From: an uncultured bacterium | GTDB lineage: Bacteria; Hydrothermota; Tepidihabitantia; Tepidihabitantales; Tepidihabitantaceae | Reading direction: 5' to 3' | NCBI GenBank assembly: GCA_964626075.1 | Contig: CAZVDD010000020.1 | Coordinates: forward strand, 2,944-66,943 | DNA: 64,000 nucleotides | In this document: positions 1 through 64,000 of the stretch, in pieces | Position numbering within the stretch: position 1 is the stretch's first letter | Layout of the letters: every line of letters begins with the position of its first letter | Translations under genes and position numbers: made by a program | Notes under the pieces: model-generated | What the model was told of the DNA's origin: nothing | The model's input: only the letters and a program-made list of their open reading frames with translations | Databases searched by the model: none

Positions 1-4
1 ATTC

Positions 5-33
5 TTGACAAAATAGATAGTCTGGTGTAAAGT
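5..33 (+). promoter_or_regulatory. sigma-70-type promoter upstream of zapA
   Basis: TTGACA (5-10), 17-nt spacer, TAAAGT (28-33). A GGGAG Shine-Dalgarno at 43-47 precedes ATG 51. Confidence 0.5.
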
Positions 34-50
34 TAATAAACTGGGAGCCT

Positions 51-317
51 ATGCAGAACTTTGTTGTTAATATCTTTGGGAGTGAATACAATATCAAAGC
101 CGACCGAGACGGCGAATATGTTTTGAAAGTTGCCGAAGTAGTTGATAAGAAAATGCGGGAAATCAGTACCCAGTACCGTCAGCCTACTCCGGTGCGTACC
201 GCAGTACTGGCATGTCTGAATTTGGTTGATGAGTCTTTCCGCAAAAACGAAGCGGAAATCGAATGGACTCGCCGTCAGGTAGGTTTGCTCATTGAAAAGC
301 TGGCAAAAGTGGTCTGA
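51..317 (+). CDS. zapA: cell division protein ZapA
   Basis: 88-aa ORF with a ZapA-like N-terminal pattern (VNIFGSEYNIKADRDGEYVLKVAEVVDKKM). Preceded by an SD. Confidence 0.8.
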   Translation: MQNFVVNIFGSEYNIKADRDGEYVLKVAEVVDKKMREISTQYRQPTPVRTAVLACLNLVDESFRKNEAEIEWTRRQVGLLIEKLAKVV

Positions 318-324
318 ATTTATA

Positions 325-497
325 GGCTCCCTGCAGTGCCCGTGATAGTGGCTGAGTCTTGAGCCAACACCTATAGGCTGGGTGCCACAATAGAAAGGCG
401 GAGTGCCGCCTTCGGGCAGCACGAAACCTTTCTGAGGCTCCCCCCTGTCTTATGGGTTCAGAGACTGCACTACACGACACCGCAGGGTTTTGTTTTG
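325..497 (+). ncRNA. ssrS: candidate 6S RNA (SsrS-like); boundaries approximate
   Basis: Noncoding gap directly after zapA, the position of ssrS in E. coli. A long interrupted terminal helix is formed by 329-365 pairing with 454-487 (for example CCCTGC 329-334 with GCAGGG 482-487, CGTG 341-344 with CACG 473-476, AGTCT 355-359 with AGACT 462-466). An apical stem pairs AGAAAGG 392-398 with CCTTTCT 427-433 and encloses a hairpin capped by C(UUCG)G at 410-415. Large unpaired central segments and a U-rich tail at 488-497 complete the picture. Confidence 0.55.
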
Positions 498-511
498 TCT
501 GAGGAGGAGAT

Positions 512-2080
512 ATGAATTTGAATATCGTTTGGACCATCGGTGTTTTTTTGTTCTTGGCAATTATCGGTTTCTGGATTGGGTTTCTCATCAGTCGGGCAAC
601 GGCACGGCGCTTTCTTGCTGCCCGGGAGAGTGACGCTGCCGCAATAATCGCGCAAGCCCATCGTCAAGCAGAGGAAATCCGCCAGCGGGCAGAGGTTGAA
701 GCCAAGGAGAGCTGGGAACGAGAGCGTGTTAGATTTGAAGCTCAGACTCAGGCAACACGCCGGGAACTGGAGCGCATGGAAAGCAAAATCACCGAACGCG
801 ACGCCTTTCTCGCCCGACGGGAAAGCATCCTCACCCAGAAAGAAGTGGACCTGATTCGCAAGGAACGGGAACTGTCTGCCCGGGAAAAACTCACCCGGGC
901 AAAAATGGAACGGCTGGACCAGTTAATTGAACAGCAAAACGCCCGACTGGAACGAATCGCGGGTATGTCTTCTGAAGAAGCCCGCCGCGAGTTACTCCGG
1001 AACCTTGAGAACGAAGCCCGACTTGAAGCCGCCCGAATGATGCGGGAAATAAAAGAAGAAGCCAAAGCCCGGGCTGAAGCCGAGGCACGCGAAGTCATTG
1101 CCGCGGCAATCCAGCGCTGTGCTATTTCCCATGTTGCCGAAACCACGGTATCGGTGGTAAATCTACCCTCGGATGAACTCAAGGGCAGAATCATCGGCCG
1201 GGAAGGTAGAAACATCAGAACATTTGAGTCTATCACCGGCGTTGAGGTGATGATTGACGATACCCCAGGCGCGATTATCATCTCGGGGTTCGACCCGGTC
1301 CGACGCGAAATTGCTCGGCGGGCAATGGAACGGCTGGTATCCGACGGCAGAATTCACCCGGCACGAATCGAAGAGGTTGTTGCCCGAACTCAGCAGGAAA
1401 TGGAAGAAGTTATCAAAAATACCGGTGAAGAGGCGATTCTTGAACTGGGTATAGTTGGCCTCCATCCGGAACTGGTACAACTTTTGGGCCGGCTGCGCTA
1501 TCGCACCAGTTACGGCCAGAATGTCCTTGTCCACAGCCGAGAAGTCGCCTACCTCGCTTCCTTGATGGCACAGGAACTGGACCTGGACCCGGCAATCGCA
1601 AAGCGTGCCGGACTCTTGCACGACATCGGTAAAGCCGCCGACCAAACGATGGAAGGAACCCATGCCCGTATCGGTGCCGAACTTGCCCGGCGTTATGGTG
1701 AAGAACCAGTTGTCGTCAATGCCATTGCCGCTCATCATGAAGAAACCACCCTTGACTCACCCTACGCCTTTTTAGTAGCGGCAGCAGATTCGGTTTCCGG
1801 TTCCCGACCTGGTGCCCGACGGGAAAGTTTTGAAACCTACATCAAACGAATTGAAGGACTCGAGGCAATTGCCGCCTCATTCCCCGGCGTGGAAAAGGCT
1901 TATGCGGTGCAAGCCGGACGCGAAATTCGGGTCTTGGTCGAGCCCGATAAGGTTAACGACCAGGATGCGGCGGAACTGGCGGCGCGAATTGCGGCGCAAA
2001 TTGAAACCGAAATGAAGTACCCGGGGCAGATTAAAGTGATGGTCATTCGGGAAACCCGGGCGGTTGACTATGCCCATTAG
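512..2080 (+). CDS. rny: ribonuclease Y (N-terminal TM helix, coiled coil, KH and HD domains)
   Basis: 522 aa. Contains a KH motif (IIGREGRNIRTFE) and an HD domain (LLHDIGKA...AAHHEE). Strong SD GAGGAGG at 502-508 (ATG at 512). Confidence 0.95.
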   Translation: MNLNIVWTIGVFLFLAIIGFWIGFLISRATARRFLAARESDAAAIIAQAHRQAEEIRQRAEVEAKESWERERVRFEAQTQATRRELERMESKITERDAFLARRESILTQKEVDLIRKERELSAREKLTRAKMERLDQLIEQQNARLERIAGMSSEEARRELLRNLENEARLEAARMMREIKEEAKARAEAEAREVIAAAIQRCAISHVAETTVSVVNLPSDELKGRIIGREGRNIRTFESITGVEVMIDDTPGAIIISGFDPVRREIARRAMERLVSDGRIHPARIEEVVARTQQEMEEVIKNTGEEAILELGIVGLHPELVQLLGRLRYRTSYGQNVLVHSREVAYLASLMAQELDLDPAIAKRAGLLHDIGKAADQTMEGTHARIGAELARRYGEEPVVVNAIAAHHEETTLDSPYAFLVAAADSVSGSRPGARRESFETYIKRIEGLEAIAASFPGVEKAYAVQAGREIRVLVEPDKVNDQDAAELAARIAAQIETEMKYPGQIKVMVIRETRAVDYAH

Positions 2081-2098
2081 CACCGAAGTCAAATCGCC

Positions 2099-2896
2099 GT
2101 GACCCGTATCCTGTTTCTCGGTGATGTGTGCGGTGAAGCCGGACGCCGGGCAGTCTCACTCCTTATCCCGGCACTGCGCTCGGAACTGAAAATTGACTTC
2201 GTCATCGTCAATGCGGAAAATGCCGCGGGCGGTTACGGTATCACTCGGCGCCTGGCCGAAGAGATTTTATCCGCGGGCGCTAACTGCCTCACCACCGGTG
2301 ACCACGCCTTTGACCGCAAAGAGTCCTGGGATTTCCTCTCCACCGAACCGCGTATCCTCCGGCCCTTAAATCTACCCGCGACGGCACCCGGGAGAGGCTG
2401 GGGTATCTATCAGTTACCCAACCACCCTCGTCCCCTTGTCGTTATAAACCTTCTGGGCAGGGTGTTTATGAAACCGGCGGACTGCCCCTTTCAACGGGTC
2501 AAACAGGCACTGGCAGAAATCGCGCCCGTCAACGCCGTAACCGTCGTCGACTTCCACGCCGAAGCGACCGCGGAGAAACAGGCGTTGGGCTATTTCCTGG
2601 ACGGTAAGGTGTCAGCGGTCATCGGCACCCACACCCACATCCAGACTGCGGACGAACGCATCCTGCCCCAGGGCACCGCCTTTATTGCCGATGTTGGAAT
2701 GTGCGGCGCTTTTGACTCCATCCTCGGGATGGATAAAGAACTGTCGCTGCGCCGCATGGTGGAACTGGTTCCGGTTCGACTCCAACCGGCAACAGGCGAC
2801 ATCCGCATCAACGGTGTTGTCCTTGACATTGACACCGCAACCGGACAAGCACAAAAAATAGTGCGGCTCAATCGTCCCTTAACCGTTTCGCCTTAA
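2099..2896 (+). CDS. ymdB: YmdB-family 2',3'-cyclic-nucleotide metallophosphoesterase (TIGR00282-like)
   Basis: 265 aa with a GTG start. Motifs ILFLGDVCG, NAENAAGG and GTHTHIQTADE are present. The rny-ymdB order matches the conserved synteny known from Bacillus. Confidence 0.85.
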   Translation: MTRILFLGDVCGEAGRRAVSLLIPALRSELKIDFVIVNAENAAGGYGITRRLAEEILSAGANCLTTGDHAFDRKESWDFLSTEPRILRPLNLPATAPGRGWGIYQLPNHPRPLVVINLLGRVFMKPADCPFQRVKQALAEIAPVNAVTVVDFHAEATAEKQALGYFLDGKVSAVIGTHTHIQTADERILPQGTAFIADVGMCGAFDSILGMDKELSLRRMVELVPVRLQPATGDIRINGVVLDIDTATGQAQKIVRLNRPLTVSP

Positions 2897-5722
2897 AAGT
2901 GGTTTGAGAAACTTGCCGGTCCAGGATTGGGCACATCGTGCCACTGCCTCAGGCGGACCGGCACAAACAACCCTGCCCCCCTCATCACCACCTTCAGGAC
3001 CAAGGTCAATTATCCAATCGGCGCATTTAATGACCTCGAGATTGTGCTCAATTACCACTACCGTATTGCCCCGCGCCACCAGTCGGTTTAAAACCCCCAA
3101 AAGCAGGTGCACATCTTCAAAGTGCAGCCCGGTGGTTGGCTCATCAAGCAGATACAAAGTCCTGCCCGTGGCAATCTTGGAAAGTTCCCGAGCCAGTTTG
3201 ATGCGTTGCGCCTCACCGCCGGAAAGGGTCGGCGCCGGCTGCCCTAATTTTATGTAACCCAACCCCACATCCTTTAAGAGTCGTAACTTCCTTTCAATTG
3301 GCGGGATATTGACAAAAAAGTCGTAAGCCTCGTCAACGCTCATCTCGAGCACCTCACTGATGTTCTTTCCCTTATACTTGACATCAAGCGTCTCCCGATT
3401 GTAACGCTTCCCTTTACAAACCTCACAGGACACATAAACATCAGGCAAAAAATGCATCTCCACCCGGATAATGCCATCGCCGGCACACGCCTCACACCTG
3501 CCTCCCCGAACATTAAAAGAAAATCGCCCCGGTTTATAACCCCGCATCCGCGCCTCTGTTGTTCGGGCAAAAAGCTCTCTTATCGGTGAAAACGCATTCG
3601 TGTAGGTTGCCGGGTTGGAACGCGGCGTTCGGCCAATCGGCGACTGGTCAATGTTCACCACCTTATCAATCTTATCAAGTCCAACAATTCGGCGATGAGC
3701 ACCGGGCTTCTCTGGTGAACCATAGAAGTGCCGTGCCAGCGCCCGATAAAGAATGTCTGACACCAGCGTGCTTTTACCCGAACCCGAGATACCGGTGACA
3801 CAAACAAACAAACCTAACGGAATCTCAACATCAATATCCTTCAAATTGTTTTCCCGGCAACCTTCTATTCGTAACCAACCCTGCGCCGGTTTGCGCCGGG
3901 TTGCGGGCAAATCAATCCGGCGGCGGCCGGAAAGATAGGCACCGGTCAACGACTCCGGACACTCTTTTATCTTTGCCGCTGGACCCTGTGCCACCACCCA
4001 ACCACCATTGGCACCCGCACCCGGACCAAGGTCAATAACCCAGTCCGCCTCAAGAATCGTCTCCTCATCGTGCTCAACGACGATAACCGTATTCCCGAGG
4101 TCGCGTAGACTCTTCAATGTCGCCAACAGTTTCCGGTTGTCCCGCTGATGCAACCCGATTGACGGTTCATCAAGGATGTAAACCACGCCAACCAGTCCGG
4201 AACCGATCTGGGTTGCCAGCCGCACCCTCTGGGCTTCACCGCCCCCCAAACTTTCGGTTGTTCGGTCCAGGGTTAGATAACCAAGACCAACCGCCTCAAG
4301 AAACCCAAGCCGGCGCCGCAGTTCCTTCACCACCTCGCGGGCAATCGCCTCATCCTTCTTACTAAGTTTCAATTGATTGAAAAAGTGGTTCGCCTCCTGA
4401 ACCGAAAACCGGCTAACCTCGGCGATGTTCAAACCGGCAACCTTCACCGCCAGCGCCTCGGGCTTCAATCTTGTCCCCTGACACTTGGGACAAGGCAACA
4501 CCGACATAAACCGCTCCACCCAATCCCGCCGGGCATCAGAGTCGGTCTCCTGATAAACCCGCATCAGATAAGGCACCAGCCCCTCAAAACGGTCTTCCCA
4601 GGAGTACTCCCAACGCTCATCCTCATACTTAAACTTCAACTCCTCCTCAGTGCCAAAGAGAATCACCCGCCGTGCCGTCTCGGGTAAATCCCGCCACGGC
4701 GTTTCAAGCCGAAACCGGTACTTACGGGCAAGCGCCTCCAGTTTACTCAAAAACCAGCCGCTGCGCTCCCTTGCTTCACCCCAGGGTGCAATGGCACCAT
4801 CCAGAATCGAGCGATTTGGGTCAACGATTAGCCGCTCCGGGTCCACCTCCATTTTACTCCCCAGACCGTGACATTCGGGACAGGCACCATAAGGTGAATT
4901 AAACGAAAACAACCTCGGGGAAATCTCCTCAAACGAAAATCCGCATTCCGGACAGGCAAATGCAGTTGAAAAGATGCGCTCCTCACTCCGTTCGTTTTTC
5001 TCCTTTTGCACTAAAACCAGACACTTTCCCTGCCCTTCCTTTAACGCCAGTTCCACCGAATCGGCGATTCGCTTCCTGACCTCCGGTCGCACCGTCAACC
5101 GGTCAATAACCAGTTCAATATTGTGCTTCTTATACTTCTCCAGCAGCGGTACCTCCTCAACCTCGTATATCGCACCGTCAACCCGTAGCCGGACATAACC
5201 CCGCCGCTTTGCCTGACTCACCAGTTCTCGATACTCGCCCTTCCGACCCCGCACCAGCGGCGCCAGAATCACCAGACCGGACCCTGCTGGTTCATTCAGC
5301 AGACTGTCAACAATCTGGTCTGTTGTCTGGGAACTGATTGGCTTTTCACACTTCGGACAGAATGGCTTACCAACGCGGGCAAAAAGCAGCCTTAAATAGT
5401 CGTAAATCTCGGTTGTTGTGCCTACGGTCGAACGAGGATTCCGGGCGCTGCTCCGCTGCTCAATCGCAATCGCGGGCGAAAGTCCGGTAATCCCATCGCA
5501 ATCGGGCTTCTCCAGCATACCCAGGAACTGACGGGCATAGGTCGAGAGCGACTCAATGTAGCGGCGTTGACCCTCAGCGTAAATCGTATCAAACGCCAGC
5601 GACGACTTTCCCGAACCCGAAATGCCGGTAATCACGACCAGTTTATTACGGGGAATGTCAACATCGATACTTTTAAGGTTATGCTCGCGCGCACCCCGTA
5701 CCGAAATCACATCGCCATTCAT
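2879..5722 (-). CDS. uvrA: excinuclease ABC subunit A
   Basis: Two ABC ATPase modules (GISGSGKSS and GISGSGKST; LSGGEAQR twice) and zinc-finger CxxC pairs. I place the start at ATG 5722 ([16 protein letters not shown]), not at the longer ORF-track start 5827. Confidence 0.95.
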
Positions 5723-5733
5723 AAGGAAATAAA

Positions 5734-5761
5734 AGTATAACTCGGCACCTCTATTGGTCAA
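5734..5761 (-). promoter_or_regulatory. sigma-70-type promoter for uvrA
   Basis: On the minus strand: TTGACC (5761-5756), 16-nt spacer, TATACT (5739-5734). Only 11 nt separate it from ATG 5722, and there is no SD. Confidence 0.5.
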
Positions 5762-5949
5762 TAAACAAACCCGCGGCAATTCGCCAATTTCGCCATTACC
5801 CGTTTCTCCTTGCCATTTAACACCCATTTTGTCTTATCAAGCGGCATTGTAATACTGTTACCCTTAACCGTAAACGCTAAAACGCGCTGAACCAATATCA
5901 ATTCCCGCCCGAAGAAGCGCCCTGCCCATAAGAAAGATGCGGTTATTAC

Positions 5950-5977
5950 TTGCCGGCGGGCTAATTTTGGATAAAAT
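5950..5977 (+). promoter_or_regulatory. sigma-70-type promoter abutting the TPR gene start (implies a leaderless mRNA)
   Basis: TTGCCG (5950-5955), 16-nt spacer, TAAAAT (5972-5977). ATG 5984 lies 6 nt downstream with no SD. Confidence 0.5.
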
Positions 5978-5983
5978 AAGACG

Positions 5984-7225
5984 ATGAGTAACGCCCCACA
6001 GCCGCAGAGCGAACCGATACCCCCGCCCAAAAAAGAGAACGGGTCCCCGGGTATCGCTCAAGAATTGCTCAAAGAAGCCCTTGACGCCTTCTACCGCGCC
6101 GATGACGAAACCGCCCTGGAACTACTCCTCGGTGTTCTCGAATTGAACCCCGAAAACCTGCGCATTCACTACCTCGCTGCCCTCTGTGCCGCGATTATGA
6201 CCGATGAAGAGACGCTGGATGAAATCTATCACCAGGCGCGCAAAACCAAAACCCGTCACCCCTACATCGTCGGCTGCGAAGCGGTACGGGCGCTGTTCTT
6301 TGCCAACTTTGAACGCGCCGAACATCTTTTCCATCTCGCCCTCCGCTCCCTGCCCGAGGACATCGATTTGAACCTTGGGCTCGGAATCCTCTACGAGCAT
6401 ATGGGCGCCGAAGAAAAAAGTGCTGCGGTTTATCTGCGGGTCCTGGAACTCGCCCCGGACAACATCCGCGCCCGGATTTCACTCGGCATCAGTTACGCCC
6501 TGAGCGGTGAATATGTCAATGCCCTTGCCCAGTACCAGTACGCCAAACGGCTTGACCCGACGGTCGAAAACCCGCACCAGCACCTGGGCCGGGACTACTA
6601 CGCTGAAGGGATGTTTGACGAAGCGGCCAATGAATTCGCCCGGGCAATCGCCGAAGAACCTGAACAACCTGCCGCCTACTTCTACCTGATGGACTGCTAC
6701 AAACGGCTCGGCATGGTTGACGACGCCATCGATGTTTACGAAACCATCCGCCGCCGCTTTTCCCAACAACCGGAAATTATCAGCCATTTTTACGAACACT
6801 TCCGGATGTTTGCGGAACTCATCCCGCTGCTTGAGCAACTCTTAAAAAACAACCCGCGCGATGTTGAACTCCTGGTCCGCCTCACCACCGCCTATCGGGA
6901 AATTAGCAGATTAAACGACGCCATAACCACCCTGCAACGGGCGATTGCCGAAGAGCCCGAAAGCGCCGCGCTCTGGACCCTTCTTGCCGAACTGTACTAC
7001 GCACGGGGCGAATACACCCAGGCGGTGGCTGCGGCCCAACGGGCGCTACAACTGGACCGCACCGAAGAAGCGGCTTACCCCGTGCTTGCCGATGCCCTGC
7101 TCTTTCTCGGCAGAATTGAAGAAGCGGAAAAAGCCGAGCGTCAGATGAACATCATCCGCGACGAAGCCTGGCGCCGGTACCAGCAAAAGTTTTCTGGTCA
7201 GGACGAGGTCGACGAATCTGAATAG
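5984..7225 (+). CDS. tetratricopeptide-repeat protein
   Basis: 413 aa with repeated 34-residue TPR-like units (A..Y..AL.L.P.N pattern throughout). Confidence 0.75.
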   Translation: MSNAPQPQSEPIPPPKKENGSPGIAQELLKEALDAFYRADDETALELLLGVLELNPENLRIHYLAALCAAIMTDEETLDEIYHQARKTKTRHPYIVGCEAVRALFFANFERAEHLFHLALRSLPEDIDLNLGLGILYEHMGAEEKSAAVYLRVLELAPDNIRARISLGISYALSGEYVNALAQYQYAKRLDPTVENPHQHLGRDYYAEGMFDEAANEFARAIAEEPEQPAAYFYLMDCYKRLGMVDDAIDVYETIRRRFSQQPEIISHFYEHFRMFAELIPLLEQLLKNNPRDVELLVRLTTAYREISRLNDAITTLQRAIAEEPESAALWTLLAELYYARGEYTQAVAAAQRALQLDRTEEAAYPVLADALLFLGRIEEAEKAERQMNIIRDEAWRRYQQKFSGQDEVDESE

Positions 7226-8004
7226 GCCCGGTCCTGCCCACCCAATTTCGCCACCATCTCTTTAATCAATCTCAGACAATCGGCGGTATTTCGCCTGATT
7301 TCTTTACCGCTGAACCGCAAAATCCGCCAGCCCGCGACCGTCAGGTAGTTGTCTCGATTCCGGTCCGCCTCAGCACGCGCCAGCCCGGAATGATAAGATG
7401 CCCCATCACATTCCACATCAAGCGCCCCATCCCGGCAGAACAGCACGAGGTCAAGAAAGTAACCGGTCGTTTTTCCACCCACATAAATCTGGCGCTCCGG
7501 CTCCAGCCCGATACGCTGCAACGCTCGATAAAGCTTTTCCTCAATTGGGCTTGTCCAGTAAAGGTCATTTATCTCTTCGGCCCGCATCAGCCGCTCCCAG
7601 GTTGTTGGAATGAACACAATCCGGCGCCGCCGTCGACTCGGAATCGACCGGGGCAGCTGCCGCAGTTCATCCACCATTATCTGATAATAATACTGGTGGG
7701 CACGGGGATGACCGCTTTCTTCCGGCAAAATCGCACACCGCAACACCCGCTTCATCCCCTTGACCGCGGCATAATAGTTCACCGACCACTTCTCCCCTCC
7801 AAAGACTGCGGTCTGATAAAAGGCGAGAAACCGAACCCGATTTAACCCTTCGGGCGCCTTATCTACCGGAATCCGATACCAGTGCCGCTCCCGGAGAATT
7901 TGCCAATCCTTTCGCCTTGTGACCACCGCCACCAGCGCCGGTGTCCCTACCTTACCCTGGCTTATTGCACCCCAGGGCAACCGCTTACCAGCCCTGCTCA
8001 TCAC
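7198..8004 (-). CDS. DUF559/Vsr-like endonuclease-domain protein with an unassigned ~150-aa N-terminal domain
   Basis: The C-terminal region (EEKLYRALQRIGL...YFLDLVLF...LDVECDGASYH...RDNYLTVAGWRILRF) matches the DUF559 restriction-endonuclease-like fold pattern. I did not recognise the N-terminal half. Confidence 0.7.
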   Translation of the reverse strand: MMSRAGKRLPWGAISQGKVGTPALVAVVTRRKDWQILRERHWYRIPVDKAPEGLNRVRFLAFYQTAVFGGEKWSVNYYAAVKGMKRVLRCAILPEESGHPRAHQYYYQIMVDELRQLPRSIPSRRRRRIVFIPTTWERLMRAEEINDLYWTSPIEEKLYRALQRIGLEPERQIYVGGKTTGYFLDLVLFCRDGALDVECDGASYHSGLARAEADRNRDNYLTVAGWRILRFSGKEIRRNTADCLRLIKEMVAKLGGQDRAYSDSSTSS

Positions 8005-8374
8005 TTCACTTTATTATTCAATTTATGCCTGTCAACTGTGAGCAACAACCGCTTCCCGCGAATCGCCCCAACATTAGGAGTCGTCTCTTTGGCAACCGAA
8101 AAAGACATGTCCAACCCGGGTCAAAATCCCGCCCCGGGAATTCTACTTTAAAGTATCCAATGAGAAACTGGCGAACTCCGCTTAACTGTCTGTAATTAAA
8201 CGAGTTAAACTTTCCTAACCCAATTTTCCCTACCCAACCCCGGAACAGTCTCGGGGATGGTATTGGAAATTGCCCTCGGCTCATTACACCATTTGATTTT
8301 AATTAGAGATATCAATCCCATCACGAACCGATTGCCGGACCGCCTTCTGGTTTGAGCGGACATTAAAATTTGAG

Positions 8375-8998
8375 TTAATTCATCACGAACCAGGCTATGA
8401 TATTCACACCCATCCGCAGCGCCTGCTCCCGCTTTTCCGGTGGGTCGTTGTAACGGTCGGTCCAGCCATCAGACACATTGGAGTTGTAGGTATAAAAGAC
8501 CACCAGCCGGCCACCAACAAATATGCCATAACCCCGGGGCGGTCCTTCGTAATGCTCGTGGATTTTGGGCGGACCTTCAAAAAAGTCGTAAAACGAATGG
8601 TAAATCGGATGGTCAAAAGGTAACTCAACCAGTTCCGAGCTGGGAAACACCTTTTTCATCTCCCGCCGGAACGACTCATCCATTCCGTAGTCGTCGTCTG
8701 CATAAAGAAACCCACCCGCCTCAAGGTAGTGACGCAACCGCACCACCTCCTCGTCCGTGAAACTGACATTACCGTGTCCGGTCATAAAAAGAAACGGATA
8801 TTGATAAAGTTTTTCGTCTAACAAACTAACCTGCGCCTCGTCAATGCTCATCTGGATGCTGGTCCGGCGATTGACCTCCTGACACAGGTTGGGAATCAGT
8901 TCCGGGTCGTTATACCAGTCGCCGCCACCGCCGTATTTCAGCCGGGCGATTTGAAACTGACCGGAAAGGGTCAGAATCAAAAGCAAGGGAGTCATCAA
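8375..8998 (-). CDS. DUF4159-like secreted protein
   Basis: 207 aa with a signal-like N-terminus and a GGGGDWYNDP motif typical of the DUF4159 family. Confidence 0.6.
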   Translation of the reverse strand: MMTPLLLILTLSGQFQIARLKYGGGGDWYNDPELIPNLCQEVNRRTSIQMSIDEAQVSLLDEKLYQYPFLFMTGHGNVSFTDEEVVRLRHYLEAGGFLYADDDYGMDESFRREMKKVFPSSELVELPFDHPIYHSFYDFFEGPPKIHEHYEGPPRGYGIFVGGRLVVFYTYNSNVSDGWTDRYNDPPEKREQALRMGVNIIAWFVMN

Positions 8999-9838
8999 TC
9001 AGGACCTTTTCAACCGTGCCTTGAGCGCCGCCAGATATCTGTAGGGCAGACGCACATCACCGAGGTAAATTCTGCCAAACTTCCTGCCGCCGTGACAGTC
9101 ACTGCCCCCGGTTACAAGGAGCCGGTTCTTCGTGGCGACTTCGAGGTAATGGGCAACCGCCCGCTCGTTGTGCTCCGGATGCCACACCTCAATCCCGTCA
9201 ACCCCAGCGGCAATAACCGGATAGAGTAAATCGTCATTGCCATAGGTTGCCGGATGGGCAACCACCGCCAGCCCGCCGTTCTCATGGATAAAATTAACCA
9301 CCTGCGCCGGTGTCAACCGCATCTTCGGGATGTACGCCGGTGCCTGGTACCCGATGTAACGCTCAAACGCCTCACTCATATTCGCCACGACACCGGCCTC
9401 GACCATCGCCTGCGCCAGATGGGGTCTGCCAACCGCACCGGCACCGGCCAGTTCCCTGACCCGGTTAAACGATACCACAACACCCATCTCCGCCAGTTTC
9501 TGCACCATCTTTTCTGCCCGCTCGAGCCGGCGCTGGCGCACCCGGGCGAAGAACTCCTGAACCGCGGCCCGCTGGTAGTCAAAGTAGTAGCCGAGGATGT
9601 GGACATCGGTACCATTGACATTACAACTGAACTCGGCGCCGGGCACAACTTCCAGCCGGCGCGGTTTTGCCGCAGCAAACGCCCGTTCAACCCCATCAAC
9701 CGAGTCGTGGTCGGTAATCGCAATTGCGCTGAACCCGAGCTGATGCGCCCGGCTTACCACCTCTTCCGGTGCCAACAGCCCATCGGAAAAAATCGTATGG
9801 GTGTGCAGGTCAACAAAATCTTCCGCCCGATTTGCCAC
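8999..9838 (-). CDS. PHP-domain phosphoesterase (TrpH/YciV-like)
   Basis: DLHTHTIFSDG, ITDHD and GGSDCHG motifs of the PHP metal-dependent phosphoesterase family. The stop abuts the start of the downstream gene. Confidence 0.85.
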   Translation of the reverse strand: MANRAEDFVDLHTHTIFSDGLLAPEEVVSRAHQLGFSAIAITDHDSVDGVERAFAAAKPRRLEVVPGAEFSCNVNGTDVHILGYYFDYQRAAVQEFFARVRQRRLERAEKMVQKLAEMGVVVSFNRVRELAGAGAVGRPHLAQAMVEAGVVANMSEAFERYIGYQAPAYIPKMRLTPAQVVNFIHENGGLAVVAHPATYGNDDLLYPVIAAGVDGIEVWHPEHNERAVAHYLEVATKNRLLVTGGSDCHGGRKFGRIYLGDVRLPYRYLAALKARLKRS

Positions 9839-9841
9839 CTG

Positions 9842-11356
9842 CTATCCCATTCTTCTGGTAACGATTTCCAGATACTCCTTTACCAGCCCGTCCATCTCCG
9901 CCGCCATCTCATCAACCGCTGCGCGCTTCTCGCTGACAAAATTGCTATCCTTAATTCCCCCGAGGTTTATCAGCACATTGAGCCTTGCCCCGCGAAATGC
10001 CGCATCAAGGTTCATCGTTCCCACCCCGGCATCACTGATAGAACTCTTATTCCCGAACTCAACCACCGGCCGGCACAACTTCAAAGTCTCCAGTGCCAGT
10101 TGCATCGTCCGGAACGGCACCTCAGCGGCAACCTTCAAAGCCTCGCTGATCGCCCTTTCTCTTTCCTGCCGTTCCAGTTCGGTCATCTTCGGCAGCTTGT
10201 ATGACGCCATCACCTGCTTGAAACTCGCCGCATCCTCTTCAATCAAACTGATAAACCGTTCGCGCCGGGGAATCAGTTTCTCCTTGACCGCGTTCATCTC
10301 GGCGTCAAACTCCTCATAACCCTTCTTCCCGATTGTCAGGTTCGCCACCATCGTCATCAACGCTGTGCCCAGGGCACCGTTGAGCGCGGCAGCAGAACCG
10401 CCCCCGGGCACCGGCGCGGAAGAAGCCAGTTCGGCAAGAAAGTCGGGCAAACCCTGGGCAGGCATCAGCCGATTCTCAAGAATCTGCTCGCCCTTGAAAC
10501 TGTTCAACTGCAGATAATACCGGGCACAGGCGACCAACGCTGCCTGCGGCACCAGCCCGACAATCTCCGACTCCAGGACCCCAACACCCCAGCGCTGCGC
10601 CTCGCGCTTTACCGTCTCAAAAACCCGGTAAAGCGGCGTCTTAGTGTAATCGGTCATATTGATTGACACCTGAACGCAGTTTTTCTCCTTGATTTCAAAA
10701 CCCAGCGCCTTTACATAACGGAAACCACCATCCCGGTACCGAATCGCCTTGGCAATGCGTTCGGCAATCTTCACATCGTTCGTCGCTAAGTTGATATTGT
10801 AGGCGATAAGTGGTGCCCGGACCCCGACCACTGTAGCACCCGCGGTCGGATGCAGTTCAGGTCTGCCAAAGTCCGGTGCCCGCTCCGGGTCGGTCTTAAT
10901 CGCCACGCGCAGACCTTCAAACTCGCCTTTACGGATATTAGCCAAGTCCTGCCGGTCCGGCCTCGTTGCCGCCAGTTCATAGAGATAGACCGGAATCCCC
11001 AACTCATCGGCAATCCGCTTACCCAGCCTTTTTGCCAGTTCAATACACTCCGCCTGGGTGACACCGGAAATCGGGACAAAAGGCACCACATCGGTCGCAC
11101 CGATACGCGGATGCTCACCCTGATGCTGGTTTAGGTCTATCAACTCCGCTGCCGTCTTTGTCGCCCGAAATGCCGCCTCCAGAACCGCCTCTGGGTCCCC
11201 GACAAAACTGATAACCGCCCGATTGTGGTCGGCGTTCATCTCCTGGTCAAGGACGCTGATGCCGGTTACCGAACGGATAGAACTGACAATCTTCTCAACA
11301 ATCTCGGGCCTCCTGCCCTCAGAAAAATTGGGAACGCACTCCACGATTCTTCTCAT
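9842..11356 (-). CDS. fused glutamate formimidoyltransferase / formiminotetrahydrofolate cyclodeaminase (FTCD-like)
   Basis: 504 aa. The N-terminus reads ECVPNFSEGR (transferase signature). The C-terminal ~190 aa are alpha-helical and cyclodeaminase-like (GGGSAAAL motif). Confidence 0.85.
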   Translation of the reverse strand: MRRIVECVPNFSEGRRPEIVEKIVSSIRSVTGISVLDQEMNADHNRAVISFVGDPEAVLEAAFRATKTAAELIDLNQHQGEHPRIGATDVVPFVPISGVTQAECIELAKRLGKRIADELGIPVYLYELAATRPDRQDLANIRKGEFEGLRVAIKTDPERAPDFGRPELHPTAGATVVGVRAPLIAYNINLATNDVKIAERIAKAIRYRDGGFRYVKALGFEIKEKNCVQVSINMTDYTKTPLYRVFETVKREAQRWGVGVLESEIVGLVPQAALVACARYYLQLNSFKGEQILENRLMPAQGLPDFLAELASSAPVPGGGSAAALNGALGTALMTMVANLTIGKKGYEEFDAEMNAVKEKLIPRRERFISLIEEDAASFKQVMASYKLPKMTELERQERERAISEALKVAAEVPFRTMQLALETLKLCRPVVEFGNKSSISDAGVGTMNLDAAFRGARLNVLINLGGIKDSNFVSEKRAAVDEMAAEMDGLVKEYLEIVTRRMG

Positions 11357-11386
11357 CCTTGGACTCCTTTAATTTTGATGTTTTTT

Positions 11387-11414
11387 ATCATACCCGCTGC
11401 CGATTTTCTGTCAA
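11387..11414 (-). promoter_or_regulatory. sigma-70-type promoter for the FTCD-PHP-DUF4159 operon
   Basis: On the minus strand: TTGACA (11414-11409), 16-nt spacer, TATGAT (11392-11387). The ~30-nt leader carries an AAAGGAG SD. Confidence 0.55.
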
Positions 11415-11449
11415 ACCCTGCCCCGCAGGTATTTAACCGGTCGCTGATG

Positions 11450-11477
11450 TTGACAACCCGTTGTTTCGCTCTATAAT
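11450..11477 (+). promoter_or_regulatory. sigma-70-type promoter for tRNA-Leu
   Basis: TTGACA (11450-11455), 16-nt spacer, TATAAT (11472-11477), about 20 nt upstream of the tRNA. Confidence 0.65.
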
Positions 11478-11497
11478 CAAACAAAATAGGTGTTTAC

Positions 11498-11579
11498 GCC
11501 GGGGTGGTGGAAATGGCAGACACGCATGGTTGAGGGCCATGTGCTTTGCGGCGTGCAGGTTCAAATCCTGTCCCCGGCA
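11498..11579 (+). tRNA. tRNA-Leu (anticodon GAG)
   Basis: Hand-folded cloverleaf. Acceptor GCCGGGG pairs with CCCCGGC. The anticodon stem CATGG/CCATG carries loop TTGAGGG. There is a long variable arm, the T-loop is TTCAAAT, and no CCA is encoded. Confidence 0.85.
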
Positions 11580-11625
11580 TTGATATTATCCCATTCCCGT
11601 TTTAAAACAAACGGGTTAAATTTTT

Positions 11626-12831
11626 ATGCCAAAACCGCATTCCAGAAGTCGCGCCCTCCTCATCGTTCTTGACGGCGTCGGGTGTGGCGCCCTACCTGAT
11701 GCCGACCGATTTGGCGACCAGGGCTCAAACACATTAACAAACCTCGCCTGCAAATTGGGCGGACTTGCCCTTCCCAACCTCCGCCGTCTTGGCCTGGGTA
11801 ACATCGTTGACCTGCCCGGAGTTCCACCGGAAAAAAAACCGCAAGCCGCCTATGGCAGAATGGCGGAGATGTCCGCCGGAAAAGATTCAACCACAGGCCA
11901 TTGGGAAATCGCCGGCGTTATCACCACCGAACCGTTTCCCTTATTTCCCCACGGATTTCCCGAGGAACTGCTCCGCCAGTTTGAGCGCCGAATTGGCAGA
12001 CGGGTTATCGGCAACATCGCCGCATCGGGCACCGAAATCATCAATCGCCTGGGCGCAGAACACCTCAAAACCGGTTCTCCCATCGTTTACACCTCAGCGG
12101 ACAGCGTATTTCAAATCGCCTGCCACATCGATGTTGTACCGGTGGCCGAACTCTACCGCTTCTGTACCATCGCCCGCGAACTGCTCACCGGCAAATACCG
12201 CGTTGCCCGGGTCATCGCCCGCCCTTTTGCCGGCAAACCGGGCGCATTCTATCGCACCCCAGAGCGCAAAGACTTCTCCTGTCCGCCACCTAAGCCCACC
12301 CTCCTCGACAATGTCAAAGAAGCCGGACTGGCATCCATCGGCATCGGCAAAATTGACGACCTGTTTGCCCACCAGGGTTTGACCGAAATTTACCATTCCG
12401 TCAACAATCAGGAGTGCATCGACTACACGCTAAACGCCCTGCAAGGGTCTAAACCGGGACTGATTTTCGCCAACCTCGTTCAGTTTGATATGGACTGGGG
12501 TCATCGCAACGACCCCGCCGGTTTTGCCCGCGGCTTGACCGAGTTTAACCTTCGCCTACCCGAAATCAGCGCCGCCCTCAAACACGACGACATCATGTTC
12601 TTAACCGCGGACCACGGCTGTGACCCGACAACACCTTCAACTGACCACTCCCGGGAGTATGTGCCGCTTTTGGTCTACGGCGCGCCGGTCTGCGCTGGCA
12701 TCAACATCGGCACCCGTGCCACCTTTGCCGACCTGGGCAAAACCATCGCCGAATACCTCGAGGTCAAACCCACCCCGGACGGCACATCTTTCCTCAATGA
12801 AATCATCAAACCCGAATTCAAAAATGGATAG
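11626..12831 (+). CDS. deoB: phosphopentomutase
   Basis: 401 aa with LIVLDGVGCG, TTGHWE and TADHGCDPT motifs of the DeoB alkaline-phosphatase superfamily. Confidence 0.9.
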   Translation: MPKPHSRSRALLIVLDGVGCGALPDADRFGDQGSNTLTNLACKLGGLALPNLRRLGLGNIVDLPGVPPEKKPQAAYGRMAEMSAGKDSTTGHWEIAGVITTEPFPLFPHGFPEELLRQFERRIGRRVIGNIAASGTEIINRLGAEHLKTGSPIVYTSADSVFQIACHIDVVPVAELYRFCTIARELLTGKYRVARVIARPFAGKPGAFYRTPERKDFSCPPPKPTLLDNVKEAGLASIGIGKIDDLFAHQGLTEIYHSVNNQECIDYTLNALQGSKPGLIFANLVQFDMDWGHRNDPAGFARGLTEFNLRLPEISAALKHDDIMFLTADHGCDPTTPSTDHSREYVPLLVYGAPVCAGINIGTRATFADLGKTIAEYLEVKPTPDGTSFLNEIIKPEFKNG

Positions 12832-13222
12832 GTTAACCCGTGCCCGTTTGATTAAATCTGCCCGCGCTGCCGAGAAACGGGCTTATGCCCCTTATTCCCG
12901 ATTTCCGGTTGGCGCCGCGGTTCTTACCCGAAGCGGTAAAATCTACGCCGGTGCCAATGTGGAAAATGCCTCCTACGGCTTAACAGTGTGCGCGGAACGC
13001 ACCGCCATCTTCAAAGCGGTATCTGCCGGCGAAAAAGAGATAACCGCCATCGCAATCTTCACCGCTACCGAACAACCAACCCCACCCTGTGGTGCCTGTT
13101 TGCAGGTCCTCAACGAATTCAGCACCAATCCCCTCATCATCCTTGTCAGTCGCAAAAAGATTTTGACCTTTCGGCTGCGCCAGCTCCTGCCGCACGGATT
13201 CAAATTAAACGATACGCTCTAA
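12824..13222 (+). CDS. cdd: cytidine deaminase
   Basis: Start taken at ATG 12824 (MDRLTRARL...), overlapping the deoB stop by 8 nt. Contains the CAER...PCGACLQ zinc-binding signature. Confidence 0.85.
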   Translation: MDRLTRARLIKSARAAEKRAYAPYSRFPVGAAVLTRSGKIYAGANVENASYGLTVCAERTAIFKAVSAGEKEITAIAIFTATEQPTPPCGACLQVLNEFSTNPLIILVSRKKILTFRLRQLLPHGFKLNDTL

Positions 13223-14455
13223 ACCGTTCATATAGGGCTTGAGAACCTCAGGGATAACGATTGAACCGTCAGCTTGTTGATAGTTCTCAACAATGGCGAT
13301 AAAGGTCCGGGGCAAAGCGAGCGCAGAACCGTTCAGGGCGTGGGGATAAAAAGTCTTGCCATCTGCACCCCGCGCCCGAATCTTTCCCCGCCGGGTCTGA
13401 AAATCTTCACAGTTGGAGATTGACGACACCTCCAGCCATCGGCCCACACCTGCTGCCCACACCTCAAGGTCGTAAGTCTTTGCCGACTGAAAAGCGATGT
13501 CCCAGGCTGCGAGCCGTTTCACCCGATAAGGCAAGCCGAGCGCCTGCAGCAGACTTTCCGCTTCCCACCGCATCTCTTCTAAATCGGTGTAGGAACGCTC
13601 GGGCGTTGTCAGCCGCACCAGTTCCACCTTGTCAAACTGGTGGATCCGAATCATACCCCGCACATCCCGACCATAGGAACCCGCCTCGCGCCGAAAACAG
13701 GGGGTGTAGGCAACAAACTTCTGGGGCAATGTTGCGGCATCAATCGTCTTCTCCCGAAAATAGGCAACCAGCTGGGGTTCAGCGGTTGGAATCAGATAAA
13801 AATTGTCCTCGGGCACCGCATACATCTCACTCGCGAGATGGGGCAACTGTCCGGCAGTTTCCAGAGTTGCCGGATTGGCAAGCACCGGCGGCATAACCTC
13901 GGTGTAGCCGTAACGGTGCACCGCGGTATCAAGGAAAAAGTTGATCAGCGCCCGCTCCAGCCGTGCCCCGGCACCCTTGAAGAGCACAAACCTTGAACCG
14001 GCAAGCCTTGCCGCGGCCTCAAAATCGACAATCCCCAGCGCCTCGCCCAGGTCCCAGTGCGCCAGGGGTTGAAAATCAAACACCGGGATTGTTCCGTGTG
14101 TGCCAACAATCTCCTCTTCGGCGGTCACTGAAGGGTGGACCCAATTGGGAAGCAGTTTTGCCAGTTGCTCCTGCTCCGCCTCAATACCTTTCAGACGGGT
14201 TTCAATCTCTTTAACCTCCTCTGCCAGCCGTTTTGCCCTTTCAAGCAGTTCGGGTTCTGCCCTTTGCTCGCGCTTTGCCCGGGCAATCGCCTCAGAAACC
14301 TGCCGCTGCTCATGCCGGGCTTCGTCCCGCCTCGCCCCCAGTTTGCGCCGCACCTCATCCCGTTCCAAAATCCTGTCAATAGAAACATCGCTCCGGCGCA
14401 ACCGCAAAATACGCCTTGCCTCATCCGGATTTTCCCGACAGAACTTTAAATCCAT
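13205..14455 (-). CDS. serS: seryl-tRNA synthetase
   Basis: 416 aa. N-terminal coiled-coil arm, then a class II core (TPCFRREAGSYG, SSISNCEDFQ, GSALA). Confidence 0.95.
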   Translation of the reverse strand: MDLKFCRENPDEARRILRLRRSDVSIDRILERDEVRRKLGARRDEARHEQRQVSEAIARAKREQRAEPELLERAKRLAEEVKEIETRLKGIEAEQEQLAKLLPNWVHPSVTAEEEIVGTHGTIPVFDFQPLAHWDLGEALGIVDFEAAARLAGSRFVLFKGAGARLERALINFFLDTAVHRYGYTEVMPPVLANPATLETAGQLPHLASEMYAVPEDNFYLIPTAEPQLVAYFREKTIDAATLPQKFVAYTPCFRREAGSYGRDVRGMIRIHQFDKVELVRLTTPERSYTDLEEMRWEAESLLQALGLPYRVKRLAAWDIAFQSAKTYDLEVWAAGVGRWLEVSSISNCEDFQTRRGKIRARGADGKTFYPHALNGSALALPRTFIAIVENYQQADGSIVIPEVLKPYMNGLERIV

Positions 14456-14500
14456 CGCCCTAATTCTATTTCAAACCCGGCGGGCGTCAATCAAAGCCCA

Positions 14501-15343
14501 TCAGAACAGTACCCCGCCTTCCAGTCCTGCCTTGCGCAGCGCCCGGTTAACCACTTCGCGCAGCCGCTGGGCATAGCCTTCGGGCTCACGGCAGGCTTGC
14601 TCAAACGCCCGGACTGCCTGGGGACACTCCCTTTGCAATAAAGACCTTAGCATTCCCATCTTACCGCTTAAATAGTTGAACCGGTCAACGAGCACCCGCC
14701 GCACCCCAACCCGGGCAATCGCGCAAAAAATCTCAAAAAGGGTCTCAAAAGAGTCACTAAAATAAGGCAAAACCGGACCAACAAATACGCTAACCGGCAC
14801 GCCGGTTGCCACCAGCCGTTGCGCGGCCGTGAGCCGTCGTTGCGGCGTCACCGCACCCGGTTCAAAGAGTTTCTGCACTTGTTCGTCAAGGGTGGTGATG
14901 GTCAGTTCAACGCTAAAACCCGGATACCGTTGCAACAGATTGATGTCTCGCAAAATCAGGTCCGACTTGGTCAGAACCTCCACCGGAAACCCGGCACCAC
15001 CAAGAATCTCCAGCACCGCTTGACTTAACCGAAACTCGGCTTCAGCCGGCTGGTATGGGTCACACACCGTCCCGAGATAAACCTTTCCCGGTCTTTTTTT
15101 CTCCCGGCGCAAAACCGCCGGCATATTGACCTTCGCCTCAACAAACGAACCCCAGCGCTCGGCACGCTGGTGGTAACGCAGCAAAAAACTGGCATAACAG
15201 TAAACACAACCATGGGAACAACCAAAATAGGGATTGACCGAATAGGTAGCGCCCGGCAGTCCGCTTTTACTCAGCGCTGTGCGGCACAATCGGGTGCGGA
15301 CCTTGACCCCGCTGGGCAGCCTTGACAATGATGTCATACTCAA
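14501..15343 (-). CDS. radical SAM protein (SplB/COG1533-like); start uncertain
   Basis: Has the CSHGCVYC CxxxCxxC cluster motif. The annotated start overlaps the ribE 3' end by 77 nt, so a downstream start is possible. Confidence 0.7.
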   Translation of the reverse strand: MSMTSLSRLPSGVKVRTRLCRTALSKSGLPGATYSVNPYFGCSHGCVYCYASFLLRYHQRAERWGSFVEAKVNMPAVLRREKKRPGKVYLGTVCDPYQPAEAEFRLSQAVLEILGGAGFPVEVLTKSDLILRDINLLQRYPGFSVELTITTLDEQVQKLFEPGAVTPQRRLTAAQRLVATGVPVSVFVGPVLPYFSDSFETLFEIFCAIARVGVRRVLVDRFNYLSGKMGMLRSLLQRECPQAVRAFEQACREPEGYAQRLREVVNRALRKAGLEGGVLF

Positions 15344-15878
15344 TATTAACCCGCGACCCCGCCCGGCATCGGCTTAATGTCGTCCGCTCCCATGTGAAGG
15401 GAATCAAATTTACCCAGAACTCCCCGCGCTTGACACCGGCGATCGTTAAACTGACGCCCTCGATTGCCACCGACCCCTTTTCCACCAACAGCGGAAAACT
15501 CGCCTCTTTGACCGCAACGATAATCCGGTGCTCATTGCTGTGGTGCTCGAGCCGCCGCACCGTGCCCACCTCATCGATGTGGCCCAGTACAAAATGTCCG
15601 CCGAGCCGATCGGTGATGCGCAACGCCCGTTCCAGATTAACCAGCATGCCGGGACGCAACTCTCTTAGATTGGTCCGCTTCAAAGTCTCCGCCACAACCT
15701 CGACCGCAAAACGACGGCGCACCCTGTCCACCACTGTTAAACAACAGCCGTTAACTGCCACACTCTCACCGGGTTCTAAATCCTCGGCGAACTCCGCTTC
15801 AATCATCAGGCGTCGGTTACCCTGTTTCGGGACAACCCGCACAACTTTGCCGATGGTTTCAACTAAACCGGTAAACAT
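15267..15878 (-). CDS. ribE: riboflavin synthase
   Basis: 203 aa starting MFTGLVE, with duplicated lumazine-binding repeats (VNGCCLTV / IEGVSLTI). Confidence 0.9.
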   Translation of the reverse strand: MFTGLVETIGKVVRVVPKQGNRRLMIEAEFAEDLEPGESVAVNGCCLTVVDRVRRRFAVEVVAETLKRTNLRELRPGMLVNLERALRITDRLGGHFVLGHIDEVGTVRRLEHHSNEHRIIVAVKEASFPLLVEKGSVAIEGVSLTIAGVKRGEFWVNLIPFTWERTTLSRCRAGSRVNIEYDIIVKAAQRGQGPHPIVPHSAE

Positions 15879-16974
15879 AACCCTCGGTCAGGATGTCATC
15901 CCCGAGTTCAATATGCCGCACATCCTTCAAAACCAGTGCCCCTTTTAACGACCTTGGCTTCATCCCGGCACTGAAACTCTTACCCGGTCCCAAAACCTTG
16001 GGTGCCTGAAAAAAGTATGCCTTATCAACCACCCCGGCTTCCAGTGCCGAACTCACCACCGTTGCCCCGCCCTCAATTAGTACGCTCATCACCTGCCGCC
16101 GATAAAGCTCTGCCAGAATATCCTGCCACTGGAGTCGGCCGCGGCGTTCCATCCGCACCCGCACCACCTCCGCCCCTTTCTGGCTAAGCCGCCGTACCTT
16201 AGACCCATTACCGCATGCCGTGAAAACCAACACCCTGTCCGGGGCGTCAAAAAGCCGGCTCCCGAGCGGCAATCGCAAATCGGAATCAAGCACGATACGC
16301 AAAAGCCGCTTCTGTTTGTTTAGCCGGCAGGTCAAAAGCGGGTTGTCGGCGATTACGGTATTAACACCCACAACCACCGCATCGGCGATCAGCCGCAACT
16401 GCTGTCCCACTTCGCGCGCCCGCTCGCTTGTAATCCACTGCGATTCACCCTCGCCGGTTGCCATCATTCCGTCTAAACTCATCGCGACCTTCAACATCAC
16501 AAATGGCCGGTGCTCCGCCATAAATGTCACATACGCCTCGTTCAAACGCTGTGCCTCTTCTCTCAAAAGACCAATCTCAACCTCAATCCCCTGGCGCCGG
16601 AGACATTTCACCCCTTTACCTTTAACCCGCGGATTCGGGTCAATCATCGCCGCAACCACCCGTTTAATTCCCGCTTGCATCAACGCCGCGGTGCAGGCGG
16701 GCGTCTTGCCTTCAAAACAGCACGGTTCCATCGTCACATAAAGCGTCGCACCCTGCGCCGCTTTACCCGCCGCTTTAATCGCTTCAATCTCGGCATGGGG
16801 ACCGCCAAAACGACGATGAAACCCTTCACCAACAACCCGGCCATTTTTAACCAGTACCGCGCCGACCATCGGATTGGGTGACACTAGACCGCAACCATTT
16901 GCCGCCAGTTCCAGCGCCCGCCGCATAAACCGTTCATCCTGTGCGGTCGGTCTCGTTTGCTTCGCGCTAACCAT
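15859..16974 (-). CDS. ribD: bifunctional diaminohydroxyphosphoribosylaminopyrimidine deaminase / 5-amino-6-(5-phosphoribosylamino)uracil reductase
   Basis: Deaminase HAE...PCxxxxxxxPC motif (HAEIEA...MEPCCFEGKTPAC) followed by a C-terminal reductase domain. Confidence 0.9.
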   Translation of the reverse strand: MVSAKQTRPTAQDERFMRRALELAANGCGLVSPNPMVGAVLVKNGRVVGEGFHRRFGGPHAEIEAIKAAGKAAQGATLYVTMEPCCFEGKTPACTAALMQAGIKRVVAAMIDPNPRVKGKGVKCLRRQGIEVEIGLLREEAQRLNEAYVTFMAEHRPFVMLKVAMSLDGMMATGEGESQWITSERAREVGQQLRLIADAVVVGVNTVIADNPLLTCRLNKQKRLLRIVLDSDLRLPLGSRLFDAPDRVLVFTACGNGSKVRRLSQKGAEVVRVRMERRGRLQWQDILAELYRRQVMSVLIEGGATVVSSALEAGVVDKAYFFQAPKVLGPGKSFSAGMKPRSLKGALVLKDVRHIELGDDILTEGYVYRFS

Positions 16975-16978
16975 CGCC

Positions 16979-17272
16979 CTACCGGTAATCTATCTGAAAG
17001 TCATCAAACTCGTGCTGGTACTCGCCCCAGTCAACCTGAATATTCTCAACTACCGCGCCCGGTGGACCAACCTTCAACCGCTCAATCAGTTTCTCCAGTT
17101 GTTTCCGTTCCCCTTCGGCAAAAACCTCCACCCTGCCATCGGACAGATTCCGCACCCGGCCTGTGAGCCCAAGCGCCCTTGCCTCCTTCACGGTAAACAT
17201 CCGAAAAAAAACCCCTTGCACTCTGCCCGACAAAAATGCAAAGATACACGCTTTACTCCCTTTTTCATTCAT
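16979..17272 (-). CDS. acyP: acylphosphatase
   Basis: 97 aa with the GRVQGVFFR signature. Confidence 0.85.
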   Translation of the reverse strand: MNEKGSKACIFAFLSGRVQGVFFRMFTVKEARALGLTGRVRNLSDGRVEVFAEGERKQLEKLIERLKVGPPGAVVENIQVDWGEYQHEFDDFQIDYR

Positions 17273-17277
17273 AACTC

Positions 17278-17306
17278 AAGATAAGCCGAGAAAACTCATC
17301 TGTCAA
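17278..17306 (-). promoter_or_regulatory. sigma-70-type promoter abutting the acyP start (implies a leaderless mRNA)
   Basis: On the minus strand: TTGACA (17306-17301), 17-nt spacer, TATCTT (17283-17278). ATG 17272 lies 5 nt downstream with no SD. Confidence 0.5.
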
Positions 17307-17410
17307 GAACAATCGCCCCCCGATCGCCTTTTTCCACATCAAGCCCGGTGGCAAAACTTGACAGCGTTAATAGGATAGGGCACTATAACACAAACAAAAA
17401 AGGAGGCATT

Positions 17411-18172
17411 GTGAAAAGGTTATTCCTTACCCTCATCCTTATCCCGGCACTCCTCTTTGCTCGGGGAACAAGCGGCGGTATGGGAACCTTTGGACCGGCG
17501 CTCGCTTTGATTGATTTCACCTCTGTCAACCGCTCGCTCCGCGCCGCCAGTTTTGATGAGATTTCCTCTCGGCACTGGATGTTTGGGGGCGGTGGTTATT
17601 TGATTGCCAATCGCACAATGATTGGCGGTGCCGGCTGGGGTGGCACTCAAACATCGACATCCGAATCTTTAAATGTCGTCTGCCGAGTTGAATATGGTGG
17701 TGGTGAATTCCGTGCCGGTTATATCGTTCTTGACACCCGGTATCTCCTTATCACCCCCGGCATCGGCATTGGCGGTGGCGGCTACACCATCCACCTTGAA
17801 CCGTACAACCAGTCCATCCCCAACTTTGACACTCTGCTCCGGAACCCGGGCAGGACCTCAACCATCTCCTTCTCCGGTTTCTGCCTCAACCCCCAACTCG
17901 CCATCACCATTCCAATCTCCTTCATCGGCATTGACATACGCGGTGGCTACAACCTTGGACCCTTCACCGCAAAATGGGCATTCGCCGACCATGGTTTTTT
18001 GAGCCGTGGGCCCGAAATGGGTAAAGGTACACCCTGGGTCAGTCTGAATGTGCTCTTTGGCGGCTTCAACCGGGAAAAGACAAGAACAATTAAAGGAAAG
18101 ATTGAGTTCAAGGGTGATGAAGGGGAAGAAAAAGAACCCGAAAAGGAGCAAGAACCGCAAAAAGAGGAGTAG
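17411..18172 (+). CDS. secreted glycine-rich hypothetical protein with a Lys/Glu-rich tail
   Basis: GTG start at 17411 after an AGGAGG SD (17401-17406). Signal-like N-terminus VKRLFLTLILIPALLFA. Gly-rich, beta-prone body. The C-terminus reads EGEEKEPEKEQEPQKEE. Confidence 0.6.
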   Translation: MKRLFLTLILIPALLFARGTSGGMGTFGPALALIDFTSVNRSLRAASFDEISSRHWMFGGGGYLIANRTMIGGAGWGGTQTSTSESLNVVCRVEYGGGEFRAGYIVLDTRYLLITPGIGIGGGGYTIHLEPYNQSIPNFDTLLRNPGRTSTISFSGFCLNPQLAITIPISFIGIDIRGGYNLGPFTAKWAFADHGFLSRGPEMGKGTPWVSLNVLFGGFNREKTRTIKGKIEFKGDEGEEKEPEKEQEPQKEE

Positions 18173-18290
18173 AAAATAAACATCGGTATCTGAGACCATC
18201 ATCGTCGGTTTTAACTACGCCCAATTTCGGGTGTTCAGTTTCTTTTCACCATAGCCATAACTGCCCGGCCCTTACTTACGAAGGAATTAA

Positions 18291-18485
18291 ATCAGGCTTA
18301 GAACAGTATGTTCATTACCTGACTGCAGCCACGATTCATACCGGTTCTGACCCGAAAACACCACCGGGAACAGAACCGGAAATACAACTCAGCACAGCAC
18401 CCAAAGCCGGTCAGCAGATTATCAGGATAGTTGGTAATAAAATGGTGTATTAGACGGTTTTAGTTAGCACCCTGTTGATTATCGA
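18291..18485 (+). repeat. 195-bp noncoding repeat, copy 1 (partner at 37994-38188 in inverted orientation)
   Basis: An ungapped hand alignment to the reverse complement of 37994-38188 gives about 18 mismatches in 195 positions. It contains the hairpin CCGGTTCTG (18341-18349) / CAGAACCGG (18371-18379). Confidence 0.9.
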
Positions 18486-18569
18486 AGAAACAACATCGCT
18501 TTGCTTGCCAGAGTTGGGCAGGTTTAACCTATCCTGATAATGACCTCAGGTAACAACCGGATAAATTTG

Positions 18570-18597
18570 TTGCTCGGCGCGGTAATTTTTCTAAAAT
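18570..18597 (+). promoter_or_regulatory. candidate sigma-70-type promoter for the C25 peptidase gene
   Basis: TTGCTC (18570-18575), 16-nt spacer, TAAAAT (18592-18597). AGGAGG SD at 18616-18621, TTG start at 18626. Confidence 0.45.
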
Positions 18598-18625
18598 AAA
18601 AATAGATGATCAATCAGGAGGACAA

Positions 18626-21600
18626 TTGAAAAGGACTGGCGTTTTGCTGTTTGCTATTTTTGCGGTGCTCTTTGCCGGCACTGTGAACCAGACCGTTGAC
18701 ATCAAACCGGACCAGGTAGCTTTGCGCCGTTCGGGAAACTATGATGTTGTTGAGTTAACCAGCGGCTTTTTTATCCCCAACCCCGGCAAGCCGCTCCTGC
18801 CTTATACATCCTTGACCCTGCTCATACCGGCTGACGCCCGTGTCACCGCCGTTTCCGCACAACCGGTCGCCACCGAACAACTACCCGGAAGTTTCACCAT
18901 TTTTCCTGCCCCGTCACCGGTTCCCATCTCTGCTCAAACTCCAACCGCCTTTGTCGCACCGGACCCTGAGATTTACAGCTCAAACCACCCTTTTCCCAAC
19001 AGGACACTCTTCTCCCACTCAACCGGCAGCGCTGCGGGATTTAAACTGGTAAATGTCATAATCTGCCCATTTGAATACCATCCCGCGACCCAAAAACTTT
19101 TTCTTCACACCCGAATTGAAGTTGTTGTCTTCTACGAAGAACACGGTTCCACGCCTCTAACCCTGACGCAATCGCAGCGCGACCGAATCCGCCTGAGTCT
19201 GCGTCAACTGATTTCAAACCCCACGGACCTGAACCGTTTTGCCCCGCCGCTAAAAGAAATCGACCAGCCCGCGGTGGACTATTTGATAATAACCAGCGCC
19301 GAACTGTCTTCATCGTTCACTCCCTACATCCAGTACAAAACGAGCCGCGGCTTAAAAACCGAACTGAGAACGGTGGAATGGGTTGCAAACAACTACCCGG
19401 GCAGGGATTTGCCCGAAAAAATTCGCAACCTGATTATTGACTATTTTCACTCCCGTGGCCTATCTTATGTTCTACTCGCCGGAGACAATCTCCAGGTGCC
19501 GACGCGGCGCATTGAGGTCTCCGTGGGAAACGAACAGGGCTCAATACCAACCGACCTCTACTACGGCGACCTTGACTACTCCTGGGACTCGAATCACAAC
19601 AATCGCTTCGGCGAAATGGCAGACTCTGTTGACCTTTACGCCGATGTCTTCGTTGGTCGGGCATCGGTTGACAGCCGTCAACAGGTTGAGAACTTTATCG
19701 CCAAAGTCCAGGCTTTTGAAAACAACCCCGCACCCGATTACATAATGAAAAGCCTTTTGCCTTCCGGCTGGCTCTGGCGTTCCCTTAACTATCATGGCAA
19801 GTTTGTCAACGACTCCATCGCCGAAATCACCCCGCCGGACTGGACCGACCGTAAAATGGAAAATCCGCCCAGCGCGCTGGTTGTCGCCGACTCTTTTGAC
19901 CGGGGATTTTTAATCTTTAACCCCGCAGGCCATGGCAACGAATCCGGTGTTTACGACGAAGATGGCACCGCCATCTACACCAACAGTGTTGCCAGCCGCC
20001 AGCAGAACGACCGCCGCTTTTCCATCATCACCTCCCTCGCTTGCAATCCAGGCAACTTCGAAGCCGAAGACTGCCTTGCCGAAGTTGCCCTGAACTGTCA
20101 GGCGGGCGGCGCCATCGCCGTAATGATGAACTCGCGTTATGGCTGGGGCACACCGCCGGTAATGGGCCCGTCAGAAAAACTGTGCGTCCGGTTTTACGAC
20201 TTCCTCTTTAACTACGCCCAGTACCAAATCGGGCCCTGTCACGACCGTTCCCGGGAGGAGTATGCCGGCGCAGCAATTTACGACCCGCTCTGGCGCTGGT
20301 GTATGACCGAATTCAACCTGCTTGGTGACCCAACAATTGACATCTGGACCGCGCCACCGCATAACCTGGTATTAATTACACCGGACACGATTCGTACCGG
20401 CCCTCAGACATTCACCGCCACAGTTCACGAAGGAGGTAATCCGGCAGCAGGCGCCACGGTTACCGTAAGCAAAGATAGCGTGCTCCTTGCCACCGGCACC
20501 ACGAATAGCCGCGGCATTGTAAGTTTACCCATCCATCCAACAACTACCGGGCAGATCCTCATCACCACCTGGCGCCACAACAACCTGCCCAATTCAAAAA
20601 CTGTTTTCGTCGAACCGGGCGACCCGGAACCATATATTGTCTATCACCGTTATGAACTTGACGACCACGGCCAACCTTATGAAAATGGCGTCCTCGAACC
20701 AGGAGAAACCGCGTTTCTGAAAATCGTTCTCAAAAACATCGGCTCTGCTGCCGCAACCAACACCCATTTAACCCTTCGCACCTTAAACCCTAACATCTCC
20801 ATCCTCGACTCCATTGCATCAATCGGCACCATCCCCGCTGGTGACTCGATACGCGCTGATAATCTGACTGTTGCCGCCGAACCATCTACCCTGCCGGGTT
20901 CATCAGCAGATATGGTGGTGTTGATTCGGTCCGACCAAGGTGAGTTCGAACTCTGGTTTACTATTGAACTGGGCTATCCGGGCAGAACCGCAGCCGAAAT
21001 TGACACCGGTATTTGCGGCCTAACCGTCACCGCGCGGGGAACATTCGGCTATGACCCGGAATTAAACCGCAAGGGCCGTGGTTTCCGTTATCCTGAATCG
21101 GACACCAGCCGATTGAACATCGCCAGTTTTGCGCTCGGCAACTCCAGTGATTACCTTGTCGACCGATTTTACAACCAGACCCGGGGTGGTTTAGACCAGG
21201 ATTGGCACCTGCAAGACAGTCTGCGTCTTTTGCTCCCAATATGGGGTGGCGCTGAGGTACTATTCAGCAGTTTCAACGACCAGGGGCACCCGAACCGACG
21301 CGGTATAGTTGTTGACCAACGGGCATTGGGCTTTTCCCAACCGGAACTCAACCGTTCAATCGCCCTCGTATTTGACATCTGGAACACCTCCGGCGACACC
21401 TTACACAACCTCTATGCCGGTATTCTTGCCGATTTTGATGTCCGGGCAACAGACCGACTGCACGATGTTGCGTTCACCCTGCCCGAACAAAACGCCGCCC
21501 TGATGTACAATGTCAGCTCGCCCTTCCCCTGTGTTGGAATTAAACTCCTTTATCCGCGCACCCCGGCAAACCTTACCTGTATTGACCACAGCCGTTATGT

Positions 21601-22135
21601 TTACCCTGACTCCGGGCTTACCGACGGGATGAAGTTTCGTGCCCTTACCGGGAATCTCGGTGTTCAATCAAGTGACCGCCCTTACAACTGGTCACTTGGG
21701 GTCGCTACCGGTCCATTTAATATCCCCGGGCTCAATGGCAGACAAAAGGTTGCCTTCGCCTTTATTGCGGGGGACGACTCCCTCAACTTTTTGTCTTCCT
21801 GTGCCGCAATTCAGAACTGGTTTGACACCAGTGTCGGATTTGAAGAGGGTACGAAAAGCCTCATCCTGCCCTTTTCTTTAAGCCTTTCACTCCAGCCAAA
21901 TTTAATAACCAGTCATGCTTCAATCTCCTACTCCCTGCCCCGTTCCACTCCTGTAAATATCTCAATCCTCGACATCACCGGAAGAAAAGTCGCCACCCTG
22001 TTTAACCACAAAAACCATCCTGCGGGAACCTACCGAATCCGCTGGCAGCCAAGAAAATTAGTTCCTGGTGTTTACTTCTTGAAACTACAAACCATCGATT
22101 CCAGTATCACCCAGAGGTGCCTGATTCTTAAGTAA
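18626..22135 (+). CDS. large secreted peptidase C25 (gingipain-like) with a T9SS/FlgD-like C-terminal sorting domain
   Basis: 1169 aa with a signal peptide. Candidate catalytic His (NPAGHGNE) and Cys (SLACNPG). The C-terminal ~80 aa (VNISILDITGRKVATLF...GVYFLKLQT) resemble a Por secretion tail. Confidence 0.8.
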   Translation: MKRTGVLLFAIFAVLFAGTVNQTVDIKPDQVALRRSGNYDVVELTSGFFIPNPGKPLLPYTSLTLLIPADARVTAVSAQPVATEQLPGSFTIFPAPSPVPISAQTPTAFVAPDPEIYSSNHPFPNRTLFSHSTGSAAGFKLVNVIICPFEYHPATQKLFLHTRIEVVVFYEEHGSTPLTLTQSQRDRIRLSLRQLISNPTDLNRFAPPLKEIDQPAVDYLIITSAELSSSFTPYIQYKTSRGLKTELRTVEWVANNYPGRDLPEKIRNLIIDYFHSRGLSYVLLAGDNLQVPTRRIEVSVGNEQGSIPTDLYYGDLDYSWDSNHNNRFGEMADSVDLYADVFVGRASVDSRQQVENFIAKVQAFENNPAPDYIMKSLLPSGWLWRSLNYHGKFVNDSIAEITPPDWTDRKMENPPSALVVADSFDRGFLIFNPAGHGNESGVYDEDGTAIYTNSVASRQQNDRRFSIITSLACNPGNFEAEDCLAEVALNCQAGGAIAVMMNSRYGWGTPPVMGPSEKLCVRFYDFLFNYAQYQIGPCHDRSREEYAGAAIYDPLWRWCMTEFNLLGDPTIDIWTAPPHNLVLITPDTIRTGPQTFTATVHEGGNPAAGATVTVSKDSVLLATGTTNSRGIVSLPIHPTTTGQILITTWRHNNLPNSKTVFVEPGDPEPYIVYHRYELDDHGQPYENGVLEPGETAFLKIVLKNIGSAAATNTHLTLRTLNPNISILDSIASIGTIPAGDSIRADNLTVAAEPSTLPGSSADMVVLIRSDQGEFELWFTIELGYPGRTAAEIDTGICGLTVTARGTFGYDPELNRKGRGFRYPESDTSRLNIASFALGNSSDYLVDRFYNQTRGGLDQDWHLQDSLRLLLPIWGGAEVLFSSFNDQGHPNRRGIVVDQRALGFSQPELNRSIALVFDIWNTSGDTLHNLYAGILADFDVRATDRLHDVAFTLPEQNAALMYNVSSPFPCVGIKLLYPRTPANLTCIDHSRYVYPDSGLTDGMKFRALTGNLGVQSSDRPYNWSLGVATGPFNIPGLNGRQKVAFAFIAGDDSLNFLSSCAAIQNWFDTSVGFEEGTKSLILPFSLSLSLQPNLITSHASISYSLPRSTPVNISILDITGRKVATLFNHKNHPAGTYRIRWQPRKLVPGVYFLKLQTIDSSITQRCLILK

Positions 22136-22138
22136 CCG

Positions 22139-22203
22139 CGCGCCAACTATTCTATAAAAACAACTGGCAGCCCTTAATCGGGCTGCCAGTGTCGTTTGGC
22201 GCG
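22139..22203. terminator. bidirectional intrinsic terminator between convergent genes
   Basis: 10-bp GC-rich stem CTGGCAGCCC (22164-22173) / GGGCTGCCAG (22180-22189). On the minus strand it is followed by TTGTTTTTAT. It is nested inside an outer 8-bp stem, CGCGCCAA (22139-22146) / TTGGCGCG (22196-22203). Confidence 0.7.
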
Positions 22204-22213
22204 GTCTGGCTCA

Positions 22214-22414
22214 TCAGGACTTAGCGTCCTGCCCCAAAACGCTCCCCCTCCCAATTTTCTTTAAATCCATTTCACTACCGGTGAGCGCACCGTAAAAACA
22301 GTTGGGCATTACATTCAATCTACCGATATGGTTCACAAACAGCGCGGTAAGATACAAACCAATCCCCATTCCCAGTTCCAGCCACCAGCGCATCTTTAAA
22401 CCCTTGACCCCCAT
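22214..22414 (-). CDS. small hypothetical membrane protein (66 aa)
   Basis: ATG 22414 is preceded by GGAGGTGAAG. One hydrophobic helix (WWLELGMGIGLYLTALFV). Lies 16 nt after the upstream small gene. Confidence 0.55.
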   Translation of the reverse strand: MGVKGLKMRWWLELGMGIGLYLTALFVNHIGRLNVMPNCFYGALTGSEMDLKKIGRGSVLGQDAKS

Positions 22415-22430
22415 CTTCACCTCCACCTGT

Positions 22431-22628
22431 TTACAGACGCTCCCGAACCAGCAGGCGCTCTGTGGTACGGATTCTATCTTGATAGCTCTCAACCGCCTCC
22501 TTCGGACTCACCGGCATCGTAAAAGTTCCCACATCAACACTCTTAAGCCGCAACACAAAAAGCCCTGCAACCAACACTACGCACACCATCAAAAACATCG
22601 CCAACTTCTCTACTCCTTTACCAAACAT
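22431..22628 (-). CDS. small hypothetical membrane protein (65 aa)
   Basis: ATG 22628 is preceded by AAAGGAGGAA. N-terminal TM helix (LAMFLMVCVVLVAGLFVL). It is the first gene after the -24/-12 promoter. Confidence 0.6.
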   Translation of the reverse strand: MFGKGVEKLAMFLMVCVVLVAGLFVLRLKSVDVGTFTMPVSPKEAVESYQDRIRTTERLLVRERL

Positions 22629-22686
22629 ATTTCCTCCTTTTTCTACTTTTACTAACCTTACCTGATTCTTCATACACCTATTTAAA

Positions 22687-22702
22687 AGCACCAACTGTGC
22701 CA
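22687..22702 (-). promoter_or_regulatory. sigma-54 (-24/-12) promoter
   Basis: The minus strand reads TGGCACagttgGTGCT, against the consensus TGGCAC-N5-TTGCW. It lies about 60 nt upstream of ATG 22628 and directly downstream of a sigma-54-type activator gene. Confidence 0.6.
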
Positions 22703-22732
22703 GAAAAATAAAAAATGTTATAAATAACGAAA

Positions 22733-22745
22733 TATCAATATATTA
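22733..22745. promoter_or_regulatory. IHF-like site between the UAS and the -24/-12 promoter
   Basis: TATCAAtataTTA matches WATCAANNNNTTR. It sits in a very AT-rich tract. Confidence 0.35.
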
Positions 22746-22778
22746 CAATATACTGCCACTTCACTTTTCTAAAACTGG

Positions 22779-22797
22779 TGTCTTAGATAATGAGACA
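22779..22797. promoter_or_regulatory. palindromic upstream activator site 1 (TGTCT-N9-AGACA)
   Basis: TGTCTtagataatgAGACA lies about 90 bp upstream of the -24/-12 element. It shares the ATGAGACAGT half-site with UAS 2. Confidence 0.5.
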
Positions 22798-22868
22798 GTA
22801 CTACCGCGATTTAAGCTTTTAAATTACCAGAATAATATTATAACTAATTGAAAATATGTAAGATAATT

Positions 22869-22889
22869 CTGTCTACAACTATGAGACAG
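22869..22889. promoter_or_regulatory. palindromic upstream activator site 2 (CTGTCT-N9-AGACAG)
   Basis: CTGTCTacaactatgAGACAG lies about 180 bp upstream of the -24/-12 element and immediately after the activator stop codon. Confidence 0.5.
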
Positions 22890-22890
22890 T

Positions 22891-25578
22891 TTAGCTTTGC
22901 GGCGTGATGTTATGTTTCTTTAAAAGTCGGTAAAACTGGGCCCTGCTATAGCCGGCAATTTTTGCCGCCTTACTCACATTACCACCTGCCTGTTGCAAAC
23001 AACGAACCAGTGACTCTTTTTCCACTTCTGCCGCCGCCTGTTCCTGTGCCCTGCGCCGGTTGATACGCAAATTGACGGTTTTCTCCAAAGAGAACTCTTC
23101 AACCAACTTCTGAAACTGAACAGGCAGGTCAGACAGCGCGATTTCTTCGCCGCTGGCGAGCAGCACACAGCGCTGAATCACATGCTGCAACTCCCTGATG
23201 TTACCAGGCCAGTGATAGTTAAGAAAACACCTCATAACCTCCGGGGTAACCCCTTTTACCTGCCGATTTGTCTCCTGATTTGCCCATGCGATGAAGTACT
23301 GTACCAGTGGGCCAATATCTTCCTTCCTTTCCCGGAGCGGCGGCAAAAAGATTTCGACGCCGTTAAGACGGTAGTACAGGTCTTCCCGAAATTTCCCCTC
23401 TTTAATTAGCAATTCAAGATTCTGATTGGTCGCTGCTACAACCCGAACATCAACCTTTATCGGTTTTGCCCCACCCACTCGTTCAAACTCCTTCTCCTGG
23501 AGAACCCGCAACAGTTTTGCCTGCAAACCCGGACTCATATCGCCAATCTCGTCGAGAAAAACGGTACCGCCATTGGCAAGTTCAAACTTACCCTTTCGGG
23601 CAACGACGCCGGTTGCCGCCCCTTTTTCCACACCAAAAAACTCTGCTTCTAAAAGCGTCTCGGGCACCGCGGCACAGTTAATTGTTATAAACGGTTTATC
23701 ACACCGCGGACCAGAAAGATGCAGTGCCCGGGCGATAAGCTCCTTGCCGGTGCCGCTTTCTCCCCGAATCAAAACCGGCACTGAAGAATGGGCACTCCGG
23801 GCAACGATTTCAAGATTTTTTCGCATCACCGGCGCATTGCCAATCACACCCGAGAAACACAAACCAGGAATCTCCCGCTCTTCGGACTCCAGCTTAATAC
23901 CCGCGCTCCTTAGTCGCTGAACCGCAGGCATAATCAGCGCTACAATCGTGTTCAAAACTAAAGGATTACACCGTTGAACCGCGCCCGGTTCATACTCTAA
24001 ATAAATGCCGCCGAAAAACGAATCTCCGGCAACAACCGGGAGCCATACTCCTCGCTCAAAGTTCACCTGTTTCCTGCCATTTGCCGCGGCAAATCGCGCT
24101 TCATCTAAGTTCACCTGACCGAAAACAAATCTGGGCTCTCCCTCGCTCAAAAAAGCCCCTCCTCGACAACCCCAGGCTTCGCACATCCTCTTGAATGCTT
24201 CAGTTAAAAAATTCGCCGGTTCCAGCCCCATCGTTGATAGCCCAGACACGGCTGAGAGCACCGCCATATCCCTGTCTACACCCAACTCCAGTCCAAATAG
24301 AATCTGGTTGATCTCATCCGCCTCCGCCACCACACCAAGATTTCTGAACACCTGAGCGGCACGTTTGAGTAAAGCCACCCCCTGTTCCTGTTTACCCTGC
24401 TTCAGGAGAAACCGCCCATATTGAAATTGCACCCGGGCAAACTCGTAACTGTTTTGCGCTCCGGAAAGCAATTCCCGCGCCTTTTCAAAACAGGCAGTTG
24501 CCGCCGCCTCCATCCCCATCTCAATTTCAAGTAACGCCCGTACCCGCAACACCTCCGCTTCCTCTTTGTTCGCCTGTAACTCCCGTGCCATTTCAATCGC
24601 CCGAGCACAAAGCCCGGCACATCGTTCCATCTGCCCTCTTGCCAGTTCCAGCTCTGCCATCCGCCAGTAGATGTCGATTATCCCGAGCCTATCCCGGGTC
24701 CGTTCACAAAGCGTGAGCGCCTCCTGATAAGCCCCGCTTGCCGCTGCCAGATTGTGCCGGCGGAACTCCGCTTCACCTAAATTGATTAACCCCTCCTGTA
24801 ATATCTCTCCTAAACCCTCCCGACCCGCTTTTACCACCTGGCTAAACAGTTCTACCGCCCGGTCTAGACGATTTTTCTTTAAGGCTAACTCGCCAAGGAC
24901 ATTAATCGCATTCCAGCGGACAAAATCGTATCCCCGTTTTTCGGCAAGTGCGATTGCCCGGTAGAGATTTTCCGCCCCCTCTTCCCAGTTTCCCAATTCA
25001 ATCAAAACCCAACCCAGATTGTAGTAATTTACCGCTCGGACCGAGTCATCGCTCTCGTCCGAGAGCATTTCACTACAACTTCGATAATACTTCAGCGCCT
25101 CTTCAAACCGCCCCTGAAAACCGGCAAGGTTTCCCATTTGGTTTAATGCCGCATAAACCCCTTCTTCATACCTATCTTTCTCCCAAATTTCCCGCGCCTG
25201 ACGGTAACAGCCCAGCGCTGCCTCGTATTCACCCGCCTTCTCGTGAATTATCCCCATAAGATAAAACCCACTACCCTGAAGCCGCTGATGCCCCAAATCC
25301 TTTGCCAATTTTAATGTCTGACTGGCATAATGCCGGCTCGCCTCAACATCCCCTAACAATCGGCACACATCCGCCAGCCGCAGAGAAATTCGGACCATCT
25401 GTTCCATTGCACCGATATCCCGGCAAATTTTCAACGCCTCTTCCAGCAGCGGCTTTGCCTCAGTCGGAGCGCTGATGCGCAACTCGTCGCCGAGCGCAAT
25501 AATACAGTTAAGACGCTCTTTATCATCCTGCGCTTTTTTTAATTGCTCCTTTAAACTTCGAAGGTTATCTTTCGGCAT
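22891..25578 (-). CDS. sigma-54-type enhancer-binding protein with a long N-terminal TPR array and a GAF-like sensor
   Basis: 895 aa. About 420 aa of TPR-like repeats, a GAF-like segment, an AAA+ core (GESGTGKELIARALH, VFLDEIGDM, RVVAATN, ELQHVIQR) and a C-terminal Fis-type HTH (NVSKAAKIAGYSRAQFYRLLKK). The GAFTGA loop reads GAATGV. Confidence 0.85.
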   Translation of the reverse strand: MPKDNLRSLKEQLKKAQDDKERLNCIIALGDELRISAPTEAKPLLEEALKICRDIGAMEQMVRISLRLADVCRLLGDVEASRHYASQTLKLAKDLGHQRLQGSGFYLMGIIHEKAGEYEAALGCYRQAREIWEKDRYEEGVYAALNQMGNLAGFQGRFEEALKYYRSCSEMLSDESDDSVRAVNYYNLGWVLIELGNWEEGAENLYRAIALAEKRGYDFVRWNAINVLGELALKKNRLDRAVELFSQVVKAGREGLGEILQEGLINLGEAEFRRHNLAAASGAYQEALTLCERTRDRLGIIDIYWRMAELELARGQMERCAGLCARAIEMARELQANKEEAEVLRVRALLEIEMGMEAAATACFEKARELLSGAQNSYEFARVQFQYGRFLLKQGKQEQGVALLKRAAQVFRNLGVVAEADEINQILFGLELGVDRDMAVLSAVSGLSTMGLEPANFLTEAFKRMCEAWGCRGGAFLSEGEPRFVFGQVNLDEARFAAANGRKQVNFERGVWLPVVAGDSFFGGIYLEYEPGAVQRCNPLVLNTIVALIMPAVQRLRSAGIKLESEEREIPGLCFSGVIGNAPVMRKNLEIVARSAHSSVPVLIRGESGTGKELIARALHLSGPRCDKPFITINCAAVPETLLEAEFFGVEKGAATGVVARKGKFELANGGTVFLDEIGDMSPGLQAKLLRVLQEKEFERVGGAKPIKVDVRVVAATNQNLELLIKEGKFREDLYYRLNGVEIFLPPLRERKEDIGPLVQYFIAWANQETNRQVKGVTPEVMRCFLNYHWPGNIRELQHVIQRCVLLASGEEIALSDLPVQFQKLVEEFSLEKTVNLRINRRRAQEQAAAEVEKESLVRCLQQAGGNVSKAAKIAGYSRAQFYRLLKKHNITPQS

Positions 25579-25596
25579 CGCTTAACTCTCTTTTTC

Positions 25597-25624
25597 AGCA
25601 TAAACACCCAACAATTTGTGTCAA
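25597..25624 (-). promoter_or_regulatory. sigma-70-type promoter for the activator gene
   Basis: On the minus strand: TTGACA (25624-25619), 16-nt spacer, TATGCT (25602-25597). Confidence 0.5.
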
Positions 25625-25636
25625 GCACGACATATT

Positions 25637-25665
25637 TTGACATTACCAGAAAAACCGCTTAATAT
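25637..25665 (+). promoter_or_regulatory. sigma-70-type promoter for the divergent zinc-ribbon gene
   Basis: TTGACA (25637-25642), 17-nt spacer, TAATAT (25660-25665). The ~65-nt leader contains a hairpin (AACGGC...GCCGTT) and an AAGGAG SD. Confidence 0.55.
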
Positions 25666-25732
25666 AATTTCGGCTAAACGGCAGTAAGCCGTTGTTTGTT
25701 CGGGAGGTAAGAGCAAACGAAAGGAGTCAATA

Positions 25733-25981
25733 ATGGCACGACCAACCTGCCCGCAATGCGGTAGCGACAACACCTGGGCTCATTATGAGCATCAGGTCAG
25801 TTCTGTTGGACCCGGTGTCTCAAAAGCCCATGTCTGGGAGCGGGAAGCAGAAATCCTGCCCGATGGTAGACCGATATCAGTTCCCTGTCCCGGCTGCACC
25901 GATGGCATCCAATACCCGCCGCTGTACTTCTATTGTCAAGCCTGCAATCACATCTGGTCACCAAACTCCGGGATTGGATAA
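25733..25981 (+). CDS. small zinc-ribbon protein (three CxxC pairs)
   Basis: 82 aa with CPQC, CPGC and CQAC. Has a good SD and is divergent from the activator gene. Confidence 0.6.
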   Translation: MARPTCPQCGSDNTWAHYEHQVSSVGPGVSKAHVWEREAEILPDGRPISVPCPGCTDGIQYPPLYFYCQACNHIWSPNSGIG

Positions 25982-26004
25982 TGGGTTGAGCCCGCCAGGA
26001 TGGA

Positions 26005-26751
26005 CTACATCAGCATCCCACCATCAACCCGGATAACCTGGCCGGTGATGTAACCCGCCTCTTCGGAAGCAAGGAACAGGCACACTGCGGCAACATCTTG
26101 CGGTGTGCCTGCTCGTTTTAACGGAATCGCCTCGAGATACCGTGCCTTTGTCGTTGCATCGAGTTTTTCGGTCATTGCGGTTGCGATAAACCCCGGGGCA
26201 ATCGCATTCACCGTGATATTTCGCGGCGCCAGCTCTTTGGCAACCGCCTTTGTAAACCCGATTAAACCCGCCTTTGCCGCCGCATAGTTCGCCTGTCCGG
26301 CGTTGCCCATCTGCCCGATAACCGAACTGATATTGACAATTCTTCCCCAGCGCGCCTTCATCATTGCCCGGCAGCCAACTTTTGTCCAGTTGAACGCGCC
26401 TTTGAGATTCACCGCTATCACCCGGTCAAAATCGTCCTCGCTCATCCGTAAAAGTAGATTGTCCCTTGTAATGCCGGCGTTGTTAACTAAAATGTCCAGG
26501 CGGTTAAACCTCTTTTCAATATCTTCACAGGTTTTTACCGCCTGAGTAAAATCGGCAACATCAACCTGATAGGCTACTCCCTCTCCACCCTGTGCTTTAA
26601 GTTCACCAACCACCCGCTCTGCCGCATCTAAAAACAGGTCACACACCGCAACCTGAGCACCTGCTTTTCCCAGTTCCAGCGCAATCGCCCGTCCGATGCC
26701 CGAACCGGCACCGGTCACAACCGCCACTTTACCATTTAATTCGACCTTCAC
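26005..26751 (-). CDS. fabG: 3-oxoacyl-ACP reductase (SDR family)
   Basis: 248 aa with TGAGSGIGRA, NNAG and YAAAKAG motifs. Confidence 0.85.
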   Translation of the reverse strand: MKVELNGKVAVVTGAGSGIGRAIALELGKAGAQVAVCDLFLDAAERVVGELKAQGGEGVAYQVDVADFTQAVKTCEDIEKRFNRLDILVNNAGITRDNLLLRMSEDDFDRVIAVNLKGAFNWTKVGCRAMMKARWGRIVNISSVIGQMGNAGQANYAAAKAGLIGFTKAVAKELAPRNITVNAIAPGFIATAMTEKLDATTKARYLEAIPLKRAGTPQDVAAVCLFLASEEAGYITGQVIRVDGGMLM

Positions 26752-26760
26752 TTAAACCTC

Positions 26761-28413
26761 CTATCTGATAACAGTTAATCTTCCAATACCCTCTTCCTTA
26801 ACCCCCTCATCTTCCAGTTCCACAACATAAAAATACATCCCGCTCGTCACCGGCTGGCCCCGGGAATTCTTTAAATCCCAGAAAGCAGCGCGATGGGTGC
26901 GGTTAATCTCCGTCTCTTTATCAAGAACCCGAACCGGCTCGCCCGCGATATTGTAAATCTTAACCTTAAATTGAGGATATTTATTTGCCAGCCGGGCGCT
27001 ATCGGTTGGCGTGTAGACAATCGTTGCCTGGCGGTTGCCCTTGGGAGGGATTACCGGATTAGGAAAAGAGTACACCAGTCCTAAAAAAAGAGGTGCAATC
27101 CGCAAAAGTGCCGTCATATTATCCCCGGACGGTGAAATCTTCTCAATCACCACCCCGCTCTGCACCCCATCGTAAAATGCGGTTGAAGGGGTGGTAAAGT
27201 TGCTGACCCCGGTGTCGCTTTCCTTCCACAACTGCGCATCACCTCCCCGGTCATTTGGTCCCAGGGCAAAATTGGGTGAACGGTCGGCGCGCAGAATTCC
27301 CACTAAGGGGTGCTGTTCGTTATCGTTACTGGGCTGTGACTCGTCAATGTGCAAAATCAATAGCCCGCTACCAGGCAAGCCCCGGTCAAAACCGATGCGC
27401 TGCCGGTTTTCCACCAGAAAGTACTCGCCGCTACCGGTCCCTGCCCCACTCCAATCAACGCCCCCGGGATTACTCAAAATCCGGAAGCATGCCGGCTGTC
27501 GGGCGGTGGCAGTAATCGAAGCGAAAAGCGAATCAACCCCGCCCTTTTCGATTGACTCCGGTCTTACCCAGCCCAGAAGATACTTCCCCCAGGAACAGAT
27601 GTGAACCGGTGAGCTGCCATAAGGTTCCGACTCATTTACCCTTGCCCAGCCGCCCCCTGCCATCAAACAGAAAATCCCCAGACCCGAACTTGAATAGTCT
27701 GTGTCATAAAGGTCCGGCAACCCAAGAATGTGCCCAAACTCATGACAGAAAACCCCGATCGTTATCAGTGAACCATCCTGAAAACGCTCGGGCTGAATTG
27801 AAAAAACATCAACCTGCACGCCGTCCTGTGTCTGTACCGGACCTGGTGAACCAAACACCGGATCAGACAGCTGCCACTTGTGGGACCAGATATCCTGGCG
27901 GGAACCGGTCTCCTCTGCACCAGGACCAGCGTGAATTAACATCAGACCATCAACAAACCCATCACCATCGCCATCGTAGCGGGAAAAGTCAACCCAATTG
28001 TCAACCGCCAACACCACATCGCGCACCAGCCCCTGGCTGTTGCGGGGAAAAGTCCCATAGATGCCAAACGAGTCCCCAAGATAATAGGAATAGGGGTTGC
28101 CCAAACGGACCCAATCAACAACCTCGCCCGTCACCGTCAACCCGCCGTAACTCACCTCAGAAAAGTAATCTCTCATTGAAAAATTACCGGTACCAAACAG
28201 CAGCTGTTCAAACTCTCCTTTACTGTGTTGTTGAGGCTTGTCACTGAAGTCGACCAACAGCACCAGAAACCGCCGGGGCTCGTCGGTAAGCGCCCGGACC
28301 CTTTCCGGCTTTTCCAGTTGACCGGGAAATCGCAGCTTAACGGTGTTCCCGGGCATTGGTGGCATCGCGCCTAAGCCGCCGAACAGCAGCGTCCCCAGTA
28401 CCAAGAGCCGCAT
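26761..28413 (-). CDS. secreted M6-like (immune inhibitor A family) metalloprotease with a T9SS/FlgD-like C-terminal domain; start uncertain
   Basis: HEFGHILGLPDLYD zinc motif. Signal-like MRLLVLGTLLFGG if the start is ATG 28413 (the ORF track gives an upstream TTG at 28458). The C-terminal beta-sandwich tail reads KIYNIAGEPVRVL...GMYFYVVE. Confidence 0.8.
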   Translation of the reverse strand: MRLLVLGTLLFGGLGAMPPMPGNTVKLRFPGQLEKPERVRALTDEPRRFLVLLVDFSDKPQQHSKGEFEQLLFGTGNFSMRDYFSEVSYGGLTVTGEVVDWVRLGNPYSYYLGDSFGIYGTFPRNSQGLVRDVVLAVDNWVDFSRYDGDGDGFVDGLMLIHAGPGAEETGSRQDIWSHKWQLSDPVFGSPGPVQTQDGVQVDVFSIQPERFQDGSLITIGVFCHEFGHILGLPDLYDTDYSSSGLGIFCLMAGGGWARVNESEPYGSSPVHICSWGKYLLGWVRPESIEKGGVDSLFASITATARQPACFRILSNPGGVDWSGAGTGSGEYFLVENRQRIGFDRGLPGSGLLILHIDESQPSNDNEQHPLVGILRADRSPNFALGPNDRGGDAQLWKESDTGVSNFTTPSTAFYDGVQSGVVIEKISPSGDNMTALLRIAPLFLGLVYSFPNPVIPPKGNRQATIVYTPTDSARLANKYPQFKVKIYNIAGEPVRVLDKETEINRTHRAAFWDLKNSRGQPVTSGMYFYVVELEDEGVKEEGIGRLTVIR

Positions 28414-28430
28414 CTGTGACCGATTTAACT

Positions 28431-28778
28431 TTAGGAGTCGCCTTTGACCATCGAGCAACCGCCCTCAAAAACACAGCCCGGTTGAATCACCAGTTCCCGG
28501 CAGGTGATATTGCCAAATACCTGGGCACCGCTTTGCAACTCAACCCGCTCACTGGCAAATATATTACCTTCTACTTTGCCGGCAATAACCGCACCCTGAC
28601 AATGGACCTCACCCTTGAAAAATGAACGGGGCCCGGTAAGAAATGTGTCAGCAACATCAACCCGGCCCTCAATCTGACCGTCAAGCCGCAGCCCCCCGGC
28701 AACCCGAAAATCACCCTTGACCGTTGTTTCGCCACCGACAATCGTGTCCAGTTTCCCTGCTGACTTTTCTTTTGACAT
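28431..28778 (-). CDS. bactofilin
   Basis: Repetitive beta-helix pattern (TTVKGDFRVAGGLRLDGQIEGRV...GKVEGNIFASERVELQSGAQVFGNI) typical of DUF583/bactofilin. Start taken at ATG 28778. Confidence 0.85.
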   Translation of the reverse strand: MSKEKSAGKLDTIVGGETTVKGDFRVAGGLRLDGQIEGRVDVADTFLTGPRSFFKGEVHCQGAVIAGKVEGNIFASERVELQSGAQVFGNITCRELVIQPGCVFEGGCSMVKGDS

Positions 28779-28784
28779 CAAGTT

Positions 28785-28812
28785 AGTATAACCCCTTGAA
28801 CGAATTTGTCAA
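28785..28812 (-). promoter_or_regulatory. sigma-70-type promoter abutting the bactofilin start (implies a leaderless mRNA)
   Basis: On the minus strand: TTGACA (28812-28807), 16-nt spacer, TATACT (28790-28785). ATG 28778 lies 6 nt downstream. Confidence 0.6.
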
Positions 28813-29162
28813 AACGACGTCCTGGTTAAACCGGATGTCTGTGCTTTACCCTGCACCCGTAATATTTATGAGCCCGTTAAAATAGAAAATTAACGGGGAA
28901 TATTGTCGTTGCCACGCTAACAAACAGGTTTGTAAACAGTTAGAAAAATTTACCCGGCGCGCCCGGGGTATACCTCGATACTGTTCCCGGGTTCGTCCCT
29001 GATAGACTACATTATGCCACCAGCACCCGAATCAAGATATTCACCTCGGTCAGTCCGGCACCCCGAAACTCCGCTTCTCTAATCGCTTCAGAATCCTTAT
29101 CAAACCACCTCACCCTGTTTACTTTTGTTCTCAGGTGGTTATCAGAACTGGCGCCCTGTCCG

Positions 29163-30353
29163 CTAATCCACCTGGACAATCAGGCAACGTAAATACTCTG
29201 ATTCCGGCATCTGGGGCAGAACCGGATGGTCTGGACCCTGTTGCGAACGGTCAAGAATCACAAATGTCCGATTCACCTCCTGCGCTGCCCGAGCAATCAC
29301 ATCCAGCAGGTCCTGCCAGAAAAGGTAATGCGAGCACGAGGATGAGACCAGAATGCCACCTGGGGTTAACAGTTTCAGCGCCAGCCGGTTTAACTTCAGG
29401 TAACCGTTAATACCCGTCTTTTTCTGCTTCTGTGCTTTGATGAACGCCGGCGGGTCCAAATTTATCAGTTCAAACCGTTCGCCTTTACGCAGTAAATCAC
29501 GCATGTATTCAAACGCATCCGCCACGACAAATTCACATTTCTCCGCCACGCCATTGAGCCGGGCGTTGCGCTCGGCAAGCGCACAAGCCGCTGCCGAGAT
29601 GTCAACCGCCTTTATCTCCTTTGCCCCACCCCAGGCAGCGTTGATGGCAAATGAGCCGGTGTAACAAAACACATCCAGCACCCGGCGGTTCTTTGCCAGT
29701 TTCCTCACCTTGAGGCGGGTAAGACGATGGTCAAAGAAGTAACCTGTTTTTTGCCCTTCCGCGATGTTGACATAAAACCGCAAACCGTTTTCCGAGATAA
29801 CCAAATCGGGCTGGGGTGTGCCATAGAGCAACCGCTCGCGGCGCTCCAGACCTTCGGGTTCCCGCAGTTTGATGTCGTCTTTTTCAAAAATAGCGGCCAC
29901 ATCAAACAGGTCGAGCAGCGCCCGCGTCACCAGGTCCAGGCGGTTGTCAAAACCGGCGGCATAAACCTGGACCGCAAAGTGCGAACCGTACTTGTCAATC
30001 ACCAGCCCTGGTAACCAGTCACTCTCCCCGAACACCAGCCGGAAGTCGTTCTCGCCCGGTAGTTTCTTCTTGCGCAGTTGATACGCTTGCTCAAGCCGGC
30101 GGCGCACCAGATGTTCATTTAGTTCCTCATCACCGGTTGAGTAAAGCCGAACCGCAATCAAAGAACGGGGATTAAACATCCCGCAACCGATAAACTTACC
30201 CCGGTCAAAAACCTTGACTAAATCACCCATCTCCGGGTTCTTTTCGGTTCTAACAATCTCGTTGGAATATATCCAGAGATGGTCGGCACGATTACGCTTT
30301 CGTGCCGCGTAGACCGTTTTAGTGGGCACTTTCCGGTTCCGAATGACAGGCAA
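29163..30353 (-). CDS. rlmI: class I SAM-dependent rRNA (cytosine-C5) methyltransferase, RlmI-like (PUA + MTase)
   Basis: 396 aa with VLDVFCYTGSF and NLDPPAF motifs of the COG1092 family. Confidence 0.75.
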   Translation of the reverse strand: MPVIRNRKVPTKTVYAARKRNRADHLWIYSNEIVRTEKNPEMGDLVKVFDRGKFIGCGMFNPRSLIAVRLYSTGDEELNEHLVRRRLEQAYQLRKKKLPGENDFRLVFGESDWLPGLVIDKYGSHFAVQVYAAGFDNRLDLVTRALLDLFDVAAIFEKDDIKLREPEGLERRERLLYGTPQPDLVISENGLRFYVNIAEGQKTGYFFDHRLTRLKVRKLAKNRRVLDVFCYTGSFAINAAWGGAKEIKAVDISAAACALAERNARLNGVAEKCEFVVADAFEYMRDLLRKGERFELINLDPPAFIKAQKQKKTGINGYLKLNRLALKLLTPGGILVSSSCSHYLFWQDLLDVIARAAQEVNRTFVILDRSQQGPDHPVLPQMPESEYLRCLIVQVD

Positions 30354-31962
30354 CCACCGTTATCTGCCCGAGGTCATCCACTGTGTACAGTACCCGATAC
30401 ATCACTCCCGTAGTTATCTGACATTCGCCGCGCCCGGGCAAAAGCACCAGCGCCGGATTGGTCTCAGGAACAAACCCCTTTTCGCTAAAAGTGAACGCTG
30501 TCGGTTCGGAAACAAAAATCGGTTGTGGGTTACCTTCGCCAAAAGGTGCCAGTTCTACCACATCCCGCTCAAATTTATTCAGGGGTAAAAAACCATCGGC
30601 AAACGGCATCAACTCCCGAACAATCTTCGGGGCAAAGTTGGTGTGGGCAAAGCGTTCTGCCGCCCGGATAAAATCGGCAACATTCTCCTCCTTAATTGAA
30701 AAACCTGCTGCCTTCTTGTGGCCACCGTAGTCGATAAAGTAGTTACGCATCGCCCGCAACAAATCCATTAAATCAACACCATCCATCCCGCGACACTCAC
30801 CAACCCAGACATCACCCCGTCGACCGATAACAATTGCTGGTACCCCGTACCTTTCCCGCAACCGCGCCGCGCTGAAACCCAGCGCCCGTAACGACAGGTC
30901 CGGGTGTTGCACAAAAAGTATCCCGTCACCGAGCCTGACATTCGCGCTCGCCAGGGCAAATGTTTTCTCCGCCTCCTCACGCCACATCTGACTGCGCACC
31001 ACCAGTTCCTTAACCCACTCTTCCGCAACCGCCGGGTCCTGGTTAAGAAAATGGCGCACCCCGTCTGCACCGTTCGCCGATGCAAACAGGGGCAAAAGTT
31101 CGGCAAGAAATCCGCTGACCGTAAAACCCTGGGGCGGAAAGTTTATCGACCGCAGCACCGCACGCACCGCCGGTATACCGGTCTTTTCCAGCTGGCGCAA
31201 TCCGTGTTTTACCAGCACCCGATTTTCACCGATGAGTGATGCCCGGTCTGCGATTGTCCCGAGTGTCGCTAAAACAAGCGCATCCTGATAAACGGAAAAG
31301 AACTCCGCAGCGGAAAATCCCAGTTTCTCCTTTACCAGTCCCAGCGCCAGTTTCAGCGCCACCCCGACCCCGGTCAGATTGGTATCCGGGTAGTCGGAAT
31401 CCAGCCGCTTTGGGTCAACCGTGGCAACCGCACCGGGCAACGGGTCAATAACCTCATGATGGTCGGTTACAACTACATCGACCCCAACTCTCTTCAATTC
31501 CGCAACATCCTGGTGGTTTGTGATACCGCAATCAACCGTAATTATCAACCGGACTTCGTTTGCCCCGGCACCTTCGATATACCGATAATCAAGCCCGTGT
31601 TTGTCTTTGCCTTTAACCGGAATGTAATACCTTGCCTTTGCCTGAAGCCCGCTAAGCACCTGATAGAGCAAAACTGTCGCCGTTATTCCATCCAGGTCGT
31701 CGTGCCCCCAGATAAGTACGGTCTCTTTTTTTTCTATCGCCTGAAAAATCCGGTCTCGTGCCAGTTCAAAGTCGGGCAAAAGCTCCGGAGGATGTAAATG
31801 GGTAAAATTCGGGTTGAGCCACATTTCAGCGTCGGTCCGGTCCTTTACACCCCGCAACACCAGCAATCGGGCAAGAGGCTCGGAAATTTTTAACTCCTGA
31901 ACCAGCGCCTTAACCCGTTCCTCATCAACCGGCTTAACAGGCCAGACCGTGCTACTCATCAC
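30319..31962 (-). CDS. RecJ-like DHH/DHHA1 phosphoesterase (paralog 1, inside the envelope operon)
   Basis: GHDDLDG, VDCG, VVTDHHE and YGGHKKAAG motifs. No signal peptide. Confidence 0.8.
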   Translation of the reverse strand: MMSSTVWPVKPVDEERVKALVQELKISEPLARLLVLRGVKDRTDAEMWLNPNFTHLHPPELLPDFELARDRIFQAIEKKETVLIWGHDDLDGITATVLLYQVLSGLQAKARYYIPVKGKDKHGLDYRYIEGAGANEVRLIITVDCGITNHQDVAELKRVGVDVVVTDHHEVIDPLPGAVATVDPKRLDSDYPDTNLTGVGVALKLALGLVKEKLGFSAAEFFSVYQDALVLATLGTIADRASLIGENRVLVKHGLRQLEKTGIPAVRAVLRSINFPPQGFTVSGFLAELLPLFASANGADGVRHFLNQDPAVAEEWVKELVVRSQMWREEAEKTFALASANVRLGDGILFVQHPDLSLRALGFSAARLRERYGVPAIVIGRRGDVWVGECRGMDGVDLMDLLRAMRNYFIDYGGHKKAAGFSIKEENVADFIRAAERFAHTNFAPKIVRELMPFADGFLPLNKFERDVVELAPFGEGNPQPIFVSEPTAFTFSEKGFVPETNPALVLLPGRGECQITTGVMYRVLYTVDDLGQITVVACHSEPESAH

Positions 31963-31967
31963 CTCGG

Positions 31968-33500
31968 TTAATGGTCAATCAACACGATACGGCCCTCAAT
32001 CTGGGCATCAACCGGCGAATGGCGCCGGATATAGTCGGCAATAACATCGCGCAATGGCAGATAACTGTCTTCGATATCCTGTCCCTCGGCAAAAATCCGA
32101 TAATCGCCACTGCCTGCCGCAAGGTACGAATTGGTCGCCACGGTGTAAACCCGGTTACTATCCAGCGGCTCCCCATTGACAAGCACCGAAACCACCCGTT
32201 CGCCAATCGGCCTCTTTTTTGTGTAGCGCATCTTTACACCGGAAACCTGAAATATCGCATGGTGTCCGTTAACTGAAACCTCAAGCATCTCTTTGACCTG
32301 CTTCCCGGTCCACTTTCCGGTCACCACCGTATTACCAAAAACATCAACCTGATAGACGTGCCGGTAACTAACCGGGCCTGCTGGAATGTTTGCCCTGATA
32401 CCTGCCGAATTGTGGATGGCGATGTCGGTGTTGAACCGCTCGCGCATCGCATCGGTTATCAAATTGCCCGCTGGTGTCTCGATAAAACCACCCCGGGTCA
32501 GTTCCCTTTTACAGTAGCCTAAAACCTCATCAAAACCCTTTTCCGCTACCGCGCGCACCGAATCAAGATGTCGGGCATAAATCAAATCCCGGGGAATCTC
32601 GTCACCTAAGAGGTCAATCAGTTTTCCCTGATATCCAACAATCTGGCGGGTCTTGAGGTCAAAACTGATGTCCAGAACCCCAACCGTACTCAACTTTGAA
32701 TACGCCTGCTGGATAATCGTATGGTTTTTCGGACTCTCATAAGGTGGTTTCACACCGGTGTGGCTGTGCGCGCCGATGATGATGTCAACACCCGGGACCG
32801 AATCGGCAAAACGCTGGTCATGGCTATACCCGATGTGGTTCAGTGCCACGACAATATCCGCGCCTTGGTCTTGCAACCGTTTCACCTCCTCGCGGGCAAC
32901 CTCGTAGTAAGGCAAAATCGATAGGTTACCAATCAAAGATTCGTTGACCATCCCGTAAAGGTACTTGGTCAAGACCCCCAGCAGTCCGATTTTCACCCCG
33001 CCCCGTTCAAAAATCGCGCTGGTTACCAAAAAACCGGGCGCGGTATCGGTCCCTTTAACCCGGACATTGGTCGCAACCCAGGGAATTTGTGAACTGTCCA
33101 CCAGCTCCTTCAAAACCCACCATCCCATATCAAAGTCGTGGTTCCCGGGTGCAACCGCATCGTAACCGGCCCGCCGGAAAAAGTCCACCACCGCCTGACC
33201 CCGGGTAAAGTCGCCAACCGGAGTTCCTTTAAATATATCGCCGCCATCAAGGAGTAAAAATCCAAACCCATTACGCACCGCCGAATCCCGTAACTCCCGA
33301 ATCACCGTCATCGCGCCACTGGCATTGGCAAGTGGGGGCGGAAAATTCTTATCCAGCCAGTATGCTTCTCCGGGCAAAAGGGCACCGTGAATATCGTTCG
33401 TATGGACAATAAATATATGCTGGACCTGACTAAAGCCAAAAGCAACTAAGATTAAGAAAAGCGCTATCCCCCGCAAAACATTGCTCTCCTTAAAACTCAT
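31968..33500 (-). CDS. secreted bifunctional metallophosphatase / 5'-nucleotidase (UshA-like)
   Basis: Signal peptide. HTNDIHG, GGDIFKG, GNHDFD and GAHSH motifs, plus a C-terminal nucleotidase domain. Confidence 0.85.
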   Translation of the reverse strand: MSFKESNVLRGIALFLILVAFGFSQVQHIFIVHTNDIHGALLPGEAYWLDKNFPPPLANASGAMTVIRELRDSAVRNGFGFLLLDGGDIFKGTPVGDFTRGQAVVDFFRRAGYDAVAPGNHDFDMGWWVLKELVDSSQIPWVATNVRVKGTDTAPGFLVTSAIFERGGVKIGLLGVLTKYLYGMVNESLIGNLSILPYYEVAREEVKRLQDQGADIVVALNHIGYSHDQRFADSVPGVDIIIGAHSHTGVKPPYESPKNHTIIQQAYSKLSTVGVLDISFDLKTRQIVGYQGKLIDLLGDEIPRDLIYARHLDSVRAVAEKGFDEVLGYCKRELTRGGFIETPAGNLITDAMRERFNTDIAIHNSAGIRANIPAGPVSYRHVYQVDVFGNTVVTGKWTGKQVKEMLEVSVNGHHAIFQVSGVKMRYTKKRPIGERVVSVLVNGEPLDSNRVYTVATNSYLAAGSGDYRIFAEGQDIEDSYLPLRDVIADYIRRHSPVDAQIEGRIVLIDH

Positions 33501-34614
33501 ACTCCATGCCGGTTCTCAAGTTAAATTTCGTCTCGTACGCCCGAAAATCAGCATCCTCAGGAATTAAAGCAAAATCGCTTGCGTTGAGCGCCTCCCGGTT
33601 TAAATTACCGTCAAGGTTAATCCGGTATCGGCCCGCATTAAAACCGAGCCCGAACAGCGCCTCAACCCGATGCACCGTTGGGTCCGTAAAGAGTGGACGC
33701 AGCCCAAACCCGTAACGCAGCCGAACCGAGTTCAGCATGATATGCTCAACGGTCGTCTGAACATAAATCACATTGTGGAAGCCCGGGTAGATTTCAGACC
33801 AGGCTTCGGTACCGACAACCAGTTTAACCTGTGATGGCAGTTGCCCCGGCGCCTGATAGTTCAACTCAACCTCTCCGCGCCCCGGATAACCCTTGAGGTC
33901 AAAACTGTCCGGACCGTTAAACCGCAACCGGCTCTGATAACTCAAACCGGCACTGAACCGCAACAACGGCGCTACCGTTAAGCCGGCGTTCCAGCCTAGA
34001 CCTTTCGGACCGCTCTTGACGGAAAAATTGACGGTATCCAATCCCCGAACCATTGTACTCTTAAGTTCCCGTTCACCCCAGGCGTAGCAAAATCCCGCAC
34101 CCAGCGCAATAAACTTTATCGGCTTAAACGCCGCGGCAATGTTACCCGAATAGAGAAACCCGCCCTGCTCGAGCCGGTCTTCACCAATTTTAACATAAAA
34201 CTCGTCCCGGTACTCCTTCAAATAGCGGTAATGGAAGTCACGCACCGGTGCAAGCCCCGCGCCCAGCGCAAATCGACGAAACGGATAAACAATTGAAACT
34301 GGTCCCGGCACCCAGTTAAAACCAATATTGTCCGCAAACACCGCTTCACCAATTGTATTCTCAAACTGGTCATACACATACCGCACCCGTTGCTCTGAAA
34401 CATACCTCAGCCCCCAGTTGACACTGACCCGGGGCGCCACCGCAAGTTCGCCGCGACCGGCTAAATCGGCCGGGTTCAGGAAAACCCCATCAGGAGTTGG
34501 TCTTAACCATTCTCCAAGATAATCTCGCATCGGAATGGTCGGCGTGGCAAAACCGACCAACACCATCACCAGCACCCCAATCAAACAACATCGATGGCGA
34601 TATATTCTTATCAA
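33490..34614 (-). CDS. hypothetical outer-membrane beta-barrel protein
   Basis: Signal/TM N-terminus, alternating beta-strand pattern, C-terminal ...GMEYEF (terminal aromatic residue). Confidence 0.6.
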   Translation of the reverse strand: MIRIYRHRCCLIGVLVMVLVGFATPTIPMRDYLGEWLRPTPDGVFLNPADLAGRGELAVAPRVSVNWGLRYVSEQRVRYVYDQFENTIGEAVFADNIGFNWVPGPVSIVYPFRRFALGAGLAPVRDFHYRYLKEYRDEFYVKIGEDRLEQGGFLYSGNIAAAFKPIKFIALGAGFCYAWGERELKSTMVRGLDTVNFSVKSGPKGLGWNAGLTVAPLLRFSAGLSYQSRLRFNGPDSFDLKGYPGRGEVELNYQAPGQLPSQVKLVVGTEAWSEIYPGFHNVIYVQTTVEHIMLNSVRLRYGFGLRPLFTDPTVHRVEALFGLGFNAGRYRINLDGNLNREALNASDFALIPEDADFRAYETKFNLRTGMEYEF

Positions 34615-34624
34615 TTTTCACCCC

Positions 34625-37000
34625 CTACCATAAAAAGTCCAACTGCATACTGACATTGAACCGGCTTTCCCGGCTAACAAAATCGGAAACCGGCGTGCCA
34701 TCACCATAATGGACACCCTCATTGTTCGCGAGTCCGGTATGAGGAAAGTCGCTTATCTTATGCCGGAACTTCAGATAAAAGAGCAGGTGTTCGGAAATCT
34801 GGTCGGTCAGTGCCAGATACCACTTAAACCCCTGCCCATCAACAAAGTCAATGGTGTTGTCCTCAAACAGCCACTCCGACATCCCGGCACTACGCCAGGT
34901 CGCAACACCCAGTTCACCGCTGAAACGCGGTGAAAAGTTGTGTTCCCACTGCACCGCGATGAAGTCACCGTTGATGCTCGCCTCATCACCGTACTTCAGG
35001 GTTGGCGTTAGCACCGTTCGCCCGGAACGCACCTCGGCCGTCAGATAGTCCCAGTTGGAAAGTGAGAGCATCGCCCGCAAGGTTGACTCCAGGGAGAGCG
35101 AATTGGTCGGCACCGCCGGTTTCGGATTTTCTCGCAGTTGTACCTTCTGCTTAAACCTCAATCGCACACCAAAAACCGGCCGATACTCAACCTCGCCTTG
35201 AAACCGACAGTTGTCACTACCCCAGGCAAGGTTGCGCCACACATCCAGATAAGCCCGGGTAATGGTAACCGCCCGCGAAATCTGATAACGCGTCTCAACC
35301 ATAACACCCTCTTCTGCCTTAGGCATCGGAAACTTCGCCAGCGCGGTAAATGCCGGGTCGATGAGCCGATAGGGCTTCTCTAATGTCGTATTTTCAAACC
35401 GCAACTCCTCGCAATAACCCCGATTGTAATGATTGACATAGTTCACATCGTAACGCCGATAAAGGACATTGACATAGAGATAGTCGTACTGGGTACGCGC
35501 CTTGACCAGATAAGCATTGCCGCCGCGCTGCTGGCGGGCAACTTCTCCCTCCAGGGAGAAGTTTTCAATTGCCGTTCGGAAATCGGCACCATAAAACATC
35601 TTTGTTCTGCCGGTATCCAGCCGTAGGTAATTAGGGTCGTTCAGGACTTCAGCATCGCCGGGCAGGTCAAGAAAACGCGCCTCGGGCTGAAAATTTCTAC
35701 TCATCTGACTGGACAAAACCGAGGCACCGATACGAGTCCCGACGGGTAAAAAGCCCAATCCCGATAAATCGAACTTTAAATTACCGCCCGTGCTCGTCTC
35801 CTGCAAAACATCTTTGAAAGTAGGGTAGCGCGGCGTGGAAACAATCAACCAGTTTACGCTACTGTCCGGATTGAGAATCGCATCCCGCTTTGCCCGGGAG
35901 AAGAACCCCAGAAAACCGGTTCGGCCCAGGCGAACCGTACCCGCTGCGCCCCGCATACCAAACCCTAAATTTTCATTTAAGTCGCCGAAAAGCCCTTCTC
36001 TTCGATTGTAAACCCGGGGTAAAAGTTCAAAATCGTTGTCGAGCAAAATCCCCTGTCCCAGTGCCAGCCGATAATCACCAACTATCACCCGTTTCACCGG
36101 TCCCAACTCATCTAACGCCACATAACCTTTCACATCACTTATCACTCCCGGTTCATACAACTTCTGTCCCCCCCAACCACCCAGATGTAATTTGTCTCCC
36201 CAGCGCAATCTTAGCCGGTGACGGGCACTTGCTTCATTTCTCATCCGGGCACGATAGGTGCTTTCAGCATTAAGTCGCTGCCGGAAAAACTCAATCTCTT
36301 CGGTGGTGAATCCCGCCTGCCGGAATTCTGCGGTATCGGTTGCCACTGTTTTAAGCGCCGCAGCAAACTCACTTGGGTCAACAACCACATCCCAATCCGG
36401 GCTGGTCTCCAACTTAATCCGGTAGTTACCACCCCATCGGTTCTGACCCGCCCGGTCGGTAAATTTTACATAGTGACGCATCCCCCGGTAACCATAGGTT
36501 GACAACCCATCCACCCGACTGGCAAGGTCGCGCCGGCTTTCTATCTTTCCACCCCCTTTCAGGTACTTAACCACCGCCACCGCATCCAGGAGCGAAACAT
36601 TCTCCAGCGTCAACAGGTCGTCAACCGTTGCCCGATTGATGTTCAACGGGTCAACTAAAAGGTCCTGCCACTCTTCGACGACCGCTTTACTCGGGCCATC
36701 TTCACTTGCCAGCCGCCGCTGAATGCGCAGCAGGTTCTCCTCCTGAACTTCCTCCCAGTCACGCCGGCTGATGTAAATCAGCGGCTTCAACTCCTTTAGT
36801 TTTTCCGGGGTGATACCGGGTATTTGCAAAAGGTCGTAAATACTGTTCAGCCGCCCGTACAAAAGGAGATATTGATAAATCTGCTGCGCCGTAACCGAAT
36901 CAACCGGCAACTGCCGGATATCTTCAAAACGGGCGTTGTTGATATCCAGCTGCCGGTCAGGCGTAAAAGTAGCAATCAGGAAAATGAACACCCAGACCAT
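34625..37000 (-). CDS. outer-membrane protein with two N-terminal ComEA-like helix-hairpin-helix modules and a large C-terminal beta-barrel-like region
   Basis: 791 aa. HhH module 1 reads LDINNARFEDIRQLP...LLQIPGITPEKLKELKPLIY. HhH module 2 reads LNINRATVDDLLTLENVSLLDAVAVVKYLK. The remaining ~600 aa are beta-rich and end ...MQLDFLW. Confidence 0.65.
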   Translation of the reverse strand: MVWVFIFLIATFTPDRQLDINNARFEDIRQLPVDSVTAQQIYQYLLLYGRLNSIYDLLQIPGITPEKLKELKPLIYISRRDWEEVQEENLLRIQRRLASEDGPSKAVVEEWQDLLVDPLNINRATVDDLLTLENVSLLDAVAVVKYLKGGGKIESRRDLASRVDGLSTYGYRGMRHYVKFTDRAGQNRWGGNYRIKLETSPDWDVVVDPSEFAAALKTVATDTAEFRQAGFTTEEIEFFRQRLNAESTYRARMRNEASARHRLRLRWGDKLHLGGWGGQKLYEPGVISDVKGYVALDELGPVKRVIVGDYRLALGQGILLDNDFELLPRVYNRREGLFGDLNENLGFGMRGAAGTVRLGRTGFLGFFSRAKRDAILNPDSSVNWLIVSTPRYPTFKDVLQETSTGGNLKFDLSGLGFLPVGTRIGASVLSSQMSRNFQPEARFLDLPGDAEVLNDPNYLRLDTGRTKMFYGADFRTAIENFSLEGEVARQQRGGNAYLVKARTQYDYLYVNVLYRRYDVNYVNHYNRGYCEELRFENTTLEKPYRLIDPAFTALAKFPMPKAEEGVMVETRYQISRAVTITRAYLDVWRNLAWGSDNCRFQGEVEYRPVFGVRLRFKQKVQLRENPKPAVPTNSLSLESTLRAMLSLSNWDYLTAEVRSGRTVLTPTLKYGDEASINGDFIAVQWEHNFSPRFSGELGVATWRSAGMSEWLFEDNTIDFVDGQGFKWYLALTDQISEHLLFYLKFRHKISDFPHTGLANNEGVHYGDGTPVSDFVSRESRFNVSMQLDFLW

Positions 37001-37005
37001 CAGCG

Positions 37006-37827
37006 TTAAAATTTCACCAGCACCCCGAAGTTGTGCGTCAAGGGTAAAACCGGATGGGTTTTGAGCGCATAATCAACCCGGACCCGTTCCACGCCGCTAC
37101 CCAACCCAAAAGAAAACGTTACCGGCTCGGTACTGGCGCCGGCACGCAGCGTCAGGTACCGAGGGATGATTTCAAACTCCTGTCCCAGGGCAATTCTGGT
37201 CCGCATCCCCGGCTCCTTGGAAAATCCCAGGGCGGAATGAATACCCGGGGTCGGCGAAAAACCCAGTCCAAACGCCAGAATTCGGCTAATTTCCGACTCG
37301 CCAATCCTGGGCAAATTTATATTGTGGACATAAAAACCTGCGCTCCAGAAGCGGTGCACCCGGACAAACATTCCCAGATCCAGACCTGCTGTCCAGCCCT
37401 GACCGTAATCCTTTTGATAAAGGTTGTACCCGTTTAGCCCATAACCAAAAAATATCCCTTCTGCCAGTTCAAACCCGTGCGCCAGTTTTATTGACCGCTG
37501 CGATTGAAGAGAAAAGCCGGTCTCCTGAACCCGCAGACCAAAAGTCCCTAACTTCTTGACAGGTATGCCCATGCCGGCGTAAACCGTATGCAAACCAACA
37601 TCAACACCGCTGTAAAGCAACTTATAAAACCCCAGGAACTGCCGTTCCGGCACCTGCGCCAGTCCTGCGGGATTAAAATCAATCGCGCTGATGTCATCTG
37701 CCAGTGCCCAAAAAGCACCGCCCATACCATCTGCGCGCACGCCGGTACCGTCGTCTTCAAAAATGGCATACCCGGAAGAAAAAAGAACCGCCCAAACCAC
37801 GACCAATGTCGCAAAATTTGCCTTCAT
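37006..37827 (-). CDS. PorV/PorQ-like outer-membrane beta-barrel protein
   Basis: Signal peptide MKANFATLVVVWAVLFSSGYA. Signature GVRADGMGGAFWALADDISAIDFNPAGLA. Ends ...GVLVKF. Start taken at ATG 37827 rather than the upstream TTG at 37863. Confidence 0.7.
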   Translation of the reverse strand: MKANFATLVVVWAVLFSSGYAIFEDDGTGVRADGMGGAFWALADDISAIDFNPAGLAQVPERQFLGFYKLLYSGVDVGLHTVYAGMGIPVKKLGTFGLRVQETGFSLQSQRSIKLAHGFELAEGIFFGYGLNGYNLYQKDYGQGWTAGLDLGMFVRVHRFWSAGFYVHNINLPRIGESEISRILAFGLGFSPTPGIHSALGFSKEPGMRTRIALGQEFEIIPRYLTLRAGASTEPVTFSFGLGSGVERVRVDYALKTHPVLPLTHNFGVLVKF

Positions 37828-37835
37828 TAAACTCA

Positions 37836-37863
37836 ATTCTATCCAGTGTGATTTTTGAGTCAA
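37836..37863 (-). promoter_or_regulatory. sigma-70-type promoter abutting the PorV-like gene start (implies a leaderless mRNA)
   Basis: On the minus strand: TTGACT (37863-37858), 16-nt spacer, TAGAAT (37841-37836). ATG 37827 lies 8 nt downstream with no SD. Confidence 0.5.
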
Positions 37864-37993
37864 GTTAAAGGTCTTTACGGTACAAGCAAGGCGATGCTAC
37901 CCCTTATTTATACCCCTTTTTTTCTATCACCCCTTTTATCATCCTTCTTAGTCTATTGAAAACCATTTTCGAGACCATTTCGCGCCTATCTTA

Positions 37994-38188
37994 TCGATAA
38001 TCAACAGGGTGCCAACTAAAACCGTCTAAGACACCCTTTTATTACCAACTATCCTGATAATCTGCTGACCGGTTTTGAGTACTGTCCTGAGTTGTATTTC
38101 CGGTTCTGTTCCCGGTGGTGTTTTCCGGTCAGAACTGATATGAATCGTGGCTGCAGGCAGGTAAGTGCCATTCTGTTCTAATCCTGAC
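37994..38188 (-). repeat. 195-bp noncoding repeat, copy 2 (inverted partner of 18291-18485)
   Basis: The reverse complement aligns without gaps to copy 1 at about 91% identity. It ends in the perfect palindrome TTATCGATAA (37991-38000). Confidence 0.9.
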
Positions 38189-38286
38189 TCCTTTTATATT
38201 AAATCGGCTTGCTTCGGCTTCGGCGGGCAATGACAGGACAGAAAGACTGTACATCGCTTTGGTGGCGGAATAACAGCCGGTAACGA

Positions 38287-38655
38287 CTACGGTGCAGAAA
38301 ACAACCGCTTGACTATCTGATGGATTCGGGAAATATTGATGAGCGAATCTGCCGGTAAAATTTTGCCCCATTCACTAAACTGTTCCGCAGGCAAATTTTC
38401 CAACAACCGCTCTTCGTCGTACTCTTTCCAATCTTCGTCAAGTTCCATCGTATCACCAGTCCCAATCTGATTCTCAACCTGGGCACGCGCTGCCGCGATA
38501 AAGGCCGGTTCCGGAAACGCCCTCTTAGACTCCTCAGCCGCCATTAAAATTAGCAGTAAAGCGATTCCAACAACAATCAACAACTGTAAATTCTCCCTCA
38601 CCATTATAATTATAGCAAAATTGGTGCCTTTTGCCACTTTTTCTTTTGACATCAT
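38287..38655 (-). CDS. hypothetical membrane-anchored acidic protein
   Basis: Start taken at ATG 38655 (MMSKEK...), because the longer ORF would overlap mnmG. One TM helix (LLIVVGIALLLILMA) and an acidic C-terminal part. Confidence 0.45.
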   Translation of the reverse strand: MMSKEKVAKGTNFAIIIMVRENLQLLIVVGIALLLILMAAEESKRAFPEPAFIAAARAQVENQIGTGDTMELDEDWKEYDEERLLENLPAEQFSEWGKILPADSLINISRIHQIVKRLFSAP

Positions 38656-38673
38656 TGCCCACTGATTTACAAT
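38646..38673 (+). promoter_or_regulatory. sigma-70-type promoter abutting the mnmG start (implies a leaderless mRNA)
   Basis: TTGACA (38646-38651), 16-nt spacer, TACAAT (38668-38673). ATG 38681 lies 7 nt downstream with no SD. Confidence 0.5.
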
Positions 38674-38680
38674 TTTTAAG

Positions 38681-40543
38681 ATGGAGCCCCAGCGTTTTGA
38701 TGTGATTGTCGTCGGTGGTGGCCATGCCGGTTGCGAAGCCGCACTGGCCAGCGCCCGAATGGGCTGTACCACCCTGCTCTTAACTCAGAACCTCGACACC
38801 ATCGCGTTGATGTCCTGTAATCCCGCGGTCGGTGGCATTGGCAAGGGTCAGCTGGTCAAAGAACTTGACGCCCTCGGTGGTCAGATGGCGCTCATCACCG
38901 ACCAAGCAGGAATCCACTTCCGCCAGTTGAACACGAGCAAAGGCCGGGCGGTGCGTTCTTCCCGCGTCCAGGTTGACCGTCAGTTGTACCGACAGCTGAT
39001 GCGCGCCCAACTGGAAAAAATCGAACATCTTACCATCCGTCAGGGCACGGCACAGCGCCTCATCACGCGGGGTAAAACCGTTTGCGGTGTTGAGACTGAA
39101 ATCGGCGAAAAGTTTCGCGGTAAAGCGGTTATCCTCGCACCCGGCACCTTTTTATCCGGCCTCGTCCATATCGGGCTAACTCATTTTCCTGCGGGCCGGT
39201 TGGGTGAAGCACCGGCCAATCTTTTGAGTGAAAACCTCCGGGAACTCGGGTTTCGCCTCGGTCGATTCAAAACCGGCACGCCCCCGCGCATTGACATCCG
39301 TACCGTTAATCTTCAAAAATTGCCGAGCCAACCGGGTGATGAACCGCCCAACCCTTTTTCCTTCTGGACCGATGAACCGCTGAAAAACCGTGCCGTCTGT
39401 TACATCACCTACACCACACCCAAAACCCATCGCATCGTCAAATCCGGGCTGAAACATTCACCCCTCTACGCCGGCATTATCAAAGGCAAAGGGGTCCGTT
39501 ACTGCCCTTCAATTGAAGACAAAGTTGTCAAATTTCCCGAGCGGGAACGCCACCATATCTTCCTCGAACCCGAAGGGGTAAACACTGTCGAATGTTATCC
39601 CAACGGAATTTCCACCAGCCTGCCGGTCGAAACTCAGGAAAAGATGCTCCACTCCATTCCCGGGCTCGAAAACTGCCGGATGATGCGGCCGGGCTATGCA
39701 ATCGAACACGACTACTCCGACCCCACCCAGTTGTATCCCACACTGGAAACCCGGCTGATTAAAAACCTTTACTTCGCCGGCCAGATCAACGGTACCACCG
39801 GCTACGAAGAAGCCGCCGTTCAGGGACTCATCGCCGGCATCAACGCTGCCCTCCGGGTTAAAAGCAAGCCACCTTTTACCATCTCCCGAGCCGAAGGTTA
39901 TATCGGTGTCCTGATTGACGACCTTGTAACCCGGGGCACCGATGAACCGTACCGGATGTTCACTGCCCGGGTTGAATATCGACTGCTTTTACGGGAAGAC
40001 AACGCCGACATACGGCTTGGTCCCAGAGGTTTTGAACTCGGTTTGCTGCCCGCGGAACGCTACCGGCTTATTGAAGAAAAAGCCCGTCAGTTTAACGCCA
40101 CAATTGACTGGCTAAAAAAATCCAGGGTAAAACCGTCACCCGAAATTAACCGGCGTTTGAAAAAACTGGGCACCGGTCCGCTTAACGAAACAACTGCGGC
40201 AATTGAACTGCTCCGTCGCCCAGAAATCACCTACGAAGACCTACGAACAATCCTGCCCACAGCGCCGGCAATTGCAAAATCGGCTCAGGATTTAGTTGAA
40301 GTGGAGGTAAAGTATGAAGGCTATATCAACCGCACCCGGCGTCAGGTCGCCGAATTTCAAGAACTGGAACAGATTCGAATTCCGGCAAATATTGACTACC
40401 ATGCCGTGCCCGGACTTTCCACAGAGCTACGCGAAAAACTGGCACGGATTCGGCCCGAATCACTGGGGCAAGCCCAAAACATTCCGGGTATCACCCCAGC
40501 CGCAATCTTTGCCTTAACCGTATTTATAAAGGGGGCAAAATGA
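38681..40543 (+). CDS. mnmG: tRNA uridine 5-carboxymethylaminomethyl modification enzyme MnmG (GidA)
   Basis: 620 aa. FAD-binding N-terminus DVIVVGGGHAGCEAA and conserved GidA motifs (GPRYCPSIEDK-like: GVRYCPSIEDK). Confidence 0.95.
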   Translation: MEPQRFDVIVVGGGHAGCEAALASARMGCTTLLLTQNLDTIALMSCNPAVGGIGKGQLVKELDALGGQMALITDQAGIHFRQLNTSKGRAVRSSRVQVDRQLYRQLMRAQLEKIEHLTIRQGTAQRLITRGKTVCGVETEIGEKFRGKAVILAPGTFLSGLVHIGLTHFPAGRLGEAPANLLSENLRELGFRLGRFKTGTPPRIDIRTVNLQKLPSQPGDEPPNPFSFWTDEPLKNRAVCYITYTTPKTHRIVKSGLKHSPLYAGIIKGKGVRYCPSIEDKVVKFPERERHHIFLEPEGVNTVECYPNGISTSLPVETQEKMLHSIPGLENCRMMRPGYAIEHDYSDPTQLYPTLETRLIKNLYFAGQINGTTGYEEAAVQGLIAGINAALRVKSKPPFTISRAEGYIGVLIDDLVTRGTDEPYRMFTARVEYRLLLREDNADIRLGPRGFELGLLPAERYRLIEEKARQFNATIDWLKKSRVKPSPEINRRLKKLGTGPLNETTAAIELLRRPEITYEDLRTILPTAPAIAKSAQDLVEVEVKYEGYINRTRRQVAEFQELEQIRIPANIDYHAVPGLSTELREKLARIRPESLGQAQNIPGITPAAIFALTVFIKGAK

Positions 40544-41223
40544 GTCTAATACAACTCCGGACCGAACTGGAGTCTTTCTGTCGCAACCGAGGCGTAGTCG
40601 CCTTCGGTGTCGCCGAAACGAAAGATATCAACACCGCCGACGCCGCTTTGGCACCCGAAACATTCACCCGTCTGCCTTTTGCAATATCCCTTGCCGTCCC
40701 GCTATCTTCGGAGGTCCTGGCAACCTTAATTGACCACCCCAACCATCTTTACGAACACCACTACCGTCAGTTGAACTTTGCCCTTGACCGCATTGCGCTG
40801 GAACTGGTATGGCGCCTGCAGCAGTCCGGTTACAATGCCCTGCCGATACCCGCCTCCCAGGTTGTTGACTGGGAAAATCAGCGTGGCCACCTGTCCCACA
40901 AACGGGTCGCAATCGCCGCCGGCATAGGCTGGCTGGGAAGAAACAACCTCTTAATTACACCCGAATTCGGTGCTCAGGTAAGGCTGGTAACCGTTCTCAC
41001 CGACCTGCCCCTTGACCCCGGTGCACCGTTAAAACATGACTGCGGCAGTTGTTACCGCTGTATTGAAGTCTGTCCCGCACAGGCGATAAAGCAAAGTCCC
41101 ACCGATTTTGACCACCGCGCCTGCTTTGAGAAGTTAAAGGAGTTTCAGCGCCAGCGATTTGTCCACCAGTTCATCTGCGGCCTATGTGTCCGTGCCTGCC
41201 CCGGGCAGAACACCTACCGCTGA
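40540..41223 (+). CDS. 4Fe-4S protein, epoxyqueuosine reductase (QueG)-like
   Basis: 227 aa with two Cys clusters (CGSCYRCIEVCP and CGLCVRACP). Overlaps the mnmG stop by 4 nt. Confidence 0.5.
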   Translation: MSLIQLRTELESFCRNRGVVAFGVAETKDINTADAALAPETFTRLPFAISLAVPLSSEVLATLIDHPNHLYEHHYRQLNFALDRIALELVWRLQQSGYNALPIPASQVVDWENQRGHLSHKRVAIAAGIGWLGRNNLLITPEFGAQVRLVTVLTDLPLDPGAPLKHDCGSCYRCIEVCPAQAIKQSPTDFDHRACFEKLKEFQRQRFVHQFICGLCVRACPGQNTYR

Positions 41224-43388
41224 TAACGAAACTCCCGCCCCAGGGAGATAAAAATTCGCACCCCACCGGGATGGGGCGGCTTTTTTAGAAAATTACCCAG
41301 CCCGACAACCGCCTTTGCCGGACCGAGCGGCGTGTTTGATAGTATCCCGACACCCACACCCCAGTGCATCATATCCCGTATCTCTTTTTCCCTCAAAACA
41401 AGCGTCTCGGGCGGAGAAAATGTTGCGCCATTTGCCATAAGCTCCAGATACAAGGGATAATTACCCTGTCGGGAAAAGTCAAACAATTTGAATCGCAACC
41501 CTCCCCCCAGATACAGCCGCTGTTCGTTAGTCCACTCATCTGGTGCAAAACCGACGAGTTCGGTGCGGTTGCGAAAATAATTAAAAAACGCCATATCACC
41601 CAGCGCCCAACCCAACCCGCCGAACAATCGCAATCCCAGAAAAGAAAGCAGCGGTACCATCTGCTCGCCGTTTATGTCAACCCGGAGATTCTCCCGGCCA
41701 CTTTTTAACCGGGGCCAACTGTAAAATAGGTTCAACTTGTACGCGAGCCCGCGCCGGGGTAAATAAATATCATCCTGATTGTTAAATTCAAGGGTAAACA
41801 TTGGACCAATTATCAGTTCTGGTTTCAAACTGTCGACAACCACGCCGGCATAAGAAACCCTTTCCCCTTGAACCCCAAGGTTAAAAAACCCGTTACGGCC
41901 CAGAATGTATCCGGCGGCCGCGACCGCACCATTGTAATTAACAAAATAGCTGGAAGAAAACACCCCATCTTGCCACCAGTTACGGCTCTCGCGCCCTAAA
42001 AACCAGTCAAGCCGATATCCAAAAGGCAGATTGAACACTTTTGTGCCGGTTAACCCCAGCCGCACCTCATTCGGATTACCCAGCACACCAGCGGCACGCG
42101 CCATTGCGCCTGTTCCCCACAAATTACCCTCGCCGATTTCGGCTCCAACCACCACATTGTCGTAACTGTCGTATCGCAAACCAAGCAAATAGAACCCGTA
42201 GGGTTTCTCGCTCAACTCAAACACCACCTCAACACTATCAACACCCGTAAACTCCAGCCGGTAATTAACATCTTCAAATAGCGAACTGTTAAACAGCCGT
42301 TCCAGGTCGGAAAGGAGGATGTCGAAATCCAGCCGCGCGCCTTCTTTAATACGCACCTCCCGGCGCAGAAGCGACTCTTTGGTCCTGCGCGTACCCTCAA
42401 ATCTAACAACCTTTACCACCGGCAACATCCTGAACTTAATTGCCCGGCGCATCACCACCGGCGTCCGTCCCTGCAACTTCGCTCTTATTAAAGGCAGTGC
42501 CGCCCGCGCCGCCGACTCACCAGCGGCAATTAACTCTTTAGCCCGGGCGAAATCTGAATGTAAAAATTTTGAAACATCAGGCTCAATCACCACATCGGCG
42601 AGTCTCTTTTCCTCCTCCACCCGACTGAAACCCATCAAATCTACACTCCTTGACGCAACATCGATCAGCGATGCCTCCCGGGCTTCGCCCCGGCGCATCG
42701 TTAGCACCGCAATGACAAAATCGGGTTCAAATTCGAGCACCGGCTCAACCGGCAGATATTCCATTACACCACCATCAACCAGTTCTACCCCGTTAATCAC
42801 CTCGGGCGAGAAAACGCCGGGAATCGCAATGCTTGCCCTGATTGCCTGCTCGAGCCGCCCCTGCCGTAATATCACCCTCTTTCCCGCCTTCCAATCCACC
42901 GCCACCACCCGATAAGGAATCGGCAGACTGTCAAAATCGTAGCCGGTATGAAACTCAATATCTGCCAGTAACCGATTAAGCAAAAACTCTACATTTTGGA
43001 GAGGCACCAGCCCACTCGGCAAATAGGGCACAAAATTTCGCTGGCGCAATTGCACCACATACCGTTGTGCCTGTTGCCGTTCCGGCAGGTACTGGGCACC
43101 AAAACTTGGCTGCGAAGAAAAAAGCCGGTCCCAGTCAGCATGCAAAGCGATGCTTTCAATCCGCGCGGCACTGTACCCCGCAGCATAAACGCCGCCCACT
43201 AACGAACCCATACTATTCCCGGCAATGCCAATAAACCCTATACCTTCTTCTTCTAAAACCTTCAATACCCCGATGTGCGCAAGCCCCAGAGCCGCACCAC
43301 CAGAAAGTGCCAGTCCGATACGCACCGGCTGGGCAAAAACGATGCCCGCAAACAATAAAAACAGAAAAGCCCGCTTCACAACAACCAT
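41214..43388 (-). CDS. patatin-like phospholipase fused to an Omp85-type beta-barrel (PlpD-like, type Vd autotransporter architecture)
   Basis: Signal peptide. Patatin motifs GGAALG, GNSMGS (GxSxG) and DGG. This is followed by a POTRA-like segment and a C-terminal beta-barrel-like region. Confidence 0.75.
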   Translation of the reverse strand: MVVVKRAFLFLLFAGIVFAQPVRIGLALSGGAALGLAHIGVLKVLEEEGIGFIGIAGNSMGSLVGGVYAAGYSAARIESIALHADWDRLFSSQPSFGAQYLPERQQAQRYVVQLRQRNFVPYLPSGLVPLQNVEFLLNRLLADIEFHTGYDFDSLPIPYRVVAVDWKAGKRVILRQGRLEQAIRASIAIPGVFSPEVINGVELVDGGVMEYLPVEPVLEFEPDFVIAVLTMRRGEAREASLIDVASRSVDLMGFSRVEEEKRLADVVIEPDVSKFLHSDFARAKELIAAGESAARAALPLIRAKLQGRTPVVMRRAIKFRMLPVVKVVRFEGTRRTKESLLRREVRIKEGARLDFDILLSDLERLFNSSLFEDVNYRLEFTGVDSVEVVFELSEKPYGFYLLGLRYDSYDNVVVGAEIGEGNLWGTGAMARAAGVLGNPNEVRLGLTGTKVFNLPFGYRLDWFLGRESRNWWQDGVFSSSYFVNYNGAVAAAGYILGRNGFFNLGVQGERVSYAGVVVDSLKPELIIGPMFTLEFNNQDDIYLPRRGLAYKLNLFYSWPRLKSGRENLRVDINGEQMVPLLSFLGLRLFGGLGWALGDMAFFNYFRNRTELVGFAPDEWTNEQRLYLGGGLRFKLFDFSRQGNYPLYLELMANGATFSPPETLVLREKEIRDMMHWGVGVGILSNTPLGPAKAVVGLGNFLKKPPHPGGVRIFISLGREFRYQR

Positions 43389-43440
43389 TTTAATCTTTGA
43401 AACCTATCTGTCCAGTTGCCGCATTTCTTACCGCTACCCG

Positions 43441-43469
43441 TTGAAATTTTAGCAAACCGGTGTTATAAT
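43441..43469 (+). promoter_or_regulatory. sigma-70-type promoter for RNase P RNA
   Basis: TTGAAA (43441-43446), 17-nt spacer, TATAAT (43464-43469), 6 nt before the RNA 5' end. Confidence 0.7.
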
Positions 43470-43475
43470 TAAAAC

Positions 43476-43843
43476 GAAGGCGGGTCGGACGGTCGCTCCT
43501 GATTTCCAGGAGAGGAAAGTCCGGGCACCGAAGGGCAGGACACTCGCTAACGGCGAGGCTCCGGCTGGGTGACCAACCGGGGACGGAAAGTGCCACAGAA
43601 ACGACACCGCCCCGCACCTTTTGTGTAGGGTAAGGGTGAAACAGTGCGGTAAGAGCGCACTATCCGGTGTGGTGACACATCGGATGGGTAAACCCTGTCC
43701 GGTGCAAGACCAAATTGGGAATCGGACCGGCCCGGTCCAGATGATTCCCGGGTAGGTCGCTTGAGACCGCGGGTAACCGCCGGTCCCAGAGAAATGACCG
43801 TCACCCGTAAGGGAGACAGAACCCGGCTTACAGGCCCGCCTTC
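43476..43843 (+). ncRNA. rnpB: RNase P RNA, bacterial type A
   Basis: P1 helix GAAGGCGGG... / ...CCCGCCTTC. Universally conserved GAGGAAAGTCCGGGC (P4 5' strand) and ACAGAACCCGGCTTA (P4 3' strand). AGGGTGAAA and GGTAAGAGCGCAC elements are also present. Confidence 0.95.
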
Positions 43844-43962
43844 AAAAAATCTTCTTTTACTTGCCCCCCTCAATGAGCCCGCTGTATTTTTTTATCCTGA
43901 ATTTGACTTAACTGTTATTTGTTATAACATTTTTCCTTTAAAAATTAAAAGGACTATCGTGC

Positions 43963-45909
43963 GTGATTAAACTCGAGCGATTTTTCTTTCACAACCTGGC
44001 GCTGGACATAGCCGGCACCACAAACCAGGAAGAGATTTTTCGCCTCGCCGCCGCACGACTGGCGGGCGACGGTGTCATTGCCGATGCCGGCACCCTGGTT
44101 AAAGAGTTAAAAGAGCGGGAAACTCTCGGCTCAACCGGTGTTGGTTCGGGCATTGCTCTTCCTCATGTGATAAGTCCCAACGTTCTAAAACCGGCAATTA
44201 TCGTATTTCGGCTCGAAAAACCGCTTGAATGGCATGCCATCGACCACGAACCGGTGCAACTGATTGTCCTGCTCGTTGCCCCGGAAAAAGACCGTAACCT
44301 CTACCTTGTCCTTCTGGCTGAGGTCGCCCGTTCCTTAAACACTCCCCACATTCGCAGCGCTGCCTTGAAAGCAAAAGACGCTCATACCGCATCCAAGATT
44401 ATTTCCCAGCCACCCCATCAGGGTTTTTTCAAACGCAACCGGCGTCTGATTTTTTTCTTTGGTTTAGTCCTTTTGGTCTTTTTCGTCGCCCGAGCTGTTT
44501 TACCGTTAATCCGGTTGCCCGAATCCGGAATTTACCAGGAACTGGGCTATCTCCATTTCAACAATCCCGAATGGCTTTTCCGGCAGGAACTGACTATCAC
44601 TCTTTTCCTGGCGATGATTTTTGGTACCTTGCTCTTCTGGCGGTTTCGCGTGGCAATCGCTGCCGCAGCACTGGGTATCTTACTCCTTGTTGGCGTAATG
44701 GATTTGGAACGGACGGTAAAGTTCATGTCGATTCCAACCATTCTCTTCATAATGGCGATGATGGTCATCGTCCGCTGGCTCCAGAATATCGGGGTATTTC
44801 GCTTTTTAGTTGTCAAGGCCATCCAAAAAGTAAAAGGCGTGCCCTGGCTTTTACTGCTACTACTGATGGGGTTTTCAGTACTCCTAGGTGGTTTTGCCGA
44901 TGAAGTCTCAGCAATACTTGTTACCTTTGGTCTGGCACTGGAAATTTCCCGCCGCACCCGTGCCCCGCTCGTGCCTTTCCTCCTCGCGCTCGTTTTTGCC
45001 ACCAATGTTGGTTCGGCATTGACACTGGTTGGTAACCCGATTGGGGTTTACATCGCCTTTGCCGGAGGATTAAGTTTTGAAGACTTTTTCCGCTGGGCAA
45101 CACCGGTTTCGGCAATCACCGCGGTGATTATCGCTCTCCTCTGCCTCGTGCTTTATCGGCGTCACTTCTTTGGCACCCGTTATGAGATTAACCCGGAAGA
45201 ACTGGAAAAAGCAACCGGTCTCATTGACCGGACAAAGCTGCGTACTGGTATCATCACATTTACCGTTACGGTTCTTTTAATCGCTCTGCACCGCCGGCTC
45301 GAGCTCTGGTTCAATTTAGGTGAAGGCACCGCCCTGGTTGCTGTTGCCCTTGCCGCTACCGGTTTTATAATCTTTTACGAGCAAGAAAAAGGCCGCATTC
45401 TCATTGAAAGAGGGATTGACTGGTGGACTTTACTTTACTTTATGTTTCTTTTCGCTAATGCCGCCTGCCTTGAATACACCGGCGTGACGACTAAACTGGG
45501 TTATCTGGTTTTACGTTTTTCGGAAACTATTGCCGGCACCAATGCGGTTGGTGGCAGCATGACCACAACAAGTGTCGCTCTGCTTCTGTGGTTTTCGGGC
45601 ATCGCTTCAGGTTTCGTTGACAACCTACCGATTGTTGCCGCTCTGGCACCGGTAGTGAAAGACCTGACCCGATTCGGTCTGCCCCACGCCTCAATCCTCT
45701 GGTGGGCTTTGCTGTTCGGTGGTTGTTTCGGCGGCAACCTCACCTTAATCGGCTCCACCGCCAACCTTGTAGCGGTGGGTGCCTTTGAACGGGCAAGCGG
45801 CCAACACATCCGCTTTGGCGAATGGATTCGGGTTGGCGCAATCGTTACCGCCGCCGCCCTCCTCGTTGCCACAGTCGCTCTCTTTATCCAGATTCCAATG
45901 GCACCGTAA
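43963..45909 (+). CDS. PTS EIIA(Ntr)-type domain fused to an ArsB/NhaD/SLC13-superfamily anion permease
   Basis: GTG start. The N-terminal ~150 aa carry the GSGIALPH phosphorylation-site motif. About 11 predicted hydrophobic helices follow. Confidence 0.75.
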   Translation: MIKLERFFFHNLALDIAGTTNQEEIFRLAAARLAGDGVIADAGTLVKELKERETLGSTGVGSGIALPHVISPNVLKPAIIVFRLEKPLEWHAIDHEPVQLIVLLVAPEKDRNLYLVLLAEVARSLNTPHIRSAALKAKDAHTASKIISQPPHQGFFKRNRRLIFFFGLVLLVFFVARAVLPLIRLPESGIYQELGYLHFNNPEWLFRQELTITLFLAMIFGTLLFWRFRVAIAAAALGILLLVGVMDLERTVKFMSIPTILFIMAMMVIVRWLQNIGVFRFLVVKAIQKVKGVPWLLLLLLMGFSVLLGGFADEVSAILVTFGLALEISRRTRAPLVPFLLALVFATNVGSALTLVGNPIGVYIAFAGGLSFEDFFRWATPVSAITAVIIALLCLVLYRRHFFGTRYEINPEELEKATGLIDRTKLRTGIITFTVTVLLIALHRRLELWFNLGEGTALVAVALAATGFIIFYEQEKGRILIERGIDWWTLLYFMFLFANAACLEYTGVTTKLGYLVLRFSETIAGTNAVGGSMTTTSVALLLWFSGIASGFVDNLPIVAALAPVVKDLTRFGLPHASILWWALLFGGCFGGNLTLIGSTANLVAVGAFERASGQHIRFGEWIRVGAIVTAAALLVATVALFIQIPMAP

Positions 45910-45928
45910 ATAAAAGGGAGAAAATAAA

Positions 45929-46342
45929 ATGTTTAGCCGGATTCTCTATATCATCAGCGAGAAACAAGAAGAAAAACACCAGGTCATGGAATTTGCGTCC
46001 CAGCATCAAAGTACCGTGCTCCTTTCTGCGGTCAGTCCAGTCGCAGAATGTCCTCCGCCCCTTAGTGAGGGCGAGACGCGTCAGGCGGTGCGAAGAGAGG
46101 AGCACGAACGCCGTTGCTGGCAGGACATCTACCGGCTGGAAGACGAGTTTAAAAAATCCGGTATCAAGGCATCGGTCGTTGCTCAGCTCGGCACCATTGA
46201 CAACCTTCAGTCGCTTGTCAACGCCACCCGCTGCGACCTGGTTATTCTGCCAACTAATATTCTCGAGGAGTTTGACTTCAAACTACCCGAAGACCTCCTG
46301 CCTAATCTCCCCTGCCCCTTGCTATTAATCAACAACCCCTGA
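45929..46342 (+). CDS. universal stress protein (UspA)-like protein
   Basis: 137 aa after an AGGGAG SD. The pattern is weakly Usp-like (ILYIIS..., CDLVILP); I consider the assignment tentative. Confidence 0.5.
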   Translation: MFSRILYIISEKQEEKHQVMEFASQHQSTVLLSAVSPVAECPPPLSEGETRQAVRREEHERRCWQDIYRLEDEFKKSGIKASVVAQLGTIDNLQSLVNATRCDLVILPTNILEEFDFKLPEDLLPNLPCPLLLINNP

Positions 46343-46537
46343 AATGTCTCAGCCTGCCGATAGCCTGTTACCAATACCGGCTTTTATCCTGAAACATACC
46401 CTTGGCGGGAAAAAATCAAACTATGCAATCTAACGCCCTACTTGCCCGTTACGCAATCCTCACCCTGGTTACAATAACATTTGCCCCAATGCTGCTCTAT
46501 TACAGAACTTCCTATCCCCCTGAATAAACAAACAGTT

Positions 46538-48397
46538 ATGAAGAAAAAGGGCATCAACAAAGGGGGCAAGCCCCGGGCTGCTACCCATACCGCTCTCCCG
46601 CCTGCGGTTCATCAACCCTTCAATTTTCTCTCACTTCTGCCTGTGGTCCCGGTGCTCCTCACCCTCATTATCCGTATTCTGTTCATCCTTGAAGCGCGCC
46701 ATCTACCATTTTCCTGGGTATCGCCTTATGTCGTGGACTCCTGGGCTTATCATCGCTGGGCACTGGAAATTGTAAACGGTGATTTCTGGGGCTCAGAAGT
46801 CTTCTTCCTACGACCCATCTATCCTTACCTGCTCGCTCTTCTCTATAAAGTTTTCGGGCCGAAGGTGTTTATCGTTCAGGTGTTCCAGACCCTCCTTGCT
46901 ACCGCATCCTGTTTCCTGCTCTACCGCTGTACCGAAAAAATATTTAACCGGTCTGCCGCTTTTGTCGCCGGCATCGGTTTCGCTCTATGTGGAACGCTAA
47001 CTTTTTATACCGGCGCCCTGCTCTATGTCGAAATCACCATATTTTTCAGTCTCCTCACGCTGTATCTCATTACCGCTCGCCGCTTACCATTACCAACTTA
47101 TCGACTCGTTTTGGCCGGCATAACCTTTGGACTGCTGGTCATCTGCCGACCGGAACTTTTGCTCCTTGAACCTCTTTTACTGATTTATCTCCGGCAGAAT
47201 AAAACCTCACTCAAAGGAGTCGCTCTGTTCAGCCTAACTTCGCTGCTGACGATTGGCATCGTGCCCCTGCGGAACTTTGCGGTCGCCCGCGACCCGATTT
47301 TCTTTACCGCCCACTCCGGCATCAACTTTTACTACGGCAACAACCCTTCGGCGGACGGTACCTGGCAATCCCCGCCCGAACTTTCCACCGGATTGGGTTT
47401 CTCCCACGAACGGCTAAAGAAAGTCGCAAAAGTAGTCGAAGGCAAAGAGTTAAACTGGTCCCGGGCTTCAAGTTACTGGACAAAAAAAGGGATAAACTAC
47501 ATTCTCACCCACCCCTTGAAATGGCTCCAACTGCTCATCAGAAAGTTTCTGCTATTCTGGAGTAACTACGAAATCCCCAATAACTACTACCCGGAAACGG
47601 TGCGCCCATTTTCCCGTGTATTAAAAATCGCCCTTATCAATTACGGCCTGGTCGCGGCACTGGGCATCATCGGTATGTTTTTCGCAAGACGCAACCGCCG
47701 GGCTTTGCCAGTTTATCTTTTCGTTTTTGGCTATCTCGGTTCCGCGCTTATTTTTTATGTCCTGTCCCGGTTACGCGCCCCGGTTATCCCATTCCTGTTG
47801 ATGTTTACCGGTTATGCTGTTACAGAGATTTACCAACTTCGCCATGCGCAGAAGAGAAGGGTTGGTATTGTCAGCCTTGGTGCCACTGCCCTCCTCTATT
47901 TCGCAACAAACCTTATCCCGATTAACCGTAACCCTTATTCGGCGCAAGCCTGGACCCAACTGGGTAACATCTACCTTGAGAGACACCGCGCCGCTTCGGC
48001 AATTGAGGCGCTCAATCTTGCCCTCCAGTTTGACCAAGACAACGCCGCTGCCCGCTACAGCCTGATTCTCGCCTACGCCAGCGTGCGCCGTGTCCCTGAA
48101 GCAGAAAGGGAACTTTTCACCCTCACCCAAAACCACCCCGATGCCCGGGAATTACACCATCTTGCCGCTGCTCGCATCGCAATTGCCACCCGTGATTTCA
48201 ACCGCGCCATCCAGCATTATCATGCCGCACTTGAACACGACTTGAACAATCCGGAGACGTTGTATCTACTGGGAATGGTCTTCATCAGTATTAACAAACT
48301 AGACAGCGCCGAATTTTACCTTAAACGGGCAACGCTTCTCGACCCTTGGCACGATGCCGCCCAAAACGCGCTGGCAATGTTAAGGACAAAAAGATGA
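46538..48397 (+). CDS. family 39 (ArnT/PMT-like) glycosyltransferase with a C-terminal TPR domain
   Basis: Start taken at MKKKGINKG (46538). About 10 TM helices, then a soluble TPR tail (AWTQLGNIYL..., LYLLGMVF...). Confidence 0.7.
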   Translation: MKKKGINKGGKPRAATHTALPPAVHQPFNFLSLLPVVPVLLTLIIRILFILEARHLPFSWVSPYVVDSWAYHRWALEIVNGDFWGSEVFFLRPIYPYLLALLYKVFGPKVFIVQVFQTLLATASCFLLYRCTEKIFNRSAAFVAGIGFALCGTLTFYTGALLYVEITIFFSLLTLYLITARRLPLPTYRLVLAGITFGLLVICRPELLLLEPLLLIYLRQNKTSLKGVALFSLTSLLTIGIVPLRNFAVARDPIFFTAHSGINFYYGNNPSADGTWQSPPELSTGLGFSHERLKKVAKVVEGKELNWSRASSYWTKKGINYILTHPLKWLQLLIRKFLLFWSNYEIPNNYYPETVRPFSRVLKIALINYGLVAALGIIGMFFARRNRRALPVYLFVFGYLGSALIFYVLSRLRAPVIPFLLMFTGYAVTEIYQLRHAQKRRVGIVSLGATALLYFATNLIPINRNPYSAQAWTQLGNIYLERHRAASAIEALNLALQFDQDNAAARYSLILAYASVRRVPEAERELFTLTQNHPDARELHHLAAARIAIATRDFNRAIQHYHAALEHDLNNPETLYLLGMVFISINKLDSAEFYLKRATLLDPWHDAAQNALAMLRTKR

Positions 48398-48439
48398 AGC
48401 CCGGTCCTGAATACAAAAAATTGACATCGTTCCCAATCG

Positions 48440-50173
48440 TTGCTAAATGTTAACGTGGCAGCAATAGTTCCCAATCACCACTGGAAAATAACCTCTCCTC
48501 CACCTGGCGCCGTCGAGCCACTTGCCGCCGCTGCCCGAGTACCTCCGCTTATCGCTCAACTGCTCTATCAGCGCGGTTGCCGCACCCCCGAGTCAATCGA
48601 TGAGTTTTTAAACCCTTCGGCATCTCGTCTGCACCGACCGGAGACACTGCCCGACATTGCCCGGGCAACAGAACGTATCATCGCCGCCTTGGAGAAAAAG
48701 GAACCAATCCTTGTTTATGGTGATTACGATGTTGACGGCGTCTGTGGTACCGCACTGCTGGTAAGCGCGTTAAAAAATTTAGGGGGAGAAGTACTCGCCT
48801 ATCTTCCGCACCGCGCAAGCGAAGGTTACGGCGTATCCCTTGCCGCTATTGAATTCGCCCGCACCCACAATATCAGGCTGATTATCACCAACGATTGTGG
48901 CTCCTCAGACATCGAAGCCCTGAATCTGGCGCGGGCGGCAAAAATTGATGTCATCGTCACCGACCATCATGAAATTGGCCCCCAACCGCCTCCGGTGCTG
49001 GCATTTGTAAATCCCAAGCGCCCTGATTCCCAGTATCCATTTCGGGAACTCGCCGGTAGCGGTGTCGCCTTCAAACTCGCCTGGCATCTCCTTTCAACGT
49101 TGGGTCGGTCCAAACAAGAACTGATCGCCCTCCTTGACCTTGCCGGATTGGGAACAATCGCCGATGTTGTCCCGTTAGTGGGTGAAAACCGTCTTATCGC
49201 CCGGCTCGGTCTTATCGCCCTTAACCAGACGACCCGTCCTGGAATCAGAATGCTAATTGAATCCAGCCGGCTGAAGTCAAAAATTTTAACCGCCCGCGAC
49301 ATCAGTTTCGTCCTTGCCCCGCGCATCAACGCCGCCGGCCGCGTTGGTCACGCCCAGACCGCTTTAGAGCTGCTCCTTACCGATGACGAAACTCGCGCCC
49401 GGACAATTGCCTGTGAACTGGAAACACTGAACCGCACCCGTCAGGCCCTTGAGGACCAGATTGTCAATGAAGCCAGCACCTTTATCGATGCCGAAAAAAT
49501 GGCGGAAAACCGCGTGCTGGTCCTTGCCCAGCCGGGTTGGAACGAAGGGGTAATTGGCATCGTTGCTGCCCGGCTGGTCGAACGGTTCTGGTGCCCCTGC
49601 ATTATGATTGCCTTGAAAAAAGAAATCGGTAAAGGTTCAGGCCGTTCTGTGACTGGATTCAACCTTTATGAGGCTCTGCACCACTGCTCAGAACACCTCG
49701 TCGCCTATGGCGGTCACCGCTACGCCGCCGGGTTGAAGATATTACCGGAAAGGGTACCAAGCCTTCGGACCGCCCTCAACCGTTTTGCGGCCGAACTGCC
49801 GGAAGAGATTTTCCAACCCACTTTACATATCGAAGCGGTCGCAAGCCTGAACGAGGTGGACGAAAATTTGCTCTCGCTCCTTGCCCGATTTGAACCGTTC
49901 GGACCTGAGAACCCGGAACCGGTTTTTGCGTCACTTGGTTTAGAAGTGGTTGGCTATCCGCGCCGTGTCGGGCGGGATAAAGCCCATCTGAAATTCCGCG
50001 TCCGTTCGGGTAATAAAGTCCTCGACGCCATTGCCTGGCAAAGAAGCAACGAACTGCTGAACCTCGAAATCGGCAAACCCGACCACCTTGACATCTGTTA
50101 TACCGTAACTCGCGACAGCTATGCGGGTCACGCTAAAGTCCAGTTAAATATTATCGATTTGAGAACAAAATAA
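48440..50173 (+). CDS. recJ: single-stranded-DNA-specific exonuclease RecJ (paralog 2); start uncertain
   Basis: GDYDVDG, NDCG, IVTDHHE and YGGHRYAAG DHH/DHHA1 motifs. 577 aa. Confidence 0.85.
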   Translation: MLNVNVAAIVPNHHWKITSPPPGAVEPLAAAARVPPLIAQLLYQRGCRTPESIDEFLNPSASRLHRPETLPDIARATERIIAALEKKEPILVYGDYDVDGVCGTALLVSALKNLGGEVLAYLPHRASEGYGVSLAAIEFARTHNIRLIITNDCGSSDIEALNLARAAKIDVIVTDHHEIGPQPPPVLAFVNPKRPDSQYPFRELAGSGVAFKLAWHLLSTLGRSKQELIALLDLAGLGTIADVVPLVGENRLIARLGLIALNQTTRPGIRMLIESSRLKSKILTARDISFVLAPRINAAGRVGHAQTALELLLTDDETRARTIACELETLNRTRQALEDQIVNEASTFIDAEKMAENRVLVLAQPGWNEGVIGIVAARLVERFWCPCIMIALKKEIGKGSGRSVTGFNLYEALHHCSEHLVAYGGHRYAAGLKILPERVPSLRTALNRFAAELPEEIFQPTLHIEAVASLNEVDENLLSLLARFEPFGPENPEPVFASLGLEVVGYPRRVGRDKAHLKFRVRSGNKVLDAIAWQRSNELLNLEIGKPDHLDICYTVTRDSYAGHAKVQLNIIDLRTK

Positions 50174-50226
50174 CCGGACTAAAGCACTTTTACCGCTACG
50201 CCGAAAATTTATTTTAATGTCGGTCT

Positions 50227-50697
50227 TTACCAGCGGTAATGAGCAAAGGCACGGTTGGCTTCTGCCATCTTGTGGGTGTCTTCCCGTTTCTTCACCGCGC
50301 CCCCCTGCTTTCGGCTGGCATCGACCAACTCTCCTGCCAGCCGTTCAATCATTGTGTGCTCACTCCGACCGCGCGCGGACTCAACAATCCATTTTATCGC
50401 CAGGGCGTCCCGACGCTGCGGCGGCACCTCCATTGGAATCTGGTAGGTTGCACCGCCCACCCGCCTGGGCCGAACCTCAAGCACCGGTTTCACATTGTTA
50501 ATTGCCTTCTGGAACACCGCATACCCATCTTCCCCGGTACGCTCCTGTGCCAGCTCCAGTGCTTTGTAGAAAATCCGCTGCGCAACAGTTTTCTTTCCGT
50601 CCCACATCAGTTTGTTGATAAATCGGGCTACCAGTATTGAATTAAATCGCGGGTCCGGTGCTGGTGTCCGCCCCTTAAATTTACCTCGCCGCGCCAT
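50227..50697 (-). CDS. rpsG: 30S ribosomal protein S7
   Basis: 156 aa, a full-length match to the S7 pattern (MARRGK...VFQKAINNVKPVLEVRPRRVGGATYQIP). Confidence 0.97.
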   Translation of the reverse strand: MARRGKFKGRTPAPDPRFNSILVARFINKLMWDGKKTVAQRIFYKALELAQERTGEDGYAVFQKAINNVKPVLEVRPRRVGGATYQIPMEVPPQRRDALAIKWIVESARGRSEHTMIERLAGELVDASRKQGGAVKKREDTHKMAEANRAFAHYRW

Positions 50698-50732
50698 AAA
50701 CCTCCCTCAAGGTGTCGTCGTTAATTTTCATA

Positions 50733-51116
50733 CTATCCCGCCTGTCCTTTGGGCTTCTTGACTCCGTACTGACTGCGTGCCTGGCGTCTCCCTTCAACAC
50801 CGCCACAGTCGTAAACCCCGCGCACCACATGATACCGCACACCAGGTAGGTCTTTTACTCGGCCGCCCCGCACGAGTACAATCGAGTGCTCCTGCAGATT
50901 ATGGCCCTCGCCCGGAATGTAGGCGGTAACCTCATATCCCGATGTCAATCTCACTTTACACACCTTGCGCAGCGCCGAATTGGGCTTTTTGGGTGTCGTA
51001 GTGTATACCCGCACGCAGACACCGCGCCGCTGCGGACACCCCTTCAAAGCCGGGCTCTTGGAGCGGGCGCGTAACTGCTTGCGGGGTTTCCGCACCAGTT
51101 GATTAATCGTCGGCAT
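50733..51116 (-). CDS. rpsL: 30S ribosomal protein S12
   Basis: [10 protein letters not shown]...[11 protein letters not shown]...[15 protein letters not shown]. Confidence 0.97.
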
Positions 51117-51140
51117 AAGCCTCCTTAAAGTTTAACATCT

Positions 51141-54100
51141 TCATGCCGCTTCCTGTCCTTTCTTTTCTTCATCCTGTACCAGTTTTATGCGACTGAACTC
51201 CCGGAATCCGGTACCTGCCGGGATCAATCGGCCAACTATAACATTTTCCTTTAAACCCCGCAGTTTGTCAACTCTCCCTTGAATTGCCGCTTCAGACAGA
51301 ACCCGGGTTGTTTCCTGAAACGAAGCAGCAGACAGGAAACTGTCGGTCAATAACGCTGCCCGGGTGATTCCTAAAAGGATAGGCTGGTAACTAGCCGGCT
51401 TTAGACCATCGGCAAGTAACCGGTCATTCTCCTCCAGTACCCGCCGGCGCTCCACAATCTCCCCTTCAACAAAATTGCTATCACCCGCATCCTCAATTCG
51501 CACCTTGCGCAACATCTGACGCACGATCACCGAAATGTGCTTGTCGTTGATTTTAACTTTTTGTAACCGGTAAACTGCCTGAATCTGGTTGGTCAAAAAT
51601 TCCTGGACCGCCAGCCACCCTTTGACGCGCAGAACGTCATGCGGATCTACCGAACCCTCGCACAACTTATCACCGGCCTTCACCGTATCACCCGATTTTA
51701 CCAGCAAAAATTTGCCGTAGGGGATTTCATACTCTTTCACCGCCCCGCCCTCGGACACAACTCGAACCATCCGTTTACCCTCCTTAGGTTCTCCCACTTC
51801 CACCATACCGTCAATCTCGGAAATTATCGCTGGTGATTTAACATGTTTCGCTTCAAACAGTTCGGCAACCTTGGGAAGACCACCGGTGATATCGCGCGTC
51901 CGCGCCATCTCCTTAAGCAATCGCGCCAGGATGTCACCGGCAACGACCGCCTGTCCATCATCCACTACCAGATACGCCCCGGCGGGTAGTGCATGCGAAT
52001 CAACCACCTTACCCTTTTCGTTTACCACCTCCAGCGCCGGGTGCAGTTTCCGCTCCCGGTCCTCGACAATAATGCGCTGTTTTTGTTCCGTGCGTTCGTC
52101 AATATCTTCCCGCAATGTCCGGCCGATTTCAATATCACGGTAGCGCACCTTACCCTGACCCCGCGCGAGCAGCGGAATTGAATAAGGTTCCCACTCAAAC
52201 AAAATATCATCCTCTTTTACCTCTGCGCCGTCCTGCACCCGCACCAATGCGCCCGGTGGTACAGTAAACGGCACCACCCGGTCGCCGGCAGATAAAATTA
52301 ATCTTCCCTGCTCCAGTGCAGTTGTCTCGCCATCACTGCGCTGCACAACCATCATACCTTCGAACTTAACCTTGCCTGCAAACCGGGCCGTTGCCTTGGT
52401 TTGTTCTGCCACCCGCGCCGCAACGCCACCCACATGGAAGGTCTTTAATGTCAACTGTGTCCCAGGTTCGCCAATCGACTGGGCAGCAACAATCCCTACC
52501 GCCTCGCCAATCTCAACAACCCGTCCTGTCGCCATGTTCCTGCCGTAACACTTAACGCAGAGTCCGTAAGGAGCCTCACAGGTCAATACCGAACGCACCC
52601 GTACCATCTCAATGCCGCTCGTCTCAATCTCCTCTGCCGCCTTATCCGTTATCTCTTCTCCGCCTCTAACAATTACCTCACCGGAAACGGGATTAACGAT
52701 ATCATCCAGGGCGAAACGCCCGGCAATTCGTTCACTGAGAGGTTCGATGACATCGCCCCCTTCCCGCAGCGCCGTAACCTCCTGACCCACGATTGTACCA
52801 CAGTCTTCCATGGTAATGACCACATCCTGAGCAACATCCACCAGGCGGCGGGTCAGATAACCGGCTTCGGCTGTTTTCAACGCCGTATCGGTCAATCCTT
52901 TGCGCGCACCGTGTGTTGAAATGAAGTACTCCCATACCGAAAGCCCTTCCTTAAAAGAACTCTTAATCGGGGTTTCAATCACCTCCTCACCCACCGTGCG
53001 CCGCTGCGGTTTTGCCATCAAACCCCGCATGCCACCAAGCTGTGCCGCCTGGGTACGCGAGCCCCGGGCGCCGGAGTCAATGAGAATAAACACCGGGTTA
53101 AAACCTTCCTGGTCTTTCTGTAAGCGCATCATCAACGCCTCTTCAACTTCGGCTGTTGCCAGCGTCCAGGTGTTGACGACTTTATTGTACTTCTCCGAGT
53201 CAGTCATCAACCCCTGTTCATAAGCCCGTTGCACGCGACGGACATCATTCTCGCTCTCCCGTAGAATGGCGCCCTTCTCCTCAGGCACGACGATATCGTC
53301 CATACCGATTGACAGTCCGGAGCGTGTCGCCATCTCAACCCCCAAATCTTTCATGTCGTCCAGCAACTTAACGGTCGCATCCAAACCCAATGTCCGCACA
53401 CACTTATCAATCAACCCGATGAGTTTGTCTTTGGGATACACCTCATTTACGAACCTCAACCTTTCCGGTAAAACCTCATTGAACAAAACCCGCCCCACCG
53501 TCGTGACAAAATCGCTACCCTGATACCGGAACAAAATCCACTCGTGTAAATCTACTTCACCCAAATCCTGTGCCGAGTGAACAGTTGCAAAATCGTCAAA
53601 CAAACGGAGCTGTTCTTTTGCCGGCGCTTTAGCCCGGGCTTTTGTCAAGTAATAAATTCCGGCGACGATGTCTTGCGAGGGTACCATCAAAGGCCGCCCG
53701 TGCGCCGGTGACAGGATATTATGTGAGGAGAGCATCAACACCGCAGCCTCCAGCACCCCTTCCGGGGTCACCGGCACATGAACCGACATTGTGTCACCGT
53801 CAAAATCGGCATTAAACGGTGGGCATACCAGCGGGTGAATACCAATCGCCCGATGCTCAGATAGAACTGGATAAAAGGCTTCGATGGAAACCCGGTGCAA
53901 AGTTGGCGCCCGGTTGAGCAGTACCGGATGCTCTCTGGTTACCTCCTCCAGTACTTCCCACACCTCCGGTGTCTCTTTCCGGTACATACTCTTCGCCCCG
54001 CGTTCACTCTCTGCCAGTTTTCGCTCCTCCAGTCGACGCAAAATCATCGGCTTAAACAACTCCAGCGCCATCTCTTTTGGTAAACTACACTGATGCAACT

Positions 54101-55157
54101 TCAGTGTCGGGTCAACAACAATCACCGAGCGACCAGAATAATCAACCCGTTTGCCAAGCAGATTTCGGCGAAACCTCCCCTGTTTACCGCGCAACGCCTC
54201 ACACAGCGACTTGAGCGGTCTATTGCCCCGGCCCCGAACCGGCCTTGGTCTTGTTTCGTTAGAAAACAGGGCGTCAACCGCGTCCTGTAACATCCGCTTT
54301 TCATTTTTCAGTATTATTTCCGGTGTCCGAATTGACATCAAATGGCGCAAACGATTGTTGCGAACAATCACCCTTTTGTAGAGGTCATTTAAATCCGAAG
54401 TGGCATACCGTCCGCCCTCAAGCGGCACCAACGGACGTAGGTCAGGTGGTATTACGGGAAGGACATCAAGAATCATCCATTCCGGTTTTGCTCCCGAAGT
54501 CCGAAAGGCTTCAACCACCCGCAACCGCCGCAACAGATTAAAGCGCCGTGAACTCTCATGCTTAATCCGGGTCCGCAATTCTGCTGCCAGGTCCTCCAGT
54601 TCTATCGCACTCAGCAAGCGTTTAAGTGCCGGTGCCCCGGTATCGGCATCAAACCCTTCATATTTGCCCAGCGCCTGCCGGTAATCCTCTTCGGAAATCA
54701 ACTCCATCCGCTTATAGGGTGAACTACCTGGTTCAATCACTACATAAACCTCGTAGTTCAGAACCGTCTCCACCTCATTGATTGACAAATCCAGCATCAA
54801 CCCGATTTTCGATGGTGGAACTTGATAAAACAAAGTGTGCGCCACCGGCACCACCAGTTCAATATGACCCATCCGATAGCGACGCACCGCCGAACTTGTA
54901 ACTTCAACCCCACAACGGTCGCAAACAATACCTTTATAGCGCACCTTCTTATATTTCCCGCAGTTACACTCGTAATCCTTTACCGGGCCAAATATCCGCT
55001 CACAGAACAAACCATCCCGTTCCGGCTTCTGGGTGCGATAGTTAATCGTTTCTGGCTTAATCACCTCACCGCTGGACCATTTGCGAATCGTCTCCGGGGA
55101 AGCAATCCTCAAACGCAGGACATCAAAATCAAATGCAAACTCACGCATTGTGCTCAT
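51141..55157 (-). CDS. rpoC: DNA-directed RNA polymerase subunit beta'
   Basis: 1338 aa with NADFDGD active site, zinc-binding CNCGKY...CDRCGVEV, and bridge helix and trigger-loop regions. Confidence 0.98.
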   Translation of the reverse strand: MSTMREFAFDFDVLRLRIASPETIRKWSSGEVIKPETINYRTQKPERDGLFCERIFGPVKDYECNCGKYKKVRYKGIVCDRCGVEVTSSAVRRYRMGHIELVVPVAHTLFYQVPPSKIGLMLDLSINEVETVLNYEVYVVIEPGSSPYKRMELISEEDYRQALGKYEGFDADTGAPALKRLLSAIELEDLAAELRTRIKHESSRRFNLLRRLRVVEAFRTSGAKPEWMILDVLPVIPPDLRPLVPLEGGRYATSDLNDLYKRVIVRNNRLRHLMSIRTPEIILKNEKRMLQDAVDALFSNETRPRPVRGRGNRPLKSLCEALRGKQGRFRRNLLGKRVDYSGRSVIVVDPTLKLHQCSLPKEMALELFKPMILRRLEERKLAESERGAKSMYRKETPEVWEVLEEVTREHPVLLNRAPTLHRVSIEAFYPVLSEHRAIGIHPLVCPPFNADFDGDTMSVHVPVTPEGVLEAAVLMLSSHNILSPAHGRPLMVPSQDIVAGIYYLTKARAKAPAKEQLRLFDDFATVHSAQDLGEVDLHEWILFRYQGSDFVTTVGRVLFNEVLPERLRFVNEVYPKDKLIGLIDKCVRTLGLDATVKLLDDMKDLGVEMATRSGLSIGMDDIVVPEEKGAILRESENDVRRVQRAYEQGLMTDSEKYNKVVNTWTLATAEVEEALMMRLQKDQEGFNPVFILIDSGARGSRTQAAQLGGMRGLMAKPQRRTVGEEVIETPIKSSFKEGLSVWEYFISTHGARKGLTDTALKTAEAGYLTRRLVDVAQDVVITMEDCGTIVGQEVTALREGGDVIEPLSERIAGRFALDDIVNPVSGEVIVRGGEEITDKAAEEIETSGIEMVRVRSVLTCEAPYGLCVKCYGRNMATGRVVEIGEAVGIVAAQSIGEPGTQLTLKTFHVGGVAARVAEQTKATARFAGKVKFEGMMVVQRSDGETTALEQGRLILSAGDRVVPFTVPPGALVRVQDGAEVKEDDILFEWEPYSIPLLARGQGKVRYRDIEIGRTLREDIDERTEQKQRIIVEDRERKLHPALEVVNEKGKVVDSHALPAGAYLVVDDGQAVVAGDILARLLKEMARTRDITGGLPKVAELFEAKHVKSPAIISEIDGMVEVGEPKEGKRMVRVVSEGGAVKEYEIPYGKFLLVKSGDTVKAGDKLCEGSVDPHDVLRVKGWLAVQEFLTNQIQAVYRLQKVKINDKHISVIVRQMLRKVRIEDAGDSNFVEGEIVERRRVLEENDRLLADGLKPASYQPILLGITRAALLTDSFLSAASFQETTRVLSEAAIQGRVDKLRGLKENVIVGRLIPAGTGFREFSRIKLVQDEEKKGQEAA

Positions 55158-55160
55158 TCC

Positions 55161-58100
55161 TCACACCTCCCCTTTCTCGCCCTTCTTCTCCTGTTCGGGT
55201 ACCAGTTCCAATCCCAGCCCCTGCAACTCCTTTACCAGCACCATAAACGAAGCTGGTGCCTTCGGTTTCGGCGGATTTTTACCCCGTGCCAGTGCCTCGT
55301 AAAGCGCGCTCCGCCCCTCCACATCATCCGACTTAATTGTCAAAACCTCCTGCAGCGCATGCGCCGCCCCGTAAGCCTCAAGCGCCCATACCTCCATTTC
55401 GCCAAACCTCTGGCCCCCGAACTGCGCCTTGCCACCCAAAGGCTGCTGCGTAATCAACGAATAACGACCCGTTGAGCGCGCATGAATCTTATCATCAACC
55501 ATATGAATAAGCTTCATCATATACATCACACCCACCGTGACCTTGCCTTGGAACCGTTCGCCCGTCCGTCCATCGTAAAGCACCACCTTACCATCTTCCG
55601 GCAAACCGGCCTTCCGCAACTCCTCCTTAATCTCCTCGGGCGTGGCACTTTCAAACACCGGACATATCGCCTGATATCCTAAAATCTTTGCCGCCCAGCC
55701 CAGATGTGCCTCAAGCACCTGTCCGATATTCATTCGCGACGGCACCCCCAGCGGATTCAACACCATATCCACCGCGACCCCCCGCAACTCCTTCAAAGTG
55801 CCTGACTCCTTATCTTGCCCCGGGACCACCGCAAGATACGGCATATCCTCCACCGGCAAAACCTTTGCCACCACACCCTTATTACCATGCCGCCCGGCCA
55901 TCTTATCACCCACCGCAAGTCTCCGCTTCTGGGCGATAAAAACCGTAATCCAGCGCAACACTCCATGCGGCAGCTCGTCCCCGCGGGTAACTCGTTCAAC
56001 CTCTTCATCCCGCTCCTGTCTCGCTCGGGCCACCGCCTCTTCATACTCTTCGGTCGCTTTGTTTATCTGTTCTTGGAGCCGGGGGTTCGAAACCAGCTGG
56101 GCAAAATTCACCACGCTCGTGAAATCGTCGCTGTTCAGGAACTCATCGTCCATTACCAGACCAGCCTTGTGAACAACTTTTCCGCTCCGAGTTTTGGCGT
56201 TCGCTGCCGCCTTGTGGCCCCGGAGAATTGAACGCAACTTTTCGTTCCGACGTTCCGCAAAAAACTCCTTCTTTACCTCGAGCTTTCGATTCGCCTCCTC
56301 GATACGCTCCCGTTCCAACCGGCGGGAGAGCGCGTCGTTGAGTTTCCGCGAGAGCACCCGGCGTTCTACAACCGTTCCAAAAACCCCGGGTTCTACGCGC
56401 AGAGAACTATCGCGCACATTGGCCGCCTTCTCTCCAAAAATCGCCCGCAGCAAACGTTCCTCCGGGGTGTACTCGGTTTCGCCTTTCGGTGTAATTCTGC
56501 CCACTAAAATATCGCCCGGGCCCACTTCTGCGCCGATCCGAACAATTCCAAATTCATCAAGATTCCGCAGTTCATCCTCACTGGCACCAGGAATATCACG
56601 GGTAATTATCTCAGGGCCTAATCTCGTCTCCCGAGCCTGAATTTCAAACTCAAGAATTTGAATCGATGTAAAGGCATCCTCTTTCAGAAGATTTTCCGAC
56701 ACGATAATAGCATCTTCATAATTGTAACCCCGCCAGGGCACAAATGCGACCAGAACATTCCGCCCCAGTGCCAGTTGCCCGCTCTCAGTCGCTGGCCCAT
56801 CAGCAAGAATATCACCCTTTTTCACTTCGTCTCCGGGCTGAACCACCGGACGCTGCGTAAGACAGGTGTACTGATTTGACTTTCGAAATTTTGTCAAACG
56901 ATACTCCTTCAGCCCGCTCTCAGTACGCAGGGTTATTGTCCGAGCATCAACCCGCGTCACAACACCATCCTCTTCAGCAAGCAGCACCGCACCCGATTCC
57001 GCGGCAAACTTACCTTCCACTCCGGTTGCCACAACCGGTTTCTCCGGTACGAGAAGCGGGACCGCTTGCCGCTGCATATTCGCACCCATCAATGCCCGGT
57101 CGGCGTCATCATGTTCGAGAAAGGGAATCATCACCGTGGAAGGTGCAAATAGCTGCTTGGGCGAGACATCCATAAAGTCAACCTGCTCCGGCGGTACGCT
57201 TATCACATCACCCCGCCGCCGGCAGATCACCTCTTTATCCGCAAACCGTCCGTCGGGCAGAAGTTCACTCGTGTACTGAGCAATTGTATAGCGGTCCTCC
57301 TCCTCTGGAGTAAGATAAATCTCCTTGCCCTTACCCATAATCACCCGACCATCTTTTACCCGCCAGTAAGGTGTACTGATAAACCCGTAATGATCGATAT
57401 CGGCATAAGTAGAAACGGTAGCAATCAAACCGATATTAGGTCCCTCGGGTGTTTCAATTGGACAAATCCTGCCGTAGTGGGAGTAATGGACATCGCGGAC
57501 CTCGAAGCCCGCGGTCTCTTTTGTTAACCCACCGGGTCCAAGCGTGGAAACCCGTCGCTTATGAGTCAGCTCCGCCAGTGGATTGGTCTGCTCCATAAAC
57601 TGACAGAGCTGATTCTGGGTAAAAAACTGCATTATCGCATTGGCAACAACCCGGGTGTTTACCAACTCCTGAGGAACGAGCGAACTGTCATCGATAAACG
57701 CCGCCCGTTCCCTGATGTTCTGAGCAAGTTGTAACAAAGCCTGCCGAACTTGATTCTCTAATAGTTCCCCGACCCGGCGCACTCGACGACTTCCTAAGTG
57801 GTCAACATCATCGGTATTGTAGCGGACTATATCGCCCTCAGATTTGAAACCGGCAGAACGCAGTCGTGCCTGGGCCTGTTCTCCTATCTTACTGTCCCAG
57901 TAAGTTAAGAAAATTGAGCGCCGATACTGGTCATAGATATAACCATCTGGTTGACAGTTACCATCCTTCAATGCCCTTAGAATCCGGTCCCGTTCCTCGG
58001 CATTCTCGCAGGTAGAAAGAATAGTGTAATACTGACTTTCGTCGGCAAGCCGAATGAGATACCTGGTGATGGCAACGATATCCTCCGGGGTAAGGGTCGT

Positions 58101-59141
58101 AACCGCATCAGGGGTGCTCAAAAACAAACGGCGATTCAACTTATACCTTCCGACCGCACCCAGGTCGAAGCGCCGATTGTCAAACAACATCCCGATAATC
58201 ATCTGCTGGGCAATATCAAGCGAATGGGGCGCAATTGAACGCAACCGGTAGTAAATCCGTCTAATCGCGTCTTCCCGTGAAGTTGAACGGTCTTCTTTAA
58301 GCGTGTTGACGATGATGCCCAGACCCGCCTGCCCTTGCGGTGCGACCAGAGCAGTCGTTACGCCGCGGTTATTAAGCAACTCAATCAACCCTTCGGTCAG
58401 TCTTTCACCCGCCCGGGCATAAACCTCGCCCGTTGACGAGTCAGCGATATCCTGGACCAAAACATCGCCCACCTCAAGCGTCCGTTCCTCAGTATAAAAA
58501 AGGCGCTTCAGTACATCGCTGTGCGTCAACCCGATGGCGCGGAAAAAAGTCGCTGCCGGAATTCGCCGTTTGCGGTCGAGCAAAACAACCAGTTCCCCAC
58601 TTTTGTCAACAACCATCTCAAACCACGCGCCGCGCAATGGTACCAGTAAAGCCGAAACCTCGTCACCTTCCCGGGTGAAATAAACTCCCGGGGAACGGTG
58701 GAGCTGGCTGACAACAACCCGTTCCACACCGTTGATAATAAAGGAACCACCGCGGGTCATCCAGGGAAACTCACAGAAGTAAACCTCCTGCTCAATAAGG
58801 TCCCGAACTTCCTCCGAACCCTTGCCAAACCCCTTCTTCACCAGCCGGAATACAACTTTTAGCGGCCGGGAGTAGGTTACACCTCGAGCAGTTGCCTCTT
58901 CCGGTGAATAACGCGGGCTCCCGAATTCATAACGGACATAATCAAGCCGGAAGTTTTTGTGCTCGTCCTCAATCGGAAACATCTCTTTAAACACCGCCTC
59001 AAGCCCCTGGACCCGGCGTTCTGCAGGCGGCACATCCGCTTGGGTAAAGGAGGCAAAAGATTCAATCTGCAGGGAGAGCAAACTGGGAATTTCCAGCGGC
59101 GTCTCCCGGTGGGCAAAATTCTTCTGTCTCGTTTTCAACAC
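55161..59141 (-). CDS. rpoB: DNA-directed RNA polymerase subunit beta
   Basis: 1326 aa with conserved beta-subunit blocks (GRHGNKGVV, GGQRFGEMEVWALEAYGAA). Confidence 0.98.
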   Translation of the reverse strand: MLKTRQKNFAHRETPLEIPSLLSLQIESFASFTQADVPPAERRVQGLEAVFKEMFPIEDEHKNFRLDYVRYEFGSPRYSPEEATARGVTYSRPLKVVFRLVKKGFGKGSEEVRDLIEQEVYFCEFPWMTRGGSFIINGVERVVVSQLHRSPGVYFTREGDEVSALLVPLRGAWFEMVVDKSGELVVLLDRKRRIPAATFFRAIGLTHSDVLKRLFYTEERTLEVGDVLVQDIADSSTGEVYARAGERLTEGLIELLNNRGVTTALVAPQGQAGLGIIVNTLKEDRSTSREDAIRRIYYRLRSIAPHSLDIAQQMIIGMLFDNRRFDLGAVGRYKLNRRLFLSTPDAVTTLTPEDIVAITRYLIRLADESQYYTILSTCENAEERDRILRALKDGNCQPDGYIYDQYRRSIFLTYWDSKIGEQAQARLRSAGFKSEGDIVRYNTDDVDHLGSRRVRRVGELLENQVRQALLQLAQNIRERAAFIDDSSLVPQELVNTRVVANAIMQFFTQNQLCQFMEQTNPLAELTHKRRVSTLGPGGLTKETAGFEVRDVHYSHYGRICPIETPEGPNIGLIATVSTYADIDHYGFISTPYWRVKDGRVIMGKGKEIYLTPEEEDRYTIAQYTSELLPDGRFADKEVICRRRGDVISVPPEQVDFMDVSPKQLFAPSTVMIPFLEHDDADRALMGANMQRQAVPLLVPEKPVVATGVEGKFAAESGAVLLAEEDGVVTRVDARTITLRTESGLKEYRLTKFRKSNQYTCLTQRPVVQPGDEVKKGDILADGPATESGQLALGRNVLVAFVPWRGYNYEDAIIVSENLLKEDAFTSIQILEFEIQARETRLGPEIITRDIPGASEDELRNLDEFGIVRIGAEVGPGDILVGRITPKGETEYTPEERLLRAIFGEKAANVRDSSLRVEPGVFGTVVERRVLSRKLNDALSRRLERERIEEANRKLEVKKEFFAERRNEKLRSILRGHKAAANAKTRSGKVVHKAGLVMDDEFLNSDDFTSVVNFAQLVSNPRLQEQINKATEEYEEAVARARQERDEEVERVTRGDELPHGVLRWITVFIAQKRRLAVGDKMAGRHGNKGVVAKVLPVEDMPYLAVVPGQDKESGTLKELRGVAVDMVLNPLGVPSRMNIGQVLEAHLGWAAKILGYQAICPVFESATPEEIKEELRKAGLPEDGKVVLYDGRTGERFQGKVTVGVMYMMKLIHMVDDKIHARSTGRYSLITQQPLGGKAQFGGQRFGEMEVWALEAYGAAHALQEVLTIKSDDVEGRSALYEALARGKNPPKPKAPASFMVLVKELQGLGLELVPEQEKKGEKGEV

Positions 59142-59239
59142 ATTACCCCCTTAGATTGCAAAGGCAAAACAGTTTGCCCCAATAGTCAAAACCGGCAACC
59201 CTGATGGGGTCACTCCTGGCCTACGGTGGCTCCGCCCGC

Positions 59240-59632
59240 TCACTTTATTTCCACCTTCGCACCCACCTCTTCAAGTTTTGCCTTGAGCCGCTCTGCCTCC
59301 TCCTTGGTGGCATTTTCTTTTATCACGCTCGGCGTCTTATCAATGATATCCTTTGCCTCTTTAAGACCCAGCTGGGTCAGAGCCCTGAGCTCCTTTAACA
59401 CCTGGATCTTCTTGTCACCAACTGAAACCAGCGTTACGGTAAACTCGGTTTTCTCCTCGGCTTTCGCCTCACCCGCTGGGGCAGCGCCAGCTTGCGCTAC
59501 CGCGCCGGCGGCAACAAATGCGGGTGCTGTCACACCGAACTTATCTTTTAGCTCTTTAAGCAGTGCTGCCAGTTCCGTCACGGTCAGACCCTCAATTGTT
59601 GCGACTAACTGTTGGATTTTATCCTCTGCCAT
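59240..59632 (-). CDS. rplL: 50S ribosomal protein L7/L12
   Basis: 130 aa with an Ala-rich hinge and C-terminal KVIKELRALT-like [10 protein letters not shown]...[20 protein letters not shown]. Confidence 0.97.
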
Positions 59633-59761
59633 AAATCCTCCTGTTTTCTTTTTCTTTGCCGAAAAGTGGGGATAGATTTAGATACCTGTCCCTGCCCATT
59701 TTAAGGTCATTCGACAAAGGTTTATATTTTTTACCTACACCTTCACTTAGAAGCAGCAATC

Positions 59762-60313
59762 TTACTCTCCGGTTGCGACTTCAGGTTTGGCTCCTGGTTG
59801 CGGACGACGGGCGATTTCCTCCAGCGCCCAAACCAACTCGCCTAACAACCCTTCCAGCACACCAACCAGTCCGGAAAGCGGCGAACTGAGCACACCCACC
59901 AGTTGCGCCCGCACATCCTCTTTGGTGGGTAGCGCCGCCAGCAACTCAAACTGTGCTGCCGAGTAAATCGCCTTTTCCAGATAAGCACCCTTAAACTTAA
60001 TCCCAGGCACATTCTCCTTCGCCTCCTTCAGGAGCCGTGCTGGTGCTACCGGGTCTTCAGATGAAAATATTAGCGATGTCGGTCCGCGCAAAATTTCCGC
60101 AATCGACTCCGGCACCCCGCACTCTTGCAGCGCCCGCAGCGCCAGGGTGTTCTTCACCACCTTTACCGTCAAATTCCTCTCCCGGGCACGGCGGCGTAAC
60201 TCGTTAAAATCGTTTGCCGCCACGCCGGTAAAGTCCACAAAAAAAATCGACTGTGCCCGTTTAATCTTGTCTCTTATTTCATCAATAACCTTTGACTTCT
60301 CTTCTGTTGCCAT
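59762..60313 (-). CDS. rplJ: 50S ribosomal protein L10
   Basis: 183 aa with an L10 pattern. Its position between rplA and rplL fits. Confidence 0.93.
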   Translation of the reverse strand: MATEEKSKVIDEIRDKIKRAQSIFFVDFTGVAANDFNELRRRARERNLTVKVVKNTLALRALQECGVPESIAEILRGPTSLIFSSEDPVAPARLLKEAKENVPGIKFKGAYLEKAIYSAAQFELLAALPTKEDVRAQLVGVLSSPLSGLVGVLEGLLGELVWALEEIARRPQPGAKPEVATGE

Positions 60314-60314
60314 A

Positions 60315-61025
60315 TCACACCTCGCGTCTTACCGAATCGGTGAACTCTTTTGGGTCAACCCGCACCCCGACTCCCATCGTTGAGGAAAGTACCACCTTAC
60401 GAATAAACTGCCCTTTGGCACTTGCGGGCTTACTCCTTATCAACTCCGCCATAAAAGAACGGATATTCTCAACCAGCTTCTTCTCATCAAAGGAAACCTT
60501 TCCCACTGCGGCATGAACATTACCGGTCTTGTCAGTGCGATAACTGATTCGCCCTGCCTTGAGTGCCTTTATTGCCGCGCCAATATCAAAAGTCACGGTC
60601 TGGCTCTTAGGTGAGGGCATCAACCCTTTGGGCCCCAAAATTTTACCCAATCGTCCCACACCTGCCATCGTGTCCGGTGTCGCCACCGCGACATCGAAAT
60701 CGGTCCAGCCGGAACCGATTTTTTCCACCAAATCCTCAAAACCCACATAGTCTGCCCCGGCCGCCTGGGCTTCATCCACCTTGTCTCCCTTCACAAACGC
60801 CAGCACCCGAACCTTCTTGCCCGTGCCGTGCGGTAAACTTACCGTACCCGAAACCATCTGGTCCTGCTTCTTCGGGTCAATTCCCAGCTTTACCGATACT
60901 TCAACCGACTCATCAAACTTCGCATTTGCGTTCTCTTTTACCAACCGCACCGCTTCATCAAGCGAATAAAGTCGATTCCGGTCAACCTTCTGGCGCAACT
61001 GCTCATATCGTTTGCTGTGCCTCAT
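60315..61025 (-). CDS. rplA: 50S ribosomal protein L1
   Basis: 236 aa: [17 protein letters not shown]...[11 protein letters not shown]. Confidence 0.97.
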
Positions 61026-61457
61026 TTAATCCTCCTCAACGGTCAGACCCATCGACTTCGCCGTACCTTCGATAATCCGCATCGCCGCTTCAATACTGGC
61101 GGCGTTCAAATCCTTCATCTTCCGCTGCGCAATCTCCCGCAAAGCCGACCGCTTAACCACACCTACCTTTGCCCGATTAGGTTCACCCGAGCCCTTTGCC
61201 AGACCGGCGGCCTGTTTTAACAACACCGATGCCGGTGGACTCTTCGTTTCAAAAGTGAATTTACGGTCCGAGTAAATCGTCACCACAACCGGAATTATCA
61301 TTCCGGGTGGCTCTTTACGAGTTGCCTCGTTAACCGCTTTAATAAACTCCCCGATATTAACGCCATGCTGACCCAGTGCCGGGCCCACCGGCGGTGCGGC
61401 TGTTGCCTGACCCGCCGGTATCTGAAGTTTAACCACCGCCAGAACTTTCTTCGCCAT
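61026..61457 (-). CDS. rplK: 50S ribosomal protein L11
   Basis: 143 aa: [26 protein letters not shown]. Confidence 0.97.
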
Positions 61458-61468
61458 AACCTTGCCTC

Positions 61469-61999
61469 CTAAATCGGCTGGACCTCGAGAAAATCGAGGT
61501 CAATTGGCGTCGGTCTGCCAAATATCGTCACAATAACTTTGACCCGCCGCCGCTCACTCATAATCTCTTCCACAGTACCGGTAAAACCGGCAAACGGACC
61601 CTTGGTTACCTTTACCGTTTCACCCTTCTCAAATGGCGCTTCGGGCTGGACCTTATCCGCACCGCGCTCCACCTGTTCCAGCATCGCTGTAACCTCACCC
61701 TCGGTAAGTGCCAGTGGTTCCTTCCGTGTCCCAAGCATATGGGTAACACCGGGAATCGAAGTTACCAGTTTAAGCGCCTCCTCGGTCGGCTCCATTTCCA
61801 CAACGATATAACCCGGATAAAGCCTCTTCTCCTCGGCAACAATCTTCGACTTACGCACGCGTGCCACCCGTTCCGAAGGAACCATTACCCGACCGAAAAA
61901 CTCCTTCAGACCTTTCGCCTCAATCGCCTTCTCTAACAGCTCCTTCACCTTCTTCTCCCGCCCGGTATAGGTGTGGACAACAAAAAACTTCATCGCCAT
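61469..61999 (-). CDS. nusG: transcription termination/antitermination factor NusG
   Basis: 176 aa with an NGN domain ([13 protein letters not shown]) and a KOW motif ([18 protein letters not shown]). Confidence 0.95.
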
Positions 62000-62013
62000 T
62001 ACAACTATCTACC

Positions 62014-62205
62014 TCAACGAAGTATCAGGGCTAGCAGATGGGAAAAGACGAAATCACACAACCCGATAAACGCCGCCAGTACCGCCGAAAACACAATGAC
62101 AACCAATGTGGTCGTCCACAACTCACGTGGTTTCGCCCAGGAAACCTTTTTCATCTCGGCAACCACATCTTTGATATACTCTCTAATTCGCTTTATTAAG
62201 TTCAT
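62014..62205 (-). CDS. secE: preprotein translocase subunit SecE
   Basis: 63 aa with a single C-terminal TM helix, the EMKKVSW motif and a conserved position upstream of nusG. Confidence 0.9.
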   Translation of the reverse strand: MNLIKRIREYIKDVVAEMKKVSWAKPRELWTTTLVVIVFSAVLAAFIGLCDFVFSHLLALILR

Positions 62206-62215
62206 CTTTGTCCCA

Positions 62216-62288
62216 CAGGCCAGGAGGGATTTGAACCCCCATCCTTCGGATTTGGAGTCCGCTGCTCTACCGTTAGAGCTACTGGCCT
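62216..62288 (-). tRNA. tRNA-Trp (anticodon CCA)
   Basis: Hand-folded cloverleaf. Acceptor AGGCCAG pairs with CTGGCCT. Anticodon loop CTCCAAA, T-loop TTCAAAT. Its first 2 nt overlap the rpmG stop codon. Confidence 0.9.
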
Positions 62289-62433
62289 ATTTAACCTCCT
62301 TGTGCACGGTGTGTTTCCGGCAGACTGGACAAAACTTCTTAATCTCCAGCCGCTCGGTCTTCTTCTTATTCTTGTTGGTATGATAATTCCGGTTTTTACA
62401 CTCGGTACAGGAAAGGGTAACAAATATCCGCAT
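62287..62433 (-). CDS. rpmG: 50S ribosomal protein L33
   Basis: 48 aa from the internal ATG ([48 protein letters not shown]), Zn-ribbon type. The longer ORF-track start overlaps tuf and is unlikely. Confidence 0.9.
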
Positions 62434-62437
62434 CGCA

Positions 62438-63640
62438 CTACTCGATAATCTCCACGACCGTGCCTGCACCAACGGTCCGACCACCCTCACGGATGGCGAA
62501 CTTAGAATTCTGCTCCAGAGCAACGGGCGTAATCAACTCAATCTCCATCGTCACATGGTCTCCGGGCATCACCATCTCCACCCCGGGTGGCAACTGCACT
62601 GTTCCGGTAACATCTGTTGTCCGGATGTAAAACTGTGGCCGATATCCAGGGAAAAACGGCGTGTGCCTGCCGCCCTCTTCCTTCGTAAGCACATAAACTT
62701 CCGCCTTGAACTTCTTGTAAGGCTTAATCGAGCCCGGTGCGGCAATTACCATCCCGCGCTCCACCTCATCCTTACCAACACCGCGCAGCAAAAGACCGAC
62801 ATTGTCCCCGGCACGGGCATCGTCCAGAATCTTGCGGAACATTTCAATGCTCGTTACCACAACCTTGTCGTGTTTCCCAAATCCGACAATCTCGACCTCG
62901 CTACCCGGTTTCAGAACGCCACGCTCGACCCGGCCCGTAACAACGGTGCCACGTCCGGTAATTGAAAAGATGTCCTCAATCGGCATCAAGAACGGTTTGT
63001 CAATATCGCGCACCGGCTCCGGAATAAACTCATCCAGCGCCTTTACCAGTTCCCAGATTGAGTCGACATCCGGTCCGGAATCCGACTGCAACGCCTTCAG
63101 CGCGCTACCTTTAATAATCGGTGTCTTATCCCCGGGGAATTCGTACTTGTTAAGAATGTCCCGAATCTCCTCAGAAACAAGTTCCACCAGGTCCGGGTCA
63201 TCCACCAAATCAACCTTATTCAGATAAACAACGATTGCCGGCACATTGACCTGCCGCGCCAACAGCACATGTTCCGTTGTCTGGGGCATCGGACCATCTG
63301 CCGCTGATACAACAAGAATCGCACCGTCCATCTGTGCCGCGCCGGTAATCATATTCTTGATATAGTCGGCGTGGCCCGGACAGTCGATATGAGCATAGTG
63401 CCGTTTTTCACTCTCATACTCCACATGAGAAACGGCAATGGTCAGAATTTTGGTCTCGTCCCGACGGCCATGGGCTTCACTTGCCTTTGCCACCTGGTCG
63501 TAGGTTGTGTAGGTGGCGAGACCTTTTGTTGCCAGCACCTTGGTGATGGCAGAAGTCAGTGTCGTCTTGCCGTGGTCCACGTGACCGATCGTTCCGACAT
63601 TGACATGCGGCTTCTTGCGTTCAAACTTTGCCTTAGCCAT
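62438..63640 (-). CDS. tuf: elongation factor Tu
   Basis: 400 aa with [17 protein letters not shown] and NKVD GTPase motifs. AAGGAGG SD. Confidence 0.98.
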
Positions 63641-63740
63641 TTTTCTTATCCTCCTTACTTAACTATGTTCACTCCCACAACTTTAAACAAAACGTCCACT
63701 CCTTGGCGCTTCTGCCTGAGCGACGCAACTCTAACTCTTC

Positions 63741-63813
63741 AGCCCACGGCCGGAATTGAACCGGCGACCTCTTCCTTACCAAGGAAGTGCTCTGCCGACT
63801 GAGCTACATGGGC
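63741..63813 (-). tRNA. tRNA-Thr (anticodon GGT)
   Basis: Hand-folded cloverleaf. Acceptor GCCCATG pairs with CGTGGGC. The anticodon stem CTTCC/GGAAG carries loop TTGGTAA. Confidence 0.88.
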
Positions 63814-63884
63814 AATTTTCAAAGTTCAACAATTATACTATTAAATTTTCTTCTGTCAACAACTAACCACAAAAACAGCACGCC

Positions 63885-63955
63885 AGCGGGCGATGGGAGT
63901 CGAACCCACGCAAACAGCTTGGAAGGCTGTTGTGCTACCATTACACCACGCCCGC
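63885..63955 (-). tRNA. tRNA-Gly (anticodon TCC)
   Basis: Hand-folded cloverleaf. Acceptor GCGGGCG pairs with CGCCCGC. Anticodon loop CTTCCAA, T-loop TTCGACT. Confidence 0.88.
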
Positions 63956-63977
63956 AAACCGGGCAAAGACAAAACAA

Positions 63978-64000
63978 TGGACGGGGAAGGATTCGAACCT
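63978..64000 (-). tRNA. 3' part of a further tRNA truncated by the window edge (possibly tRNA-Tyr by synteny)
   Basis: The minus strand reads AGGTTCGAATCCTTCCCCGTCCA, a T-arm plus the 3' acceptor strand. The identity cannot be read because the anticodon lies outside the window. Confidence 0.5.

Follow-up and report, generated by a model that had tools for sequence, protein, structure and literature searches.

The tuf genes are described as a model system in which paralogues undergo non-reciprocal conversion (PMC5485169). The repeat pair analyzed here resembles tufA and tufB of Salmonella, and the rRNA operons, in that copies within a chromosome are closer to each other than to their positional counterparts in a related species and in that identity along the repeat is mosaic. 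Here the two copies are inverted. The repeat is unlike those systems in being short (194 nt; ∼670 nt in a sister species), non-coding, and 9% diverged, and no selected product accounts for its upkeep. With shared operator/activator regions it has in common a location ∼85–220 nt upstream of sigma-70-like promoters with a fixed orientation at four sites, constraint on sequence without RNA structure, and a neighborhood of type IX secretion system (T9SS) cargo and PorV-type genes. However, the sole palindromic candidate motif is not conserved between species, and one sister copy is partly deleted. As in rrn- or IS-mediated inversions and invertible promoter switches, a segment lies between inverted copies that have recombined with each other, but only one orientation was seen, no recombinase lies nearby, and the strand composition of the segment matches that of its flanks. 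Nor is there a promoter between short inverted repeats, as in the switches. Like REP, BIME, and MITE repeats, the element is intergenic and non-coding, contains short hairpins, and breaks short-read assemblies; unlike them it has two copies rather than tens to hundreds, lacks terminal inverted repeats and target duplications, and occupies sites shared by two species.

A repeat search of the 64-kb stretch of DNA under analysis (the window) identified an inverted pair of 194 nt, 91% complementary, with arms 19,508 nt apart. Alignment of 18292–18485 (plus strand) with 37994–38187 (minus strand) was gap-free, with 177 of 194 positions identical, and the longest identical runs were 39 and 36 nt. 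Alignment at the 195-nt coordinates of the first-pass annotation was also gap-free and reproduced its count of 18 mismatches, made up of 8 transitions and 10 transversions. The repeat had been described as unique at such length, and it is indeed the sole inverted repeat of at least 40 nt in the window; one 54-nt direct pair of 72% identity was the other repeat found by the search. The edges of the repeat are sharp. Similarity between the left flanks is at chance level (shuffle p = 0.55), and the right flanks have just CATCGCyTTGCTTG in common (shuffle p = 0.03). The features of the locus are as follows.

17411–18172, plus strand: outer-membrane-protein-like gene (253 aa), upstream of copy 1
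18173–18529, plus strand: variable intergenic block at the C25 site; beyond the core, no sister-DNA counterpart there
18292–18485, plus strand: 194-nt core of copy 1, 3' of the outer-membrane-protein-like gene and 84 nt 5' of the C25 promoter
18494–18507, plus strand: motif CATCGCTTTGCTTG, common to both copies; the exact motif occurs at only two places in the window
18529–18541, minus strand: perfect 13-nt inverted copy of ATTATCAGGATAG, which is also present inside both cores
18570–18597, plus strand: C25 promoter-like sequence TTGCTC-16-TAAAAT, conserved in L078, L079, and L081
18626–22135, plus strand: C25 cysteine peptidase gene with T9SS C-terminal sorting domain (Pfam; orthologues), downstream of copy 1
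37006–37827, minus strand: PorV/PorQ-family (UPF0164) outer-membrane protein gene, downstream of copy 2
37836–37863, minus strand: promoter-like sequence TTGACT-16-TAGAAT of the PorV-like operon, conserved in L011, L012, and L013
37875–38286, minus strand: variable intergenic block at the PorV site, replaced in the sister genome by a 3.5-kb stretch
37883–37896, minus strand: motif CATCGCCTTGCTTG, the same motif as CATCGCTTTGCTTG, ∼97 nt after copy 2
37994–38187, minus strand: 194-nt core of copy 2, 3' of the 121-aa gene and 130 nt 5' of the PorV-like promoter
38290–38652, minus strand: 121-aa gene, upstream of copy 2; 79% identity in tblastn with its L011 orthologue

The gene map bore out the earlier description of each copy as lying between co-directional genes and pointing to the downstream gene, and the approximate promoter distances given there agree with the measured ones (copy 1 to the C25 promoter, 84 nt; copy 2 to the PorV-like promoter, 130 nt). 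At all four sites in the two species that carry it, the element is upstream of a sigma-70-like promoter and oriented toward it. The loci of relatives identify the adjacency of the 253-aa outer-membrane-protein-like gene to C25 as ancestral, and the C25 promoter-like sequence is kept in relatives that are without the element.

The sister species, GCA_037441285.1, has the same element at the same two sites. At site B (L084:10980–11173), after the outer-membrane-protein orthologue, the copy is full length and aligns without gaps; it is 78% identical to each window copy (152 of 194 positions against copy 1). The last 55 nt of L084 are identical to the first 55 nt of L079, an overlap that links sister copy B to an 87-aa gene, a 507-aa gene, and C25. 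At site A (L011:6560–6784), after the 121-aa orthologue and upstream of the PorV-like gene, the copy is partly deleted, having lost ∼45 nt at the core 5' end and ∼81 nt at the core 3' end, so the core need not be intact. In GCA_037441285.1 the repeat extends into a sigma-70-type promoter and a ∼190-nt leader, giving a total repeat of ∼670 nt, and this promoter and leader precede different T9SS cargo genes at each site. At the C25 site, megablast homology of the window to L078, L079, and L081 begins at 18530–18535. At the PorV site, homology to L011 stops at 37874 and picks up again at 38287, and the 3.5-kb sister stretch in L011 contains the element remnant, the promoter, the leader, and four genes. 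The motif CATCGCTTTGCTTG in the window is probably a vestige of the −35 region (CGCCTTGACA) of the sister-genome cassette promoter, as judged from sequence similarity; the homology of CATCGCyTTGCTTG to that −35 region in the alignment to L011 is weak (p = 0.03).

More distant relatives are without the element and have short spacers at both sites. In L085, a relative at 70% identity, 45 nt separate the outer-membrane-protein gene from C25, and the spacers at the PorV site measure 68 nt in L012 and 154 nt in L013. In L078, a relative of unsampled repeat status, a cargo gene that adjoins PorV in the sister adjoins C25 instead, showing that rearrangements do occur at these junctions. A crossover between the two repeats cannot produce this arrangement, since the repeats enclose the cassettes. 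The pair marks two junctions at which close relatives differ through turnover of T9SS cargo genes, and because the repeat breaks short-read assemblies at these junctions, the cassettes can stay hidden in metagenome-assembled genomes.

Site patterns among the three full-length copies were dominated by positions at which copies 1 and 2 agree and differ from sister copy B (33 positions, versus 8 shared by copy 1 and B only and 7 by copy 2 and B only). When the fourth sequence was included, all 12 informative sites grouped the copies by genome and none by position (12:0:0). Copies 1 and 2 are 91% identical to each other, versus 78% to the positional counterpart in the sister. The derived bases shared within each genome indicate concerted evolution by gene conversion. 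The sister copies are mosaic: identity is 77–84% in the core, rises to 87% in the segment that follows, and reaches 94% across the promoter and leader, a tract of 253 nt that runs up to the start codons of unrelated genes. By shared derived sites and by mosaic identity alike, the repeats evolve in concert, and the pair is older than the split of the window's species from the sister species. Because the window copies are 9% apart, with identical runs of at most 39 nt, homogenization in this genome is not recent. The pair represents a clean natural case of concerted evolution in short non-coding inverted repeats.

In the one available species pair (two carriers), the core is identical at 152 of 194 positions (78%) without indels, as compared with 62% at 1,673 fourfold-degenerate sites, which may overstate the neutral rate; on this comparison the core is moderately constrained. 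A DNA-level regulatory role upstream of promoters is plausible, as the geometry at all four sites and the moderate constraint both fit it. Given that the core is non-coding, is not a structured RNA, and changes more slowly than synonymous sites, it would most likely be a DNA-level regulator-binding region. We lean toward a reading in which the arms are what is left, on the upstream side, of a promoter region that was duplicated; at the DNA level this remnant probably serves as a cis-regulatory site. A duplicated intergenic “promoter region” would have come to bound the conserved C25...PorV block on either side, facing inward, in a narrow lineage of WOR-3 before the two species split, and non-reciprocal recombination (gene conversion) has since homogenized both copies within each genome. 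In the sister species the promoter and leader would drive a different T9SS cargo cassette at each of the two sites. The window's species lacks promoter, leader, and cassettes, for which deletion is the simplest explanation, and what would remain is the 194-nt core with a vestigial −35, ∼85–130 nt upstream of the promoters native to C25 and PorV, where the core may act at the DNA level as a putative regulator-binding region. If the core is regulatory, it marks a small regulon linking a secreted C25 protease with a PorV-type outer-membrane shuttle in WOR-3, a candidate division (phylum) of uncultured bacteria. To our knowledge, no member of WOR-3 has been cultured, and no regulation of type IX secretion has been described for this phylum.

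Several other explanations have to be weighed against a cis-regulatory site. The core could be a neutral relic, functionless and left over from inverted duplication of the cassette's upstream region, with copies that are alike only through gene conversion or fairly recent duplication. The confinement of the element to two species, the partial deletion of one sister copy, and the lack of a definable conserved structure, promoter, or operator all suit a relic, as do the 9% difference and the runs of at most 39 nt, which show that homogenization is not recent. Neutral concerted evolution, however, should not slow divergence between species, yet the core has stayed gap-free over 194 nt at 78% identity where fourfold sites are at 62% and the flanking intergenic DNA is unalignable. 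We regard a relic as a possible but less likely origin than a retained regulatory site. A more speculative proposal, to which we give a small chance, is that the two inverted modules are paired “expression sites” for T9SS cargo: common promoter regions would flank the C25...PorV block, recombination would homogenize them, and cassettes would be gained, lost, or swapped; the window's species would represent the empty state and the sister species the loaded one. Were this true, an uncultured phylum would vary its secreted proteins by recombination. That the 19.5-kb segment is still inverting, with two genome isomers in the population, is very unlikely. The first-pass annotation had put the repeats forward as an inversion substrate, and that part of the idea stands in which the copies recombine with each other, as seen from shared derived bases in two species; the inverted isomer is absent from the four assemblies that cover the copies. 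The copies are inverted and have demonstrably exchanged sequence, a flip would by the gene map leave the downstream genes co-directional with their new upstream neighbors, and the cargo gene position in L078 testifies to rearrangement at these junctions. Against this, the window isomer was found in four of four independent assemblies (L001–L003 across copy 2, in all of which the copy 2 sequence is identical, and L006 across copy 1), and the same order and orientation recur in the sister genome and in element-free relatives. GC skew is unbroken, at −0.193 in the segment compared with −0.156 and −0.183 in the flanks, and Pfam scans of the large open reading frames of the segment and of the genes beside it detected no recombinase or invertase gene. 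The identity of just 91% and identical runs of at most 39 nt also count against frequent inversion. RecA and mismatch repair make recombination infrequent at such identity and run lengths. By assemblies, synteny, and GC skew, the 19.5-kb segment has a single orientation.

A small regulatory RNA in two paralogous copies, or a structured 5' leader, is slightly less probable still than inversion. The repeat boundaries are discrete, the predicted fold of copy 1 is somewhat more stable than that of its shuffles (z = −2.9), and the 3' edge of copy 2 carries a sigma-70-like TTGGCA-16-TAAGAT. The 9-bp hairpin reported in copy 1 was seen on inspection for inverted repeats, and the CTGACCGG/CCGGTCAG pairing in copy 2 is likewise present. 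On the other hand, no such advantage over shuffles is seen for copy 2 or for either reverse strand, and Rfam returned no match at gathering thresholds for both window copies and sister locus L011, with just chance matches (E ≥ 1.9) at E-values up to 10. Covariation was checked on the gap-free alignment of copy 1, copy 2, and sister copy B, which represents only about two independent lineages; 0 of 47 pairs were compensated in the forward orientation and 2 of 47 in the reverse, with more than 12 broken in each and unfavorable covariation terms of +2.8 (forward) and +1.9 (reverse) kcal/mol. The small RNA that had been proposed is thus unsupported, its predicted helices being broken rather than compensated between species. 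Consensus scans found neither a conserved promoter ahead of the core nor a terminator behind it, and since both native promoters are downstream of the element, it lies outside their leaders. Nothing shows either flipping of the block or coding of a structured RNA by the repeat. Least probable of all, and close to negligible, is that the core is a MITE- or REP-like miniature mobile element or else encodes a short protein. A mobile element would fit the sharp boundaries and the insertion-like presence and absence among relatives, but each genome has just two copies, and these occupy the same pair of sites in both species, as far as the two incompletely seen genomes extend. Exact-core scans returned 5 metagenome-contig, 64 GTDB-genome, and 1 viral-contig loci, which were the known loci and chance matches inside genes, so the dispersed repeat family that had been envisaged was not borne out. 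BLAST against plasmids and phages gave no match, and a profile search of the window, the loci of relatives, and viral locus L083 turned up no third copy. No terminal inverted repeats join the two core ends, and there is no target-site duplication, as the flanks differ (TTAAA-core-AGAAA and AGGAG-core-TAAGA). As for a gene, a frame of 53 codons is open in all three full copies, and the sister copy has an ATG two codons upstream of it. The frame nevertheless runs into a TAG within the element, and neither window copy supplies a start codon. The earlier case against coding was upheld: codon differences are 1 synonymous versus 14 non-synonymous, substitutions are rarest at the third codon position of this sole open frame, and its amino acid identity of ∼58% (hand count) is below the nucleotide identity of 78%.

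A role for the core as enhancer (upstream activator site) of a sigma-54 promoter, which would call for a −24/−12 promoter (TGGCAC-N5-TTGC) ∼80–150 nt downstream, gained no support, as none was found downstream of either copy with up to two mismatches allowed. The nearest likeness to such a promoter, TTGGCACCCTGTTGAT, is inside copy 2 and has the wrong spacing, and copy 1 has AG for GG. As a candidate operator, ATTATCAGGATAG / TATCNNGATA lacks conservation in the sister copy. The 13-nt inverted copy of ATTATCAGGATAG at 18529–18541, itself not conserved in the sister genome, sits exactly at the point where sister-genome homology resumes.

A repeat search of the 64-kb window found a single inverted repeat of at least 40 nt. 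Its two arms, each 194 nt long, are 91% complementary, lie 19,508 nt apart and align without gaps, with 177 of 194 positions identical and longest identical runs of 39 and 36 nt. On the 195-nt coordinates used by the first-pass annotation, the arms differ by 18 mismatches, and the pair is thus as described there. The edges of the repeat are sharp: the left flanks of the two copies are no more similar than shuffled sequence (p = 0.55), and the right flanks have in common only the 14-mer CATCGCyTTGCTTG (p = 0.03). The features around each copy are as follows.

18292-18485 (+): copy 1, between a 253-aa outer-membrane-protein-like gene upstream and a C25 cysteine peptidase gene with a T9SS sorting domain downstream
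18570-18597: C25 promoter, TTGCTC-16-TAAAAT, conserved in relatives without the element
37994-38187 (-): copy 2, between a 121-aa gene upstream and a PorV/PorQ-family gene heading an operon downstream
37863-37836: PorV promoter, TTGACT-16-TAGAAT, conserved in relatives without the element

Both copies are oriented towards the downstream gene. The element ends 84 nt (copy 1) or 130 nt (copy 2) upstream of the promoters and therefore lies outside their leaders. The 253-aa and 121-aa upstream genes were considered as paralogues, an idea that was rejected since comparison found no relationship between them. The organism is placed in candidate division WOR-3 by protein names from public sources.

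Contigs of the same species from other metagenomes (L001-L003 and L006) are 99.9-100% identical to the window and have the same arrangement across each copy. Distant relatives (PorV 67-71% identical, C25 or outer-membrane protein 69-70%) retain both adjacencies, that of the outer-membrane-protein gene with C25 and that of the 121-aa gene with PorV; their spacers are short (45 to ~154 nt where measured), and the element was found in none of them. The sister species GCA_037441285.1 is much closer, with identities of 93% for PorV, 80% for C25 and 88% for the outer-membrane protein. Its DNA homology to the window (81-87%) breaks off exactly at 18530-18535 and again at 37874, from where it is missing up to 38287. 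The organization of the two sister sites is given below.

PorV site, contig 17 (L011): 121-aa gene, then a partly deleted element (L011:6560-6784), a good TTGACA-17-TATATT promoter, a ~190-nt leader, four genes including a T9SS cargo protein, and PorV
C25 site, terminal part of contig 25 (L084): outer-membrane-protein orthologue, a ~220-nt flank, a full gap-free copy of the element (copy B, L084:10980-11173; 152/194 identical to copy 1 and 151/194 to copy 2), ~185 nt of further sequence, and the same promoter as in L011
C25 site, contig 36 (L079), whose first 55 nt are identical to the last 55 nt of L084: after the overlap, leader, 87-aa gene, 507-aa T9SS cargo gene, and C25

The contents of L011 and of L084/L079 show that both sites are occupied by the same inverted pair in the sister genome, where the repeat is ~670 nt long and extends to the start codons of unrelated genes. 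An inverted duplication of the whole cassette was rejected because the cassette genes of one sister site have no paralogues at the other. The sister genome has four genes before PorV and two before C25, and these cassette genes are absent from the window. Comparison of close relatives shows turnover of T9SS cargo genes at the two junctions (L011:6460-9953, L079:1-2396, L078:1-305).

Were the pair just an old one, a window copy would be expected to look like the copy at the corresponding sister site, which was not observed. At 33 core sites the two window copies agree and differ from copy B, with copy 1 alone matching B at 8 sites and copy 2 alone at 7. A comparison of all four copies over 90 shared columns gave 12 parsimony-informative sites, all 12 of which group the copies by genome and none by position. 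The sister copies show a mosaic of identity: 77-84% over the core, rising to 87% in the adjoining segment and to 94% across promoter and leader. Together, this mosaic and the site pattern carry the signature that gene conversion leaves in a pair of inverted copies. Had each lineage duplicated the element on its own into these two sites, the site pattern would be no different, but this scenario is much less parsimonious. Gene conversion is a well-documented process in duplicated genes of bacteria, tufA/tufB among them (PMC5485169). The feature is real and lineage-specific; as a case of non-coding inverted repeats that evolve in concert, it adds a new example to a known phenomenon.

The first-pass annotation had proposed the pair as a substrate for inversion of the 19.5-kb segment of secretion genes that it brackets. 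The exchange of sequence between copies bears out part of this proposal, and recombination between inverted copies could in principle flip the segment, but nothing indicates that it does so. A single orientation was found in four assemblies, in the sister genome and in relatives without the element, and a Pfam search of the large ORFs in the segment found no recombinase gene. The GC skew of the + strand is unbroken, being -0.193 in the segment and -0.156 and -0.183 in the flanks. As this skew is negative whichever strand a gene lies on, its similarity in segment and flanks indicates that the segment has long been in its present orientation. On contig L078, from a relative, the 3' end of a cargo gene adjoins C25, whereas its counterpart in the sister genome adjoins PorV; both junctions, immediately ahead of the C25 and PorV promoters, are therefore rearrangement-prone. 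A crossover between these repeats could not give this arrangement because the cassettes lie inside them. The L078 cargo gene directly before C25 is a homologue of the 476-aa cargo gene.

We suggest that the common ancestor of both species would have carried a promoter-bearing upstream region at both ends of the C25...PorV block, facing inwards. Different T9SS cargo genes lie behind this region in the sister species. The lineage of the window would have lost promoter, leader and cassettes at both sites and kept the core together with the shared CATCGCyTTGCTTG, a sequence aligning with CGCCTTGACA of the sister promoter. The pair would gain in interest if the paired modules were exchange sites for cargo cassettes.

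Between the two species, 62% of fourfold-degenerate sites are identical (six orthologous genes, n = 1,673), compared with 78% of positions in the core, whose 194 nt align without an indel. Most of the intergenic DNA around the core cannot be aligned. This comparison speaks for moderate purifying selection acting on the core's primary sequence. Judged from position, orientation and constraint, its best-supported and most likely role is that of a DNA-level cis-acting region upstream of the promoters, with a regulatory role in T9SS-related genes being possible. Counting against a cis-acting role, one sister copy is without both ends of the core, and a palindromic 13-mer is not conserved in the sister copy. 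The main rival, and a serious alternative, is a functionless relic whose copies are held alike by conversion. The palindrome occurs as follows.

18418-18430 and 38049-38061: 13-mer ATTATCAGGATAG, in both cores
18529-18541: the same 13-mer, inverted, exactly where homology to the sister genome resumes
22475-22484: further occurrence of the palindromic centre TATCNNGATA

The centre occurs four times in the window, with 0.26 expected; as it is not conserved in the sister copy, it was not relied on as a functional motif.

Conserved RNA structure appears to be absent from the core. Rfam gave nothing relevant at gathering thresholds on the whole window and only chance matches at E-values up to 10 on three loci. 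Single-sequence folding was modestly better than shuffles for copy 1 in the forward direction only. Covariation, proposed at first pass as a check on an RNA, did not support one: in the gap-free alignment of copies 1, 2 and B, compensatory changes were seen in 0 of 47 pairs (forward) and 2 of 47 (reverse), more than a dozen pairs were broken in each orientation, and the covariation term was unfavourable. The hairpins noted at first pass are not conserved. Compensatory changes in a 3' hairpin had been seen in a first alignment with L011, but comparison with the full copy in L084 revealed that a stretch of L011 had been aligned to the wrong, neighbouring segment, and this evidence was therefore withdrawn.

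Nor does the element seem to belong to a dispersed family, another first-pass suggestion. Exact scans with two conserved cores yielded, besides the known loci, nothing but chance matches inside genes of unrelated organisms. With GATTATCAGGATAGTTGGTA, the metagenome scan gave one true locus (L006, equivalent to copy 1) plus four chance matches inside genes; with CCGGGANCAGAACCGGAAA, the genome scan gave 64 loci, of which only the sister-genome contig is real. A scan of a viral collection returned one locus, BLAST found no match in plasmid and phage collections, and a profile search of the window and relatives' loci found no third copy. A transposon-like element was rejected, as an inverted-repeat search and inspection of the flanks found neither terminal inverted repeats nor target duplications.

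All full copies share an open frame of 53 codons, which has no start codon in copy 1 or 2. Its third codon positions are the least variable, and its protein-level identity (~58%, counted from translations) is below the DNA identity of 78%. A coding element was rejected on these grounds, in agreement with the non-coding substitution pattern reported at first pass. In the full sister copy (L084:10974-11141), a 55-codon ORF starts with an ATG lying two codons ahead of the core and ends at the same TAG as the open frame of the window copies; in the latter, the position of the ATG is occupied by AAG or ATT. For this ORF, too, the pattern of substitutions speaks against coding.

Several further observations were made. 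Two Logan contigs (L004:1 and L005:1) end at window ~38066, inside the 36-nt run identical in both copies; k-mer assemblies break at these junctions because of the repeat. Contigs L078, L081 and L082 of relatives likewise end just upstream of C25 or PorV and hold no additional copies. The only other repeat found in the window is direct (54 nt, 72% identity, 7718-7771 and 55594-55647). At the PorV-like gene (37825-37863, -), the end of the -10 box TAGAAT is 8 nt from the ATG and no Shine-Dalgarno sequence can be recognized; the mRNA may have little or no leader. The A/G-rich spacer between copy 2 and this promoter contains three spaced AAGGGGT(A/G) repeats (37898-37940, - strand reading) and has no counterpart at copy 1. 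A sigma-54 reading of TTGGCAC in copy 2 was rejected, as the spacing is wrong and the motif is absent from copy 1. A near-consensus sigma-54 promoter (TGGCACAGTTGGTGCT, 1 mismatch; 22687-22702, -) lies just downstream of a gene for a TPR-containing sigma-54 activator (22891-25578, -), and is followed by two small ORFs (~65 aa each) also present in relatives (L078, L079, L081); together these resemble a small activator-plus-target unit next to C25. Across 1-64000 the + strand has negative GC skew everywhere, and the window shows no switch of the kind seen at a replication origin or terminus, though gidA/mnmG (38681-40543) is present. The window also contains a class A bacterial RNase P RNA (43477-43846, +; 288 bits) and four tRNA genes (11498-11579, +; 62216-62288, -; 63741-63813, -; 63885-63955, -).

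Follow-up and report, generated by a model that had tools for sequence, protein, structure and literature searches.

The sigma-54 promoters served by NifA (nifH), NtrC (glnAp2), and XylR (Pu) resemble the locus described here in several respects: a pair of inverted-repeat enhancers lies ~100 and ~200 bp upstream, an IHF-like site in AT-rich DNA separates them from the promoter, GG-N10-GC elements and rpoN are present, and their activators likewise combine sensor, AAA+, and Fis-type HTH domains. The order GAF, AAA+, HTH is shared with NifA, NorR, FhlA, and Aquifex Nlh1/Nlh2. The Phe of the GAFTGA loop is held to be indispensable on the basis of mutational work on PspF, NifA, and NtrC, and homologues without it have been discarded in genome surveys. 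All replacements of this Phe except Tyr have been classified as inactive (Francke et al., 2011; PMC3162934, Fig. 3 legend). The present locus differs from the classical promoters in its GAATGV loop, in a sensor that joins a TPR array of ~425 aa to a minimal GAF fold, in an output of tiny membrane proteins only, in a host with one IHF-like gene and no alpha/beta pair, and in a -12 element that here often reads (G/C/A)TGCT.

The window, that is, the whole stretch of DNA analyzed, is 64,000 nt long and belongs to a genome of 1.8 Mb. The host is an uncultured bacterium of candidate division WOR-3, a phylum represented here solely by metagenome assemblies. Direct reading of the minus strand found in place every element listed in an earlier note on this DNA, in the order activator, UAS1, UAS2, IHF-like site, -24/-12 element, SP1, SP2, and terminator; the intergenic region has a GC content of 26-30% vs. 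51% for the genome. The features are as follows.

25733-25981, plus strand: zinc-ribbon mini-protein of 82 aa, encoded divergently from the activator
22891-25578, minus strand: enhancer-binding protein, 895 aa (TPR, GAF fold, AAA+, lid, HTH_8)
23857-24297, minus strand: GAF-fold middle domain, residues 428-574 (predicted structure)
23605-23622, minus strand: L1 loop GAATGV, residues 653-658, replacing canonical GAFTGA
22915-23031, minus strand: Fis-type HTH, HTH_8 (PF02954, E = 1.3e-8)
22869-22889, unstranded: UAS1, CTGTCT-N9-AGACAG, CTGTCTCATagtTGTAGACAG, centered ~202 bp upstream of the predicted start
22779-22797, unstranded: UAS2, TGTCT-N9-AGACA, TGTCTCATtatCTAAGACA, centered ~111 bp upstream of the predicted start
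22733-22745, unstranded: IHF-consensus-like site, TATCAATATATTA (WATCAANNNNTTR), in the AT-rich tract between UAS2 and the promoter
22687-22702, minus strand: -24/-12 element, TGGCACagttgGTGCT, one mismatch to TGGCAC-N5-TTGCW
22629-22677, minus strand: 5' leader, ~49 nt, containing GTATGAAGAAnCAGnTAAGGTTAGT (conserved block) and the ribosome-binding site AAGGAGG
22431-22628, minus strand: SP1, 65 aa, AAGGAGG then ATG
22214-22414, minus strand: SP2, 66 aa, one N-terminal hydrophobic helix, GGAGGTGAAG then ATG
22198-22243, minus strand: compound stem-loop across the SP2 stop codon, invariant in sequence in four species
22163-22190, minus strand: intrinsic terminator, 11-bp GC-rich hairpin and T-run, closing the unit

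We regard it as likely that one WOR-3 family has at this locus a real sigma-54 regulatory module, self-contained and wired in the classical way. The two palindromes, 91 bp apart, have ACTGTCTCAT in common, and UAS1 starts 2 nt after the TAA stop codon of the activator gene. TGTCT-N9-AGACA occurs twice in the window against 0.04 expected, and UAS1 and UAS2 are its only copies in the entire genome. Both lie at the ~80-200 bp from the promoter that is typical of upstream activator sites in a sigma-54 unit. The earlier note had staked its reading on conservation of the palindromes in orthologous loci, and this was borne out: the half-sites are invariant across four species of the genus, with a variable 3-nt core in UAS1 and variable DNA between the elements, and across genera, too, half-sites are kept (family consensus TGTCTCAT-N3-ATGAGACA). 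Half-sites and promoter precede SP1 also at loci without an adjacent activator, and distant metagenome loci share the order activator, two TGTCTCAT repeats, -24/-12 element, and SP1. Judging from adjacency, we infer that the activator HTH_8 is the presumed reader of the TGTCTCAT repeats.

The promoter element reads TGGCAC-N5-GTGCT, with its GC at 22688-22689, and is located 59 nt upstream of the SP1 ATG; the pattern TGGCAC-N6-TGCT is found once in the window (0.10 expected). It is identical in the four species save for one spacer base, with varying flanks, and comparable elements occur 40-70 nt upstream of SP1 homologues at eight other loci. The assignment of this element has held up; orthologous and paralogous loci alike retain it. 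Transcription is predicted to start near 22676-22678, and the SP1 ribosome-binding site is invariant in the four species of the genus. The rpoN gene that the earlier note proposed to look for is present (PF04552 at 180 bits, 511-aa open frame), and its product has a canonical region I and a canonical RpoN box (SRRTVAKYR). Taken by itself, the IHF match is not significant because its frequency is at chance level (one in the window vs. ~2 expected). The block TAATAT(A/C)TTGATATT at this site is kept within the genus (four species), and the single HU/IHF-family gene of the genome scores higher with IHF models than with HU models, below the equivalog cut-offs. No sigma-70-like promoter was found in the region, nor did any Rfam family match it. 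A terminator is absent between the activator gene and SP1, so some read-through transcription is possible. At the level of sequence, the comparison shows that all DNA elements and the activator-enhancer-promoter-SP1 linkage are under selection.

The two ORFs of 65 and 66 aa, each described before as preceded by a Shine-Dalgarno sequence and encoding one hydrophobic helix, were confirmed in position, and both evolve as proteins with pN/pS below 1 (0.12-0.37 for SP1 in five of six species pairs, 0.36-0.70 for SP2), in keeping with the conservation expected of them. SP1 has a short N-tail followed by a single transmembrane helix, then a linker in which a Pro is conserved, and finally a C-terminal helix with the motif Y-x-x-R-x-x-(A/T)-T-E-x-L-L; the structure model places helices at residues 3-30 and 42-63, and the protein looks like an uncleaved membrane anchor. 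Homologues are encoded by 19 of 61 relatives, every one inside a single GTDB family, and 71 representatives, nearly all of 60-105 aa, were found among 1.84 billion proteins with conservation reaching down to ~25% identity. SP1 is located on the same strand within ~800 bp downstream of the activator HTH end in 14 of the 19 SP1-bearing relatives (7 of 10 genera), with TGTCTCAT-type repeats plus a -24/-12 element in front of it. Neither SP1 nor SP2 matches a Pfam or NCBIfam family, the PspB and PspC profiles included, which agrees with the earlier failure to assign them to any family; their function therefore rests on analogy. SP1 represents a real protein family that has no name. SP2 is present in the genus and poorly conserved beyond it: in genus g12 only the first ~30 residues match, and other genera carry at this position an unrelated small hydrophobic ORF or none. 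The 3' stem-loop together with the terminator folds at -49.7 kcal/mol (z = -7.6), and the stem-loop may stabilize the 3' end. The strong terminator noted at the end of the unit was verified at 22190-22163, and the gene beyond it is convergent. On the other flank, the divergent order of zinc-ribbon gene and activator recurs in genus g12 and at one distant metagenome locus (pairwise E = 3e-4 for the latter) and the zinc-ribbon gene is missing in genus g3; its product is a possible candidate for an accessory part of the module.

The activator is composed of TPR repeats (~1-425), the GAF fold (~428-574), an AAA+ sigma-54 interaction domain (578-745), and HTH_8 (850-888). Its Pfam matches are TPR, Sigma54_activat, AAA_lid_14, and HTH_8, and the TPR_MalT profile matches as well. 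In the AAA+ domain (PF00158, E = 6e-66) the Walker A/B motifs, sensors I and II, and the arginine fingers are invariant among 105 homologues, and the HTH helix GYSRAQFYRLL is almost invariant in the family. The middle domain finds no Pfam match even at E <= 10. Its AlphaFold model (pLDDT 86.3, pTM 0.78) has top Foldseek matches that are all GAF domains (3p01, NifA 8jrc, PtsP 3ci6, Aquifex Nlh1 4g3k; TM 0.55-0.67), so that the proposed GAF-like sensor domain is upheld as a predicted fold that sequence profiles do not detect. The TPR-GAF sensor, considered unusual before, turned out not to be rare: its architecture is shared by more than 100 homologues of ~900 aa, most of them labeled WOR-3, and they make up a large, expanded family in that division. 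NCBIfam matches are partial and of NifA/NtrC type. Identification as NifA itself (TIGR01817) was rejected at 359.7 bits vs. a cut-off of 528.85, with a match that covers just the AAA+ and HTH domains.

The activator lacks the GAFTGA signature with Phe (or Tyr) at position 3. All 105 full-length family members in the alignment carry Ala at position 3 of L1, and the loop is strictly conserved as G-x-A-T-G-V; together with the intact ATPase motifs this indicates selection, not decay. In a quick tree of sampled domains, a branch with an SH-aLRT support of 100 separates 91 Ala-loop domains from 34 Phe-loop domains. Members of the clade are of TPR-GAF, REC (~485 aa), or short type and come mostly from WOR-3 and unnamed metagenome bacteria; larger WOR-3 genomes carry 10-15 copies. 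In many genomes, Ala-loop activators are tied to conserved -24/-12 promoters, and Phe-type activators are retained there as well. The "well-established" sigma-54 architecture claimed in the earlier note thus stands for the DNA elements and rpoN and is incomplete as a description since the contact loop reads GAATGV, not GAFTGA. We infer that the activator works on sigma-54 despite this loop. The Ala-loop activator clade and the small-protein output of the locus appear to be undescribed so far.

The genome encodes four true activators, and immediately downstream of each one its own strand bears a -24/-12 element; the three others, among them an NtrC-like and a giant kinase-TPR-GAF protein, keep the Phe. 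A relaxed motif scan detected on contig C15 a second unit of the same build, in which the conserved repeats are followed by TGGCAT-N5-ATGCA and then by the SP1 paralogue SP1b. The two small proteins are consequently not the only output, as had been supposed, and the regulon appears to consist of very small proteins only.

The following mechanism is proposed. The cytoplasmic 895-aa activator would sense a cue via its TPR superhelix and GAF-fold domain and assemble on the two inverted repeats of TGTCTCAT-N3-ATGAGACA type, whose centers precede the predicted start by ~111 and ~202 bp. The AT-rich IHF-like bend would bring it to sigma-54 RNA polymerase waiting at TGGCAC-N5-GTGCT, and promoter opening would be powered by ATP hydrolysis. 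The product would be a short mRNA for SP1 and SP2, both of them tiny membrane proteins with a single pass, with SP1b made from the second unit elsewhere in the genome. The chances seem to us evenly balanced that the G-x-A-T-G-V clade is old and made up of sigma-54 activators with full function, able to engage region I and the -12 fork although the "essential" Phe is missing, and that SP1 is a membrane-anchored partner whose probably cytoplasmic C-terminal helix docks in the TPR superhelix and closes a feedback loop. Considered by itself, a role of SP1 as a membrane-anchored partner is speculative and less likely than not: its conserved C-terminal helix might feed back on the activator TPR domain or tune a membrane or envelope process.

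The Ala at the contact position raises the possibility that the TPR protein is unable to engage sigma-54 and acts at a sigma-54-dependent promoter as an enhancer-bound repressor, anti-activator, or scaffold, with remodeling left to a Phe-keeping activator (NtrC-like or giant kinase-TPR-GAF), possibly in a mixed ring. We consider this improbable. Two points speak for it: the inactive status given to loops in which a residue other than Tyr replaces the Phe (Francke et al., 2011; PMC3162934), and the three Phe-containing activators in the same genome. However, each of those three owns an adjacent -24/-12 promoter, the Ala-loop clade retains all ATPase motifs and its conserved loop, the TPR protein is linked to a -24/-12 element across at least seven genera, and the 10-15 copies in larger WOR-3 genomes are hard to explain for non-activating proteins.

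Two further explanations dispense with activation or with the proteins. The -24/-12 match could be fortuitous, with the small genes transcribed by read-through from the activator gene or from an unrecognized promoter that depends on a different sigma factor, and with the palindromes serving autoregulation or termination of the activator gene; the one consensus mismatch, the lack of a terminator after the activator gene, and the position of UAS1 2 nt past its stop codon would fit. Such a coincidence is very unlikely given that the element is invariant in the genus amid varying flanks, recurs 40-70 nt upstream of SP1 homologues in many genera, including those at loci without an upstream activator gene, and is found in the unlinked C15 unit too, and that the region has no sigma-70-like promoter. 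It is extremely unlikely that the unit yields a regulatory RNA whose active part is the invariant 3' stem-loop, the small ORFs not being the functional product. The nucleotide-invariant, strongly structured 3' stem and the poor conservation of SP2 beyond the genus are in its favor, but SP1 is served by strong ribosome-binding sites, five of six species pairs give it a pN/pS of 0.12-0.37, the protein is kept to ~25% identity in 71 representatives of similar length, and the region has no Rfam match. A sigma-54 module driven by the TPR-GAF protein is the reading that we prefer.

If Ala-loop proteins are indeed fully functional activators, they would overturn the rule by which "true" activators are filtered in genome surveys, and the clade poses a direct question: whether, and by what means, a sigma-54 promoter is opened by an activator with Ala in its loop. 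An 895-aa sensor-regulator appears devoted to ~65-aa proteins of an unnamed family. The SP1 locus provides a defined, conserved case for poorly charted small membrane proteins, with regulatory DNA usable as a reporter, and it offers a first view of transcriptional control in WOR-3.

Set against known systems, the enhancer, bend, and -24/-12 wiring is ordinary; the activator loop and the output are not. The GAF structures of NifA and Nlh1 can be superposed on the model of the middle domain, and NifA is the best partial NCBIfam match; compared with NifA, NorR, FhlA, and the Nlh proteins, the activator adds an N-terminal TPR superhelix, an Ala in L1, and a GAF domain invisible to sequence profiles. 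PspF with pspA-E and pspG forms a sigma-54 regulon rich in small inner-membrane proteins (PspB, PspC, PspG) and uses IHF-assisted looping, but PspF has no sensor whereas the activator here carries a 570-aa sensor region. No match to PspA (PF04012) was found in the genome, and with no PspB/PspC profile match and a large sensor on the activator, the locus was rejected as a phage-shock system; that system is a useful working analogy for a response that may concern membrane state. In MgrB-PhoQ, SafA-PhoQ, and MzrA-EnvZ, a tiny bitopic membrane protein is likewise induced by the regulator that it may modulate; these proteins, unrelated to SP1 in sequence, act on membrane histidine kinases, while the regulator here is cytoplasmic and its contact with SP1 putative. 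RRNPP-type and MalT-like sensors also place a TPR superhelix for sensing in a transcription factor beside a very small protein gene. In Bacillota, RRNPP peptides leave the cell, are processed, and are taken up again, and they act on sigma-70 regulators, whereas SP1 is a target gene.

The sigma-54 module described in the earlier note was confirmed as observed and its interpretation is supported: judged by its sequence, the module is real, conserved and of classical layout, and its new parts are an activator clade with Ala at position 3 of the sigma-54 contact loop (the L1 loop) and an undescribed small-protein output. When the minus strand was read directly, each element of that note was present downstream of the activator gene (22891..25578, minus strand), as follows.

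22869-22889: upstream palindrome UAS1, CTGTCTCATagtTGTAGACAG, starting 2 nt past the TAA stop of the activator gene
22779-22797: upstream palindrome UAS2, TGTCTCATtatCTAAGACA
22733-22745: IHF-like site, TATCAATATATTA
22702-22687, minus strand: -24/-12 promoter element, TGGCACagttgGTGCT
22431-22628, minus strand: ORF of small protein SP1 (65 aa), with an AAGGAGG-N5-ATG start
22214-22414, minus strand: ORF of small protein SP2 (66 aa), with a GGAGGTGAAG-ATG start
22190-22163, minus strand: terminator, an 11-bp hairpin and a T-run

The downstream gene (18626-22135, plus strand; a C25-type peptidase with a T9SS tail) is convergent, and the SP1-SP2 unit therefore ends at the terminator. In the window, 0.04 occurrences of the palindrome pattern and 0.10 of the promoter pattern would be expected by chance, and two and one, respectively, were observed; the IHF consensus taken alone occurs in the window at chance frequency. 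The intergenic control region has a GC content of 26-30% (51% for the genome) and no sigma-70-like promoter was found in it. The 5' leader (22629-22677, minus strand) contains a block, GTATGAAGAAnCAGnTAAGGTTAGT, kept in four species. A 45-nt block across the SP2 stop codon (22198-22243, minus strand) is identical in four species, which exceeds the conservation of coding sequence, and folds as a compound stem-loop that directly precedes the terminator; the 96-nt 3' end has z = -7.6, and Rfam has no match to the block. Rfam gave no match within 21900-23100 at E <= 1, and after this empty scan the idea that CUGAUGAG at the SP2 stop is part of a hammerhead ribozyme was set aside.

The control-region footprint was derived from an alignment of four species of the same genus. 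The UAS half-sites (TGTCTCAT ... AGAC(A)), the blocks TAATAT(A/C)TTGATATT and TGGCAC(A/G)GTTGGTGCTTTT, part of the leader and the ribosome-binding site are invariant or nearly so, while the palindrome cores and the DNA separating the conserved blocks vary; conserved blocks with variable spacers are the pattern expected for protein-binding sites. At eight further loci outside the genus, the SP1 homologue is preceded at a distance of 40-70 nt by a -24/-12 element, and TGTCTCAT-type repeats were found in several genera: a perfect palindrome TGTCTCAtaattTGAGACA in genus g12, TGTCTCATgggATGAGACA, repeated 82 bp away, in a JGI metagenome contig, and GTCTCATttgaATGAGAC followed by TGGCATgcttgCTGCT in a Logan contig. 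These cross-genus repeats therefore give a family consensus of TGTCTCAT-N3-ATGAGACA, of which UAS1 and UAS2 are imperfect copies. With half-sites kept in four species and repeats recurring across genera, the palindromes are conserved in orthologous loci. Genera g1, g3 and g12 share the gene order FabG, (Zn-ribbon), activator, SP1, (SP2) and convergent C25-type peptidase, as read in the window, L006 and L010. The zinc-ribbon mini-protein of the window (82 aa; 25733-25981, plus strand) is encoded divergently from the activator gene and has counterparts at the same position in g12 (84 aa) and at a distant metagenome locus (88 aa; pairwise E = 3e-4); genus g3 is without this gene and FabG abuts the activator gene there.

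For the linkage count, SP1 matches were combined with matches to the HTH end of the activator. Of the 19 relatives with SP1, 14 (in seven of ten genera) have it ~270-800 bp downstream of that end on the same strand, and two metagenome loci have the same activator-then-SP1 order. From this adjacency we infer that the activator HTH binds the TGTCTCAT-type repeats. Loci without an adjacent activator still have the half-sites and promoter upstream of SP1; the SP1 gene takes its control region along. In the genome scan that the earlier note had suggested for defining the regulon, the strict palindrome motif finds only UAS1 and UAS2 in the 1.8 Mb genome and thus only the window locus; a relaxed scan of the same genome (family consensus with mismatches allowed) added one more site pair, on contig C15.

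C15:74800-75400 (locus L036), outside the window: C15 unit, with a TGTCTCAT half-site at 74801, TGTTTCATttgATGAGACA at 74899, TGGCATaaaaaATGCA at 74987 and the SP1 paralogue SP1b at 75036-75239

A distance of 98 bp separates the two C15 sites. Next come an AT-rich tract and TGGCATaaaaaATGCA, then a ribosome-binding site and SP1b (67 aa); SP1b is similar to P0193, a representative from the SP1 profile search. Downstream of SP1b are a conserved Trp-rich 46-aa ORF and then a terminator. Besides the genus itself, g2 and g3 also keep the unit, with a footprint pattern like that of the window locus. The view that two small proteins are the only apparent output had to be given up, since this second unit would drive SP1b and the 46-aa ORF; with the window and C15 units taken together, the regulon appears to consist of two short transcripts for four very small proteins. 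At a paralogous activator locus (L029), the palindromes are CTGCCA-N4-TGGCAG, there is no clean -24/-12 element and the small ORFs are non-membrane; a small membrane protein downstream is therefore no rule across the activator family.

SP1 homologues occur in 19 of 61 relatives, all within one GTDB family, and searching 1.84 billion representatives with a profile gave 71 members, nearly all of 60-105 aa. Their N-terminal half has a short basic N-tail, one hydrophobic helix and R-(L/V)-x-x-(V/I)-(E/D), and their C-terminal half a conserved Pro followed by a helix with Y-x-x-R-x-x-(A/T)-T-E-x-L-L; in the predicted SP1 model the helices span 3-30 and 42-63 (pLDDT 80). Lys/Arg are richer on the C-terminal flank of the hydrophobic helix in 40 of the 71 members and on the N-terminal flank in 10, a weak charge bias that points, if only weakly, to the C-terminal helix being cytoplasmic. 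Species pairs within the genus give pN/pS values of 0.12-0.37 for SP1 (five of six pairs) and of 0.36-0.70 for SP2, which is also conserved there. In genus g12 only the first ~30 residues of SP2 are recognisable, and its position in other genera is occupied by an unrelated hydrophobic mini-ORF or by nothing. Both small ORFs are thus conserved with pN/pS below 1, SP1 across one GTDB family and SP2 in the genus; SP1 is thus the core product and SP2 accessory. As the earlier note had found, neither protein can be placed in a family: Pfam and NCBIfam scans, even at E <= 10, returned only a meaningless Syndecan match (E = 0.086). A type IV or Flp pilin was rejected because the G/xxxxE(Y) processing motif is absent from SP1-family sequences, and a TatA-like protein because the FG hinge after the helix is absent.

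The source assembly (1.8 Mb, 97% complete) has its nearest named proteins in candidate division WOR-3. It contains the presupposed rpoN, with canonical region I and RpoN box, and one HU/IHF-family gene, which scores higher with IHF models than with HU models yet below equivalog cut-offs. There are four true sigma-54 activators, three of them outside the window (at C1:176000-181500, C8:55900-57300 and C13:148200-150700), each with a -24/-12 element immediately 3' on the same strand, so activator genes of this genome are habitually followed by their own target promoters. The L1 loops of the other three read GAFTGA, GSFTGA and GAFTDA. Downstream of a giant Ser/Thr-kinase-STAND-TPR-GAF activator (~1750 aa, GSFTGA) are TGGCATtgttaTTGCA, just an 18-aa ORF (MDGIVPILPPPRPAPPMK) and a terminator. 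An NtrC-like activator (GAFTGA) is followed by a secreted-protein gene, and a 539-aa activator (GAFTDA, possibly RtcR-like) by DNA that looks structured and has neither an obvious ORF nor an Rfam match. In the window activator, Pfam identified a TPR array (including TPR_MalT), the sigma-54 interaction domain, an AAA lid and HTH_8; the stretch between TPR array and AAA+ domain had no profile match. An AlphaFold model of this stretch from 32 homologues (pLDDT 86) has an alpha/beta fold, and its best PDB matches are GAF domains, including those of the activators NifA and Nlh1. The Pfam TPR array and the modelled GAF-like fold bear out the description "TPR-GAF". The architecture had been called unusual, which it is not: the search gave over 100 homologues of ~900 aa, the majority from WOR-3, and larger relatives have 10-15 activator copies each. 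A full-text search for enhancer binding protein, tetratricopeptide and GAFTGA together found no literature.

The L1 loop of the window activator is GAATGV (canonical GAFTGA). The main rival to direct activation is that a Phe-type activator, not the Ala-loop protein, does the remodelling. In a figure legend, Francke et al. (2011; PMC3162934, Fig. 3) classed any swap of the L1-loop Phe except Tyr as inactive, and a list of defective loops in that article includes the Bdellovibrio 'GAATG_T'; a full-text search for GAATGV gave nothing relevant, only unrelated texts such as MUC16. The comparative data point the other way from an inactive loop. All of 105 aligned full-length homologues have Ala at L1 position 3 and keep Gly5; Thr4 is kept in 104, and there is no variation in Walker A/B, sensor I/II or the arginine fingers. 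In a quick maximum-likelihood tree of the AAA+ domain, a branch with SH-aLRT 100 separates all 91 Ala-loop sequences from the 34 Phe-loop sequences. Because the loop is strictly selected, the ATPase intact, the clade expanded and the -24/-12 linkage conserved alongside a normal sigma-54, direct activation is favoured, and that the window activator itself activates at the sigma-54 promoter is the most likely reading, and a fairly probable one.

Shorter relatives, including ~485-aa REC-type response regulators, have the loop G(I/V/T)ATGV. P0201-P0253 form a tight group of REC-AAA+-HTH response regulators (~485 aa, G(I/V)ATGV) nested inside the Ala-loop clade, so having the Ala variant does not require the TPR sensor. 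Two TPR-type proteins inside the clade, P0084 and P0085, have apparently further diverged loops, parsed as GYSNIA and GYYNTG; they may be truly degenerate copies or the loop pattern may be mis-parsed. At L028 5060-6490 (CP070680.1, WOR-3, 3.26 Mb), the gene of a paralogous Ala-loop TPR activator has TGTCTCActgaTGAGAAC and TGGCACcatacGTGCT after it, and past these come 1.4 kb without a called gene. The -12 element beside Ala-loop activators is often (G/C/A)TGCT instead of TTGC, and the promoters of the genome's three Phe-type activators read TTGC; the sample is too small to call co-variation of -12 sequence and loop type.

The module is not a Psp system, as the genome has no PspA, no PspB/PspC match was found and the window activator has a large sensor. 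The Psp response is nevertheless the closest working analogy, a sigma-54 activator with tiny inner-membrane proteins as products. SP1 could be a membrane-anchored partner of the TPR domain, a tentative assignment and less likely than not, with the remaining probability on some membrane or envelope role. A second analogy is provided by MgrB-type proteins, which are induced small membrane proteins feeding back on their sensor.
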